NCBI RefSeq assembly: GCF_006345805.1
Contig: NW_021833012.1
Coordinates: 27,500-91,499, forward strand
Reading direction: 5' to 3'
DNA length: 64,000 nt
Origin: Octopus sinensis
Taxonomy: Eukaryota
Part shown: positions 1 to 64,000 of the stretch, in pieces
How positions within the stretch are numbered: position 1 is the stretch's first letter
Layout of the letters: every line of letters starts with the position of its first letter
Translations under genes and position numbers: made by a program
The notes under the pieces: model-generated
Seen by the model: only the letters and a program-made list of their open reading frames with translations
What the model was told of the DNA's origin: nothing
Databases searched by the model: none

Positions 1-285
1 CTTTGGCATTATGTTGTGTTTGAGAATATGACCCATCATGCCGAGCAAAATTGCAGTCGTGGAAGATACTGGTGTTGCACAAAATGACACCCATGCCGGT
101 GGCATGTAGAAGCACCCATTACACTCTCAGTGTGATTGACATTTGGAAAGACATCAGCTGTAAGAACCATGCCAAATCTGACTGGAACCTGGTACAGCTT
201 TCCAGCCTATCAGCTTCAGTCAAACCATCCAACCCATGTCAGCATGGAAAGTGGATGTTAAATGACGATGATTATGATGATGATT
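1..285 (+). mobile_element. RTE-clade LINE 3' end with (GAT)n tail
   Basis: Matches the 3' ends of the longer RTE copies in this window (gtggcacgtaaaagcacccac...catgccagcatggaaa...gttaaatgatgatg). Confidence 0.75.
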
Positions 286-293
286 TACATTTT

Positions 294-1128
294 AAACAAA
301 TCAAAATAGATGAACATCAATGGAATTTGTATCTTTGTGGTACCAGTGCTGGTGGCACACAAGAAAACCATCCGAACGTGGCTGTAGCCAGTACCGTATC
401 GACTGGCCTCTGTGCTGTGGGCACGTAAAAAACACCATCCGATTGTGGCCGTTCGCCAGCCTCATCTGGCACCTGTGTCAGTGGCACATAAAAACACCAT
501 CCGAAGACCCGGCAAGACTAGTCAGGCCATAACCCGTGGCCCCTACCTGGGACGTAGTCAGTCTAGCTGTGCATACCTTCCTTCTTGTGACACTTGTGAA
601 GACCTGTTGAGGCAAGTGAAAATCAAATCAAAAAATCAAAACAAATCAAAATAGATGAACATCAATGGAATTTGTATCTTTGTGGTACTAGTGCCGGTGG
701 CACACAAGAAAACCATCCGAACGTGGCCGTAGCCAGTACCGCATCGACTGGCCTCCATGCTGTGGGCACGTAACAAACACCATCCGATCGTGGCCGTTCA
801 CCAGCCTAATCTGGCACCTGTGTCGGTGGCACATAAAAACACCACCCGAGCGTGGCCGTTCGCCAGCCTCGTCTGGCACCTGTGTCGGTGGCACATAAAA
901 ACACCACCCGAGCGTGGCCGTTCGCCAGCCTCATCTGGCACCTGTGTCGGTGGCACATAAAATCACCCACTACACTCTCGGAGTGGTTGGCGTTAGGAAG
1001 GGCATCCAGCTGTAGAAACACTGCCAGATCTGACTGGCCTGGTGCAGCCTTCGGGCTCCCCAGACCCCAGTTGAACCGTCCAACTCATGCTAGCATGGAA
1101 AGCGGACGTTAAATGATGATGATGATGA
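294..1128 (+). mobile_element. RTE LINE 3' UTR with an internal 345-bp direct duplication and ~60-bp tandem units
   Basis: 294-505 is repeated at 639-850; 60-bp units at 826-960; (GAT)n tail at ~1113-1128. Confidence 0.75.
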
Positions 1129-1543
1129 TTCTTTAAGAGAGAAATTTCTTGAAATAAGTGTTTTATCTTCTTACGTCCAATAATGTTGAACCAAGAGTTA
1201 TAGCGTTGTCTGACTCTGAAGTATTTACGAGAGGCCATTTAGCTCTGGAAGCCTTCTTCAACTGAATAACCAAGTTTCTTTCCTTGAACAGCTTAACCTG
1301 TTAGAAATTACTTATCACATGACCATCAGCCTGAGTCATGTGATGTGGTAAGCAGGTAAATTGTGTGAAGCAGACAACACTGCCATATGAGTGAGATATA
1401 CATCATCATCGTTTAACGTCCGTTTTCCGTGCTAGCACGGGTTGGACAGTTCGACCGGGGTCTGGGAAGCCAGGGGCTGCACCAGGCTCCAGTCTGATCT
1501 GGTGAAAGAAAAATTACAAGAAAGGTTTTAAAATGTACCATAT

Positions 1544-1574
<31 letters not shown>

Positions 1575-2469
1575 CATATATATATGTATATATATGTGTG
1601 TGTATATATATATATATATCCTTGATTAAAGTTTAAAGATTATATGTTTATTTTGGACTTCTGGTCACACATATGCAATAATATACAGCAACTGGTCTGA
1701 GTATTACCTGTACCATACCCATACATGTATGTCCCAACAGATTTCTTTCCCTATAGTTTCAAGAAAAACATAATTTTTTAATGAAATTTTCTATAAATAA
1801 GCTTCAGATGGTATAAATTCCAATTCTATTGGAACATGTTGTAAAAAACAACAAAAAAACCCCACTCAAAAACAAATATCTGATGTGTATCAATATTTAT
1901 GTATGCTATCCCAGCAATTTATATTTTTGCATCAAATTCCATTATTATCCTAATATACACACCTTGAAAGATATTTGTGGAAATTTTCCTTTAAAAATAG
2001 CCATTTTCCCAAAAGTTATGAGGAAACGAATTTGAGTTTATGTGAATTTTCTGAAAAACCTCTCTCCACTCCCTCAAAAACATTTTTTCACACCAAATTC
2101 CCAACTTAGTGGAATCTACACCATCTGAAGCCTGTTTTAATAAATGTTTTAAGCAAAAACGTTTCATAAGAGGTGGAAGATCACATTTTACTAACCAGTT
2201 TCACTGTTTTCAGACTTTGAAAGTTTCAAGTATGTTCTTCAATGTATTTTTAGTCCATTTGGTAGAAGAAATAGATGGAAATAACGTTATATAGCCTTGT
2301 TGCTATATAAAAGGTGTGTGTGTGTGGGGGGGGGGGGGGAGAATGACTACAAGTTAGCATGTATTCTCTTGCTAAATCATATTTTCAGAAAGGAATACCA
2401 TTACTATTTATATGGAATAAAGTAGTTCTTTTAAGAGAGAGAGAAGAATGTTCAATTGTTTATTTTCAG

Positions 2470-2606
2470 GAACCACATCATTCAACGCATCCCTTCTTGG
2501 TCCACAACAGAAAGCAGCCCCTATGACACCCAGAACTAATGTGGCATCCGGAGAAAATGCTGGCATCAAAATACAACTAATGATTGGTTCAATTTCTAAT
2601 GCATCT
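2470..2606 (+). CDS. PARP14: Exon A1: linker and first strand of macrodomain 1
   Basis: ttttcAG acceptor, GTGAGT donor, phase 1 to 0; encodes [45 protein letters not shown]; 137 nt, the same length as its paralog 24281-24417. Confidence 0.85.
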
Positions 2607-5600
2607 GTGAGTAAATAGATTCACTTAACATATTTATATTTAATTGTTATTTCATTTGCAAATGAGGAATCATTTCCAGTTAATTAAAACATTTTCTCAA
2701 TCAAACTCAAACATTTTATTTCCTTCACATCTGATATCTTGAGTATATCTTTTGCTAACTTTAACAACCGCAGACTTACTACAGCCATTCTGTAGAGCCT
2801 TACTTAACAACAATATCAACTGCAACAATGTATCTCTCTTCTCCACGGAATGTTCCTTAGCTGTTTACCATTAATTACTTTTGTAGGTTGATGTCATCGT
2901 TAACAGCACCAATAAAAACCTCCTGCTTAATAATGGTTCTATCTCCAATTTATTCTCAATGCTGCTGGTCCCCAGATACAAAGCGAATGTAGCCAGAAAT
3001 ATCCTCAAGGTATTTCTACTTCTGAAGTAGCCATAACTAAAGGATATAACCTCAAATGTAAGAATGTTTTTCATCTGGCATTACCGCCCTGGGGTGTAAA
3101 CTCCTCACATTCAGTAAGTATTATTCATATGTATTTGATTTATTGAAACAGTTAATGTTTGAAGAGAACCTTATGCATGTTGTGTGAGAATCATAAAGCA
3201 AATGTCAGCATCCTGTTTAATATTTGTTCTTCCAAGTTATCATTGGAAGGAAGCAGAAGATATCGATGAACAGGACACTTTTATATATAAATAGAAGGAA
3301 AAAAGCCTCATGGCCTAACAACAGTTATGTGACTGATAAATAAGACTATATTCAAACATATTTCTGTGTTTTACTGTCTGTATTGGTGAGTTTTTCTCTG
3401 TCATGGCACGAGCACTAGAGAGGTAGTCATGTCCTCAACAACACCAAAGACTCCTCTTGGGTCTGCATTGTCTCTCTTCATTCACCTATCATTTTACACG
3501 GTGGATTGGGTCTGTTTTATTGTAGCAGCATCATGAGTGAGGTTGCCTTGTCCCTTGCAGGACTAAAGAGTGATAGGAATGACAGTTGTGTTTAGCAGTG
3601 GCAGGAGTGAGAGGAGTTGTGAGAGGAGGATATATTTATTACAACTTAATGGTTTCTTCCTGTAATAAGAAAATAATTTAATAAAATGTTCATTATCAAT
3701 TACTAAACAATTATTTTTTTTAGACTCTGGCAAACTTGACTCAAATAATAACCATTTGTCTGGGGAAAGCTGAGAGAAGAGGAGCAAAAAGCCTTGCATT
3801 TCCTATATTAGGGGCTGGAAAATTGAGGTACCCCATTGAAAACCTACCCAGAACTATGTATGAAGCAGTGAAAAACTACTCAAAGCAAAATTCAAGCCAG
3901 ATCAAAGTTGTAAACTTTGTGGTTTATCCTCAAGACACAGAAATAGTAAAGGTTGGTTGATGTATTTGTTGTTTGTTGTTTTATGTTGATATTCTTGGAA
4001 TTCACCAAAACAAAGAAAATATTCTGCAATAAACAAAGGAAATCGAAATGAAAATAAAACTTAGAATCATGCTCGTTATTTATCACCTGTTTTCCATGCT
4101 GGCATGGGTTGGACAGTTTGACAGGAACTGGCTAGGCAAAGAGCCAAACCTGGTTCCATTCTTTGTTTTGGTATGGATTCTGCAGTTGAGATACCCTTCC
4201 TAACATCAACCAATTTACAGAGTGTACTGGGTGCTTTTTACGTGGCACCAGCACCGACAGAATTACCAATTATCTTGCAAGACAAGAACCCCTCAACTGG
4301 ACGGGAGTGGGGGGAATGGTACTGGTCGGCTGTGGCTTTGCGCCAGTTGAAAGACTTAGGGTATACTGGGGACAGAGAGAGGTATCTTGCTGTAGAGTAG
4401 TTACATGAATGCCCCAGTTGGAAGGAAAAGGAAAGAAGGGGTCAGATAGTAAGATAAAAAGAGTGATAGTGAGAGATATGATGGTGGAGATGTGATGGGA
4501 CATGCCCTCGAGGGAGATGGGGTGGTGAGGATAGGTAAGGGGATATAGAGGCTTCAGCTGGGTGAGGGGGGCAGGATGAGATGATTGTAACAAATGATGC
4601 AGTGAAATATAGAAATGGCTTGTGGGGTTGCAGTAGATATATGTGGGTATTGAGGGCAATAGTAGATAAGCAAGGAGTTGATGATGGAGAGCAGCAGAGG
4701 GAGAAGAGAGAAGGTGCAGAAAGGAGGTGGGGTTAGTATGTGCCTATTCTGCTCTCAGGTAATAGAGGAAATGGTGGATGTTAGGAAATGAAATGTGTGT
4801 GTATGGAATGGGAGAGAAGGTTGACATGGCAGCGCCCCTCATGGACAAACATTATCGTTATTTGGATATCAATTCTGTTCTGGTGGGCATGTCTTCTTAA
4901 GTACAGCCATGTACCATATATCTCATCCCTTTGTCATCTCCTTCATAAGGCTCACTGTTTTGAGATTGGCCTTCAATTCTTCATCCCATGTCTTCCTGGG
5001 GTCTCCCCCTTCCATAGCTTCCAACAACATCAAATTCCAACTTGATATTTTTCGAATTAACCCAAAACATATTCTGTAATTAATGAAGGAAATGATTATG
5101 AAGATAAAATATGGAATCAGTTTTGTAAATTTATTTATTGGTGTCTTAGAATTCTTCAGTTGGAATGTTGGAATCTTTGATGTGTCTCATGGCCCTGTCT
5201 TCCATACTTATAGGTTAGCTTGGTTTTCTTCAACTCTTCCATTCCATGATTTAATTCTTTGTAACTTGATATGGATTCAGTGTAGCTATGCTGTGCCTTA
5301 ACTTGCTAGTAATGGCAACCAAGTGTCCCTTGCTCTCATTTAAATTGGATGAGTTTTAAGGGTGTTCAACAGGATACTTTCTGCTATTTGTTTCAGCCCT
5401 TGGCATTCTGAGTTCAAATCCTACTAATGCTGTATTAACCTTTTATCGCTTCACAATTGATAAAAATCTCCCAATCTTGATGGCTGGATTGGTGGAACTG
5501 GAAGAATGACATTTCTTCTGTGGTATTTGTTTCAGTACTTGGCATTCTGAGTTCAAATCCTGCCATGGCGTTGCCGGAGTGTTAACTTAAACCATCCTTT

Positions 5601-5853
5601 GGTTTCACACCAACCCTCGGCACCTTGGCTATGTTTACTGGAATTCCCTTTGTCACAAGCATTTCAGCGACGTGTCTGGTTTGAGGAAATTTAAGATTTC
5701 AGCAAAGAAGGAAGGGGAAATGTTTTAACTTAGTCTGAATCTAACAAAAGACTTGCTTGCTGTTTGAATTGGTCAGTGACTGAGTGAATTCAGCTGAAGA
5801 TTTTTATGATGTCAACAAGTAATGTTCACAAGTATTGAAGAGAGTGATAGAGG

Positions 5854-5895
<42 letters not shown>

Positions 5896-8800
5896 AGGAA
5901 ATACATGTGCTTTTAACAATAAGTTCAGCATGGGTATCAGTCTGGGTGTTTTAAAGAACTGATTTCCTTATGACTTTATTATTATTGAGTGAGAGAGCAG
6001 CGCAAGCCATCAAAGTGACACTGGAATAAAATATACGAAGCCCAATATACCCATCATGACAACCCGTCTGATAAGGGTACACCAGGCACATGCATCACAA
6101 CCATATGTGCATGGCATGGTGATCTCATATCAAGATAAACAGCGCATGACCTTGCAGGTCAAGTAGCCCATCCTGCTCAAAAGGTCCCTGAATAACGATT
6201 GTTTAAGGATATTGAATGAAATACCCATGTTTCCAGAGGTGAATTATCCAAACCCCAAATAATTCCTCTCAACACATGGCTATGATGCTCCCTCACTACT
6301 TCTGCTCAAACAACTGTGGTACTGAATTGTGGTATTGAGCAGAATATTTGCTGCAGCCCATCTTTCATACCAAGACAAAACAATGTACATGATAATACTT
6401 CCAATCAGTTAAGGACAGAAGCTATGACTGTCACTGCCTGGTCCTGCATCAGGGCATTTATTATTATCATTATTATTATTATTATTATTATGAAAGCTTC
6501 TCAGATGGTTCTTAATTACCAGTTATTCTTTACTTGAAAACAGTCAACAACAAATCACCAAAGGTTTTCCAAGTAGTGCCTTCTCCTATGACTCAAAGAA
6601 ACAATACTCTCCTTAAAATGCAAGCTGTACCCAACAATGCTGACTTCTGAATTACCTCGAGCCTGACAGCAGCTCCAATATTCTTAATATGTTTTACAAA
6701 GCCCTTGGAAACTGCTCCTAATGCTCCAGTTACCACTGGTGTCACCATTATTTTCCCCATGTCCCATAACTTTTCTATCTCGTCCCAGACTGATACCATG
6801 CTGAACTTATTGTTAAAAGCACATGTATTTTCTCTCTCTCTCTCTCTCTCTGACCCTCTGCCTTTTTACCCTTGCTCTCTCTCTTCTGTTTCCTTATCTT
6901 TCACCCTCAAATTGCCTGGTATTGCAACATCTACTATCTTTGCTTCTTTTTCATCTTTATGGATGATCATGATATCTGGTTGTCTCGCCTCTATGACTTG
7001 GTTGCACTGTATGTTAAAATCCCAGAGTATTTTGTAATGATCATTTTCCATTTCTCCCTGTGGCTTGTGTTCATACCTATTTCCTTTACTACCCACAAGG
7101 GGCCAAACACAAGGACAGACAAACGAATTAAGTCGATTACACTGACCCCAGTGCGTAACTGGTACTTATTTAATCGACCCCGAAAGGATGAAAGGCAAAG
7201 TCGACCTCAGCGGAATATGAACTCAGAACATAGTGGCAGGCGAAATACCGCTAAGCATTTCGTCTGGCATGCTAACGTTTCTGCCAGATTGCCACCTTAA
7301 TACCATTGTTCTACTCTTTCAAGGTTTGCTTTACTACAGCCAGTAGACGTATCTGGCTACATTGTCATATCTCCTTTTATATTCATGTTGTGCAAGCTTA
7401 CAGCACTCACCAACAATATGGCATATACTTTCTCTCTTCTCAGAGCACATCCTACACTGTGGCAAGTCAGTGCTTTTATCAATGTGATATTTAGAGGAGT
7501 TTGTTCTGAGAGCTTGTTCTTGAGCGTTGCACACTAATGCCTCCAGTAGGCCCTTTTAAGTCTCCTTTCTGCAGCCATTGCCAGGTTCTATTCCAATTAA
7601 TCTCATCTTTATTCTTCAAGAACTGACTGTGCATGTTCTTGTCCTAATAAATTTCCTTCATCTGATTTCTCTAGCCTTCCTTAAATCGTGTTGGATCTAC
7701 AGCTGCGTTCACTTTTAAGGTTCCCTGCATTTTCACTGCTTCAATCCTTTCTTCTTTATTCCCCTTGACATACCAAGCCAGGCTATTCTCCTCTTCCTTG
7801 ACACACCATTCACAACATACCAATCCCTGTCGTCCTTCCCTCCTCCTTTACATACAACCTTGACACATCACTCTTGTGGTTCCAATTTCTTGTTCATTGT
7901 CATTAATTTACATGTTCTCCGGTCTATCTCTTGTAATTCATGCTTCTATCAAGATACTATTCCTGCCCCATATCTCATCAAAGCAACAGCCCATGTGTTA
8001 ATTGCTCTAATCTTATTGCAGCCATTTAGCTTCAATTGGAGCACAAGCCAAATTTCCTTCAAATACTCTTTCCTTAACTTTTCTTTGATCTCGTGTTTAT
8101 TCATCTTATCTCTTTCAATGATACCCAGGTACCTATATCCTTCCTCTCTGAATTCCCTTATAGTTTCATCACTTTCCAGCTTGATCCCATGGCTTTTACT
8201 GATTTCTCCCCCTTTTGAGAATCATTACACCACATTTCTTGATCTCAACTTCCATGCCAATATCTTTGCTAATCATCTGCACAGTTGCCATCAAGCTCTC
8301 AATTTCTTTCTCAGTCTTAGTGAATAGCTTTAGGTTACTAACCCCAAGATTCCGAGTTTGATTCCAAGCAGTGACCTGAACAACAACAACAACCTTAGGT
8401 ATGAGAACCCAGGTTCAAAATTTCCTCAAAATGCCTGATGAAAAGCTGGAGGGTATATCAGTCGAAACGTTGTTTTAACAACAAACAAGATGAGGACAAA
8501 AATCCATCAAATATAAATAATGTAAATAATGTACTTAATTCCTCATCTCTTAAATATAGAACTGTAATACCAGAACTTTGTTTCCTGTAGTATTTCTCTC
8601 AAGGGGATCATTCCCAGCATGAATATCAGTGGGAACACGCTGTCCCCTCTGGAAGATTCCTCTCTTGATTTTCACCTCTCCTAATACTTGATTCACCAGC
8701 TGTCAACTGCATTCTCCAACATTTCATGCTGTTCCATATAAGGTTGGTGGTGGTGGTCTGCTGCTGCTGCTTTTGTTTGTTTGTTTATTGAGTGAAGCAG

Positions 8801-11800
8801 TCTTCGTCCCAGAGCTCGCAAGATCGCGCCTCTATAGTAGGAGAAGGCGGAAACGTGGTCCTTTGCTATTTGTAAGACCCGCAGAAGAGAAAGCAGGTCA
8901 ACCCCCAATACCGAGAGCTTCAACGGATGGATGAATGCGCATCCAGGCTCAGTGGTTGCGTAGCAAGTCGGGGACAAGAAACAGGAAGAAAGAATGAGAG
9001 AAAGTTGGGGGTGAAAGAGTACAACAGGGGTCGCCACCACCCCCTGCCGGAGCCTCGTGGAACTTTAGGTGTTTTCACTCAATAAACACACACAACGCCC
9101 GGCCTAGGAATCAAAACCGCGATCCTCCGACCACGAGTCCACTACCCTAACCACTGGGCCATTGCACCTCCACTTGCTGCTGCTGCAGCATTGACATAAT
9201 TGGTGTATATTCAAGGAAGAAGAATTGAGTAAAATAATGTAAACCAATATTGAAATAGAAGAAACATCTGAGACATGAAAATGCATATTAGTTTTTGAAC
9301 AGCGTCTTTCACAGAAGGACATTTCCATCTTGTGATGTCTTTACAGAGGGACTTTAGTTCATGAAACTGGTGAAGAATATAATAAAACTAGCACTATGAC
9401 CCGGCGTTGCCGGGTTATAATGCTAGTGCATGCGTGCGCGCATACACACGAGTACTGTCCAAATCTCTGACCAATCACATACAGCTAGCTGGCATTCAAT
9501 TTGCGTATCAAGTTTCGGGCATTTTGATTGGGTTTTGGATAGAAAATTCACAAAAAAGTCACTTCTATTGATGTTTTAATGGCTTTGCGGGGTGACTGGG
9601 GAAATGTAAAGATGTGCACGACCACCCTTGGATGGTTTTGAATGACCATAGAAAGTGCGAGCCCTCTAACTGAAAAATTATGAATTTGTATAAAGGACAC
9701 ACACACAGACAGACATTTTGCCGTTTATATATAGAGAGATGACTGAGAGAGAAATAATCATTCAACTAGTTTTCTGAAATGATTGAATGAAGGAAACCAA
9801 GGTAGACTGTGAGTTGTCTAGGTTGATTGTGTATAGGGACGAGCTAGAGGTATAAACAGTGACAGACAAACAGAGAGAGAAGGGGAGAGAGAGAGAAATC
9901 TTTTTGGAAGAAGGAATGTAAATCTTTATTCTTTCTATTTCTCTCTCTCTCTCTCTCTCTTTATCTTTCTCTATATAACACACACATACATGTACACACA
10001 GATGCATTCTTATGTACGTATTATCATGATGATGATGATGATGGTGATGATTATGATGATCTCAGAAACAGATTTAAGAAAACACAACAAAAGTAGTAAA
10101 ACAGATCTGTAGTATCATCATCTTCACCCTCCCCCTCACCACCACAACCACCACCACCACCGCTGCCACCATAATAATAATTATCATGATCATCATAACA
10201 TCCACTTTTCTGTGCTTGAATGGGTTGGATGGAATTTGTTGAGGTGGATTTTCTATGGCTTGGTGCCTCTCCTGTCACCAACCCTCACCACCTTCCAAGG
10301 GAAGTAACTGTTTCCCCATTTTACAGAATATCACAAAATATTAGAAACAAAGGACACCACTTGCATAACAGGGACACTCGCTTACAACTATCACACAATG
10401 TCAAGGCAAGGAGAAATGCACTCACACACACACACACGTATGACAGGCTTCTTTCAGTTTCTGCTTACCAGACCTATTCACTAGGCTTTGTTTGGCCTAA
10501 GGCTGTAGCTGAAGAGACTTGTCCAAGGTGCCATTCATTGAGACTGAACCTTAATTAAGTCAATTAAAAACAATAGCAACAAATGCAGTATTAATATAAA
10601 AAGGTAAATTTTACATCCAACTAAATGTGGATGTTATGTTAGAACACCAAATACTGTGTTACTTACCTTGAGAAGAACTCTCATATTGACGCATGCTGCA
10701 TAAAAGCACTCATATTTATACTGCTAGCAGATGACAATCATCTATCTACTGGCACCAAAACTACCACATCACCTATTTTCGCTCTGCCTGGATCCATCAG
10801 TGACAGACATCCAAAAGCAACATAATAGCCGAATCTCACTGTCAGTCATATGTACACTTTTATGTCTTTTTGGACATTCATGTTGCAAATAGCCAGAAAG
10901 CTCATTAAAGGTAATTAATAGCCGGAAGGCTTATTAGAAATAATGAATAGCCACAAGGTTTATTAAACATAATTAATAGTTAGAAGGTTTATTATAGATA
11001 ATTAATAGTTAGAAGGTTTATTAGAAAAAATTAATAACCAGGAGGTTTATTAAAGATAATTATTAACCAGAAGGTTTATTAAAGATAATTATTAACCAGA
11101 AGGTTTATTAAAGATAATTATTAACCAGAAGGTTTATTAAAGGTAATTAAGAGCCACAAAGCTGATTTTTATTTTGATGTTGATGTACTTGACTCAGTAG
11201 GTCTCCTCAAGCACAGCATATCACCTTACGATCCAAGGTACTTTTAAGTGGGCTGGTTATGCGAAACTGGTGTGGGTTACAGCTGTGAACTCACTTTAAT
11301 TGCCGGGTCTTCTCAGTCACAGCATATCTCCAGAGGTCTCGGTCTTTCGCCATTGCCTCTGTGAGGCCCAATGTTCAAAGGTCATGCTTCACCACCTCAT
11401 CCCATGGCTTCCTGGGTCTCCCTCTACCCAAGATTTCTTCCACTGTTTGAGAGTGGCACTCCTTCACACAGCTCTCCTCATCCATCCGTAGTACATGACC
11501 TTACCAATGCAAACGTCTTTCTTGCTTGCCACATCCAATGCTTCTTATGCCCAACATTTCTCTCGGGGTGCTTACACTCTGTCGTGTGTGCACACTGACA
11601 TTACACATCCAGCAGATCATGCTAGCTTCATTTCTTTCAAGCCTACACATGTCCTCTGCAGTCACGGCCTATGTTTTACTGCCGTGAAGCATGGCAGTTT
11701 GCTCACATGCATCCTACAATCTATCTTTTACTCTGAGCAAGAGGCCCTTTCTCACCTATAGGAGTAGAAGCTTTCTGAACTTTGCCCAGGCAATTCTTAT

Positions 11801-14800
11801 TCTAGTGGTAACGCTCTCTGAGCATCCACCCCCACTACAGACTTGTTCACCCAGATAGCAGAAGCTATCAACTACATCTAGTTTCTCCCCTTGTCATGTG
11901 ATGGAATCTATTTTCTGAGCATCTGTGGTGTTTATTGCCCCTGTGCATCTGCTGCACATGAAAGCTATCTTCCCGGTTAATCTTCCTTTGATGTTGCTGC
12001 ACTTCTTATGTGTCCATAGCTTACACTGGGTACATCTTATGGAGTTTCTACCTACACCTTTTCTACAGATCGAACAGGACCACCTGCCTGAAATGGTGCG
12101 TGATTTGTTTGCCTTCTTACTTTTTTTAGCATAACATGTTATCATCATCATCATTATTATCATCGTCTAATGTCCATTTTCCATGCTGGCATGGGTTGGG
12201 TGCTTCGACTAGAACTTTGGTCTTTACAACATTGACTATAAGGCGCTTCAATTCTAAACCTTGCTTCTACACCTGAAATTTCTTCTCTAGTTCTGGTAGT
12301 GATTCTGCTATGAGGGCCAGGTCATCAACATAGAGGAGTTCCCAGGGGCAACCTGTCTTGAATTCCTGTTATTTCCTGGAGGACTATGATGAATAAGAGG
12401 GGGCTGAGGGCTGATACTTGGTGAACCCCTACTTCTACCAGGAATTCTTCACTATACTCATTGCCAACACTAACCTTACTAACGGCCTCTCTGTATAGGG
12501 CTTGTACAGCCCTTATTAACCACTCATCAATCCCCATTTTCTGCATCGCCCACCAGATAAGGGATTGGGGGACCCTGTAAAAGTCCACAAAAGCTAAGTA
12601 TAGGAGTTTATCTTTGGCTAGTTATTTCTCCTGCAGTTGCTGCACCAGGAATATGGCATCAGTGGTGCTTCTACCTGGCACAAAACCGAACTGCATCTCA
12701 TCTAAGCAGACACTCTCCCTAATTAGTTGGGCCATGACCCTCTCCCTGACCTTCATCACCTGATCCAGCAATTTGATACCCCTGTAGTTATTTCTATCTA
12801 AAGCATCACTTTAACCTTTGTAGCAGTTGACTATGGTGCTGCTACACCAGTCATTGAGTATGACTCCATCATGAACTACCTGGTTTACAATGCGGGTGAC
12901 TAGGCCATAGCCCACACCACCAGATGTTTTAAGCATCTCAGCAGTGATTCCTGATGGACCAGGGGCTTTTCCTGGCTTCATAACCTTAATTGCTTTATCT
13001 ACAAGGGTGCTGTCTATTCGGATAGCTGGTCCCTCTACTGTGGCAACATTTGGCTGGCTCTCCTCCTCCAGTTCATTTTCCACGTTCAGCAGTCTTTCAT
13101 AATGGCTTCTCCAAACCTCTTTCATTTCGGAATCATTAAAAGCAAGTGCACCATCATCCATGCGGACACATTTCTCTCCTGTGACATCACAATTTTCTCT
13201 CACACACTGCAATCCGAAATACTTCATTTCTTTGGTCTTTATGTTGCTGGACATTGGCAAACTTCTTTTCTGCTTCGCCCTTGGCTATGTATGCCTGTCT
13301 CCTAGCCTCCTTTCTGGCTATCTGGTATGGTTCCCTGCTACCCCAACCCCTCCAGGCCTGTTTCATTGCTCTGATGGCTCTGTCTACTATATTATTCCAC
13401 CACCACATAACTCTAGGTCTGGAAGGGACTTTGCACCATCTGTGGACTTGGTCTGTGGCACTCAGTAAGCTGTCCCGTAGGAATTTCCAGCTACCTTCTA
13501 TGTCCGAGGACTGTAGCTCCTCCTCCCTCTCATCATATTTCTTGATGAGGATATCCCTAAATCTCAGATCATGTGAAGGGTTCTTTAGCTTCCAAATCCT
13601 TCTTTTCTGGATTGGTCTGCTTCTTGGAATCCTTCTGGCCTCGAGTCTAAAGTCACTAATGACTAGTCTATGCTGGGGGTACATTCCATACCTGAGAGGG
13701 TCTTTGTATTTAAGAGCAACCCTGCGTCCCGCTGTCTGGTGAGGATGAAATCAATCTGGCTAGCAGAGTCACCTGATTGATAGGTTATCAGGTGGCTGCT
13801 TGGCTTCCTGAACTTAGTGTTGCAGACTAAAAGGCTACATGCATCACAAAACTCCAGTAGCCTGGTTCCATCTTCTTTTCAGGAACCAATACCATTATGC
13901 CCATGTACACCAGTGAAGATACCGGATTGCTGTCCAACATGCTCATTAAAATCTCCAGCTGCAAAGATGAGGTCATTGCCACTCATCTTTGAGGCAGCCT
14001 GTAGAAGGGTATCATAAAAATGGTCCTTCAGAGCATTTGGTAGGGCCACTTGCAGGGTCATAGGCAGAGATAATTGTAGCTATACTATTCTGCAAGACTA
14101 GCCTGAGCTTAAGCACTCTATCACATACCCTGACAACCTCTATGACCTTATCCACCCATTTCTCCACAAGGAATATACCTACACCCCCTACTCCATCGAT
14201 GTTACCTTCCCAGAAGATTTTTATACCTATGTGCCTTGCCTGTGAGGACACTAGCTGAAGCTTCTCTCCATCTTACCTCTTATGGCAATTTTCTGTCATG
14301 TAAATTGTAGCAGTATGGGCAGCGAAATGTGATGTTGATGGTTCAATGTATGTTGTCGGGTGTCGCCGATGGAGATAGGACGACATCAAAGTAAAACAAT
14401 GAGGATTGTAGTTTAAATAATTTATTTGATCCACACTTGCATCTACGTGTTGGATACTCAAAGTTTAATTTACAATATCAATGAAGGCTGCTACATGAAG
14501 TTACCAACAGCTTTGAGGTGGCAAAGTAAAAATAACAACAGGAGAAGTAGAATGTTGATTTGATGAAAGAGTGCATGGCATATTTTGTGTCTGTGTGTGC
14601 ATTGAACATTTGGTTGAGTTGTGTTGTTTTTCTGTCCTATCTTTTTGTGTCCTGCTACTGTGTTGTGTCATTGGCTATCATAATTCGCTCATGCTGACTA
14701 TGTGGCTCTCTGTTGGCTGCTTACCTGTTGCAAGCTGCCTGCTTATCTGTCCTGTATCTAAGGTCACTATTTATAATGGTCATCCTAGCAAGAAGAACAG

Positions 14801-17800
14801 ACATACCATTGGAGTCCTTACTACTTATCTAGGTCACCTGCTGTCCAGTTGAACCTTCAGTGACACAGCTCAGGTTAGAAATCCATCCATCACATTTTGA
14901 CAGGATAAAGAAATTTCTGTCACACCTGTTCGGCCAGTGGTGGATCAGGTCAGCGAGAATCCTTAGATTCAGTTTCGAATCTCAGCTCAGAAAATGAAAT
15001 GTTAGTTTTTACATAAATAAAAGTTTATGTTAGTTTAAAAGATTTATCCAAAAAATCTTATTTAACTGTAATTTTTAGAACAACATGTGGGTGAAGGTAA
15101 ATAATATGCACACCCAGTGTTTAGGGCTAGGTTTAGGGTTTAGGGTTAGGATTACATGGAAGACGGATGGTGTGTGTATTCTTTAACTCTGCCCAATTCA
15201 TGTTATGTTACCAATAGTTTTCTTTCATATAAATAAATTTTGACTTAAAAATTTGCCAGTAAAGTCTTATAAAATGTTCCAAAAGATGTAGATGTTTATA
15301 TGATATACATGAAAATAAGAGTGAACAAAATATACTTAAAAAACAACTATATTTTGTAGTCATTATCCGTAATCTACTCCCAAAACACTTCAGTAGCTCT
15401 ATTTTGCATCACTTGCAAACTCATATGTTCTATGATCATTAAAGTGCAACGACCTCCACAATAACCAGCCTTCAATTTGATTTTCTGTTCCTAGATTAAT
15501 CGGAAACATAGATTGCTGTGCTACTCATAAACCTTCTCGGTAGTTCAAGTAACTGGGGAAAAAATAACACCAAAGCAACTTAAACTGTCCAAAGGATGGG
15601 TGCGTTTCCTAGTTTAAAAATAATTAATAGCCATAAGGCGTATTAAAGATAATTAATTGTCAGAAGGTTTATTAAAGGTAATTAATAAACAGAAGGTTTC
15701 ATCATCATCATCGTCGTTTAACATCCGGTTTCCACGCTGTCATGGGTTGGACAGTTTGACTGAGGTTTGGGAAGCCAGAAGGCTGCACCAGGCTCCAATC
15801 TAATCTGGCAAAATTTCTACAGCTGGATGCCCTTCCTAACGCCAACCACTCCGAGAGTGTAGTGGGTGCTTTTTACATGCCACCAGCACAGGAGCCAGTC
15901 AGGTGGTACTGGCATCAACCACGCTTGAATGCTACCAGCACGAGTGCCAGTCAGGTGGCAGTGGCAATGATCACGCTCAAATGATGCCTGTTATACACCA
16001 CTGGCACAGGTGCCAATCAGGTGGTCCTGTTATCAGCCATGACAAGGATTTCACTTGCCTCAACAGGTGTTCGTAAGTGCAGTTTATTGCAGTTTATTAA
16101 GTTACTCTTAAATGGGCTGGTAATACTGCACTGGCATAGATCATGTTTATGGTCTCACTTGCATTGCCGGGTCTTCTTAAGCACAGCATATCTCCAAATG
16201 TCTCAGTCACATTTGAAAGTCGTGCTTCACCACTTCATCCCAGGTCTTCCTGGGTCTACTTCTTTCACAGGTTCCCTCTCTTGCTAGGGTGTGACTCTTT
16301 TTCACATAGCTGTCCACATCCAAACGCAACATATGACCATACCAGCGCAGTCGTCTCTCTTGCACACCACATCTGATGCTTCTTAAATCCAACTTTTCTC
16401 TCAAGGCAGTAACACTCTGTTGAGTATGCACACTGACATTACACATCCAGTGGATCATACCAGCTTCATTCTTTGCAAGCTTGTGCATGTCCTCAGTAGT
16501 CACAAAGATAATTAATAGCCAGAAGATTTTATCATTATCATTATCATCATCATCATCATCATCGTTTAACGTCCACTTTCCATGCTAGCATGGGTTGGAC
16601 GGTTCGATTGAGGTCTGGGAAGCCGAGGAGGCTGCACCAGGCCCAACCACAAGGCTTATTAAAGGTAATTAATAGCCAGGAGGTTTATTAAAAATAATTA
16701 ATAACCACAAGGCTTATTAAAGGTAATTAATAGCCAGAAAGTTTATCAAAAATAATTAATACCCAGCAAATTTATTAAAAGTAAATAATAGTCAGCAAGT
16801 TTACTAAAAATAATTAATAGCCAGGTCTATTAAGAATAATTACTAACCAGCAGGTTTATTAAAAATAGTTAACAGCCACAAGGTTTATTAAAAATAATTA
16901 ATAGCCAGAAGGCTTAGTAAAGATAATTAATAGCCAGAAGGCTTATTAAAGATAATTAATAGCCAGAAGGTTTATCAAAGATAATTAATTGCCAGAAGGC
17001 TTATAAAAAATAATTAATAGCCAGAAGACTTATTAAAGATAATTAATAGCCAGAAGGTTTATTAAAAATATTTAATAACAAGGAGGCTTAATAAAGATAA
17101 TTAATAGCCAGCAAATTTATTAAGAAAAAATCTACTACATATGTGGAAATCTGTGGGTGTGTTTGTTTGTGGAGTTGTTATCTAACTCCTCCTACATCGT
17201 TTTATCGATTTTGATGAAACTTGACACATGAGTAGAATTTATGTCTAGAAAACTAGTGACATACTTAGATTGTTGGAAAAATCGATAATAGGGCCCTTGG
17301 AAGGGATTCTTATAAGTACTACATATAACTAATATATTATTTTTAAACATCCAAGGGAAATAACCCATTCGCTCCTGAAAGGGATCCTTATATATAAATA
17401 TAGCCAAGGGAAATAACCCATTCATGTTCATAAGTTATTTGGTATAAATCAAATTGAGTATGCTTATTTCTTAGTATTTGAACTATTTGAGTTATTTTCA
17501 CAATTTATCCAGTACAATGCTTAAACAAGTAAATAGTATTTACCTAAACAATAGATCCACCTATTTCGGTTAGTGACTTATTCATGAATTTAACAACACT
17601 AGCGCCACTGAGGGTAATATTCTCTGTGAATGCACAAAAGCTTTTTTCAGAGTTATTCACTTTGAAGTGTTATTATCTCATATCTGATTAGCCTGTTATT
17701 ACATAACATGCTTCACAATTTTAGTATACATAACTTATTAGTATTTCCTAATAAGTTCTATAAACTCTGGGAACATATTAACCCCTTACCCAACAATTAT

Positions 17801-20800
17801 TTTGAAAATGAATGTATTTTTTCAGACATATTTTTTAATTGTTTTATTTTACTATGTTTTGAATGGTGATTTCGAGGTATATTTCAAACCTTATTTATTA
17901 TGAATTTTAATTCAATAATATTGATTTTAAATTACCGCTTTGGGCAGAAACGAGTTAACCTGTTTTTTTCATAAATCATATTACTTTTACAAAAAATCAT
18001 GTTATTTTATTTGGTTATCTTATTTTCCAAATTTAGAATGAATGATCAAAACATGATTGTTTACTTCTGTTGATTTTATTACTTCAAAACTTAGTAATGA
18101 CAAAAAAGAGAGACAAAATAATGAATTATCATCATCAGAGCTCGACATGGTGGGGTTATAATATAAAGGTATAAAAAAAAACAACGTAAAAACAAAGTGA
18201 ATACTTCTATTCATAAAATGTGCCTTCCAACCCTTCAACTGTCTCCAGGTGACTAAATCATACTCGGTCTTCAATGCCTTACTCAAGCGAAAGGTGGCAG
18301 AAATCGTCACTGCCAGAGGTATAAAGTGAGTGAATATACTCGTATTTGTCAAAAAAGAGTTTATAATAGACAAAGGAACTCGTTTGCTGTCGATTTTGGC
18401 GAGTCTATCTTTTGACGAGTTAACTTGCCAGAGATAGAAAAAAACGATTTCGGTCAAAACGCATATATTCGTTTCTGCCGGGTAAGGGGTTAAAGCCCTT
18501 TTCGGAGCTACTTTATTTGAATTCTTACTATTGGGTAATTAATTTCATGTTATTATATAACTGACTTCACAATTTGGGTATTCATAACTTATTAGGAATT
18601 CTTAAAAACAAGATCCTGTGTAAATACACAAAAACCGTTTTAAGGGCCACATACTTTGTATTGTTGTTACTGGATTAGTGAAACAATTATGAGAATGAAA
18701 CCAAGGAATAAGCCCTGCTTTCCTGGGAATTACTGGGTACATCAGATAGTAATTAATTGCCAGAAGGTCTATTAAAAATAATAACGATAGAAGCAGTATT
18801 AATACCAAAATATAATATTTATGCCTTTCCACTGTAACAAAAAAATGAAGGAAATTTCTGTCCACTGTAGAATTGTTTGAGAACCTTTTTCTCTTTGAAT
18901 CTTTTCTCTTTTCTTTGTTATGAAGGACCACGGTCTGAATTGTCAGGTTTCCTCTCATTCTTCCTTACAATGTAAAAATAATTACCTTGTACTCCTGTTT
19001 GTTCCTGAAATAGCTTTGGACAAACAGGATGTAACAAAAACGCCTCAAATTCAACATTCTTGATAGACATTTTGACTGCAAACACAAGGTTCAACGGTTC
19101 TAACCATGATGGTAACTGGATAGAAAAAAAAACAGTAGAACTTCAGCTACATGAAGACACCATTACCACATGTTTAACTTCACTAACACCATGTTGGTGG
19201 CCATGTAAAGCATGGGAGGTTTTTCTGCTCTATTCACTGTATTACCATATTGACACAGGTCTCATGTCTCCCAAAAGGCAGGAAGGCCATGGATAGAATA
19301 TCTTTGATCTGAGTGACAAAGTAATTTTCCTCATTTCCTTATTACAGAGTAGAAATAAATCATTAAATATTTCAAATATTTTGTTTTTATTAAATTAAAT
19401 CTCTTCTCTTTGCAAAAATGGGAAAATAAAAATATAAATTGATTCTTTTTTGTTTTAACAGGAATTTGATGAATATCTCCGAAACAGAGGTAAAACATTT
19501 GTTTGTTAATATTGAATATTACGGTGTCTTGTCATGTCATTCTATGTTAAACATTACTGATAATTACTATTTTGGTTTTATTTCTGCAAGGAATTATGTT
19601 GATAGCAAGTTACTACCTGCAGCCTCAGGTAGCCACAAGTTTTTAGCAGTCTTTCAAGTGCTTACAACCCTCCTGATAATCCTTGCTGTACCTAAAAGAC
19701 AAACTTTCTGTAGAAGCTCTTCCGGGTATTCTATTTCAATATCCTTCAGCCATTTGTCTATATTTTGGCTTCCTGTTCCCAACACACCAATTATTATAGG
19801 CACCACCTTTACTGTTTGCATGCTCCAAATTCTTCCTATTTCAAATTTTAAGGGATTGTATTTACTTTGTTTTTCTTCTTCTTTACGATCCTGGAATCAA
19901 ACAGACATGATGGGTCGATAAGTAAGCAGCTTCTCTTTTCCTTATCTATGACTGTAATATCTAGTCTATTGTTTTCTAACTTTTTCTCCATTTGAATAGG
20001 AAAGTCCCATAAAATCTTACATTTCTCCAACTCCAATTCTCTTTTGACTCAATGATTGTGCTTTGTGTTTCCAGCTTCAAATCCCCATTTCTGGCACAGT
20101 TTCCAGTGTAAAACTTTTACAACCTGGTCGTGCCTCCGTTTCTTATATTCTTCCTGTGCCAACTTGGGGCATTCTTCCACGATGTGTGCCATTGACTCAT
20201 TCTAAGTTCCACAGGCTCTACATTTTTCTGACACATTCTCTCCATATATATTTTTACTCAAGTTGTTTGTTTTTATCGCTTGATCTTGGACTGTTACAAT
20301 TAGGCTCTCTGTTTCTTTTTTTAATTGGCCCCTTTTTAACCAAGCCCAGGATTTTGTTCCACAATATGTCTTTAGTGACTCTCCAGAATTGGCCATGCAG
20401 ACGTTCCTCTTCAATCTGTCTGACATGATATCTTTGCATTTCATCCTTGTCCTTCTATCCTATTACATGCTTGATCCTCTTTTTTTTTATTCATTTCACA
20501 GAAAGTTCTTTCAGAAATAAGACTAAACTTTGTTTCTTGCACAGAAGATTGCTTGCTTCCAGTTTTGCACTCCCAAGCAACAGCATTCTGGGAACTACAG
20601 TACCATTTGGATTAGGATTTGCTAATAGGTTCAGATATCTATAATACAAGACATTAAGAGGGTTAAAGTATGTAAACTGAATAAAAATATTAGATTTAGA
20701 ATTGAACCAAGCCTCATAAAATCTAACCAAAAAATATAAACTTGATATTGATTCTAATTGGTTGTAATTCTTATTAAAAGACTATCTTGAACATTATAAT

Positions 20801-23800
20801 TTCTAATTGAAGAGAAGAGCTTTGGACTTTGTGATGAAGAAATTATTCTAAAATACCATCTTGCAATAAACTAAAATAACGTCTTTTGAGAGGGGAGTTA
20901 ACTCTTCAATGTCTTATGAGAGGGGAGTTAACTCATCAATGTAGTCTTCCATGACCATCTCATGTGTGATGATACAACATAAGTTACATCCAATTATTAC
21001 TTTAGGAAAAAGAACCATAAATGTAATCTGATTGTAAATATTAAATTAATTAATAGTTATTATCATACTTAATGAGCTGATTCATTACCTCATTAATTGA
21101 AAGTTTATAGCTAGGCTCCTACTGAGTTTTGAACCATCACACTCAGGTTCTTCAGCATGGAACCATATTGTCAGCAAAGGAAAACCAGTTATGGAAAATA
21201 AATCATGCCACTATGAAAGGCGCTAACACCTCTGTGAACATGGCTTGGCCAATCAGATCAGCTGATGTACAACCAAGGGCAATGGAATTTTCCCACCAAA
21301 TAGTCTGGTCAAACGTTTTTTGGAAAACCCTGCTGGGCATTATAAAAATTCTTATTTTGCATTTCTAGACAGAATGAGCTCTGATACTTCACAGATGTTC
21401 TCACTTTTCTTTTTCTGCTTAGAACAACCTACGGTGCTTCTCAAAGCTGTGTCAGTCAGTTTTGTGAGAAGACATTTTCATTGTTTCTATTAATTTTTTT
21501 CTCAGTAATTATGAACTGTCTTTGTATTACTATTCAGCATATTATACAGTGAAAACTTGTACTTATTTCCATTCAGTATCACTTGACTATTACTTTAGCA
21601 AGCAGAAGAATATGTGGAAATATGTGGGTATGACAAAAGGTCCTTTCAGAACCATATTTAACAATCCTAAAAATTTCCATTAATGTCCAGGAGAGACATA
21701 ATGCCACAACCCTGGCTAGACACATATGGTTATTGAAGAAAAATGCCATGGATTATAACATCAAGTAGAGAGTGATAGGGAGGTGCAACCGTTACTTCAA
21801 TAGTAGCAGACGGGGAAGGTTAAACCTTGCTTAGAAAAGAACAATATTCAAGAACTCTCTTCATTCAGACACTTAACTAAAGCCTAAACTGCAAGGGTGA
21901 GTTTTACTTCCCTGGGCATGGATACATTGTAACTCCAACGTCTGGCAGCTGACCTGGCAGACACCCATAAAATTATTAACCATATTACAAACAATAACTC
22001 TGAGCACCTTTTCAAACTTCATCTGTCTAACACCCGTGGACATGTTTACAAAGTCAGAAAACAGCACAATTCCCATGACTTTCGGAAACATTTTTTCACG
22101 CTAAGAGTTGCTGAAGCATGGAACAAACTGCCGGTATCAGTTGTTAGTTGTCGGAGCACTGTATCCTTCAAAACTTCCATGCTTCCTGAGATTCGCCAAT
22201 ACTACACCTGATTTTCTCCCCTCCATACACACGCAAGCATGTATCTGATTCATACACTGTTCGCTTCCCAGACATTTGTACATTACTGCATATACTTTAT
22301 ATGCACTTTTGACAAGTTGTGGTGCACCTGAGCACTGTATACAATAATTTCATTATTATTATTATTATATGCCTGCATGAAAAATAGTATGTGATCAGTT
22401 ATCTACAAACTCTACCATAACATTACGATTTCCACCAGCAGTCTTTCCAACACCACAACCTAAGAGTCCAATACTGACTACACCGAACCATATGCACATA
22501 AACACATAGATATGCATCCGCATGAGTTTAAAGGTTTGGGTGCCTTCCCATGTCCTCTTTCAAAGTCCCTGCTTCCTGCACCAACTCCATACTGCCCACA
22601 CTCAAACTCCACTTTACTGGCAGTTATTTCTCACTCAGGGATTTGGGGCCAGGGACATAACCTTTGATGGAGTCCCTTCACTAGCTGTCTCCTACAGCAA
22701 CCACAACCAGATGTGTTACTTAAGATATTGTAAACTTTATGATTAACGTAACTTCTCTGTTGACAAATGTACAAGTGCCTGGTATTTCTCTTATGGAGTC
22801 TTAGACAATTTATATGCCTTGCTCATCATTTAATGTCCATCTTCCATTTTGGCTTGGGTTAAGCAGTTTGACAGGATCTGGTGAGATGCATTAGGCATGA
22901 TTTCCATGGCTGGCTGCCCTTCTTAATACCAAGCACTTCACAGTGTGGACCGGAAGCTGCTTTTTCCATGACCCCAGTGCTAGTAAGGTCACCAAGTAAC
23001 TTGTAATAGAAAGTGAAAAATGGAAAGAGCCCTGTAAAAGTGGGTGGGAGTGAATTTGGGAGACGGGTAGGTGGCTTTATATCCGGGGTAGGAGAGGTTT
23101 GATAGAGGGTCAAGTAGGGGTGTCTTGATATGGGGGAAATTCACGACTTGCTTATATTTTTTACAAAAGTGAATGAAAGTAGCTGGAAGGGAGAAAGATG
23201 GTGGTCATAGGGTGCAAGTGCATACTCTCAGTTTGCAAGGATGTGTGTATGGGGAGAGAATATAGAATGTGGATGAGGAAGGTAAGAAAGAGAGGGTAAT
23301 TTCATAAGAATATGGGATGAGAGGCGTGGCAGATGGTTAGTGATGGGGCTAGAGGTGGATGTAGTGAGTGAGGAACAATGGTTTGGGGTGGAGTTGATGG
23401 CAAATATCTGTATGGAGTGGGGCAAGTGAGAGTTAGATGAGGTTTGGGTAGGAGGGAGTGACAAGTAGCAACGTAGGAGTAGCAGAGGAGAGCAGCAGAA
23501 TCATAAATTCATAGACAAGGAAGTGCAGAGATGATGCACAGGATGTGACAGTGGAAGGGATGGGTTGATGATGATGATCAACTGGGACAGAGATGGGAGT
23601 TAGAGATACATGAGGATGGCTATAGTGAGTGGGGAGACAAAATTGGAGGGAGTATTGATAACGGATGTGAGAGGGCGTTGGGAATAAATGCATATAGGAG
23701 AAGTGTTAAACATCAAGAATGGCAAACTAAGATGTAGCTAAGAGTGGGAAGGGAAAGATTAGGGAAGGGGCAAAAAGGGATGATCGATGGAAGGTTGTAC

Positions 23801-25797
23801 GAACGGAGATGATGATGATGATGAAAGAGAGGCAACTGGTATTAATGAAAAGGGGTGAGAAGTGTTGTGCAGATTCTGCTCTCAAATGCTTACAGCAACA
23901 AAGTAGGGCCATAGTTAGAAGTGTAATGGAGGGATGGGTGTTAGGAAAATGAGATGTGGTGAAGGGTATGGTTGACATGGGCAAATGTCAGTGTAGGGCC
24001 CAACATGGACAGGAATAAGCACAATGCATTTAGGACCTCACTTTTGCTATGATGGATGTGTCTTTATATGTCATTTTGTTCAACTTGCATCAGTAGGTGT
24101 GTGGCCAGGTGGAAAACTGCACCAGACTTCTGTACATGCCAAAACAGACATAGAGGTCTGGTGCCATCTTCTACCTGGCAAGTTCATGTCAAATGATCCA
24201 ACCCATGCCAGCATGGAAGGTAGATGTTGAACGATGACGATGGTCATAATGATGACACACTGATATTTGTTTATTTCCAGAAACTAAATTATCAAGCCCA
24301 TCCTTTCCTGGTCCACAACTGAAAACAGTCCCTATCATACCCAGACCTTATATGACATCCGGAGAAAATGCTGGCATTAAAATAAACTTAATGATTGGTT
24401 CAATTTCTAATGCATCTGTGAGTAAATAGATTCACGTAACATATTTATATTTAATTGTTATTTCATTTCCAAATGAGGAATCATTACAGTTAATTAAAAC
24501 ATTTTCTCAATCTAACTCAAACATTTCATTTCCTTCACATCTGATATCTTGAGTATATCTTTTGCTAACTTTAACAACCTCAAACTTGCTACAGCCATTC
24601 TGTAGAGCCTTACTTAACAACAATATCAACTGCAACATTATATCTCTCTTCTCTCCATGGAATGTTCCTTAGTTGTTTACCATTAATTACTTTTGTAGGT
24701 TGATGTCATCGTTAACAGCACCAATAAACACCTCCAGCTTAATGATGGTTCTATCTCCAAATTTATTCTCAATGCTGCTGGTCCACAGATACAAGCTGAA
24801 TGTAACCGGAAATATCCTCAAGGTATTTCTACATTTGAAATAGCCATCACTGAAGGATATAACCTCAACTGTGAGAATGTAATTCATCTGGCATTACCTC
24901 CCTGGGATGAAAATTCATCTGATTCAGTAAGTATCAATCATATTATATTGATTTATTGAAAGAGTTGTTGTACAACCCTAGGTTATCATTGATCCAGCAT
25001 CCCTGTGGCATGAACGGAATTGTCCATAAAACTATGCACAATCCACAGATGTGTTTTTCCAGTCATACAACACCTCCGTCTGCTTCAGGACAGTAGCATG
25101 TACTTTGATGTCCAGTGATGTACAGTTTGGGCTACAGTGTGACAGTCTGGTGTTGTGGTGTTCTGTACAGTTTCCAAAGCATGGATTCTGGTTGTTTGAA
25201 ATTGATGTAGACTCTATTGTAGATATTCCCTGAACATTTCGACTCAACCATAGTCTCTTGTGTGCAGTGTAGAGTCTTTTGTGCCTGTGGCGCCCTGCCT
25301 TGTGGGCGGTTTTGTTGCTTCTTACAGTATGTTCTCACCCAGGATTCCCTCTTGTAAATAATAATTAATCTCTCCGCTTCCCTATTATTGTTTTTGTTAA
25401 TTACAACCACCAAATCTTGGAACATTTCTCTTTCCATTCACGGCATCCATATCATCACTCAGACCTGACTTCCTGCTATCACATGATCTGTGCTGATCCT
25501 TCTGTTAAATGATGTGTTAATCCAATGACCACATGATCTGTTAATCCAATAATCACTAGAAGTTGTTTAATGTTATTTGAATCTGTAAAACATTTCTGTT
25601 TGAAACAACAAATTCCATGTGCAATGTGTTGATCAAAGAATATATTCATCATTTTACATTTGATGGATATTTGTCCTCATCTTGTTTGTTGTTAACACAA
25701 CGTTTCGGCTGATATACCTTCCAGCCTTCATCAGGTGTCTTGGGGAAATTTTGAACCTGCGTTCTTATTCCTAAGGTATTTTTCGATGTTAATATTA

Positions 25798-25838
<41 letters not shown>

Positions 25839-28800
25839 GTTCAGGTCACTGCTTGGAATCAAACTCGGAATCTTAGGATTAGTAGTCCACGGGCATATGG
25901 CATAGTGGTTAAGAGTGCAGGCTATTAACACCAAAATTCTCAGTTCGATTCCAAGCAGTGACCTGAACAACAACAACAACGATGACAACACCAACAACAA
26001 CAACAATAATAATTATAATAGTAATAATAACAACAACATCGAAAAATACTTTAGGAATGAGAACCCAGGTTTGAAATTTCCCCAAGAAACCTAATGAAAG
26101 CTGGAGGGTATATCAGCCGAAACGTTGTTAACAACAAACAAAATGAGGACAAATATCTGTCAAATGTTAATAATGTACATAATTCCTCCTCTCTTAAATA
26201 TAGAACTGAAAGAATATTTTCATTACAACTTAATGATTTCTTCCTGTAATAAGAAAATAATTTAATAAAATGTGAATTATCAATTACTAAACAATTATTT
26301 TTTCAGATATTGCGAAACTTGACTAGCATGGTAGACACTTGTCTAGGAACTGCTTCATGTCTTAGTGCAAAAAGCCTTGCATTTCCTATATTAGGAGCTG
26401 GAGTATTGAAATATCCCATTGAAAAACTACCTGGAACTATGTATGAAGCAGTCAAAGAGTCACCTCGAAAATACGATATCAAAGATGTTTACTTTGTTGT
26501 TTTCCCTAAAGACACAGAAATAGTAAAGGTTGGTTGACGTATTTGTTGTGCATTGTATCATGTTCCTCCTCCTCCTCATCATCATCATCATCACCATCAT
26601 CATCATCATTATCACCATCACCACCACCACCACCACCATCGTCATCATCATTTACTGGGGAGCTGCACCAGATTCCAATCTGATTTGGCATGGTTTCTAT
26701 GGCTGGATTCCCTTCCTAACACCAACCACTCCAAGTGTGTAGTAGTGCTTTTTACGTGCCATTGGCATGGGTGCTAGCTACACAATACTGGCATCAACCA
26801 CATCTATGAGCCCACTTGGTTTGACAGGTCTTCTTAAGCATGCTATATTACCAAAGCTCTCAGTCACTTGTCACTGTCTCTGTGAGGCCTAACTATGATT
26901 TCACTTGGCTTGATGAGGCATTTCAAACACAGCATATCGCCAAAGGTCTTGGTTACCTCTGTGAGGCTCAATGTTCTATGGTCATACTTCACCACCTCAT
27001 CCCATGTCTTCCTGGGTCTGTCTCTTTCACAGGTTCCCTCCACTATTAGAGTGTGTGGCACTTCTTCACACAGCTGTCCTTGTCCATGTGTATCCCATGA
27101 CCATACCAGCACAGTCGTATCTCTTGCACACCACATCTGATGCTTCTTATGGTTAAGTTTTTTTCTCAAGATGTTTACACTCTGCCATGTATGCACACTG
27201 ACATTGCACATCTAGCAAAGCATACTGGCTTCATTTCTCTCAAGCCTACACATGTCCTTGGCTGTTATAGCCCATGTAGCATGGCTGTTCACACACAGGC
27301 TTCATAAATCTGCCTTTCACTGAGAGAGGCCCTTTGTTGCTTGCAGGGGTAAGGGCTCTCTGAACTTAGCCCAGCCTATTCGTATTCTCACGGCTATGCT
27401 CTCAGAGCTTCCACTCCCACTACCGACCTGGTCACCTAAGTAATGGATGTTATCAGCTACTTCTAGTTTACCCCGCTGGAATTTAACTCTACCTGTGATT
27501 CTGCCAGACACAAAAAACTGATTTTCCTGTTAAACTTCCTCTGATATTGATGCACCTCTTATGTGCCCCACAACGTGCATTGGGTACATTTTATGGAGTT
27601 TTTACCTACACCGTTTCTATAGATTGAGCAGAACCTGAAGGGGTTTGTGATTTGTCTGCTCTTCTACATGCTAAGACTTGGGTTCTTGCTAAAATCCTCT
27701 AAGGCCTTTGATTCAAGACTTTGCTCCCACACTTAAAATTTCTTCTCTAGTTCAGGTAGTGATTCAGCTATATGAAGAATGTCATCGGTATAGAGAAACT
27801 CCCAGGGGCAGCCCATTTTAAATTCCTCTGTTATTGCCTGGAGGTCTATGATGAACAAGAGGGAGCTGAGGACTGATCATTAGTGAACTCCTACTTTTAC
27901 CCTGAATTCTTGGCTATACTTGTTTCTAACCTTCACCTTACCTATAGCATCCATGTACATGTCTTGTACAGCACTCACCAACCACTCATCTATCTTTAGC
28001 TTCTGCATTGACCACCAGATAAGGGAGTGGGGGACCCTGTCAAAGGCTTTCTCCATGTCAACAAAAGCCAGATACAGGGGTTTATCTTTGGCTTTCTATT
28101 TCTCCTAAATTGCCTAACTATGAATATAGCATCAGTTGTGCTCTTGCCTGACACAAATCCAAACTGTATCTCATCAGATTGTGTCGTATAGCCAGCTGGA
28201 GACAATATCTCCTGGGACTAAATTACAGTAACATTAGTCCTAAACCAGGACTGACTACGAAATCCATACTTGTTGCAAAGTGTCCAATGGACAAGCCTGG
28301 CTATATTGTCATGGTGTCTCATATATTTCTTCTGGGCTAGTGGTGTACATTGGCTAGTAATATGCCATATGGTTTCACCGTTTTGTCCACAGATTCTGCA
28401 CTTATCACTTTTTGCTGTGTTGTCTATTCTGTATTTTATGTAGTTTGTTCTTAGTGCTTGCTCTTGGGCAGCACAGATTAGTGTCTCTGTTTTTGGTTTT
28501 AAATCACTTTTAGTCATCCACAGCCATCATTTTTCTCTGTCTGTCTTATCTTCAACATCCCTATGAAATTGACCATGCATTTTACTTTTTAACCCACCTA
28601 TTTTCAGTTTCATTCATTTTCAATTTTTTGTATAGTGCTTTATCTTTGCAATCTTTCATCCTACACAAGCCTGACCTTCTTACTTCTAATAATAGCAGTT
28701 CCATAGCATTGTTTACATACCATGCTATGTTGTTTTCTTCTGCTCTAATGCTGTGCTCGCATCCAATAAGTCCTCTTCCCCCTCTTTTTCTTGCTACATA

Positions 28801-31800
28801 CAGTCTGTCTGTGTCACTTTTTTGCATGGAGTGCCCCATATCTAGTTAGCAACTTCCTTGTCTCTCTGTCTAAGCTGTTTAGTTCGTCTACTGTCCATGC
28901 GATTACTCCTGCTCCATATCTAAGGAGTGAAACTGCCCAGGTGTTGATAGCTGCAATCTTATTCTGTCCATTTAATTTCGACTTAAGGATCAGACTCAGT
29001 CTGTGCAAGTACTCCTCCCTAAATTTTTCTGTCATTTCTTTTTCCATCAATTTATCCATTTCCAAAATACCCAAGAACTTATAGCCCGTCTCTTCTATCT
29101 GCTTCATAACATCCCCTGATGGTATCGATAGCTCGTCCATACATTTGATTTTGCCTCACCTCAAGACTAACACACCACACTTTCTCAATCTGAACTCCAT
29201 TCTGATATCAGCACTGAAATATACACCCTATCAACAAGGGAACTGACTTAGGCTTCATCTTTACCATAAAATTTGAGGTCATCCATGAATAACAAATGGT
29301 CGACATTTTGTTGGCGGCTTTTGGATACATACCCAGCCTTTGCTTTCCTAAGAATCAGTGTTAGTGGTATCAAGCACAGTACAAATATCAGTGGGGACAA
29401 GCAGTCCCCTTGGAAGATGCCCCTCCTAATTTCTACTGACCCTAAACTTCTTCTGTATGCTGTCAGGTCCATCCTCCAATTCGTCATACTTTCTCCAAAC
29501 AATCGCTCAACATTCGATGCAATACCAAATAGGTTCATACACTCCATAATCCAAGAATGTGGGATCATATCGTACGCCTTATGATATGGCTAAGTTACTT
29601 TTCCTCCTCTTGCAGTCTCTGAGCACAGTTTTATCTATCAGGAGTTGATCCTTGGTACCTCTGCACTTACGCTTGCAACCCTTCTGCTCATGTGGCAGGA
29701 CTCCATTTTTTGCCAGATGTTCATACATTGACTCTGCGAGTATTCCAGTCAATAATTCCCACATAAGTGGCAAACAGGATATCAGCCTGTAATTGTCTAC
29801 TGTATTGCCTTTTTCAATGTTTTTCAGGCACAGCACTGTCCTACCAAATGTCAACCACTCTGGTATTACTTTGTCAGCATTTGACCAAGTGTTGAGTTGC
29901 GCAACTATTCGGGCATGACATTCACCAAAACTTTTGTTCCAGTAGATTTAAACCCCATCTGGTCCCGGTGCTTTCCAGTTGCTAATTTTTTTGCTGATTT
30001 CTTTCATTTCCCTAACTGAAATGACTAGTTCTGCCTATTTTGGACAGACTACTGTTTGTTTCAGTTCTTGCAGCCATTCAGCATCCTTCTTGCGCTCCTT
30101 GTCTTTGCTCCAGATGTCACCCGAAAACCTTTCACTTTAAATGTTATTTGGTCACGCTACAAGAAAAAGAAGATAATTTTGAACAACTGCTTCAAAATCT
30201 CCAGCTTCTATTTCAGGATTACAAATTTACATCAAGCCAAAGTATTTCAACACAAATATTCTTCTTTTGTTTTAATTAGTTTTGAAAATAACGAAGAATA
30301 AAGTAAATTAGCTTTGTCATTATTGAGCTGGTGTTTGGACACAACATGGAATCTTGATACCAAATTCAATTCCGTGAATAATTTTTTACAGTCACTTAAA
30401 CAAGCAAATTTCATTTCTTTTTATTCTGTAAGTAAAAATTCCTCCCCAAACTACAGAATATTCAAAAGCCTGTCCATCATAGGAAGTTATTCTATGATAC
30501 AATAAATGGAAATATTAATTTAAAACAATATTTGTGATAGAAACAATGAGTTAAAACATTGCATTGTAATTAGCAGAAATTAATTATTTTCTCATTGAGT
30601 AATGATAAATTATTTGCTTACTTTTAACAGAAATTTAAAGAATATTTCCAACAAATGTCAGCAGATGGCTCAGCTGTAACATCAGGTAAATTGTTTCTTT
30701 TTTCTTATATTAAATATCATTTAGGAAGAAACTAGGGACAGTTTTTCTGATCACCATCATCATCATCATCATCATCATCATCATTATTATTGAGTTAGAG
30801 AGGAGCACATGCCATCAAATTGACATTGGGGTACAAATATATGAAGCCCAATAAATGGTATTAGTTTTTGATTCACCCTCGTATGTTTTTAAACATTTTG
30901 AATTTGACATGTTTTGTACTCAACAATAACAACAAATCCAAAGAACAACACCTCTAAAATTATATTTAAAAAATAGGCAAATAAAGAAAAAAAGAGATAT
31001 TTGTAGTTAAAAAAAAGATTTTTGAGAAGAAATCAAAGAAATCATCAGCATCGTTTAACATCTGGCATAGGTTGTGTCAGGACACAGAAAGGGTCTCAAT
31101 TAAAATGCTAATAGTGAGAATAACAACAACTTCTAAATACGGACAAGTTTTGGTCTGAGAATGGGAAAAATTGTGTCACAAGTGATTTTGTTTCCTTATG
31201 AGAAAAACTTATTCAGGAGTGGTGGGCAAGGTAGAAGATAGTGTACCTCTACCTTACAAAAAGGAAAGGGCTTTCTGCATGCCCTTAAAACAATGACTAA
31301 AAGAGGCATTAGCCAATGTATGAAACAACATTTTATTCATTGACCAGAAGAAAGCTTATGCTGCCATTTGCCTGACCTTCAAGACCAATGGTGAGACATG
31401 AGAGCAGGTAGAAAGAGGGCAAAAAACATTCACTCATGGGCCCTTAATGCATTGCATTGTCAAATGGGACACAAAAGCGACAGCAATGACAGCATCAACA
31501 GTGACCTTGATCCCTCGTCTGTTGTCACCTTTATAGGGTTAGTAGAGAGTGCAAAGGTAACCTTACTCAGGAAGGGTCAGTATAAATTTATAAATCCTAA
31601 TGGGCCATGAAAACCTCAAGTCCATTCTAAGGCCATGACCCATGATGTGTTCAGAACACAAAGCAATAATTCTACTGCTGGAAGGCTGAGCCTCATGTCA
31701 CGCTTAACCGTAAAGACTACAATAATTAACTGTGACAACTTAAAACTAATTACCCAAATGATGTGGGGTACAACATGTCACATACAACCTTAGAAATACT

Positions 31801-33310
31801 TGTGGGTGCCTTTGGATGCACCAAGTTTCCAGAAGAGATGTGACAAGGAGACACAGTACAGACAAGAGAAACATATAAGGAGAATCCACCACCACCACCA
31901 CCACCACCCTCACACCCCAGATTCACTCAATTGAAGTTCACAGTTCTTTGTGAAACAAAAGAAGAACTGATGGAGCCATCATGTGCACCAAAAGAAGACA
32001 AAATTAAGCATCCGCAAGTTGAATGAAGAGGAGATGGACTCTGCTCTGATTTTGTGCAACACCCATACAAGAGAACACTAGCAAAAGAATCACATGAGCT
32101 ATCCATGAACCACTAATGTGCAATTTTGTAGAGGATGTGGAATATTTCATCCTTGGGATAATAGTAAATTTGTCCAGTTGTACCTTTGAATATATGTTTC
32201 TTTACTACCCGCAAGGGGCTAAACACAGAGAGGACAAACAAGGACAGACAAATGGTTTAAGTCGATTACATCGACCCCAGTGCGTAACTGGTACTTAATT
32301 TATCAACCCCGAAAGGATGACAGGCAAAGTTGACCTCGGCTGAATTTGAACTCAGAATGTAACGGCAGACGAAATATGGCTACGCATTTCACCCAGCATG
32401 CTAACAGTTCTGCCAGAACACCACCTTATCTTTTTGTCCTGCACCTTTGAATATAGCAGTTTGAATGAGTGGCAGAAAGTCAATATTGTTGGGATATTCT
32501 GGTTCAACTTTCTGGTTCGACTTAGCTAAGTTGATTTCCCCCTCCACATGGGTTGCTTTCCTTAAATGCTTTCCAGGTCTTTGAATTAAATTATATTTTG
32601 CTTAAATTATTGTGTTTCATATATGTTTATATATTATTCCTTGTTTATGTTGAATTGTTATTGTGTTTGTTGCATAATGTGAAAGGGCCTCTGAGTCAAC
32701 TTAGCAAAGACCAAAGTAGGCAAACAGACAGGACTGTAGTCGCTTCAATATATAGAAAAGGTGTATGTAGAAATTCCATACAGTGTACCTAGAGGTAGCA
32801 GATTGCTTCTGCTCTTTAGGTAGATTAATTAGCAGTGGAGGTGGATGTACTGAAAGTATAGTTGCTAGAAAAAAAACCAGCTTGAGAATGTTCAGAGACC
32901 TTCTACTTCTGTTAGTAACAAAAGTCTGCACATATTTTATACCTGCTTAGTGCTACCAGTTATCCTTCTCTTGAAACCACTTCATTTGACATCCATTCAT
33001 CATTCTCAACAGCATCACTTCTGACATTATTTTCCACTGCATCAATATTTCTTGCACTTTCCATTGTGTTGTTGCCTTTATTGAACTCATAAAGCAAAAT
33101 ATGGCGAATATGCTCCTTTGCCTCTGTCATTATAGCTTTGAAAAAATAACTGTTAAAATCGAACTGCACTCTTCAAAACTTGCACTAAGAATAAGTAAAA
33201 GGTAAAATTACTACCTGCTTTGATAGCAAGTTAATGCAGGTAGTTTATCCCATACCCCTCTAACTTTGGTTCATGCAAATGAAAGAAATCACATTACTTA
33301 TGGGATGATC

Positions 33311-33342
<32 letters not shown>

Positions 33343-36300
33343 CATCATCGTTTAACGTCCGTTTTCCACGCTAGCATGGGTTGGACGGTTCGACTGGGTT
33401 CTGGCAAGCCAGGAGGCTGCACCAGGCCTCAATCTGATCTGGCAGTGTTTCTTCAGCTCGATGCCCTTCCTAACACCAACCACTCCGAGAGTGTAGTAAG
33501 TGCTTTTTACATGCCACCACCACAGGGGCCTGAGGAGCTGGCATTGACCATGTTCAGATGGTGCTTTTTATGTGCCACTGGCATGGGAGCCAGTCAAGGT
33601 GGCACTAGCATTGGCCATGTTTAGATGGTGCTTTTTACATGCCACCATGGGGATACATACATACATATATATATATTTCGTTCTTGGATTTCGCTTTCGG
33701 ATTATAAGGCACATACCCAGACACAACAGTATATATATATATACATATATATAAACCATAAAAAATCAGAAGGCATGAGAAGTGAATATATATTTAATTA
33801 CTTGTCAACCTTTTGGGGTGTATTTATAATTTCAGTGCATAATGAATTATTTGTACATGTCTGAACTAAAATGCATGTTAGGTATTATACAATACGATTG
33901 TACGAGTTCTGATCAATAAGTATCCGGACTGGGGCTATAAAAACAAAACTGCAATACATACCAATTTGGCATTTAATCTTCTTCAAAATAATCCCCTTCA
34001 GAAGTCACACACTTAATCCAGCACTGTTTCCAGTGATGGATGCATTCCTGGAACTCGTTTTCTGGGATAATCAGTAGCAGCCTTCTTGCATTCACTTTGA
34101 TTTCTTTGACATCCTGAAACCTTCCTTTCAAATGATTTTTGGTAAGAGGAAAAAGTCAGAAGGGGCGAGATCTGGGAAATACCGTGGCTGCCAGACCTTG
34201 AGAATCCTGTGCCTAGCCAAAAACTGTTGCACAAACTGCACTGAATGGGCAGGTGCATTGTCATGGTGCAATTACCACTCACCAGATGCATCCAACTGTG
34301 GCCTTTTCCAATGAATAGCATCTGGCAAATGCTACAAAATGTCACAGAAGTACTCCTTGTTTACTGTCTGACCAGATGGAGCATACTCATGATGAACAAA
34401 TCGCCTTGTAGTCAAAGGAAACGGTCAACAGTGTCTTCACATTGCTTCAAGTCATGCTTTCTTTGGTCTCAGAGAGGTTGGGGGTCTTCTTCTGCAAAGA
34501 CAGAGCCTTTGTTTCAAGGTCATAGCCATAAACTCATGAGTTATCACTTGTTATGACTGTTTTCAAAAAGTTTTCATCGTTCTCAAGACAATCAAGGAGA
34601 ACTTGTGCAACTGAAACCCAATGATGCATTTTACATGCCACCAGAACGGGAGCCAGTTAAGGGGCACTGGCCACAGCTATGATTTTGGTTTTACTTGACT
34701 CAACAGGTTTTCTTGAGCATATCATATCGCCCGACACATCAAAGGTACTCTTAAATGGGCCAGGCATGCAACATTGGCATTGGCCATGGCTGTGATCTCA
34801 CTTTAGTTGTCAGGTCTTCTCAATCACAGCATATCTCCAAAGGTCTCGGTTTCCTGTCATTGCCTCTGTGAGGCCCAATGTTTGAAGGTCATGCTTCACC
34901 ACCTCATCTCATGTCCTCCTGGGTCTACCTCTTCTACAGGTTCCTTACACAGTTAGGGTGTGGCACTTCCTCATGCAGTTGTCCTCATCCATACGTAACA
35001 CATGACTGTGCCAACATAGACACCTCTCTTGCACACTACATTTGATGCTTCTTTTCTCTCAGGGTGCTCACACTCTGTTGTGTATGGACACTGACATTAT
35101 ACATCCAGCGGATCATACTAACCCCGTCTCTTTCAAGCCTACACATGTTTTCAGCAGTCATGGCTCTTGTGGTAGAGGTAGACCCAAGAAGACAGGAGAC
35201 AAGGGCATGACCTTTACTGTCAGCATGTAAAAATCACGTTCTGAGTGTTGGGCCTCAATGCAGCAATGACAAATGACTGAGGCCCTTGACCATATGCCAT
35301 ACTTGAGAAGACCCATCATGCTGAGTGAAATCATAGTCATGGCAGATACTGGTGTCACACAAATGGCACCCATGCCAGTGGTATGTAAAAGCACCCATTA
35401 CACTCCCAGAGTGGTTGGCGTTAAGAAGGGCATCCAGCTATAGAAAAATCAGAATGGACTCTGTTACAGCCCCTCAGCTTATCTGCCCTGGTCAAGCTAT
35501 CCAATCTATACCAGCATGGACAATGGACTTTAAATGACAATGATGATGATAAGGATGACGATGATGATGATGATGACGATGATGATGATGACAACTATGA
35601 TGATGATGACAACGATGATGACGATGATGACGACAATGATGATGATGATGATGATGATGATGAATTAGAGAGATTTGAAATTTGAATACAAACAAAGAAG
35701 AAATAATTTTAACAACACTCGATATCATTCACTATGCAGAGTCCCAGGATGGTAGCAGTGGTCTGAAATAGTCATATTGTAAATATGTACATATGTACTA
35801 GATGGTGATGTATAGCAATAATTAAAGAGCAGTTGATATCACTCCCCACAGGGATAAGATGATAGTCTTTTTCAGGTTAACTTCATTATCTCAGGAATTG
35901 ACACCTCTTCGCTAAACAGAAAAGCAAAGAACACTAGAATTAATATTGAATGTTGAAGTGTCAACACAAGAAGTCTTCTGCTGATTGCTTGGTTATTTTT
36001 CTTTGACAAAATGAATATTTCTTTTATTTCAGATGATGAAGATGACGAAGATGAAGAAATAGAAGATAATGTCTCTACTGGTCAACACGATGATGGTGTC
36101 ACCTTGAAATTCTTTGCTAAATACCAAAATCTTGACAATGCTATAGAAACTGTTAAAAAAGAATACCTTTCTCTGTTGACCACTGAGGAAATACCATTTG
36201 ATACAAATTTAACAGAATCTCGAGTAAGTTATCCACAATATTACAGAGTTTTTATTTATTCGCTTGTTTATTTATTATTGTCATCATTTTCTGATTGAAT

Positions 36301-39300
36301 TGCATTTTATTTTCAATTTCCGACCAGGTTTCAACTAGAGACCTAAGTTACATAATGGAGGGAAAAAACTGAGAATGTGGGCAGTTGATGCCAACACAGT
36401 GTTTTGGGTCCCATAGATTGTTGGTTTCCCAGCATGGACAGAAACCACATGTTGAGCAAAAGAGTAAAAGCTTGCTTGATCTCGTTTTTCAGTATGAATG
36501 TATTATTATTATTATTACTATTATTAAGTGAAAGAGCAGTGCATGCCATCAAAGTGATACTGGGGTAAAATATATGAAGCCCAGTATACCCATCATGACT
36601 GATAAGAGTACAACAGGCACATGCATCACAACTGTATGTGCATAACATGGTGACCTTATATCAAGATAAACAGCACATGACTTGCAGGTGGGGCCCAGTT
36701 AGAATTTTCTTCAGGTCGACTAGCCCATCCGGCTCAAAAGGTCCCTGAATAAGGGTTGTTTAAGGATGTAAAACGAAACACCCATATTTCCAAAAGTGAA
36801 TTATTCAAACCCCAAAGAATTCCTCTCAACACATGGCTATGATGCTCCCCCACTAATTCAGCTCGTGATCAGAGATGCACATATCGTCACCCACTAAAGG
36901 ACATGCTCAACTGGTTACGGTCAAACAATTTACAAGCAAATCTGTGATAGTGAGCAGAATATTTGCTGTTGCCCATCTTTTATATCAAGACAAAACATGC
37001 ACAGGATAACACTTCATTCAGTTAAGACCACAAGCCATGAAAGTTACTGCCTATTATTTATTATTATTTTTTGTTTTTCTTTCAAGTTTGTTTCTACTTC
37101 TTGTTGGGTGTCTTCATGACACCTAGAGCAAAAAACTCACTGTGTACATAGATAAGCAAGAGGACATGAGTAAGCTTGCAAGGAATGAAACCAGTATGTT
37201 CCACTGGATGTGTAATGTCAGTGTGCATACACAACAGAGTGTAAGCACCCTGGGAGAAAAGATGGATTTAAGAAGCACCAGATGTGGTGAGCAAGAGAGA
37301 CGACTGTGCTGGTATGGTCATGTGTTGCAAATGAATGAGGACAGCTGTGTGAAAAAGTGTTACACCCTAGCAGTTGAGGGAACCTGTGGAAGAGGTAGAC
37401 TCAGGAAATCCTGGAATGAGCTGGTGAGGCACAACCTTCGAACATTGGGCCTTACTGAGGCAATGACTAGTGACCGTGACTTTTGGAGACATACTGTTCT
37501 TGAGAAGATCCGGCAAGCCAAGTGAGACCATACCATACCCCATGGCCTATGCCAGTGGGTGTAACCAGTCCATTTATGAATACCCCTCATTCATTGGACA
37601 ATAAACCTTGCTTGTGAAGACCTACAAAGGTGAGTGAAATCAAAATCAAAATTGCTGACATGTCCAACGACAGTACCACCTAATTGGCACTCATGCCAGT
37701 GGAATGTTAAAAGCACATCCGAGTGTGGGATGTAACTGGGCCACTCATGAGTACCCCTCATTCCTTGGACAATGAACTTTGCTTGTGAAGACCTATTGAG
37801 GTAAATGAAAACAAATCAAAATCACTGACGTGGTTGAGGACAGTACCGACTGATTAGCACTGGTGCCAGTGGAACATTGAAAGCACATCTGAGCGTGATC
37901 GTTGCCACGACCACGGATTGGCTCCCATGCCAGTGAAAAGCACCATTCAAGCATGATCATTGCCAGTATCGCCTTAACGGCACATGTGCTGGTAGCACAT
38001 GAAAACCAACATTTGAGCGTGGCCATTGTCAGTGCTTCTGGACTGGTTCCCATGCAGGAAGCACATAAAAACACCTTTTGAGCATGAGCGTGGTCGTTGC
38101 CAGAACCACCTAACTGGCCTTCGTGCCGGTGGCACATAAAAAGCACCCACTATACTCTCGGTGTGGTTGGCATTAGGAAGGGCATCCAGCTATAGAAACT
38201 TTGCCAGACCAGATTGAGCCTGGTGCAGCCTCTAGCTCACCAGTCCTCATTCAAACCATCCAACCCATGCCATCATGGAAAGCAGATGTTAAATGACAAT
38301 GATGATGACACCAGCTTGTTCATTTACAAAATCAAATGAATTTTTGTAGAAAGCAAAATTTGTAATTCAAACTTCAGGAAACCTGCCAGTCACCTGTTCG
38401 CCTATCAGACTGGTGGGCACACTAGTCAGATTGACAACATTCTCTCTAGGAAACAGGAAAGATGGCTGCTCATAAATGCCAAAATTTTCCCAGGTGAAGA
38501 AAATCACCCCACAAAATAGGTTAGTGGTTATTGTGTTCAGGATCAGGGCTAAATGGCTGCCCAGAAGATAGCAAGGAAGGGTCTGGAAGCTTAAGGATTT
38601 TGTGAGTGGACAGATGAAAAAGAAGAGACCATAGCATCACATAATGTGGAAGACAACTGGAGGTTCCTACAGGATAACCTGTTGAGGGTTACTGACCAGA
38701 TCTGTGGTTGGTACAAAGTCCCCAGTTGACCTAAGGAAACATAGTAATGGAACAATGTAATTTACAGGTCTGGAAGGATTGGAATTGTAGTGGTAGCAGG
38801 GAATTGTATCAGATTGCCAGAAGGGAAGCTTGGAGACAAGTTTACATAGCCAGAGGGGAAGTAGAAAAGAATAGATTTACAAACATTCTGCATTTGGAGG
38901 ATCAGAGACTTGAAGTGTTTTGAATTGCAAGATAGTGTGTGAGAGAGAATCATGATGTCATAGGAGAGAAATGTGTCTGCATGGGTGATGGTGCACATGC
39001 TTTTAATGATTCTGCAAAGAAAAAGATACCACTATGAAAGGTTGCTAAAAGAAGAGAATGAATGGGAGAAAGAGAGTCTGCCAAATGTCGACCAGACTGA
39101 AGGATCAGCTATCCAAATTGACAGTACCTTGGTAGATAAAGCAATTAAGGATCTGAAGACAGGGAAAGCCCCCTGCCCATCAGGAATAATTCTTGAGATA
39201 CTTAAAATATCTGGCTGTGTAGGCTATGGTCTAGACACCCCTATAGTCAATGAGGTGGTACATGAAGAAGTCATACTCAATGACTGACGTAGCAGTACCA

Positions 39301-41426
39301 AGTCGACTGCCACAAAGGTAAAGGTGATGCATTAGATACGAATAATTACAGAGGTATCAAATTGTTGGATCAGGTGATGAAAGCCACGGAGAGGGTCATA
39401 GCCCAACTAATTAGGGAGGGAATTAGTTTAGATGAAGTGCAGTTTGGGTTTGTGCCAGGGAGGAAGCACCACTGATGCTATATTTCTGGTAAGATAACTG
39501 CAGGAGAAACTCCCAGCCAAAGATAAACCTCTGTACTCGGCTTTTGTTGGCATGGAGAAAGCTTTTGACAGGGTCCTCCAATTCCTTATCTGGGGTTAAT
39601 GCAGAAACTAGGGATAGGCGAGTTGTTAGTGAAAGTTGTACAAGCCATGTACAAAGATGTTGTCAGTAAGGTGAGGGTCGGCAACAAGTATAGCAAAGAA
39701 TTCAGGGTACAAGTAGGGATTCACCAAGAATCAGTCCTCAGCCTCTTCTTGTTCATTATAGACTTCCAGGCAATAACAGAGGAATTCAAGACAGGCTGCT
39801 CCTGGGAGCTCCTCTATGCTGATGACCTTGCTCTTATAGCTGAGTCACTACCAGAACTAGAGAAGACGTTCCAGGTATGGAAGCACGGTCTAGAATTGAA
39901 GGGCCTTAGAGTTAACCTGGAAAAAACCAAAGTCTTAGTAAATAGGAAGGTAGATAAATCACAAATCTCTTCAGGTAGATGACCCTGCTCAATCTATAGA
40001 AAAGGTGTAGGTAGTAACTCTGTAAAATGCACTTGGTGTAAGTTTTGGAAACATAAATGGTTCAGCAGAGGAAGGTTAACTGGGAAGATAGGTTTTGTGT
40101 GTGGAAAGTGGACAGGTACAATAAGCACCAAACATGAACAGGAAATAGATTCCATCACATGCCAGTGGAGAAAACTGGAAGTAGTCAATAGCTTCCATTG
40201 CCTAGGTGATCAAGTCAGTTGCAGAGCTGGATGCTCTGAGACGATAGCTGCTAGAATACGAATAGGCTGGGCAAAGTTCAGAGTGCTCCTTCCTTTACTG
40301 GTAACAAAGGTCCTCTCACTCAGAGTGAAAGGCAGACTGTATGATGCCTGTATACAAACAGCTATAGTACACGGCAGTGAAACATGGACTGTGAGTGCTG
40401 AGGACTTGCATAGGCTTGAAAGAAATGAAGCTAGTATGCTTCACTGGATGTGTAATGTTAGTGTGCATGCATGACAAAGTATCAGCATCCTGAGAGAAAA
40501 GTTGGATATAAGAAGCATCAGATGTGGTGCGCAAGAGACACGACTGTGCTTGTATGGCCGTGTGATGCGTATGGATGAGGACAGATGTGTGAACAAGTGT
40601 TACAATCTAGTGGTGGAAGGTTAGACCTAGGAAGGCATAGAATGAGGTGGTGAAGTACGCTCTTTGACTGTTGGGCCCCACAGAGGCAATGACAAGCGAC
40701 CAAGACAGTGCTTAAGAAACCTCTAAAGAAAAAAAAAGCCAAGTGAGATCATACTTGTGGCTGATGCCTGTGTCGCATAAAGTGGCCCATTAAAAGCACC
40801 CTTCAATCTTTGGATGATATGCTGTACTCATGAAGACCTGTTGAAACGAGTAATGTCATGGCCGATGCTAGTGCTGTCTGACTGGCACCCATCCTGACGG
40901 CATGTCAAAAGTACTGTTCGAGTGTTTGGCCTCATGGAGGCAGTGACAGGTAACCAAGACCCTTGGCGATGTACCATACTTGTGTTGATTTGTCAAGCCA
41001 AGTGAGACGGTAGTCATGGCTGATGCTGGTGTGAGGTCAATGGCATCCATGCCAGTGGCACGTAAAAAGCACTCGCAACACTCTTGAAGTGGTTAATGAT
41101 AGGAAGGGCATCCAGCTGTAGGAACCAAGCCAGATCAGACTGGAGCCTTGTGTGCCTCCCCCACCATCTCACCCAGCTTACCAAGTTTTCAGTCAAAGCA
41201 TTCAACTCATGCCAGCATAGAAAGCAGATGTTAAATGATGATGATGATGATGGTGGTGGTGATGGTGGTTATCGTTCTCACATCAACAATTTTCTACTCA
41301 GTACGTAACATAATTTTCAGTTTCTTTTTTGATCAGTCCAAATCTTCTTACAATCACTGGCTTCATAATCACATTGATATACCACATTTTCCAATTTCAA
41401 TGAGCATCTCTTTATATTATTATTAT

Positions 41427-41468
<42 letters not shown>

Positions 41469-43941
41469 TGTGTACAGTGCTCAGGTGCACTACAACTCAT
41501 CTAAAGTGTATGTATAATCAGGTGTAGTTTCGGCGGATTTCGGAAAGCATGAGGGCCTTAAAGGATGCAGTGTCATGGCAGTCAACAACTGACGCAGGCA
41601 GTTTATTCCATGCTTCAGCAACTCTGAGTGTGAAAAAATGTTTCCAAAAGTCATGGGAGCTGTGTTGTTTTCTGACTTTGTAGGCATGTCCACGTGTGTT
41701 AGACACATGGAGATCAAAAAGGTGTTCAGTGTTGTTGTTGGTGAGGTGGTTGATAACTTTGAGGGTGTTTACCAAGTCCGTCGCCAGACGCTGGAGCGTC
41801 AGTGAATCCATGCCCAGGGAAACAAGGCGCTCAGAATATGGTAGGTGTCTGATGGAGGGTATGCGTTTATCATTCAGTAGTTTTATTTTTATAACGTGCT
41901 TTCACTTCACTACCGAGCGCAGCTCTGTGTGCCTTGGGTATGTGCTGTGGTTTGTTGTGATGCTCTGATGGTTACTGTATTGAAAGTGTTTTGCGTAGGA
42001 TGTGTGCAGTGCCTAGTAGTGCAATTTTCTGTATGATATATGTGTTCGTAAGTCCTGGTGTTTTAGTTATGCATTTGTCTGAATATTTTTTTATCATGCC
42101 TAATGCATCTACTATGATAGGAATTGTTTCTGTTTTTAGATTCCACATTCTAGTTACCTCTGTTTCCAGGTCTTTGTATTTCGAAAGTTTCTCCATTTCT
42201 TTTAGAGACACGTTGTCATCTGCTGGTATTGATACATCAATTAGAAAGCATTTTTTTCTTCATGATCTCTGACAACTATATCTGGTCTATTGGCCTTAAT
42301 TTCTTGATCTGTGTGTATTGGCATATCCCAGAGTATGGTTGCTTTCTCGTTTTCTGTGACCTTTTCTAGTGTGTGCCTATACCATCTTTTTTCTGTTGTT
42401 ATTCCATAATGTTGGCATAGCTTCCAGTGTATGTAGGTTCCAACTCTGTCATGTCTGTGAATATATTCCTTCTTAGCCAGGACTGGGCAGCCAGAGATAA
42501 TATGATTTATTGTTTCTTGTCCATCTCCACATATTCTGCAGTTACTTGTTATATTTCTTTTCATTACATGTTTTTGGTAATTTCTAGTGGGGAGGCTTTG
42601 GTCTTGTGCTGCTATTAAAAATCCCTCTGTCTCTGCTTTCAATCCTGAGCTTCTCATCCACTGCTGGGATTTTTCTTTGTCTATTTCTTTTGCATTTAGT
42701 TTAATCCAGTACTTGCCATGAAGGGGCTTTTCTTGCCATCGTTTTATCATGGTCCGTTGCTGTTCTAGTTTTAGTTTTGATTTCATTTGCTTTATAGCTT
42801 TTGTTATGTTTTCTTCTTCTTCTTCATATTTGTTAGGTAGTATGATTTCTTGTTTGCATTTGTCAGCTTCTTTAATTACTGAGAACAATTTTTTATTTTT
42901 CTTATGATTTGCCGCTATTTGTATCAGTTTTCCTTCCTTCTGAGGTAGATATTTTTGCAGTCCTATGGTGGTTATTTTATAATAGTTTTCCAGCTTTATA
43001 AGGCCTCTACCACCTTCTATACGTTGTATATATAGCCTTTCTATGTCAGATTTTGGGTGATGCATCCTAGATCCTGTCATTATTTTTCTTGTTTTCCTAT
43101 TATTTTGGTTAGTTCATTTAGCATCCAGTTAAGGATATTGTAGCTGTAACTTATAACTGGGACGGTTAAAGTGTTAATACCTATTATCTTGTTTTTAGCA
43201 TTGAGCTCTGTTTTTAGTATTGATCTAACTCATCTATAGTATTCTTTCTTTATTTTTTCTTTCATTTGTGTGCATTGTCTTATCTAGTTCATGGATTCCT
43301 AAGTATTTGTAAGTTTGGCTTTGGTCTAATTCTCTTATTTCATTGGCTTTATCTAGTGTGATGTTGCTACTCTTAACTAGTTTTCCTCTTTTCAGGGTTA
43401 CTTTGGCGCATATTTCTAATCCAAATTTCATATCTATTTCTTCGGTGAATCCATGAACTGTCTTTAGTAGTGTTTCCAGCTGTTTGTCATTTGTAGCATA
43501 ATAGTTTTAGGTCATCCATATATAAAAGGTGGCTGATTATTATTATTATTGTTGTTGTTGTTATTATTATTTTCATATGCACACAACAGATTACACCATT
43601 GGAAATGAAAATAATCCTAACATCGTGCTACAACAAGTAACCTTAGATGCCTAGAACCCTCTTGAGTATCCTGGCAGTCCCTAATAACACCATTTGCTGG
43701 AGCTGTACTAAACTAGGTTTTATGCCTATTTCCTCTACCTACTCAAATATTTAGGGACAGTTCCTAATGCCCCTATAACTACAGGGATACATTTTACCTA
43801 CCCTTTCCATAATCTATGTAATTCAATGACTAGGTCCTGATACTTTACAATTTTTTGTATACCTTTCATATTGATTTTTTTCATCATTTAGGACTGTAAA
43901 GTCAATTATCTGGCACACTTTCTATTGTCTTTATCTACTAT

Positions 43942-43974
<33 letters not shown>

Positions 43975-46900
43975 CACCAAATCAGGCCTTCTAGCTTCTA
44001 TTATTCTGTCAGTCTGAATGTTAAAGTCCCACAACATCTTATATTTCTTACTTTTTAATAATTTACTAGGTTCATGCTAATATCATTTATCAGTATGGTC
44101 AAATCCTAGCTTTCTACAGACCGTCCAGTGGATTGCTCTCTCTAGGTTATCTTTTCTTGTATTCTTTCTGTGCCATCATGCTACATTCACTTTCTATAAT
44201 AACACTTTCCCTTTTTCATTTGCATAACTCACATTGGGAATCTACTTGGTTTTTGTCTATCTTGGCTTTTATCCAATTAGTCATTAGCACTTGATCTTGT
44301 GCTGCTACTACCTAGCTTTCTGTTTCCCTTTCAGCTTTCCTTTCTTCAACCACAACCATGTTTTATGACTATTATTTGCTGCAAATATCTTTGAGAATCT
44401 ACCATGCAAAGCCTTCTCCTGCCAATCAGATAACTTTTGTTCTTTTTCTGGTTTTTTCACTTACTTTCTTTTTGGGGTTTCCCTATGTATTGCTGTGACT
44501 TTAACATCTCTTAATGAACTGGCTTCACTATTACCTACATAGGAGTCTATATTGACTCTAGCTCCATGCGGTCTTTTACCAATATTAATTCCCTTATTAT
44601 TATCAGTCCTCTTATTATTATTAGTATTACTTCCACCTTAGTGAAGGCGGAGGTATTGTTTTCAGTCTTGTTTGTTTGTTTGTCTATGGACAAGATATCT
44701 CAAGAACCGCTAGCATGAATGGATTAAATTTTGGGATCTATCCGATACCGGACAAGGAGTCTGGATTATTTGTTATCTTTACTTTACATGATTATGATCT
44801 TACGTTCACTTTCAAGTCTTTCTCAATTATCTCCCTTTAGGTTGTTTCTAAAGTTTTATTTTCATTTCTCTATCATTAATTTTACTTGCACCTTTATCTT
44901 AATAGAAACTGATGGATAAACAAATCAAACTACATTAACAAACAGCAGTAAAACCATTCAGAAATTAAATAACATTAACATATTTTTATAATGTATATAT
45001 CATATATTAAAAGTATAAGGTGTGTTATGAGAATTTATAGAACAAATATCCTACAGAAACTGAACAAACTGTTAAAGATGGAGAAAAGAAGATGTTAAAA
45101 GTTTGAAAAGAATTTAATCCATGCATACAATCGTTTCGAACAGCAATATTAACATGAAAATAACATGGTAGAAAAATTAGAAATCAATTTAATTATAATT
45201 AAATTAATTACATATTACTCTTCTCCTCTGTGCAAAAAAAAGAATACATCAAAAAAATAATTTTATTATTGTCACAGAAGACTTGATGGAGTGAATAGCA
45301 CATAACATATTCAGATATACTTATTATATATGCTAAGATAGTGTTATTGAGTCATAGTTGTGTATGAACTAAAACTGATGCAGCTAATGGTTACTTTAAA
45401 ATACAAGTGTAAGATGTTTAAGAAACATTTTCTCTATATAATAATAAGTAATTAAGTGATATACACTCGATATAAATATAAGGCATTTATTATAAGAAGT
45501 AATATATATATATATATAAGCATCAAATGGGACAGCATAGCTATATTTAAATTAATATCTGATTTGACAGTTATAAGTGGTAAGAAATATTAAGTATGGT
45601 GTATATTTAAAGAAATTATTTTTTAAAAAATTCTTGTTTGAAAATAAGAAATAGGAAATAGTTAATACAGTTTTATTTAAGCTACTTGAATTATAAACAA
45701 AAAATATATACGGAGTTGCGATGGAGTAATTAATAGCTAATAAAATACATGTGCCCTTTTCAAAGCCTAACCAGGTTCATGGGCCCGGTTTCCTGGTTTC
45801 TATGGCATATGTGTTCCCCAGCTGGATGGGACGCCAGTCCATCATAGCGTTACTCATTTTTGCCAGCTGAGTGGACTGGAACAACGTGAAATGAAGTGTT
45901 TTGCTCAAGAACACAATGCGTCGCCCGGTCCAGGAATCGAAACCACAATCTTACAATCATGATGCTGACACCCTAATCACTAAGCCACGTGCCTCCACAA
46001 TCAATAGCTAATACAATAGGGAAAGTTTTTTTAGTGAAAAAACTAATATTTGTTTGTGTGAAATAAATATAAGATAAAGAAATAAAGATAGAAGAATAGT
46101 TGTTAATATTACAGAATAAAGAAAGAAATTACTTGCTGTGGTTAAAAAAACCGTTTGATGATAATCAAGTGTTTTTGAGAGGTTGAGAAAAAATAACAAT
46201 GAATGGGAAATACGGCTGAGACCAAGTCGTAAAAGTGTTATTTTAAAAAATTGTATGTTTCTATATTTTGTAGGTTGACTATGTCTTTGTATAAATATTA
46301 AAAATTTCAATATGAGTCGAGAATCTAGTTTGGCATAAAGGAGGTGAAAAATCTATAGTAATATTTTATAAATAATTTCCTAACTAATATAAGGTAATGT
46401 GAAAGTGAATATAAGAAAATTATAATTACATTGATTTCTAATTTTCCTATTATGTTATTGACATGTTTATGTTTCTGTTTGAAACAATCGCATGCATGGA
46501 TTAAATTCTTTTCAAACTTTTAACATCTTCTTTTCTCCATCTTTAACAGTATAGGATATTTGTTCTATAAACTCTTTTTTTTTTCTTTTTTTAGTTTCAG
46601 CTCAGAGCTGCGGCCATGCTGATGCACCGCTGTTTTGTGCTACACTGTTATTACTAAGAGCCTCCTCTAATATGTGGCACTTGGTGAAGAATGGAGTTTG
46701 ATATAGCTACTCTCATTTGCACCTCTTGCTGTGAGGGGTTAATATAGGGCGTTACGTCTATCAGAAAATCAAAAAAAAAAATGTGTGTAATAGGTGTAAA
46801 ACAACTTCCTATGAACGAATATGAAAAAAAAATTCGCGCACGCGAAAGGGGGGTGGGGGAGAGACCTCGGAAAATTCACATCAGGAAGTTCCGAAAGCGT

Positions 46901-49900
46901 CTGAGGGGCTGACCCGGGCACCAAAACAAAAAAAAAATAGTGTAATATGTGTAAAACAACTTGCTCTAAACGAATATGAAAAAAAAAATGCGCTCTCGCG
47001 AAAGAGGGGTGGGGGAGAGGCCTCGGAAAATTTATATCGGGAATTTCCGAAAGCGTCTGAACCGGGCACAAAAACAAAAACAAAAACAGCGTAATATGTG
47101 TAAAACAACTTGCTCTAAACGACTATCATGAAAAAAATGCGCGCTCGCGAAAGGGGGTGGGGGAGAGGCTTCGGAAATTTCACATCTTCAGTCCACGGCC
47201 TTTAAACTAAGAAAAAATAGTGTAATTGGTGTAAAACTACTTGTTCTAAACGAGTATCAAGAACACACACTCACACATGAATCATAAACTCCGTTTTTTT
47301 GTACATATTTCGCAAAAAAAAAAATAATAAAGAGAAGAAATTCTGGAAAAAGTGAAGAAATGTTGGATCTCATTCCTTGGTCAAAGCTATTTTAAACATT
47401 AAATTTATGCTTTTCTTTGAAATAGTTCAGATATATGCAATTCTTCTCACTTATTAAGATGCATTTATCAGAAAAAATAATTATTTTGTGTCAATCCTTC
47501 CCTAATTATCCTTTATTAATTAGTTTTGGCATGTATTTTTTTCCCAAATTTATTTTTTCACCTTTACAACACTGTTTAGTAAAGCAATTAATTATCTTTA
47601 TAATTTGCATATTTGACTTATTAATCAAAATTCTCTAGATGTAATATATACTAACTAATGCATCCTTCATTTATGTGTTCCGTTCTGTATTATGCATGCG
47701 TGACTGTTTGTATGTAAGTGTGTTTAACTGTGCACATGAATGTGAATATTAAAGAACATATTTATTTACTATGATTGTTATTTTCAGAACAAATAAATCT
47801 TTTGGCTGTTATGTTATTGATGTTATTATTATTGCTAGTTAAAGGGTGGTGACTTGGCTGAATATTTTGAGTCTTGTAGTATGTAGTTGTGTTAGTCAAT
47901 ATTCTGAGTTCAAATCCAACTCATTTCTTTATCATCATTATCGATGGACCACTCAAAGAGGTATGTATACATTATCATTTTTCGTAACATAATTTCTGTA
48001 GTATTTCAAGATGTTTCTGACACGTATTTTGATTCACATGGCGGAGATCCAACATTTCTTCACTTTTTCCAGAATTTCTTCTCTTTATTTTATTTTTTTT
48101 TTGCGAAATATGTACAAAAATACGGAGTTTATGATTCATGTGTGTGTTCTTGATACTCGTTTAGAACAAGTAGTTTTACACCAATTACACTATTTTTTCA
48201 TAGTTTAAAGGCCATGGACTGAAGATGTGAAATTTCCGAAGCCTCTCCCCCACTCCCCTTTCGCGAGCGCGCATTTTTTTCATGATAGTCGTTTAGAGCA
48301 AGTTGTTTTACACATATTACGCTGTTTTTGTTTTTGTGCCCGGTTCAGACGCTTTCGGAAATTCCTGATATAAATTTTCCGAGGCCTCTCCCCCACCCCT
48401 CTTTCGCGAGAGCGCATTTTTGTTTTCATATTCGTTTAGAGCAAGTTATTTTACACATATTACACTATTTTTTTTTGTTATGGTGCCCGGGTCAGCCCCT
48501 CAGACGCTTTCGGAACTTCCTGATGTGAATTTTCCGAGGCCTCTCCCCCACCTCCCTTTCGCGTGCGCGAATTTTTTTTTCATATTCGTTCATAGGAAGT
48601 TGTTTTACACCTATTACACACATTTTTTTTTGATTTTCTGATAGACGTAACGCCCTATATTAACCCTGTGAGGTAGGTTCATCTGGGACTCTCGACAGGA
48701 AGATGTCCAGCTTTGATTTAAAAACTGCTACATCTACTTTGTGCAAGTTCTTCAGACTCTTTGAGAGAATACTGAAAAGCTGTGGGCCCTTGAAACCCAG
48801 GCTGTTGCAGTAACTAGTCCTCCTGAAGCATGATGGCATTGCTGGGATCTTTGGCACTATGCAGCGTCGTCCCGTTCTGGCATTGGTGTAGCTGTCAATG
48901 CCAAAATTTGGCACAATTCCTTCCAGGATCTTCCAGATATATATTACTGCATACCTCTCCCATCTTCTCTCCAGGGAGTAGAGTCTTAGCTGTTTCTCAT
49001 AACACACCTTATACTTGTAGCATTTTCATATTCACTATTCTTACAACAGTAAGCGACCAATGAAATATGAAGAATCTTTATAAGAAACCGACCTTTGGAA
49101 CCAACCAAAATAAAGGATGAAAGAGAACTCAACTTTCTCTCACATATATTATATATTATACATACATATTAACGCTTTACAGTATACTTACATATATACA
49201 CACATCTATGCATCGATCTAAAACAACAGGAATATCAAAGGTAGGCTGTAATTTAAGAGAAGAGAAAACGAAAAGGTCTCATGCTATTCGTTTAAAAATT
49301 CCTGAGTAGAACTTTATTAACCCTATCTTTGAAACTATTTTGAATGGTGAAATTGTTGACTTTGGCTTGTATTAGATAAGGATATACTATTTTTTACTGT
49401 TACTAAATTTTCTACTGCCACCTTCACGTTCCATGACTACCATTGGGATCGATCAGGTACCGGACAAGGATTCTTGATTATTTTTTGGGTTTCTTTTTTT
49501 TGCTTAATTTTTGAGAGTCATTGGATTCATTTTTAGATATTCTCATTTTAAAAACCATCTCTGGTTAATCATTGAGAAGACATTGGTGTTAACTTGGTGG
49601 AAATTTGTGCTCTCGTAGTGCTCTTGTTGATAATGTCATGCAGTGAACAGCCCTGCTCTGAGCATGGCCCTGTTGTTTGAGAAACAATAGATGAGAGAAA
49701 GCGCTTGCCCTTGCTGGTCAGGACCATTGAGTTTTAGTGGAGTTTCCTACTTTGCCTTTGAAGCAGTTAGCCTTCCTTTTGGCAAATTCTATTGTTATTT
49801 GTAAACCCTTACCATGTTTATCATTTTCTTATTGTCTTCGTCTTTCTTTGAACCTAGTGGCTAATAAAAAAAATCATCATCACCACCAGCACCACCATCA

Positions 49901-50143
49901 TTATCATTATTATTATTTTGAGGTGGCAGACCAGTAGAATTCTAAGAACATTGGTAAAATTGCCTTGCAGTATTGCAGGATTTTGGCTTTTTGCATGCTG
50001 AGTTCAAACCCTGTGGTGGTCTTCATTACCTTTCATCCCTTTGGGATAAATAAAATGAAAAACTAGGTTTGTTTGTATATAAACTAAAATCTTCCCATCA
50101 AAACTTTCTATTATTATTATTATTATTATTATTATTATCAATA

Positions 50144-50202
<59 letters not shown>

Positions 50203-50227
50203 ATCATTATTATTATTATTATTAATA

Positions 50228-50263
<36 letters not shown>

Positions 50264-53200
50264 TTTAAAAGGTAAACAGATAAGACAAATAGCGCGATGC
50301 AATTGCAATAGCTATTTTTATTGGTTGAAGGATATTTCAACAGTAAGCCTGTCTTTGTTGAGTTCAAAATGCAAAGTGATAAAAATTCAAAATTATAGAA
50401 ATCTAAATCCAAAGTATGAATGAGAGCAACCAGTGTCCAAACGTTGATGGAATGACATCATCGGTCTTTAAGTTTCAATTTTATAACAGACAAAATGAAA
50501 AAGACAGAAAAATAGAGGAATGAAAAATTAAAAGGAAAAAGAAAAAGACTATCTAATCAAACAGTTTTGTATGAATTTGATGATATTCTCCTGTCATTTT
50601 ATTCATTCCTCCAGGGCGTGATGTTAATAACCCGCAAACATATTTCTCCTCATGCATTTTGAGAAGTGAAAGTGAAGCAGATTCAGAATATTTTCTGAGA
50701 ATATGCACTTTCAAGTCTTCTTCATAATTGCAGCCGCTTGAAGCGAAATGTTCGGCAAGTTCTGTCGAACTACTCTAATATTATTGTGCCTGACATCATA
50801 TCTGTGCCCATTAAGTCTTTTGTTTAATTGTTCTGATGTACAACCAACATAAACCAAGTTGTGTTTCATGCATCCTGCTGCATACACCAAATGGGAATCT
50901 CTATATATCCCACCTTCTGTATAAATCATAACATTTCTGTTATGATTCCTGATGGAATTCCCTTGACTCATGTTGTTGCACAATGAACAGGGCTTACCTT
51001 TTTTTTACGACTGGTTTTCAAGGCACAGCATGCAGATACTCCAATGTTAGTTTCCTTGGAGTCAGAAATAAAGGTCAATAATTCTCTTATATTTCTACAC
51101 TATCTAACGGCTAGAATGGGTGGCTGAGGAAATTTCTGTTTGAAACAAGGATATTTTTCTGCCACATGCTGGTATCTTTCAGGCAACACTTTTGAAATGC
51201 CAGAGAAATTTCAGTGCTAGTTAATCACTAAAGAATTTCTCTCACATATTGTATTGTGTTTGACTTTCTTTGCTAATCTCTTATAAACATAAACGGCAAA
51301 ATTTTCCAGTTAGAGAGCTTGCACTTTCTATGGTCATTCAAAACCATCCAAAGGTGGTCGTGCACATCTTTACATTTCCCCAGTCACCCTGCAAAGCCAT
51401 TAAAAAATCAATAGAAGTGACTTCTTTGTGAATTTTCTATCCAAAACCCAATCAAAATGCCCGAAACTTGATATGCCAATTGAATGCCAGCTAGCTGTAT
51501 GTGATTGGTCAGAGATTTGGACAGTACTCGCATGTATGTGCACACGCACGCAGCTGTATATGCATGCACTAGCACTATGACCCGGCTTAGCTATGTCATT
51601 TGCTATTTCCTTTTATCATGATTCACTGTAACTGCATTTGACATAATGATGAACAGAAGCATTTGTATGTTTCCAGTTATCACCTCTGTCAGTACAAATC
51701 ATTTTAAGGCCCCAAATCCATGTCAAAAAAGTGGTTTTTGATAACCATGGACGTTTCTTCCTTATATCCGAATATTGACCATGATGAAGGGGTAGAAGCA
51801 TGCATGAATGCCTTTGAAAAGCGGTCAAACAAAAGTATTCCATCATAGTTTTTTTGTAGGTTATTGGTGTTTGTGTTACGAAGTAACACAATGAAATTTG
51901 GACAAAATTTTACCACCAGACAAGGGGCTGCACCATGGGGGCACCCATGGCAGTTAATTTCACAAATGTCTTCATGACAAAATTCAAGACATAGTTAATG
52001 AACACATTCAAATCCCTATATAGTCGTGAACCAATACTCTGGTTACAGTTAATTGATGACAGCTTTTTTGTCTGAGAAGGATCACGGGATAGTTTAAGTG
52101 ACTTCTTGCATTTGTGTGAATTATGCTAAAAGCTATGGCTTTAGGTCCAACAGAAAACTTACGTCCAGTTTTTCAAAAACAAGCGTTGAATTTTTGGACA
52201 CCAAAGTTAAGTTGTCTTTAGGGAGAATAGTGACAGAGTTATTTTGCAAGTCCACATTTTCCTCCACCACCGATCTGATCATCCACATCATATTATCCAG
52301 TCAAATGCGAAATCTCAAAGTGCTTTGTGTAGTTCCTTCCAGTTGTTAATGGATGGTTTCAATTTGTTAATAAGGAGGGATTCAATAACTGAGATTGCCC
52401 TTGTTTTGTTGGGTATCATTATTGTTATTTCCTATGCACACAACAGATTAAACTATTGGAAAAGAAGAATTCCTTACATCAGGCTAGAACAAGTAACTTC
52501 AGATGTCAAAAACCCTCCCACAGGCAGGAGTCCTCCATTCATATTGAATTCCTTCCTAGTTGTTCAGTTAGATTCATGTGTATGATGTGGAAGGGGGGGG
52601 GGAGGCACCGTAGCATTAGTAAATGTGAATACAAGTTAGTATATATGTATATATATTTATTTGCACATAGACTTACTCAGAGTTGAGTGTGTACGTTAAA
52701 TTATTTTTCACATTAAGTCTTCAAAAACAAAATTAACAAATGAAGAGCAACCCACTGTGGAAAATGTATTTCTACATGGTGGTCAATTTAGGATTGTTAG
52801 GAACATTTATAGTGATTCTTGGTAACAGGTATTAGTGGCAGTGGTGATGTTCTCTCTCTCTCTCTCTCTTCCTTGAAATATTTTGTTGATTTTTATTTTC
52901 AGAAGCTGAGTTTAAGGGATATTAGTAGAACACATGAAGTCCAGATTTCTATCAGTAACAAAATTACAATTTATGGCAGACATTCTCTTGTAAAAGATGC
53001 CAAACTCTCTGTCCAATCATTATTAATGGGATTCAAAGAAACTGACGAGGAAACTCTTCTTAAAACAATGGTACAATGGTCTTGCTTTGATGAAAATTTT
53101 CCAGCAAACCTACAAATGTTTAAAGACAAAGTAAATGCCAAGCTTGAGAAAGCATACTCACAGAAGAAAAAAACCCTTGATTGGGAAAACATAAAATTTG

Positions 53201-56200
53201 ATATTAAGAAAATGAGTTTTCAACTCAGAGGGAGGAAATATAAAATGAAGAGACAACAAAACCTAAAAGATGGTTCGTGCATATTTTTACTATAAAGACA
53301 TTCTCATTTATTTTTTGTTGATTTTTTTTTATCTATTATAATAAAAGTGAAATTCTGTCTGTCTGTATTTCAGTCTACAATTGCTAAACATAGAAATATA
53401 CCTTTTTGGAATTAGAATGATCTCAGGATTGAAAATCTGTCATTTATTTGGTTCTCGAACATCCAGCATTGGGATCTGCTTTAAAAGCATTTAGGTTGTT
53501 ATTTCTAGCAGGTAACGCTTGGCTGATTCACACCATCCTGGATGGCATTTGTCAGTTGACGTCAGAAATCCAGAGGGGAGATAGATGACATTCACTTTGT
53601 TAATTTTACATTGAGATAAGAACTTTGGGAGAAATTGGCCAACAGTTGGAATTCAGCTTGGGACTGGAACAATAGAATGATTCATAATGATGATGATCAT
53701 CATCGTTTTAACGTCTGTTTTCCATACTGACATGGGTTGGACGATTTGACAGGTTTGGAGAGCCAGCATGCTTCCACAGCTGGATGTCCTTCCTAATGCC
53801 AACCACTCCGAGAGTGCAGTGGGTGCCTTTTACATGCCACTGGCATAGGAGCCAGTTAGGTGGACCTGGCATCGACCACATTTGGATGATGCATTTTACA
53901 AACCACTGGAACAGGAGTGAGTGAGGGGGCACTGGCCACAGCTACGATTTTGGTTTTACTTCACTCAACAGGATTTCTCATCATATCATATTGCCCGACA
54001 CATCAAAGGTACTCTTAAATGGGCCAGACATGCAACACTGGCATTGGCCATGGCTGTGATCCCACTTTAGTTGCAGGGTCTTCTCAATCACATCATATCT
54101 CCAAAGGTCTTGTTTTCCCGTCATTGCCACATCTCAGGTCTTCCTGGGTCTACCGCTTCCACAGGTTCCTTACACAGTTAGGGAGTGGCACTTCCCCACA
54201 CAGCTGTCCTCATCCATACATAACACATGACCATACCAGCACAGTCGTCTCTCTTGCCCACCACATTTGATGCTTCTTATGGTCCAACTTTTCTCTCAGG
54301 GTGTTTACACTCTGTTGTGTATGCACACTGACATTACACATCCAGTGGAGCATACGAGCTTCATTTCTTGTAAGCTTACACGTCCTCAGCAGTCATGGCC
54401 CATGTTTTACTGCTGTGTAGCATGACAGTTTGCACACATGCATCATACTTACTAAGACTTTGGTTTTTGCTAGGTATACCCAGAGGCCCTTCCATTCTAG
54501 ACCTTGCTTCCACACCCGAAACTTTGTATCTAGTTCTCGGCTATTAGAGCAAGGTCATGAGCATAGTGGAGCTTCCAGGGGTAGCCTGTCTTGAATTCCT
54601 CTGTTATTGTCTGGAGGACTATAATGAATGAGGGGACTGAAGACTGATCCTTGGTGAACCCCTACTTCTATCTTGAATTCTTCACTATACTCGTTGCCAA
54701 CCCTCACCTTAGAATTAATTTTCATTCATCCTTAACTTCTGATCAAAAGCTACTAGGGCGTATACTCATTATAGATGTATCATAATCATGCAATCTAGCT
54801 CCCTTTAGTTTTGGACGACATGCCCAATGAGCCCTCTTCATGAGTGAGCTGAAAAGTCTGCTAGGAGTTCAACTTTTAAAGCTAGTCCCCCGATCCCTTA
54901 TCTGGTGGTCAATGTGGAAACTCAGGATAGATATGGTTAGTGAGAGCTGTACGAGCTATCTACATGGCTACTATCATTAAGGTGAAGATTGGCAATGAGT
55001 GTAGTGAAGAATTCAGGGTAGAGGTAGGGGTCCACCAAGGTTCAGTCCTCAGCCCCCTCCTATTTATCATAGTCCTCCAGGAAATAATGGAGGAATTCAA
55101 GACAGGATGCCTCTGGGAGCTCCTCTATACTGATGACCTTGCACTAATTGCTGAGTCACTATCAGAACAACAGGAGGAGTTTCAGATGTGGAAGCAAGGT
55201 CTAGAATCAAAGAGCCTTAGAGTCAACCTAGCTAAAACCAAAGTCCTAATAAGTAGGAAGGCAGACAAATCACAAATCCCTTCAGGTAGATGACCCTGCT
55301 TGGTCTGTAGAAAAAGTATAGGTTGAAAGTCCATAAGATGTACACGGTGCAAGCTTTAGACACATAAGAGGTGCAGCAATATCAAAGGAAGGCTAACTGA
55401 GAAGATAGTTTTTGTGTGTGGCAAATGCACAGAAAACAGCTTCTGTCACATGCCAGGGAGAAAAACTAGAAGTAGCTGATAGCTTCTATTACCTAGGTGA
55501 CCAAGTTAGTGGTGGGGTGGGGTGGATGCTCTGAGAGTGTAGCTGCTAAAATAAGAATAGCCTGGCAAAATTCAGAGAGCTCCTACCTCTGCTGGTGACA
55601 AAATGCCTCTCACTCAGAGTAAAAGGTAGACTGTATGATGCATGTATGTGAACAGCTATGCTACATGGCAGTGAAACATGGGCTGTGACTGCTGAAAACA
55701 TGTGTAAGCTTGCAAGAAATGAAGCTAGTATGCTCCACTGGATGTGTAATGTCAGTGTGCATACATGTCAGAGTGTGAGCACCCCGAGAGAAAAGTTTAA
55801 CATAAGAAGCATCAGATATGGTGTGCAAGAGAGATGATTGTGTTGGTATGGTCATGGGTTACATATAGATGAGGACAGCTGTGTGAAAAGGAGTCACACC
55901 CTAGCATTAGAGGGACCTTTGGAAAAGGTAGACCCAGTAAGACCTGAGATGAGGAGGTGAAGCATGACCTTTGAATGTTTGGCCTCACAGGGGCGATAAC
56001 AAGTGACCAAGATTTTTGGGGATATGCTGTGCTTTAGAAGACTTGGTAAGCCAGGTGAGACCATAACCGTGGCCAGTGTAGCATAACCAGCCCATTTAAG
56101 ATTACCTGTCAATCATCGGTCAATAAACTGTGCTTGAGAAGACCTGTTGAGTTAAATGAAATCATTGTTGTGGCCAATGCCAGTACCGCCTGACTGACAC

Positions 56201-58271
56201 CCATGCTGGTGGCATGTAAAAAGCACCATTTGAGTATGGTCAATGCTAGTGCCACTTGACTGGTTCCTCTGCTAGTGGCACATAAAAGCACCACTCAAGT
56301 ACCGCCTAATTGGCACTTGTGCCACTGGAATGTAAAAAGCACCCACTACACTCGTGTAGTGGTTGGTGTTAGGAAGGGCATCCAGCTGCAGAAACTCTGT
56401 CAGATATATTGGAGCCTGGTGCAGCCTTCTGACTTTCCACCCATCAGACAAATCGTCTGACCCATGCCAGCAATGAAAATGGACGTTAAAGGATGACGAC
56501 AATGATGATATATATATATATTGGGTCATCCCATAAATAATATGGTTTTCTCAATTGCCTAAACTAAAATCAGATAGAGTCGAGATGAACTACCTGCATC
56601 AACTTGCTATAAAGGCAGGTAGTAATTTTATCATGCCCTTATTCTTAGTGCAAATTTTGAGGAGTGCAGTTCAATTTTAACAATTATTTTTTCGAAGCTG
56701 TAATGAAAGTGACAAATGAGCATATTCGGCTTATTTTGCTTTATGAGTTTGTAGTGAACGACCCTATGTAAAGGAGATGGTGACAGAAATGTCTCCTTTT
56801 AAAAGCCGCATGGTTGTCCCACAAAAGAATAAGTCAAAATAAATGGAATGAAGGAATGAAGAGTGCCAGTAAAGAATAAGGAGAAAAACACAACCGTTCT
56901 ACTGTTTGAGAAAAGAAAGACTTTTGTTTACAGAAGTGTACAATAAGAGTGTGTGTGAGTGCTAGCAGAGTGTTTGTCTCAGCGTGTGTGACAAGAGTGT
57001 CTGTGTGTCTGTTTTAACTACTAACAATGTCTGTGTGTCTGTTTTAACTACTAACAACAGTGCGTGCAACAAATGTTTGTGTCTGTTATAAGAGTGAGAC
57101 AACAATACAGAGCAAAGAAAGAATGTCCAGACACAAGATTTTCTGCCAATTCAGAACTTTTCCGGTCTCTTAATCATGACCTCCTTTATGCAGATTACTG
57201 TCACTTACTCACTCATACAGTGGATGACATGCAAATACTCATGAATCGTATTTCTGCTTCTTGCAAGGCATGTGGACTCAGCATTAGCCTGGACAAGACT
57301 TTTGTAATGTTCCAGCCTGCACCAGGAAACCTATATGTGGTATCAGCTATCTTGGTTGAAGGAACAATACTGAATGTGGTAGACAAGTTTGTCTACCTAG
57401 GCAGCATACCCAGCCGTTCTTGCTCCCTGGATGAGGAAATATCTTCCAGGCTGCAGAGAGCAACTGATTCCTTTCGGTCTCTTCAGCCTCGTGTCTGGTC
57501 CCAGCATGGCATCACAAGGTAAACAAAAATTGCTGTGTACCGTGCATGTGTACTGACATCACTCCTTTACTTATGTGAGACATGGACCCTTTACAAACGT
57601 CATGTAAAAGTCCTTGAATGCTTCCATCAGAGATGTCTAAGAGACGTTCTGAATGTTGGCAGGACCTTAAAAACTCCAGACATACAGGTCCTAAGGACAG
57701 CTGATATCTTGAGTATTGAGGTGATGGTGCACAAGCACCGGTTACGTTGGACTGGACTCCTTATTAGAATGAAGGATAGCAGGATCCCTAAACAGATGCT
57801 ATATGGGGGGGGGGGGAGAACTTGTGGATGGAAAGAAACCCTGGCAGAAACAAAAGCTGCAATTTAAGGACTGTGTCAAGCCCTCATTAAAGACCTGTGA
57901 TATGCAGGAGACTGACTAGGAGAGCAATACCTGTCATTGCCACAGAAGGACAAAGCAGGTTAAGGATATGGGGTCAACACCTTTGAGAGAGCACGTGTTC
58001 TGCATGAAGAACTTGAGTGTGCTGCTCAAAAGCGCATAGCTGGTGAAGTGAATGGGTAAAGCTAGGTTTGCAATGTTTGCAGTCGTGTATGCTTGTCAAG
58101 AGCAGGGCTCATTAGCCACCACTGGGGCTGCAAATGCAAAATATACGTTAGTCCTAGAGCACACAATGTTACTGAAGGTCAGCAATGGTCTTCCTCGGTC
58201 ACAAGTGGACAGCCATCATTTGCTGCTGCTGCTGCTACTACTACTACCACCACTACTACTACTGCTGCTGC

Positions 58272-58302
<31 letters not shown>

Positions 58303-60889
58303 ACTACAAAACTACAGTGCTGTGTTTCAGTATTTCTTGTCTATTAATCAAAATATTCTTGTTTTCTTTTCTAAACTTTCAACAGAAAAAGGGTTCATAA
58401 TTTTATTTTAATTCTGAAATATTTGATTTCTGTTTGAACTCTAGAAGTGACCCCTGATACATGGTCACCAATGGGAGACAAGGAATTAATTAAAATCGTT
58501 CCAGTAACAAATGGACCAGAATATGATGACATCCAAGCCACTTTCCGTCGGAAGTTGCCTTCCTGTCGTATAATCAAAGTTAGTATTTTTACTTTTATTT
58601 ATAAACAATATTGGATGGCATGCTGTTAAGAAAATTTTAAGAGACATTTTGTTTGTATAAAAAATTTAAATTTCATTGTATGTCCTTTGCGACAGCACGG
58701 TTGTTTCTAGCCTCGTTCCTGATCTATCTATATCTGTCCCCGCATCAGCCAGGTAACCTTGTACCTCCTTACAACAAGACCCCTATTTCTTTCTCACTAT
58801 GAAAGGTTATATGAAAGGTTTCAACATCTGACACAAGATCCCCTCCTCCAATGCCCCCTCCCCTCTCAAAAGATCCTTGTCTTGCAAGTTACTTGGTGAC
58901 CCTGTCTGTGCTGGTGCCATTTAAAAAGCATCCACTCCACACTGTAAAGTGGTTGGCATTTGGAAGGGCATCCAGCTGTATAAAGCCTGCCAAAACAGAC
59001 ACAGAAGTCTGGTGCAGGCCTCTGGCTGGCCAGATCCTGTCAAACCATCCCACCCATGCCAGCATAGAAGGTGGATATTAAACGATGATGATGAAGATGT
59101 ATGAACTTATTTGGGGATTGTTCTAAGTGTTTTTGGATATTCACAAGAAATCTTTGCTCAACAAAAATACCTCTGCTTTAACTTCTTGCATTGAATTGTA
59201 CATGCAACACCATTTTGCAGCTAAACTATTGTGCCTTACCAAAATTTACAGTTGAATCAAAATTGGTATCAAATAAAAAAGAAAATAAAAGCAGATAGGG
59301 TCGGGGTTTTTCACCACAAACGTTATTTCCTTGTCAAAGAAGTGAATTTTCCTTTCTACAGATTGAGAGAATTCAAAATAAAACATTATACCATGGATAC
59401 CAAGCATTGAAAAGAAAGTTTGAGGTAGAAAATCCAAACATTACAAATGAAGTTGATGGCCTTTGGCATGGTACTGCTGAAAGATCTGTTGATGGAATAA
59501 ATAAATCAGGATTCAACCGTAGCTATTGTGGTAAAAATGGTAAGTATATTATAATCAACATCATCATCATCATCTACCCGCCCTTCCTATTGTCTTGAGC
59601 TGGGCAGTCACTCTCCACATTGATTGCTGTTTAGAATCCTTTCTCACACAGAGAGGATGCCATGTTGCCCACACATTCCATGTTTGGCATCGTTTCTACT
59701 GCCAGGTCCCCTTCCTAACATCTTCTGCTCTAGAGTAAACCAGGTGTATTTTATTATTGTGGAACCAACACTTTTATTTGGATTGGGAGGAAGGGTCTGT
59801 CCCCATCCATTAATGTTCCTCTTGAACCTTTGTAAATGAAAATATTGCAGGAAAGATAAGAGAAGGGGTAGAATTCCAGAGGGGTAATGTTTTGGGGAAG
59901 AAGGACTAGGTGTAGTGGTAGGTCGGCAGGACTGGACAGAAATATCAACAAGCGAACACCAGGCCTAGCAATCACCATTCTGAGTGTGTCAATTATAGAT
60001 ATACTGAGATAATCAATACAGTGTTGTTAACTCTCATTGAAATATTCAATGTCTGCTACGGCCTAGAAATTGGTTAAGGGACATTTAATAACTGTATAGA
60101 AATCTGATAAACCAGCAGTGGTACCATCACAGAGGTCACTCCATTTAGATATCTCAAACGATCTTCTCTCACTAACTCTTTTATCATCTTTTGGAATTAG
60201 ATTTTGATGTGTATGATGAATATGGATATGGGGTGAGTAGAAGAGTGGGGTTCCACAAAATGCCACCCAAACATGTTCAATGGTAAATATTGGCAAGGGT
60301 CAGGCTTTTAATAGATCTTTTCTAACAAAGTGTTTGGAACTATTAAATGCTTGCAGAGTTTCAATGACACACATCTGTCAACTGACATGGAACTCATTCT
60401 GGAAGTTTCTGTTGACATTGCTGGGTATATAATTGGGAGAAATAACCCTGTTTGGACATCTAAAATCTCTATTGTTATTGTTATCGATTGCTGTACGTAT
60501 GTACGTACATACATACATACATACATATATATATACATATCAACAACTTATAAATAAGGGCAAACGAAAAATTTCTAATGCCAAATATGCCGAAGTTGGA
60601 TAAATCACTGACATAGGAAGGGTTCTTATTAACTAACCCTGAAATCGGTCCAATATGGTAGTAATGGAATTTTTTAGAAATTTCTGTCGACCTTTTTTCG
60701 AGTAGCGTGTGTATTGTGAAAAAATTATACGGTTATGGACAATATGTCCAACTTCGGCATATTTGGCATTAGAAATTTTTTCGTTTACCCTTATTTATAA
60801 GTTGTTGATAAATTTAACCTTTAAAGGTATTTTTTAATATGCTGGCCACTGATGAGGGTTTTTTTTTTCGAAAAAATTTTCCCCTACAT

Positions 60890-60923
<34 letters not shown>

Positions 60924-63360
60924 AAATAAGAAAATGGAGGAATACACCTTAATCAATAATCAACTACCAGATAATACCCATTCACATAATTTATTAACCT
61001 ACTACATATGAACATCAAGGTCAACATAATAGTACAGAACAAAACAGTGCACATCAATGAGTAATATGATACAATAAGTACAATATGTATAAATAAATAT
61101 AAATAAGTATAAATATAAATATAAACTATATCTTACAGATGTTTCAGTCATGTAGATATGAGTATCTCATTATGCTCATATTAGCCAGGTGTGATAAGTT
61201 AATATGTGGTTATAAATGAGACACTTACAAATATATCCCAAGGCCTCTTCAGAGATTATAAAGTACAATCCAAATAAGAATATAAGAGAAGGTACACCTA
61301 TACAAGAATGAGTACATATACATAATATATAATATACACATACATATAAGTGTATATATACATGCACCTATATATATATATAAGTATATTCATAATAATA
61401 TATAATAACTTTGTTGGGTGCTTTACTGGCAGTATATTGGATATATGTTATCCCATGGTGGGTTGCACTCACAACCCCTATCTCAATTTCTCTCTCTCTA
61501 TATATATATATATATTGTAAATTTTTAATTGTTATCATTCGTATCATTTGTAAACTTTTCATTTCCTCATTCGTACTATAGTTTTAATTTGAAAATATTT
61601 ATTCGTCATTGCTTCCCTTTTTATTCGAATATATATTGTTTTTGCCATTCCTTTCATTTTATATCATCACAAGTATATATTTTATTTTATTTTTTTATCC
61701 CTATATATTATAAATTTTATATTTATAGACATAAGTTACATAAGAACAATGTTTGTAAATTTTTATTTTCATTCATATTTTTTATTTTCATCTTTATTTT
61801 TTTATTTTATTTTTTTATTTCTTATTTCAATTAAATTATGGCTTGTACAGTAGGGTCTGGCGAACCTATCTTATTTATTTAAAAGATTAGAATATAGTTT
61901 ATAGTATCAAACTATGAGAAAGTGATACAGAGGTCTGATGTTTGGGGTTATATTTAAGAATGGTTCCAGCAAAACACGGCGTGGTTAAGGAACCGGGAAA
62001 TGTACCTCAAGAAACATGTGTAGCCAAGTTATAAAGTAGTAAGTATTTAGATTAAAATTCTTTTATATGGTGAGATGAAAGGCCTATTATCTCTAAATAA
62101 AAATATATATTTCCTCATTAAGAATAATTTGAACCCCTGTTATGCCAGAATTTTTATTCCCTAAGAAATGAAATTAAATATATATACGTGGTGACACGTA
62201 AAAGCACCATCCGTTTCGTGGCCATTTGCCAGCTCTGTCTGGCCCCCGTGTCGGTGGCACGTAAAAGCACCATCCGTTCGTGTTCGTTGCCAGCTCTGTC
62301 TGGCCCCCGTGTCGGTGGCACGTAAAAGCACCATCCGTTCGTGTTCGTTGCCAGCCTCGCCTGTCCCCTGTGCCGGTGACACGTAAAAGCACCATCCGTT
62401 CGTGGCTGTTTGCCAGCTCTGTCTGGCCCCCGTGTCGGTGGCACGTAAAAGCACCATCCGTTCGTGTTCGTTGCCAGCCTCGCCTGTCCCCTGTGCCGGT
62501 GACACGTAAAAGCACCATCCGTTCGTGGCCGTTTGCCAGCTCTGTCTGGCCCCCGTGTCGGTGGCATGTAAAAGCACCATCCGTTCGTGTTCGTTGCCAG
62601 CCTCGCCTGTCCCCTGTGCCGGTGACACGTAAAAGCACCATCCGTTCGTGGCCGTTTGCCAGCTCTGTCTGGCCCCCGTGTCGGTGGCATGTAAAAGCAC
62701 CATCCGTTCGTGTTCGTTGCCAGCCTCGCCTGGCCCCTGTGCCGGTGACACGTAAAAGCACCATCCGTTCGTGGCCGTTTGCCAGCTCTGTCTGGCCCCC
62801 GTGTCGGTGGCACGTAAAAGCACCATCCGTCCGTGTTCGTTGCCAGCCTCGCCTGTCCCCTGTGCCGGTGACACGTAAAAGCACCATCCGTTCGTGGCCG
62901 TTTGCCAGCTCTGTCTGGCCCCCGTGTCGGTGGCATGTAAAAGCACCATCCGTTTCGTGGCCATTGCCAGCCTCGCCTGGCCCCTGTGCCGGTGACACGT
63001 AAAAGCACCATCCGTTTCGTGGCCATTTGCCAGCTCTGTCTGGCCCTCGTGTTGGTGGCACATAAAAGCACCATCCGTTTGTGTCCGTTGCCAGCCTCGC
63101 CTGGCCCCCGTACCAGTGACACGTAAAAGCACCATCCGTTCGTGGCCGTTTGCCAGCTCTGTCTGGCACCTGTGCGGGTGGCACGTAAAAAGAACCCACT
63201 ACACTCACGGAGTGGTTGGTGTTAGGAAGGGCATCCAGCCGTAGAAACACTGCCAGATCTGACTGGGCCTGATGAAGCCTTCCAGCTTCACAGACCCCAG
63301 TTGAACCGTCCAACCCATGCTAGTATGGAAAACGGATGCTAAATGATGATGATGATGATG

Positions 63361-63391
<31 letters not shown>

Positions 63392-64000
63392 ATCATCACA
63401 CACACATATATATATATATACATAAAATATTATTCGAGACAAACCACTATTTTGCAAAACAAACAAGGAAAGACTTAATCAATACATAAATTTTAATAAA
63501 TAGTCAAAAAAACCGCCACTACAATCGTTGTCTTGATCGACAATCTTCAGGTGGACTTCCAATAATTCAGTGTCAAATTATGAAGTCTTCATAATTTGAC
63601 ACTGAATTATTGGAAGTCCACCTGAAGATTGTCGATCAAGACAACGATTGTAGTGGCGGTTTTTTTGACTATTTATTAAAATTTATGTATTGATTAAGTC
63701 TTTCCTTGTTTGTTTTGCAAAATAGTGGTTTTGTCTCGAATAATATTTTATAATATTTTACTATAAAATCGATTTAATCCTAAATCTGATTTTTTCCCTG
63801 TAAATTTGGATTTATTCCCTAATATTTATTATTTATATATATACATATATATCTTTTTTCTCTTCTTAGCCACAGCATATGGTGAAGGTGTTTATTTTGC
63901 CAGAGACATCCAATATTCTGCAAGGGATACCTATTCTGCTCCTGACCATAACGGAATAAAGAGAATATACAAATGCAGTGTTCTTGTGGGAAGAGTGATG
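2470..64000 (+). CDS. PARP14: PARP14-like macro-PARP gene (partial, 13 exons in window: macro-macro-acidic linker-KH-like-WWE-ART)
   Basis: Exons 2470-2606, 2887-3113, 3724-3951, 19462-19489, 24281-24417, 24699-24926, 26307-26528, 30631-30685, 36033-36223, 52903-53272, 58445-58578, 59362-59539 and 63870-end all have AG/GT boundaries and compatible phases. The joined translation shows macro motifs ([18 protein letters not shown]), a WWE-like segment (VQW...LEKAY) and an ART signature (LWHGT...[20 protein letters not shown]). The symbol means PARP14-like; orthology was not tested. Confidence 0.9.
2887..3113 (+). CDS. PARP14: Exon B1: macrodomain 1 core, with a 1-bp deletion relative to its paralog
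   Basis: ttttgtAG acceptor, GTAAGT donor; encodes [20 protein letters not shown] / [21 protein letters not shown]...HLALPPW. It is 227 nt against 228 nt in the paralog (TCCAATTT versus TCCAAATTT near 2947), giving a TAG at 3028-3030 in the shifted frame. Confidence 0.8.
3724..3951 (+). CDS. PARP14: Exon C1: macrodomain 1 C-terminal half
   Basis: polyT-TAG acceptor, GTTGGT donor, phase 0-0; encodes [37 protein letters not shown]...[14 protein letters not shown]. Confidence 0.9.
5987..6459 (-). mobile_element. Non-coding interspersed element embedded in (TAA)n at both ends
   Basis: A homologous copy lies at 36527-37051 and a fragment at 30791-30853; the two long copies have ATT runs on both sides; no ORF. 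Strand is inferred from the tail. Confidence 0.6.
6491..8330 (-). mobile_element. Degenerate R4/Dong-type non-LTR retrotransposon (RT C-terminus, CCHC-type motif, restriction-like endonuclease)
   Basis: Encodes QEQALRTN...CRMC...HIVGEC, ILWDF..Q....ARQPDI...IVDVAIP and PVVTGALG...KSALLGTA; the 3' end abuts (TAA)n at 6460-6490; interrupted by a SINE and a (CT)n run. Confidence 0.85.
7084..7298 (-). mobile_element. tRNA-derived SINE
   Basis: The minus strand begins aggtggcaatctggcagaaacgttag (A-box-like) and gagttcatattcc (B-box-like); a homologous copy lies at 32201-32427. Confidence 0.7.
8325..8565 (+). mobile_element. Third copy of the tRNA-head/hammerhead-tail element (degenerate ribozyme)
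   Basis: Same B-box region (gagtttgattccaagcagtgacctgaac), CAA run, then CTGATGA (8435)...GAAACGTT (8464) with mismatched stems I and II. Confidence 0.7.
8771..9171 (-). mobile_element. tRNA-derived SINE, second family, CpG-rich
   Basis: A box tggcccagtggttag, B box ggttttgattcc, (AAAC)n tail. Confidence 0.7.
9387..9740 (+). mobile_element. Non-autonomous Helitron/Helentron-like element
   Basis: 5' hairpin ACTAGCactatgACCCGGCgttGCCGGGTtataaTGCTAGT, (CA)/(CAGA) run near the 3' end, terminus tttgccgtttatatatagagagat; a second copy lies on the minus strand at 51276-51587. Confidence 0.6.
10888..11160. repeat. 29-bp AT-rich minisatellite (array 1)
   Basis: Unit ~ATAATTAATAGCCAGAAGGTTTATTAAAG, about 9 copies. 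Confidence 0.9.
11170..14330 (-). mobile_element. Near full-length degenerate RTE-clade LINE (APE endonuclease, RT, Cys/His finger)
   Basis: APE motifs GVGIFL..KW, IISAY.P, AGDFN.HVG and HRLVISDF; RT motifs KAPGPSG, QFGFVPG, GVHQ.S.LSPLLF and Y.DDLALIAE; [27 protein letters not shown]; many stops and frameshifts. Confidence 0.92.
15121..15150 (+). repeat. Short degenerate telomere-like (TTAGGG/TTTAGGG) run
   Basis: ttagggctaggtttagggtttagggttagg. Confidence 0.5.
15618..17123. repeat. 29-bp minisatellite (array 2) interrupted by two minus-strand RTE 3' fragments (15700-16500, 16531-16645)
   Basis: Same unit as 10888-11160; about 16 units in 16646-17123. The RTE piece encodes ...RRLRWYGH...[13 protein letters not shown]. 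Confidence 0.88.
17128..17475 (+). mobile_element. Probable non-autonomous Helitron-like element
   Basis: atctactacatat start, tgtgtttgtttgt run, cgattttgatgaaacttg motif and an internal 22-bp direct repeat (ccaagggaaataacccattc twice). Confidence 0.4.
17782..18489. mobile_element. piggyBac-type non-autonomous element (708 bp)
   Basis: TTAA|CCCCTTACCC ... GGGTAAGGGG|TTAA: a perfect 10-bp TIR with TTAA target duplication (17778-17781, 18490-18493). Confidence 0.8.
19462..19489 (+). CDS. PARP14: Micro-exon D1 (28 nt) closing macrodomain 1
   Basis: ttttgttttaacAG acceptor, GTAAAA donor; encodes EFDEYLRNR. Phase 0 to 1 exactly bridges C1 to A2, and both acceptor and peptide resemble D2 (cttttaacAG, KFKEYF). 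Confidence 0.7.
19600..20470 (-). mobile_element. R4/Dong-type retrotransposon 3' fragment
   Basis: Encodes [18 protein letters not shown]...CRACG and KILWDFPIQ...[10 protein letters not shown]...LLID. Confidence 0.8.
21850..22368 (+). mobile_element. CR1-type LINE 3' end with (ATT)n tail
   Basis: Encodes [19 protein letters not shown]....SFK, the CR1 C-terminal motif; homologous to 41429-41868. Confidence 0.8.
23040..23990 (-). repeat. Purine-rich degenerate repeat, possibly an old Penelope-like 3' region (homolog at 4390-4830)
   Basis: Both segments share attctgctctca...gttaggaaatga.atgtg...ggttgacatgg; the PLE assignment is weak. Confidence 0.35.
24281..24417 (+). CDS. PARP14: Exon A2: linker and first strand of macrodomain 2
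   Basis: tttccAG acceptor, GTGAGT donor; encodes [45 protein letters not shown]. Confidence 0.88.
24699..24926 (+). CDS. PARP14: Exon B2: macrodomain 2 core (intact)
   Basis: 228 nt open frame encoding [42 protein letters not shown]...[16 protein letters not shown]; GTAAGT donor. Confidence 0.92.
25653..26208. mobile_element. Head-to-head pair of composite tRNA-head / (TAA,CAA)n / hammerhead-tail elements
   Basis: The right arm (+, from ~25891) has Pol III A box TGGCATAGTGG (25898) and B box GTTCGATTCC (25943), a microsatellite, then a hammerhead-type tail with mutated core CTAATGA (26091). The left arm is the reverse complement and lacks the A box. Confidence 0.75.
25694..25739 (-). ncRNA. 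Minimal type I hammerhead ribozyme (intact core) inside a SINE-like element
   Basis: The minus strand reads GACAC-CUGAUGA-A-GGCUG-gaagguauau-CAGCC-GAAAC-GUU-GUGUU: stem I GACAC/GUGUU, 5-bp stem II, full core, 1-bp CG stem III, GUU cleavage triplet and an extra A after A9. Confidence 0.75.
26307..26528 (+). CDS. PARP14: Exon C2: macrodomain 2 C-terminal half
   Basis: ttttttcAG acceptor, GTTGGT donor; encodes [37 protein letters not shown]...[14 protein letters not shown]. Confidence 0.9.
26565..28190 (-). mobile_element. 5'-truncated RTE LINE inserted ~35 bp after exon C2, with long (CAT/CAC)n tail
   Basis: Encodes [28 protein letters not shown] and [13 protein letters not shown]; tail at 26565-26650. 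Confidence 0.88.
28218..30130 (-). mobile_element. R4/Dong-type retrotransposon (RT domain through CCHC motif), 3' end replaced by the RTE copy
   Basis: Encodes [48 protein letters not shown] and [13 protein letters not shown]......CRIC. Confidence 0.9.
30631..30685 (+). CDS. PARP14: Exon D2 (55 nt)
   Basis: cttttaacAG acceptor, GTAAAT donor; encodes [18 protein letters not shown]; phase 0 to 1 joins C2 to the 36033 exon. Confidence 0.8.
32201..32427 (-). mobile_element. tRNA-derived SINE (same family as 7084-7298)
   Basis: Direct sequence similarity to 7084-7298; B-box-like gagttcaaattc on the minus strand. Confidence 0.7.
32960..33313 (-). mobile_element. Mariner-derived fragment (TIR and transposase N-terminus)
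   Basis: TIR ttggatcatcccataa next to a TA run; encodes [17 protein letters not shown]; a related plus-strand 5' end lies at 56520-56749. Confidence 0.75.
33901..34610 (-). mobile_element. Mariner transposase C-terminal remnant with TIR
   Basis: Encodes frameshifted LHHDNAPAH...[12 protein letters not shown]...FQECIHHW...EGDYFE; terminus TA|CGAGTTCTGATCAATAAGTATCCGGACT. Confidence 0.8.
34620..35662. mobile_element. Two RTE 3' fragments joined head-to-head (minus 34620-35162, plus 35163-35662 with (GAT)n tail)
   Basis: Both contain the GRGRP.KTW segment, in opposite orientations. Confidence 0.75.
36033..36223 (+). CDS. PARP14: Exon E: acidic linker and start of KH-like region
   Basis: cttttatttcAG acceptor, GTAAGT donor; encodes [45 protein letters not shown]...TESR; phase 1 to 0. 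Confidence 0.82.
36527..37051 (-). mobile_element. Second copy of the (TAA)n-flanked non-coding element
   Basis: Homologous to 5987-6459; ATT runs at 36501-36525 and 37052-37068. Confidence 0.6.
37150..38310 (+). mobile_element. RTE LINE 3' portion
   Basis: Encodes [17 protein letters not shown]...RRLCWYGHV...LEKIRQAK*, followed by the 3' UTR and GAT tail. Confidence 0.88.
38540..41270 (+). mobile_element. 5'-truncated RTE LINE (RT, Cys finger, C-terminus, 3' UTR)
   Basis: Encodes [35 protein letters not shown] and [10 protein letters not shown]; (GAT/GGT)n tail. Confidence 0.9.
41429..41868 (-). mobile_element. CR1-type LINE 3' end
   Basis: Encodes [15 protein letters not shown]...[15 protein letters not shown]; the tail is the (AAT)n run at 41429-41467 on the plus strand. 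Confidence 0.85.
41869..43535 (-). mobile_element. R4/Dong-type retrotransposon, 5'-truncated at the YMDD motif, with a well-preserved C-terminus
   Basis: Encodes [46 protein letters not shown] and [12 protein letters not shown]...[13 protein letters not shown]; the 5' end abuts (TAA)n at 43536-43550. Confidence 0.92.
43572..44595 (-). mobile_element. Older R4/Dong-type 3' fragment
   Basis: Encodes [20 protein letters not shown]...IIDF and PVVIGALG; the 3' end runs into the TAA/CAA run at 43536-43571. Confidence 0.8.
44630..44800 (+). mobile_element. Helentron-like 5' fragment (related 3' fragment at 49440-49628)
   Basis: ttacttccacc...ggcggaggtattgttttc-(gttt)n; both pieces share taccggacaagga...gattatt. 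The family call comes from recalled motif style only. Confidence 0.35.
45748..45996 (-). mobile_element. tRNA-derived SINE with target-site duplication
   Basis: A box tggcttagtgattag, B box ggtttcgattcc; flanked by aatagctaata(a/c)aata at ~45732 and ~46003. Confidence 0.8.
46572..48996 (-). mobile_element. CR1-type LINE 3' end split by the foldback element (pieces 46572-46736 and 48666-48996)
   Basis: [20 protein letters not shown]...[18 protein letters not shown] continues across the insertion as QEVQMR...; A-rich tail at 46572. Confidence 0.8.
46737..48665. mobile_element. 1.93-kb foldback DNA element with ~630-bp internally repetitive TIRs and an 8-bp TSD (Merlin-like)
   Basis: Arms 46737-47371 and 48044-48665 are reverse complements beginning GGTTAATATAGGGCGTTACG; the TSD CTGTGAGG lies at 46729-46736 and 48666-48673; there are four 130-155-bp subrepeats per arm. 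Confidence 0.85.
50100..50262. repeat. (ATT)n microsatellite, representative of many TA, GA, CAT, GAT and CTA/CTG runs in the window
   Basis: Direct reading; similar runs at 1545-1618, 5858-5888, 35540-35660 and 58220-58310. Confidence 0.95.
50560..51275 (-). mobile_element. Penelope-like element 3' part (GIY-YIG endonuclease)
   Basis: Encodes LVYAAGC...[23 protein letters not shown] and the terminal [17 protein letters not shown]. Confidence 0.8.
51276..51587 (-). mobile_element. Helitron-like element (copy of 9387-9740)
   Basis: Reverse-complement similarity over ~300 bp; the microsatellite section is deleted. Confidence 0.65.
51610..52330 (+). mobile_element. Penelope-like reverse transcriptase remnant
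   Basis: Encodes [52 protein letters not shown] and VEFLDTKV. Confidence 0.82.
52903..53272 (+). CDS. PARP14: Exon F: KH-like segment and WWE domain
   Basis: ttttattttcAG acceptor, GTTCGT donor; encodes ...[29 protein letters not shown]...MVQWSCFDE...[15 protein letters not shown]...FDIKKM...KYKMKR; phase 0 to 1. Confidence 0.88.
53697..54711 (-). mobile_element. RTE LINE 3' portion with internal deletion of the Cys-finger region
   Basis: RT C-terminal motif (gttcaccaaggatcagtc...) is joined directly to the ETWA/WMCNV segment; 3' UTR and CAT tail at ~53697. Confidence 0.8.
54890..56508 (+). mobile_element. 5'-truncated RTE LINE
   Basis: Encodes [18 protein letters not shown] and [12 protein letters not shown], followed by the Cys finger, C-terminus, 3' UTR and GAT tail. 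Confidence 0.88.
56520..56749 (+). mobile_element. Mariner 5' end (TIR and start of transposase)
   Basis: TA|TTGGGTCATCCCATAAA; encodes [16 protein letters not shown], then breaks off. Confidence 0.7.
56750..57109. mobile_element. Possible solo LTR
   Basis: TGTA...TACA termini, ~360 bp, with an internal 30-bp tandem duplication; flanks GAGTT/GAGCA match only partly. Confidence 0.35.
57150..58200 (+). mobile_element. RTE-BovB-type LINE 3' half
   Basis: Encodes LLYAD...[14 protein letters not shown]...FVYLGS...[18 protein letters not shown]...FHQRCLR...RLRW.G...RM.DSRIPKQ.LYG and a terminal C2H2-like remnant. Confidence 0.88.
58445..58578 (+). CDS. PARP14: Exon G: start of the PARP catalytic region
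   Basis: ctctAG acceptor, GTTAGT donor; encodes [44 protein letters not shown] (P..W..M...EY..V...F pattern of mono-ART PARPs). Confidence 0.88.
59362..59539 (+). CDS. PARP14: Exon H: ART domain with catalytic His
   Basis: cctttctacAG acceptor, GTAAGT donor; encodes [59 protein letters not shown]. Confidence 0.95.
60538..60810. mobile_element. MITE-like element with ~63-bp terminal inverted repeats
   Basis: 60538-60600 pairs with 60747-60810 (one mismatch, one indel); no ORF. Confidence 0.6.
62188..63361 (+). repeat. RTE 3' UTR expanded into a ~1-kb tandem array (61/62-bp monomers, 123-bp dimer) with (GAT)n tail
   Basis: About 16 monomers starting ggtg(a/g)cacgtaaaagcaccatccg, followed by the standard RTE terminus at 63190-63361. 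Confidence 0.92.
63422..63751. repeat. Near-perfect palindrome (164/165-bp arms, 1-nt spacer at 63586)
   Basis: Centre TTATGAAG-T-CTTCATAA; by eye the arms match except for one extra T near 63730. Confidence 0.95.
63870..64000 (+). CDS. PARP14: Exon I (truncated by the window edge): ART domain with catalytic Tyr
   Basis: tcttcttAG acceptor, phase 1; encodes [44 protein letters not shown]. The third triad residue lies outside the window. Confidence 0.95.

What the first reader, a model, noticed from the sequence alone, without database searches (positions are those of the whole stretch)
2470..26528. Duplicated macrodomain exons are more diverged than their flanking introns
Manual counts: intron A-B (2607-2886 vs 24418-24698) has about 14 differences in 280 nt (~95% identity), and the ~85 nt before exon C is also above 90% identical. 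Exon B has 25 substitutions in 228 nt (15 codons nonsynonymous, 8 synonymous). Exon A has 23 in 137 nt, with 17 of 18 changed linker codons nonsynonymous. Exon C is only 47/76 identical in amino acids. This reverses the usual exon/intron conservation pattern. Established: mammalian macro-PARPs (PARP9/14/15) evolve under positive selection. Inference: diversifying selection on the two readers, intron-biased gene conversion between cassettes, or both; the elevated synonymous count in exon B favours some conversion.
Basis: partly seen in the sequence, partly recalled or inferred. Interest (0 to 1): 0.75.

Follow-up and report, generated by a model that had tools for sequence, protein, structure and literature searches.

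The report
Octopus macro-PARP cassettes: introns homogenised, exons diverged
Two tandem ADP-ribose-reader (macrodomain) cassettes of an octopus PARP14-like gene really are more different in their exons than in their introns. This holds across the whole paralog family and is best explained by gene conversion keeping the introns alike while the coding parts stay diverse.

Summary
Cassette 1 vs cassette 2:
- Exon A: 23/137 differences.
- Intron A-B: 12 substitutions and 2 indels in 279 nt (95.7% identical).
- Exon B: 25/227.
- Exon C: 54/222.
- Exons vs alignable non-coding: Fisher p=6e-7.

The pattern is family-wide. It holds in almost all 28 pairs of 8 cassettes from O. sinensis and O. bimaculoides, and in 4 O. 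vulgaris cassettes. Partly, it holds in Argonauta.

It is not simple positive selection:
- Synonymous divergence is also 3-6x the intron's (4-fold sites 20.6% vs 4.3%).
- dN/dS is 0.71 for the pair and about 0.85 family-wide.
- All three codon positions are equally variable.
- The similar zone is a ~400-bp block running into both exons (2578-2981 / 24389-24794).

Recombination is detectable: PHI p=0.0005, mosaic tracts, and a 20-nt paralog-derived patch that differs between two haplotypes in the ADP-ribose loop.

Intron A-B clusters by species and exons do not. The intron is not conserved in Argonauta.

Verdict: concerted evolution of intron-centred blocks plus relaxed or diversifying exon evolution. 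This is a new member of a known kind (MHC-like, venom-gene-like).

The parts
2456..3990 (+). Cassette 1: the full homologous unit shared with the paralog family. It covers about 15 nt upstream of exon A to about 40 nt downstream of exon C.
   Evidence: Sliding-window identity among 4 paralogs drops from 0.84-0.98 to about 0.5 at both ends. Self-BLAST gives 2456-3153 and 3627-3987.
2470..2606 (+). Exon A1: linker plus the first beta-strand of the macrodomain. It starts with 2 nt that complete a codon.
   Evidence: AG/GT boundaries and translation. The peptide is used in the O. sinensis RefSeq model P0018.
2607..2886 (+). Intron A-B of cassette 1. It is 95.7% identical to 24418-24698.
   Evidence: No Rfam match.
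2887..3113 (+). Exon B1, 227 nt. A 1-nt deletion in the A-run at 2947-2948 shifts the frame. The remainder stays open in the +2 frame.
   Evidence: The same sequence is present in L006.
3114..3723 (+). Intron B-C of cassette 1 ('type I'). Windowed identity is 93-98% among cassette 1, L001, L003 and L005 (BLAST whole-intron identity 87-96%). Its middle is not homologous to intron B-C of cassette 2.
3724..3951 (+). Exon C1, family-typical sequence (74-87% aa identity to complete paralog exon C sequences).
2578..2981 (+). Low-divergence block in cassette 1: the last 29 nt of exon A, all of intron A-B and the first 95 nt of exon B.
   Evidence: Maximum-likelihood two-breakpoint scan. Synonymous diversity is about 0-0.03 in codons 37-54 family-wide.
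19463..19490 (+). 28-nt linker exon (EFDEYLRNR + 1 nt, phase 0 to 1). It would join C1 in frame to A2.
   Evidence: Motif scan and sequence with AG/GT sites. It is analogous to linkers in P0010, P0013 and P0016.
24267..26564 (+). Cassette 2: the full homologous unit.
24281..24417 (+). Exon A2. It carries 11 non-synonymous and 1 synonymous lineage-specific changes.
24418..24698 (+). Intron A-B of cassette 2.
   Evidence: The RNA fold is not unusual (z=-0.62).
24699..24926 (+). Exon B2, intact 228 nt. It encodes beta-strand, the NSTN motif, the ADP-ribose loop 1 and helix alpha1.
24726..24745 (+). Loop-1 patch that differs between the window and the O. sinensis scaffold at 5 sites (NKHLQLND vs NEHLQLDS). 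The scaffold allele equals paralog L004 at all 5 sites, and at 3 of them L004 is the only match. This is a short conversion tract.
24389..24794 (+). Low-divergence block in cassette 2, the counterpart of 2578-2981.
24927..26306 (+). Intron B-C of cassette 2 ('type II'). It is 90% identical to L004 over 758 nt and contains a foldback insertion at 25653-26170.
26307..26528 (+). Exon C2, the divergent exon. It has about 37 lineage-specific nucleotide changes and two in-frame codon deletions.
   Evidence: It is identical in peptide to P0018 residues 353-426.
30631..30684 (+). Linker exon after cassette 2 ([18 protein letters not shown]).
36029..36223 (+). Downstream coding exon of the same gene (acidic stretch plus [25 protein letters not shown]...).
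   Evidence: 100% match to P0018 residues 444 onwards.
52900..53022 (+). Downstream coding exon matching the C-terminus of paralog P0006.
58444..64000 (+). Three exons of a PARP catalytic domain (58444-58581, 59347-59538, 63869-64000). The domain runs off the end of the window.
   Evidence: tblastn with P0019 and P0020. Pfam PF00644 E=2.8e-15.

Best explanation
The two cassettes are tandem PARP14-macro2-like domains of one macro-PARP gene. The gene order is RRMs, macro1, cassette 1, linker, cassette 2, and further on the PARP catalytic domain. The gene belongs to a large, recently expanded Octopus paralog family.

The duplicates are old. Their outer flanks and synonymous sites differ by roughly 15-27%.

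Inter-paralog gene conversion repeatedly homogenises blocks anchored on the most conserved sequence: the splice-site-proximal exon ends, intron A-B and the ends of intron B-C. Those blocks therefore stay about 95% alike and cluster by species.

The remaining exon segments are not homogenised. These encode the linker, ADP-ribose loops 1 and 2, and exposed helix faces. They carry old, patchy variation that short conversion tracts shuffle among paralogs. Synonymous differences are preserved along with the amino-acid differences next to them.

Shown here: the exon>intron pattern, its family-wide extent, dS>>K_intron, the recombination signal, mosaic tracts, species-clustering of the intron, and no intron conservation across genera.

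Inferred: exon diversity persists because homogenising conversions of those segments are selected against (diversifying selection on an immune-type reader) rather than merely by chance.
For: Pattern and extent:
- Exons vs non-coding, p=6e-7.
- Intron A-B identity exceeds both exon A and exon B identity in 26 of 28 pairs of 8 cassettes. Intron A-B identity is 0.89-0.98; exon identity is 0.75-0.96.
- The independent O. vulgaris assembly shows the same: intron 0.947-0.974, exons 0.785-0.939.

Not simple positive selection:
- Family mean K_intron is 0.056, dN 0.144, dS 0.172.
- 4-fold sites differ at 14/68 vs intron 12/279, p=5e-5.
- Variable fraction at codon positions 1/2/3 is 0.375/0.359/0.391, vs 0.15 for the intron.

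Outer flanks of the same paralog pairs are 75-84% identical, about the same as dS, while their intron A-B is 94-96% identical.

The low-divergence zone is a block that crosses both splice sites. Synonymous diversity is about 0 at the adjoining exon ends.

Recombination:
- PHI p=0.0005; 51% of informative site pairs are incompatible.
- Cassette1-L002a mosaic tract 2050-2650: 22/580 vs 130/969 elsewhere, p=9e-11.
- L002a-L002b tract, global p=0.027.
- A 20-nt L004-type patch in loop 1 distinguishes two haplotypes.

The pseudogene cassette L002a still has intron A-B 93-97% identical to the other O. sinensis/window cassettes (0.894 to O. bimaculoides L005).

Species structure:
- Intron A-B identity is 0.956-0.960 within sinensis/vulgaris and 0.917-0.925 to O. 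bimaculoides. Exons show no such structure.
- L005 has 10 private intron substitutions vs 1-5 in the others, but is ordinary in exons.

The intron is not alignable between Octopus and Argonauta, whereas exons are 72-79% identical.

Amino-acid variability is highest in the linker and the two ADP-ribose loops and lowest in the strands.
Against: - No pair-specific conversion tract between cassette 1 and cassette 2 themselves.
- The species-clustering test rests on a single O. bimaculoides cassette.
- Singleton (lineage-private) changes are also about 2.5x denser in exons than in intron A-B. Pure 'old shuffled variation' does not predict this unless many donors are unsampled.
- dN/dS>1 was found only in windows (linker 1.4). 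It was not tested with site models, so selection against exon homogenisation is inferred, not shown.
- Rm=36 may be inflated by recurrent mutation.
- The sharp divergence step exactly at the exon C acceptor site, in Octopus and in Argonauta, would equally fit an exon-limited process.
Confidence: 0.6

Rival explanations
1. The cassettes duplicated recently, so the introns act as a neutral clock at about 5%. Recurrent positive selection on the macrodomain readers then accelerated the exons.
For: - Exons are more diverged than introns.
- The linker has omega about 1.4, with windows up to 2-6.
- Lineage-specific changes in exon A2 are 11 non-synonymous to 1 synonymous.
- Variability peaks in the ADP-ribose loops.
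- Mammalian macro-PARP macrodomains are under positive selection (PMC4038475).
Against: - Synonymous and 4-fold sites are elevated as much as non-synonymous ones (dS 0.269 vs K_intron 0.044; 4-fold 20.6%). Positive selection cannot do this.
- Omega for the fold is 0.71.
- The outer flanks and the middle of intron B-C are unalignable or only 75-84% identical, so the duplicates are old.
- Exon lineages show no species structure.
Confidence: 0.08
2. The internal introns are under purifying selection because they carry a function, such as splicing control of near-identical tandem cassettes, an intronic RNA or an editing-complementary sequence. The exons, meanwhile, evolve almost neutrally.
For: - Intron A-B is uniformly 93-98% identical in all sinensis/vulgaris cassettes and 89-94% to O. 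bimaculoides.
- Both internal introns are more conserved than the outer flanks.
- Exon omega is about 0.85, with equal codon-position variability.
Against: - No Rfam family matches.
- The predicted fold is no better than shuffles (z=-0.62 and -0.06).
- The antisense ORF has no Pfam match.
- The intron is not alignable to Argonauta although the exons are.
- The dead cassette L002a keeps the similar intron.
- Between the two haplotypes, intron A-B differs as densely (5/281) as the neighbouring sequence.
- Constraint would lower within-species and between-species distances alike. Instead, within-species distance is half the between-species distance for the intron only.
- The similar block extends into synonymous sites of both exons.
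Confidence: 0.14
3. An exon-limited diversification process operates. One possibility is short conversion tracts from a wide pool of distant paralogs or processed copies that share homology only in exons. Another is ASSET-like segment switching or exon-targeted hypermutation. Either would add clustered synonymous and non-synonymous changes to exons, while the introns simply reflect a recent common origin.
For: - Divergence steps up exactly at the exon C acceptor site in cassette 2 and in Argonauta, where exon C is 9/231 vs intron B-C 5/1190, p=6e-5.
- Multi-nucleotide codon changes occur in 22 of 194 codons between cassettes 1 and 2.
- A paralog-derived 20-nt patch lies inside exon B.
- Exon singletons are elevated.
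- There is a precedent in snake three-finger toxin genes, where introns are conserved and exon segments switched (PMC2474615).
Against: - No donor for the unusual exon C2 was found. Only P0018, the same locus, has it among 5.8 billion proteins searched with a profile.
- The one demonstrated patch donor (L004) also shares intron homology.
- The outer flanks indicate old rather than recent duplicates.
- The similar block includes exon ends.
Confidence: 0.13
4. The pattern is an artefact. Either assembly or polishing of a multi-copy family made the most similar parts (the introns) artificially uniform, or cassette 1 is a decaying pseudo-cassette and the comparison is meaningless.
For: - The family is multi-copy with 90-98% similar segments.
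- B1 has a frameshift.
- L002a is a pseudogene.
- RefSeq model P0018 skips B1, C1 and A2.
Against: - The same pattern appears in three independent assemblies (O. sinensis, O. bimaculoides, O. vulgaris) and partly in Argonauta.
- The cassette 1 region is base-identical in the window and in scaffold VCDQ01000156.1.
- Neutral decay cannot make exons diverge faster than introns.
- B1's private changes are mostly synonymous (6 synonymous, 5 non-synonymous; pN/pS 0.23), so it was constrained until recently.
- Intact cassettes show the pattern among themselves.
Confidence: 0.04

Closest known systems
Vertebrate macro-PARPs (PARP9/14/15), in particular human PARP14 macrodomain 2
   Same: - Pfam Macro domain (E about 1e-21).
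- The best solved relative by sequence and by fold is PARP14 macro2 (3Q71: phmmer 1.9e-21, TM 0.89, rmsd 2.0 A).
- Tandem macrodomains lie upstream of a PARP catalytic domain on the same strand, and RRM_PARP14 domains lie upstream in the O. sinensis scaffold.
- Rapid evolution and gene birth and loss are documented for the vertebrate genes (PMC4038475).
   Different: - Only about 30% identity.
- Both octopus cassettes are macro2-like duplicates rather than distinct macro2 and macro3.
- The family is expanded into many small macro, macro-macro and macro-PARP genes in Octopus.
- No WWE domain was detected by Pfam in the exon tested.
- In primates, positive selection was inferred from orthologs and sat away from the ADP-ribose site. 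Here the signal is between paralogs, with omega<1 overall and variability that includes the ADP-ribose loops.
MHC genes: concerted evolution of some segments alongside retained diversity in the binding-site exon
   Same: - Different parts of one gene have different histories.
- The homogenised parts cluster by species, while the diversified parts keep older lineages.
- Recombination breakpoints fall in or near introns (PMC3434948). Compare.
   Different: - The octopus case involves paralogous cassettes of an intracellular ADP-ribose reader, not allelic lineages of a peptide receptor.
- dN/dS>1 at binding residues has not been shown here.
Accelerated evolution and 'ASSET' in snake venom three-finger toxin and PLA2 genes
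   Same: - Introns of paralogs are nearly identical, while short exon segments differ sharply (PMC2474615).
- Here K_intron is about one third of dS, and the divergent exon patches are multi-nucleotide.
   Different: - These are not secreted toxins.
- Overall dN/dS is below 1.
- A recombination signal and paralog-derived patches are demonstrable here, whereas the ASSET mechanism was left open.

Membership tests
Macrodomain (Pfam PF01661) | Match to the family HMM above the curated cut-off | tested here: met
   Cassette 2 scores 74.7 bits and frame-corrected cassette 1 scores 77.1 bits, against a cut-off of 22.
Macrodomain (Pfam PF01661) | Three-layer alpha/beta/alpha macro fold | tested here: met
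   The AlphaFold2 model has mean pLDDT 89.1 and pTM 0.87. The top Foldseek hits are PARP14 macro2 entries 4D86 and 3Q71 (TM 0.89, rmsd 2.0 A).
Macrodomain (Pfam PF01661) | Asn of the NAAN-type motif on the floor of the ADP-ribose cleft, plus a pyrophosphate-binding G-x-G loop | tested here: met
   N51 of VNSTN is invariant. G151 and G153 of LGAG are nearly invariant (at least 90%). Motif roles are taken from PMC7729036.
MacroD-type ADP-ribosyl hydrolases | Triple-glycine catalytic loop after the NAAN motif | tested here: not met
The loop reads KHLQLNDGS or KNLLLNNGS, with a single Gly.
Macrodomain (functional reader) | Binds ADP-ribose or mono-ADP-ribosylated protein | not testable with these tools
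   Requires a binding assay.
Macro-PARP (PARP9/14/15-like) | Macrodomain(s) and a PARP catalytic domain in one gene | tested here: inconclusive
   Both lie on the + strand in the expected order (cassettes 2470-26528; catalytic exons 58444-64000). Paralogs P0019-P0022 are annotated macro+PARP proteins. However, RefSeq model P0018 for this locus ends before the catalytic exons, and no transcript data were available.
Macro-PARP (PARP14-like) | N-terminal RRM repeats and a WWE domain | tested here: inconclusive
   RRM_PARP14_1 and RRM_PARP14_3 hits occur on the gene called just upstream in L006. No Pfam WWE hit was found for the 52900-53270 exon translation.
Multigene family under concerted evolution by gene conversion | Statistical signal of recombination among paralogs | tested here: met
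   - PHI p=0.0005.
- Cassette1-L002a mosaic, p=9e-11.
- L002a-L002b tract, global p=0.027.
- L004-type patch in one haplotype.
Multigene family under concerted evolution by gene conversion | Paralogs within a species are more alike than copies between species, in the homogenised segment | tested here: met
   Intron A-B identity is 0.956-0.960 within sinensis/vulgaris and 0.917-0.925 to O. bimaculoides. L005 has 10 private substitutions vs 1-5 in the others. Only one O. bimaculoides cassette was available.
Diversifying (positive) selection on a binding surface | dN/dS significantly above 1 at a subset of codons | tested here: inconclusive
   Pairwise omega is 0.49-1.77 (mean about 0.85). It is 0.71 for the fold and 1.4 for the linker. 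Site models (codeml, FUBAR) were not available, and recombination would bias them.
Venom-type accelerated evolution / ASSET | Intron divergence well below synonymous divergence of the adjoining exons | tested here: met
   K_intron 0.056 vs dS 0.172 family-wide. For cassettes 1 and 2 the values are 0.044 vs 0.269.
Venom-type accelerated evolution / ASSET | dN/dS at or above 1 over the mature coding region | tested here: not met
   0.71 for cassette 1 vs cassette 2. The family mean is about 0.85.

The most novel reading that the evidence does not exclude
The Octopus macro-PARP cluster may be a germline diversity-generating locus. In this reading, conserved introns and exon ends act as homology anchors. 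They let short, exon-confined conversion tracts (or ASSET-like segment switches) shuffle and renew the ADP-ribose-loop and surface-coding patches among dozens of cassettes. The result would be a combinatorial repertoire of ADP-ribose readers in an invertebrate that lacks adaptive immunity. The haplotype-specific L004-type loop-1 patch would be a snapshot of this process.
Probability: 0.15. Interest if true: 0.75.

Novelty: new member of a known kind. Interest (0 to 1): 0.45.

Why it matters
Macro-PARPs are interferon-linked antiviral factors in vertebrates, and their macrodomains are known arms-race targets. This work shows that octopuses have expanded a PARP14-macro2-like cassette into a multi-copy family. 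In that family, introns evolve in concert while coding patches, including the ADP-ribose-binding loops, stay diverse and are exchanged between copies.

This points to an invertebrate immune-type gene family evolving in the manner of MHC or venom genes. It offers a concrete system for two questions: how gene conversion can both homogenise and diversify, and what ADP-ribose readers do in cephalopod immunity.

There is also a practical warning. In this family neither introns nor synonymous sites are a simple neutral clock. Automated gene models (for example A1 joined to B2) and standard dN/dS tests will mislead unless recombination is modelled.

Tried and rejected
- **GENECONV-like longest-concordant-run test, cassette 1 vs cassette 2:** not significant (p_pair 0.07, global 0.93). 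A private, recent conversion between the two cassettes is not supported.
- **Known RNA in the introns:** Rfam gave nothing at gathering threshold over the whole window and nothing at E<=1 over 2400-4050.
- **Structured RNA or an editing duplex:** the intron A-B fold has z=-0.62 and exonA-intron-exonB has z=-0.06.
- **Antisense coding in intron A-B:** a 52-aa reverse-strand ORF has no Pfam match.
- **CpG or composition bias:** exons and intron each have only 1-3 CpG, with GC of 0.30-0.39. Transition/transversion counts are 99:79 in exons and 30:32 in introns. This is not enough to explain a 3x difference.
- **Deep conservation of the intron:** blastn with word size 7 finds only exons B and C between Octopus and Argonauta.
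- **Locus retrieval failures:** P0009 and P0004 (O. vulgaris) failed because the gene ranges exceed 100 kb. P0023, a second O. bimaculoides cassette, is not on record. The cross-species test therefore rests on one O. bimaculoides cassette.
- **Literature:** no paper on an octopus or cephalopod PARP14/macrodomain expansion was found. The phrase search 'more conserved than exons' plus gene conversion returned nothing.
- **Not done:** the variable residues were not placed in 3-D relative to bound ADP-ribose. Mapping was by secondary structure and motif homology only.

Full report
**What is there**

The window is octopus DNA. It is collinear with Octopus sinensis scaffold VCDQ01000156.1 (L006) at 99.2-99.6% identity.

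On the + strand it carries two three-exon cassettes:
- Cassette 1: A1 2470-2606, B1 2887-3113, C1 3724-3951.
- Cassette 2: A2 24281-24417, B2 24699-24926, C2 26307-26528.

Each cassette encodes a linker plus one macrodomain.
- Pfam PF01661 matches at E about 1e-21.
- The closest solved relative by sequence is human PARP14 macrodomain 2 (3Q71).
- An AlphaFold2 model (pLDDT 89, pTM 0.87) matches the same domain by fold (TM 0.89, rmsd 2.0 A).
- The catalytic triple-glycine loop of hydrolase-type macrodomains is absent, as in reader-type macro2.

The cassettes belong to one macro-PARP gene.
- RRM_PARP14 domains and a macro1-like domain lie upstream in L006.
- A 28-nt linker exon at 19463-19490, in the right phases, would join C1 to A2.
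- A second linker lies at 30631-30684. Further exons lie at 36029-36223 and 52900-53022. PARP catalytic exons lie at 58444-58581, 59347-59538 and 63869-64000.

B1 lacks one A at 2947-2948, so the frame breaks. The same deletion is in L006, whose cassette 1 region shows no substitution over 3.5 kb. RefSeq model P0018 accordingly joins A1 to B2. B1's private changes are mostly synonymous (6 synonymous, 5 non-synonymous), so any disablement is recent.

**Check of the observation**

| Segment | Differences | Identity |
|---|---|---|
| Exon A | 23/137 | 83.2% |
| Intron A-B | 12 substitutions + 2 indels / 279 | 95.7% |
| Exon B | 25/227 | 89.0% |
| Last 96 nt of intron B-C | 7/96 | 92.7% |
| Exon C | 54/222 | 75.7% |

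- Exons (102/586) differ more than alignable non-coding sequence (32/451), p=5.8e-7.
- The middle of intron B-C is not homologous between the cassettes.
- The homologous unit has sharp ends at about 2456 and 3990.
- A two-breakpoint scan shows that the similar zone is a block, 2578-2981 / 24389-24794, with 20/407 vs 52/294 differing columns. It fits better than the intron/exon split (2dLL 30.2 vs 13.6). Within it, exon and intron sites are equally similar.

**The pattern is family-wide**

Protein searches found more than 20 Octopus 'PARP14-like' proteins with one or two such cassettes, some with a PARP catalytic domain.

I retrieved cassettes with their introns from:
- O. sinensis (L001-L004, L006);
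- O. bimaculoides (L005);
- O. vulgaris (L008, L009);
- Argonauta hians (L007).

Results:
- Among 8 cassettes, intron A-B identity exceeds both exon A and exon B identity in 26 of 28 pairs. Intron A-B identity is 0.89-0.98 and exon identity is 0.75-0.96.
- Where alignable, the whole of intron B-C shows windowed identity of 93-98%.
- The four O. vulgaris cassettes, from an independent assembly, behave the same way: intron 0.947-0.974, exons 0.785-0.939.
- In Argonauta the two cassettes are 97-99% identical overall. Exon C is an island of divergence (9/231 vs 5/1190 in intron B-C, p=6e-5), while exon B is identical.

**Selection or conversion**

Nei-Gojobori estimates for cassettes 1 and 2 give dN 0.191, dS 0.269 and omega 0.71, against K_intron 0.044. 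The family means are 0.144, 0.172 and 0.056.
- Four-fold sites differ at 14/68 against 12/279 in the intron (p=5e-5).
- The three codon positions and 4-fold sites are equally variable (0.36-0.39), against 0.15 for the intron.

Synonymous sites are therefore elevated as much as replacement sites. Positive selection after a recent duplication cannot produce this.

Outer flanks that are still alignable are 75-84% identical. These are cassette 1 with L002a and L005, and cassette 2 with L001 and L004. That divergence is about equal to dS. The anomaly is therefore unusually similar internal introns, not unusually fast exons.

Evidence for recombination or gene conversion:
- PHI p=0.0005, and 51% of informative site pairs are incompatible.
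- A mosaic between cassette 1 and L002a: 22/580 differences in 2050-2650 vs 130/969 elsewhere, p=9e-11.
- A tract between the neighbouring L002a and L002b, global p=0.027.
- Between the window and L006, differences near cassette 2 are confined to 24186-25994. They include a 20-nt patch in loop-1 codons (24726-24745, NKHLQLND vs NEHLQLDS). There the L006 allele equals paralog L004 at all five sites.
- No private tract links cassettes 1 and 2.

**Conversion or intron constraint**

Six observations argue against constraint:
- Intron A-B is not alignable between Octopus and Argonauta, although exons B and C are 72-79% identical.
- No Rfam family matches, the predicted RNA fold is not unusual, and the antisense ORF has no domain.
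- The pseudogene cassette L002a (one stop, two frameshifts) keeps intron A-B 93-97% identical to the other O. sinensis/window cassettes, and 0.894 to O. bimaculoides L005.
- Haplotype differences are as dense in intron A-B (5/281) as nearby.
- Intron A-B is twice as similar within the sinensis/vulgaris complex (0.956-0.960) as to O. bimaculoides (0.917-0.925). L005 has 10 private intron changes vs 1-5 in the others. Exons show no species structure. Constraint would scale both distances equally. Concerted evolution predicts exactly this contrast.
- The similar block spills into synonymous sites of both exon ends.

The weak point is that only one O. bimaculoides cassette could be retrieved.

**Where the diversity sits**

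Across 24 family cassettes, mean entropy by region is:

| Region | Mean entropy (bits) |
|---|---|
| Linker | 1.12 |
| ADP-ribose loop 1 (cassette residues 54-62) | 1.02 |
| ADP-ribose loop 2 (cassette residues 149-158) | 0.91 |
| Helices | 0.81 |
| Beta-strands | 0.54 |

- The loop assignments come from motif homology to the NAAN motif, catalytic loop and pyrophosphate loop (PMC7729036).
- Variable helix positions follow an i, i+3/4, i+7 spacing (67, 70, 74, 78; 132, 135, 136, 139, 140).
- Omega is about 1.4 in the linker and 0.71 in the fold, with a few windows above 1.
- The extreme divergence of exon C2 is private to that lineage and equally synonymous and non-synonymous. No donor sequence was found.

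**Conclusion**

The most likely account is as follows. The paralogous cassettes are old. Inter-paralog conversion keeps the blocks anchored on the most conserved sequence uniform, while the coding segments between them retain and exchange old patchy variation. Selection against homogenising those segments is plausible for an immune-type reader, but it is inferred rather than shown.

The rivals, with the probability I assign to each:
- intron constraint, 0.14;
- an exon-limited diversification process, 0.13;
- pure positive selection, 0.08;
- artefact, 0.04.

Comparable behaviour is documented for MHC genes (PMC3434948) and for snake toxin genes (PMC2474615). Rapid evolution of macro-PARPs is known from vertebrates (PMC4038475). 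I found no report for cephalopods. I therefore class this as a new member of a known kind, of moderate interest.

Noticed in passing
window 2947-2948 (exon B1): A 1-nt deletion (AA where all other cassettes have AAA) shifts the frame of cassette 1. The rest of B1 and C1 stays open in the shifted register. The same deletion is in O. sinensis scaffold VCDQ01000156.1.
   Followed up: partly
window 1-43153 vs L006 28580-72233: The window is collinear with an unplaced O. sinensis scaffold at 99.2-99.6% identity, but the differences are clustered. There are none in 1500-5000 apart from a 6-nt microsatellite indel, and none in 23300-24185 or 25995-27500. About 50 substitutions plus indels fall in 24186-25994. 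This looks like a haplotype-level mosaic around cassette 2.
   Followed up: partly
window 2470-2606 joined to 24699-26528 (RefSeq model P0018): The annotated O. sinensis protein joins exon A1 directly to B2 and C2. It skips B1, C1, the 28-nt linker and A2. It then reads through the donor site of the 36029-36223 exon into intron sequence before stopping.
   Followed up: partly
window 19463-19490: An unannotated 28-nt linker exon (EFDEYLRNR + 1 nt) has good AG/GT sites. It would put cassette 1 and cassette 2 in one reading frame.
   Followed up: partly
window 25653-26170: A foldback-type insertion lies in intron B-C of cassette 2. Its inverted arms are 25697-25840 and 25985-26128 (85% complementary), with (TTA)n and (AAC)n runs. 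Related copies occur at 8379-8567.
   Followed up: no
window 62190-63190 and 765-967; L006 7962-8445: A tandem array with a 123-nt period (two 61-nt sub-units) has about 8 copies at 94% matches. A related 62-nt repeat occurs near the start of the window and in the scaffold upstream.
   Followed up: no
window 10888-11156 and 16647-17131: Two arrays of the same 29-nt tandem repeat (9 and 17 copies) lie in the large intron between the cassettes.
   Followed up: no
window 46736-47371 and 48044-48666: A pair of inverted copies about 635 nt long, 95.8% identical and about 670 nt apart, each containing 143-156-nt internal tandem repeats.
   Followed up: no
window 42241-43080 (-), 57064-57522 (+), 13187-13684 (-): Retroelement remnants sit in the introns. 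One is an ORF with a zf-RVT domain (E=3e-6). Another is an ORF with a weak RVT_1 hit below the Pfam cut-off. The third ORF gave no hit.
   Followed up: partly
L002 4845-5555 (O. sinensis VCDQ01000043.1): This is a pseudogene cassette with one stop codon and two frameshifts, and no exon C was found. Its exon B is 96% identical to the intact cassette 9 kb downstream. Its upstream flank shares a 96%-identical tract with cassette 1 of the window.
   Followed up: partly
L007 9397-14396 and 22593-25471 (Argonauta hians): Two tandem cassettes are 97-99% identical including their introns. Exon C is a local island of divergence: 9 changes, 6 of them amino-acid changing. A PARP catalytic gene model lies just downstream.
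   Followed up: partly
window 26560-26650: A long CAT/CAC/CCT trinucleotide run begins 30 nt after exon C2, where homology to the other cassettes ends.
   Followed up: no
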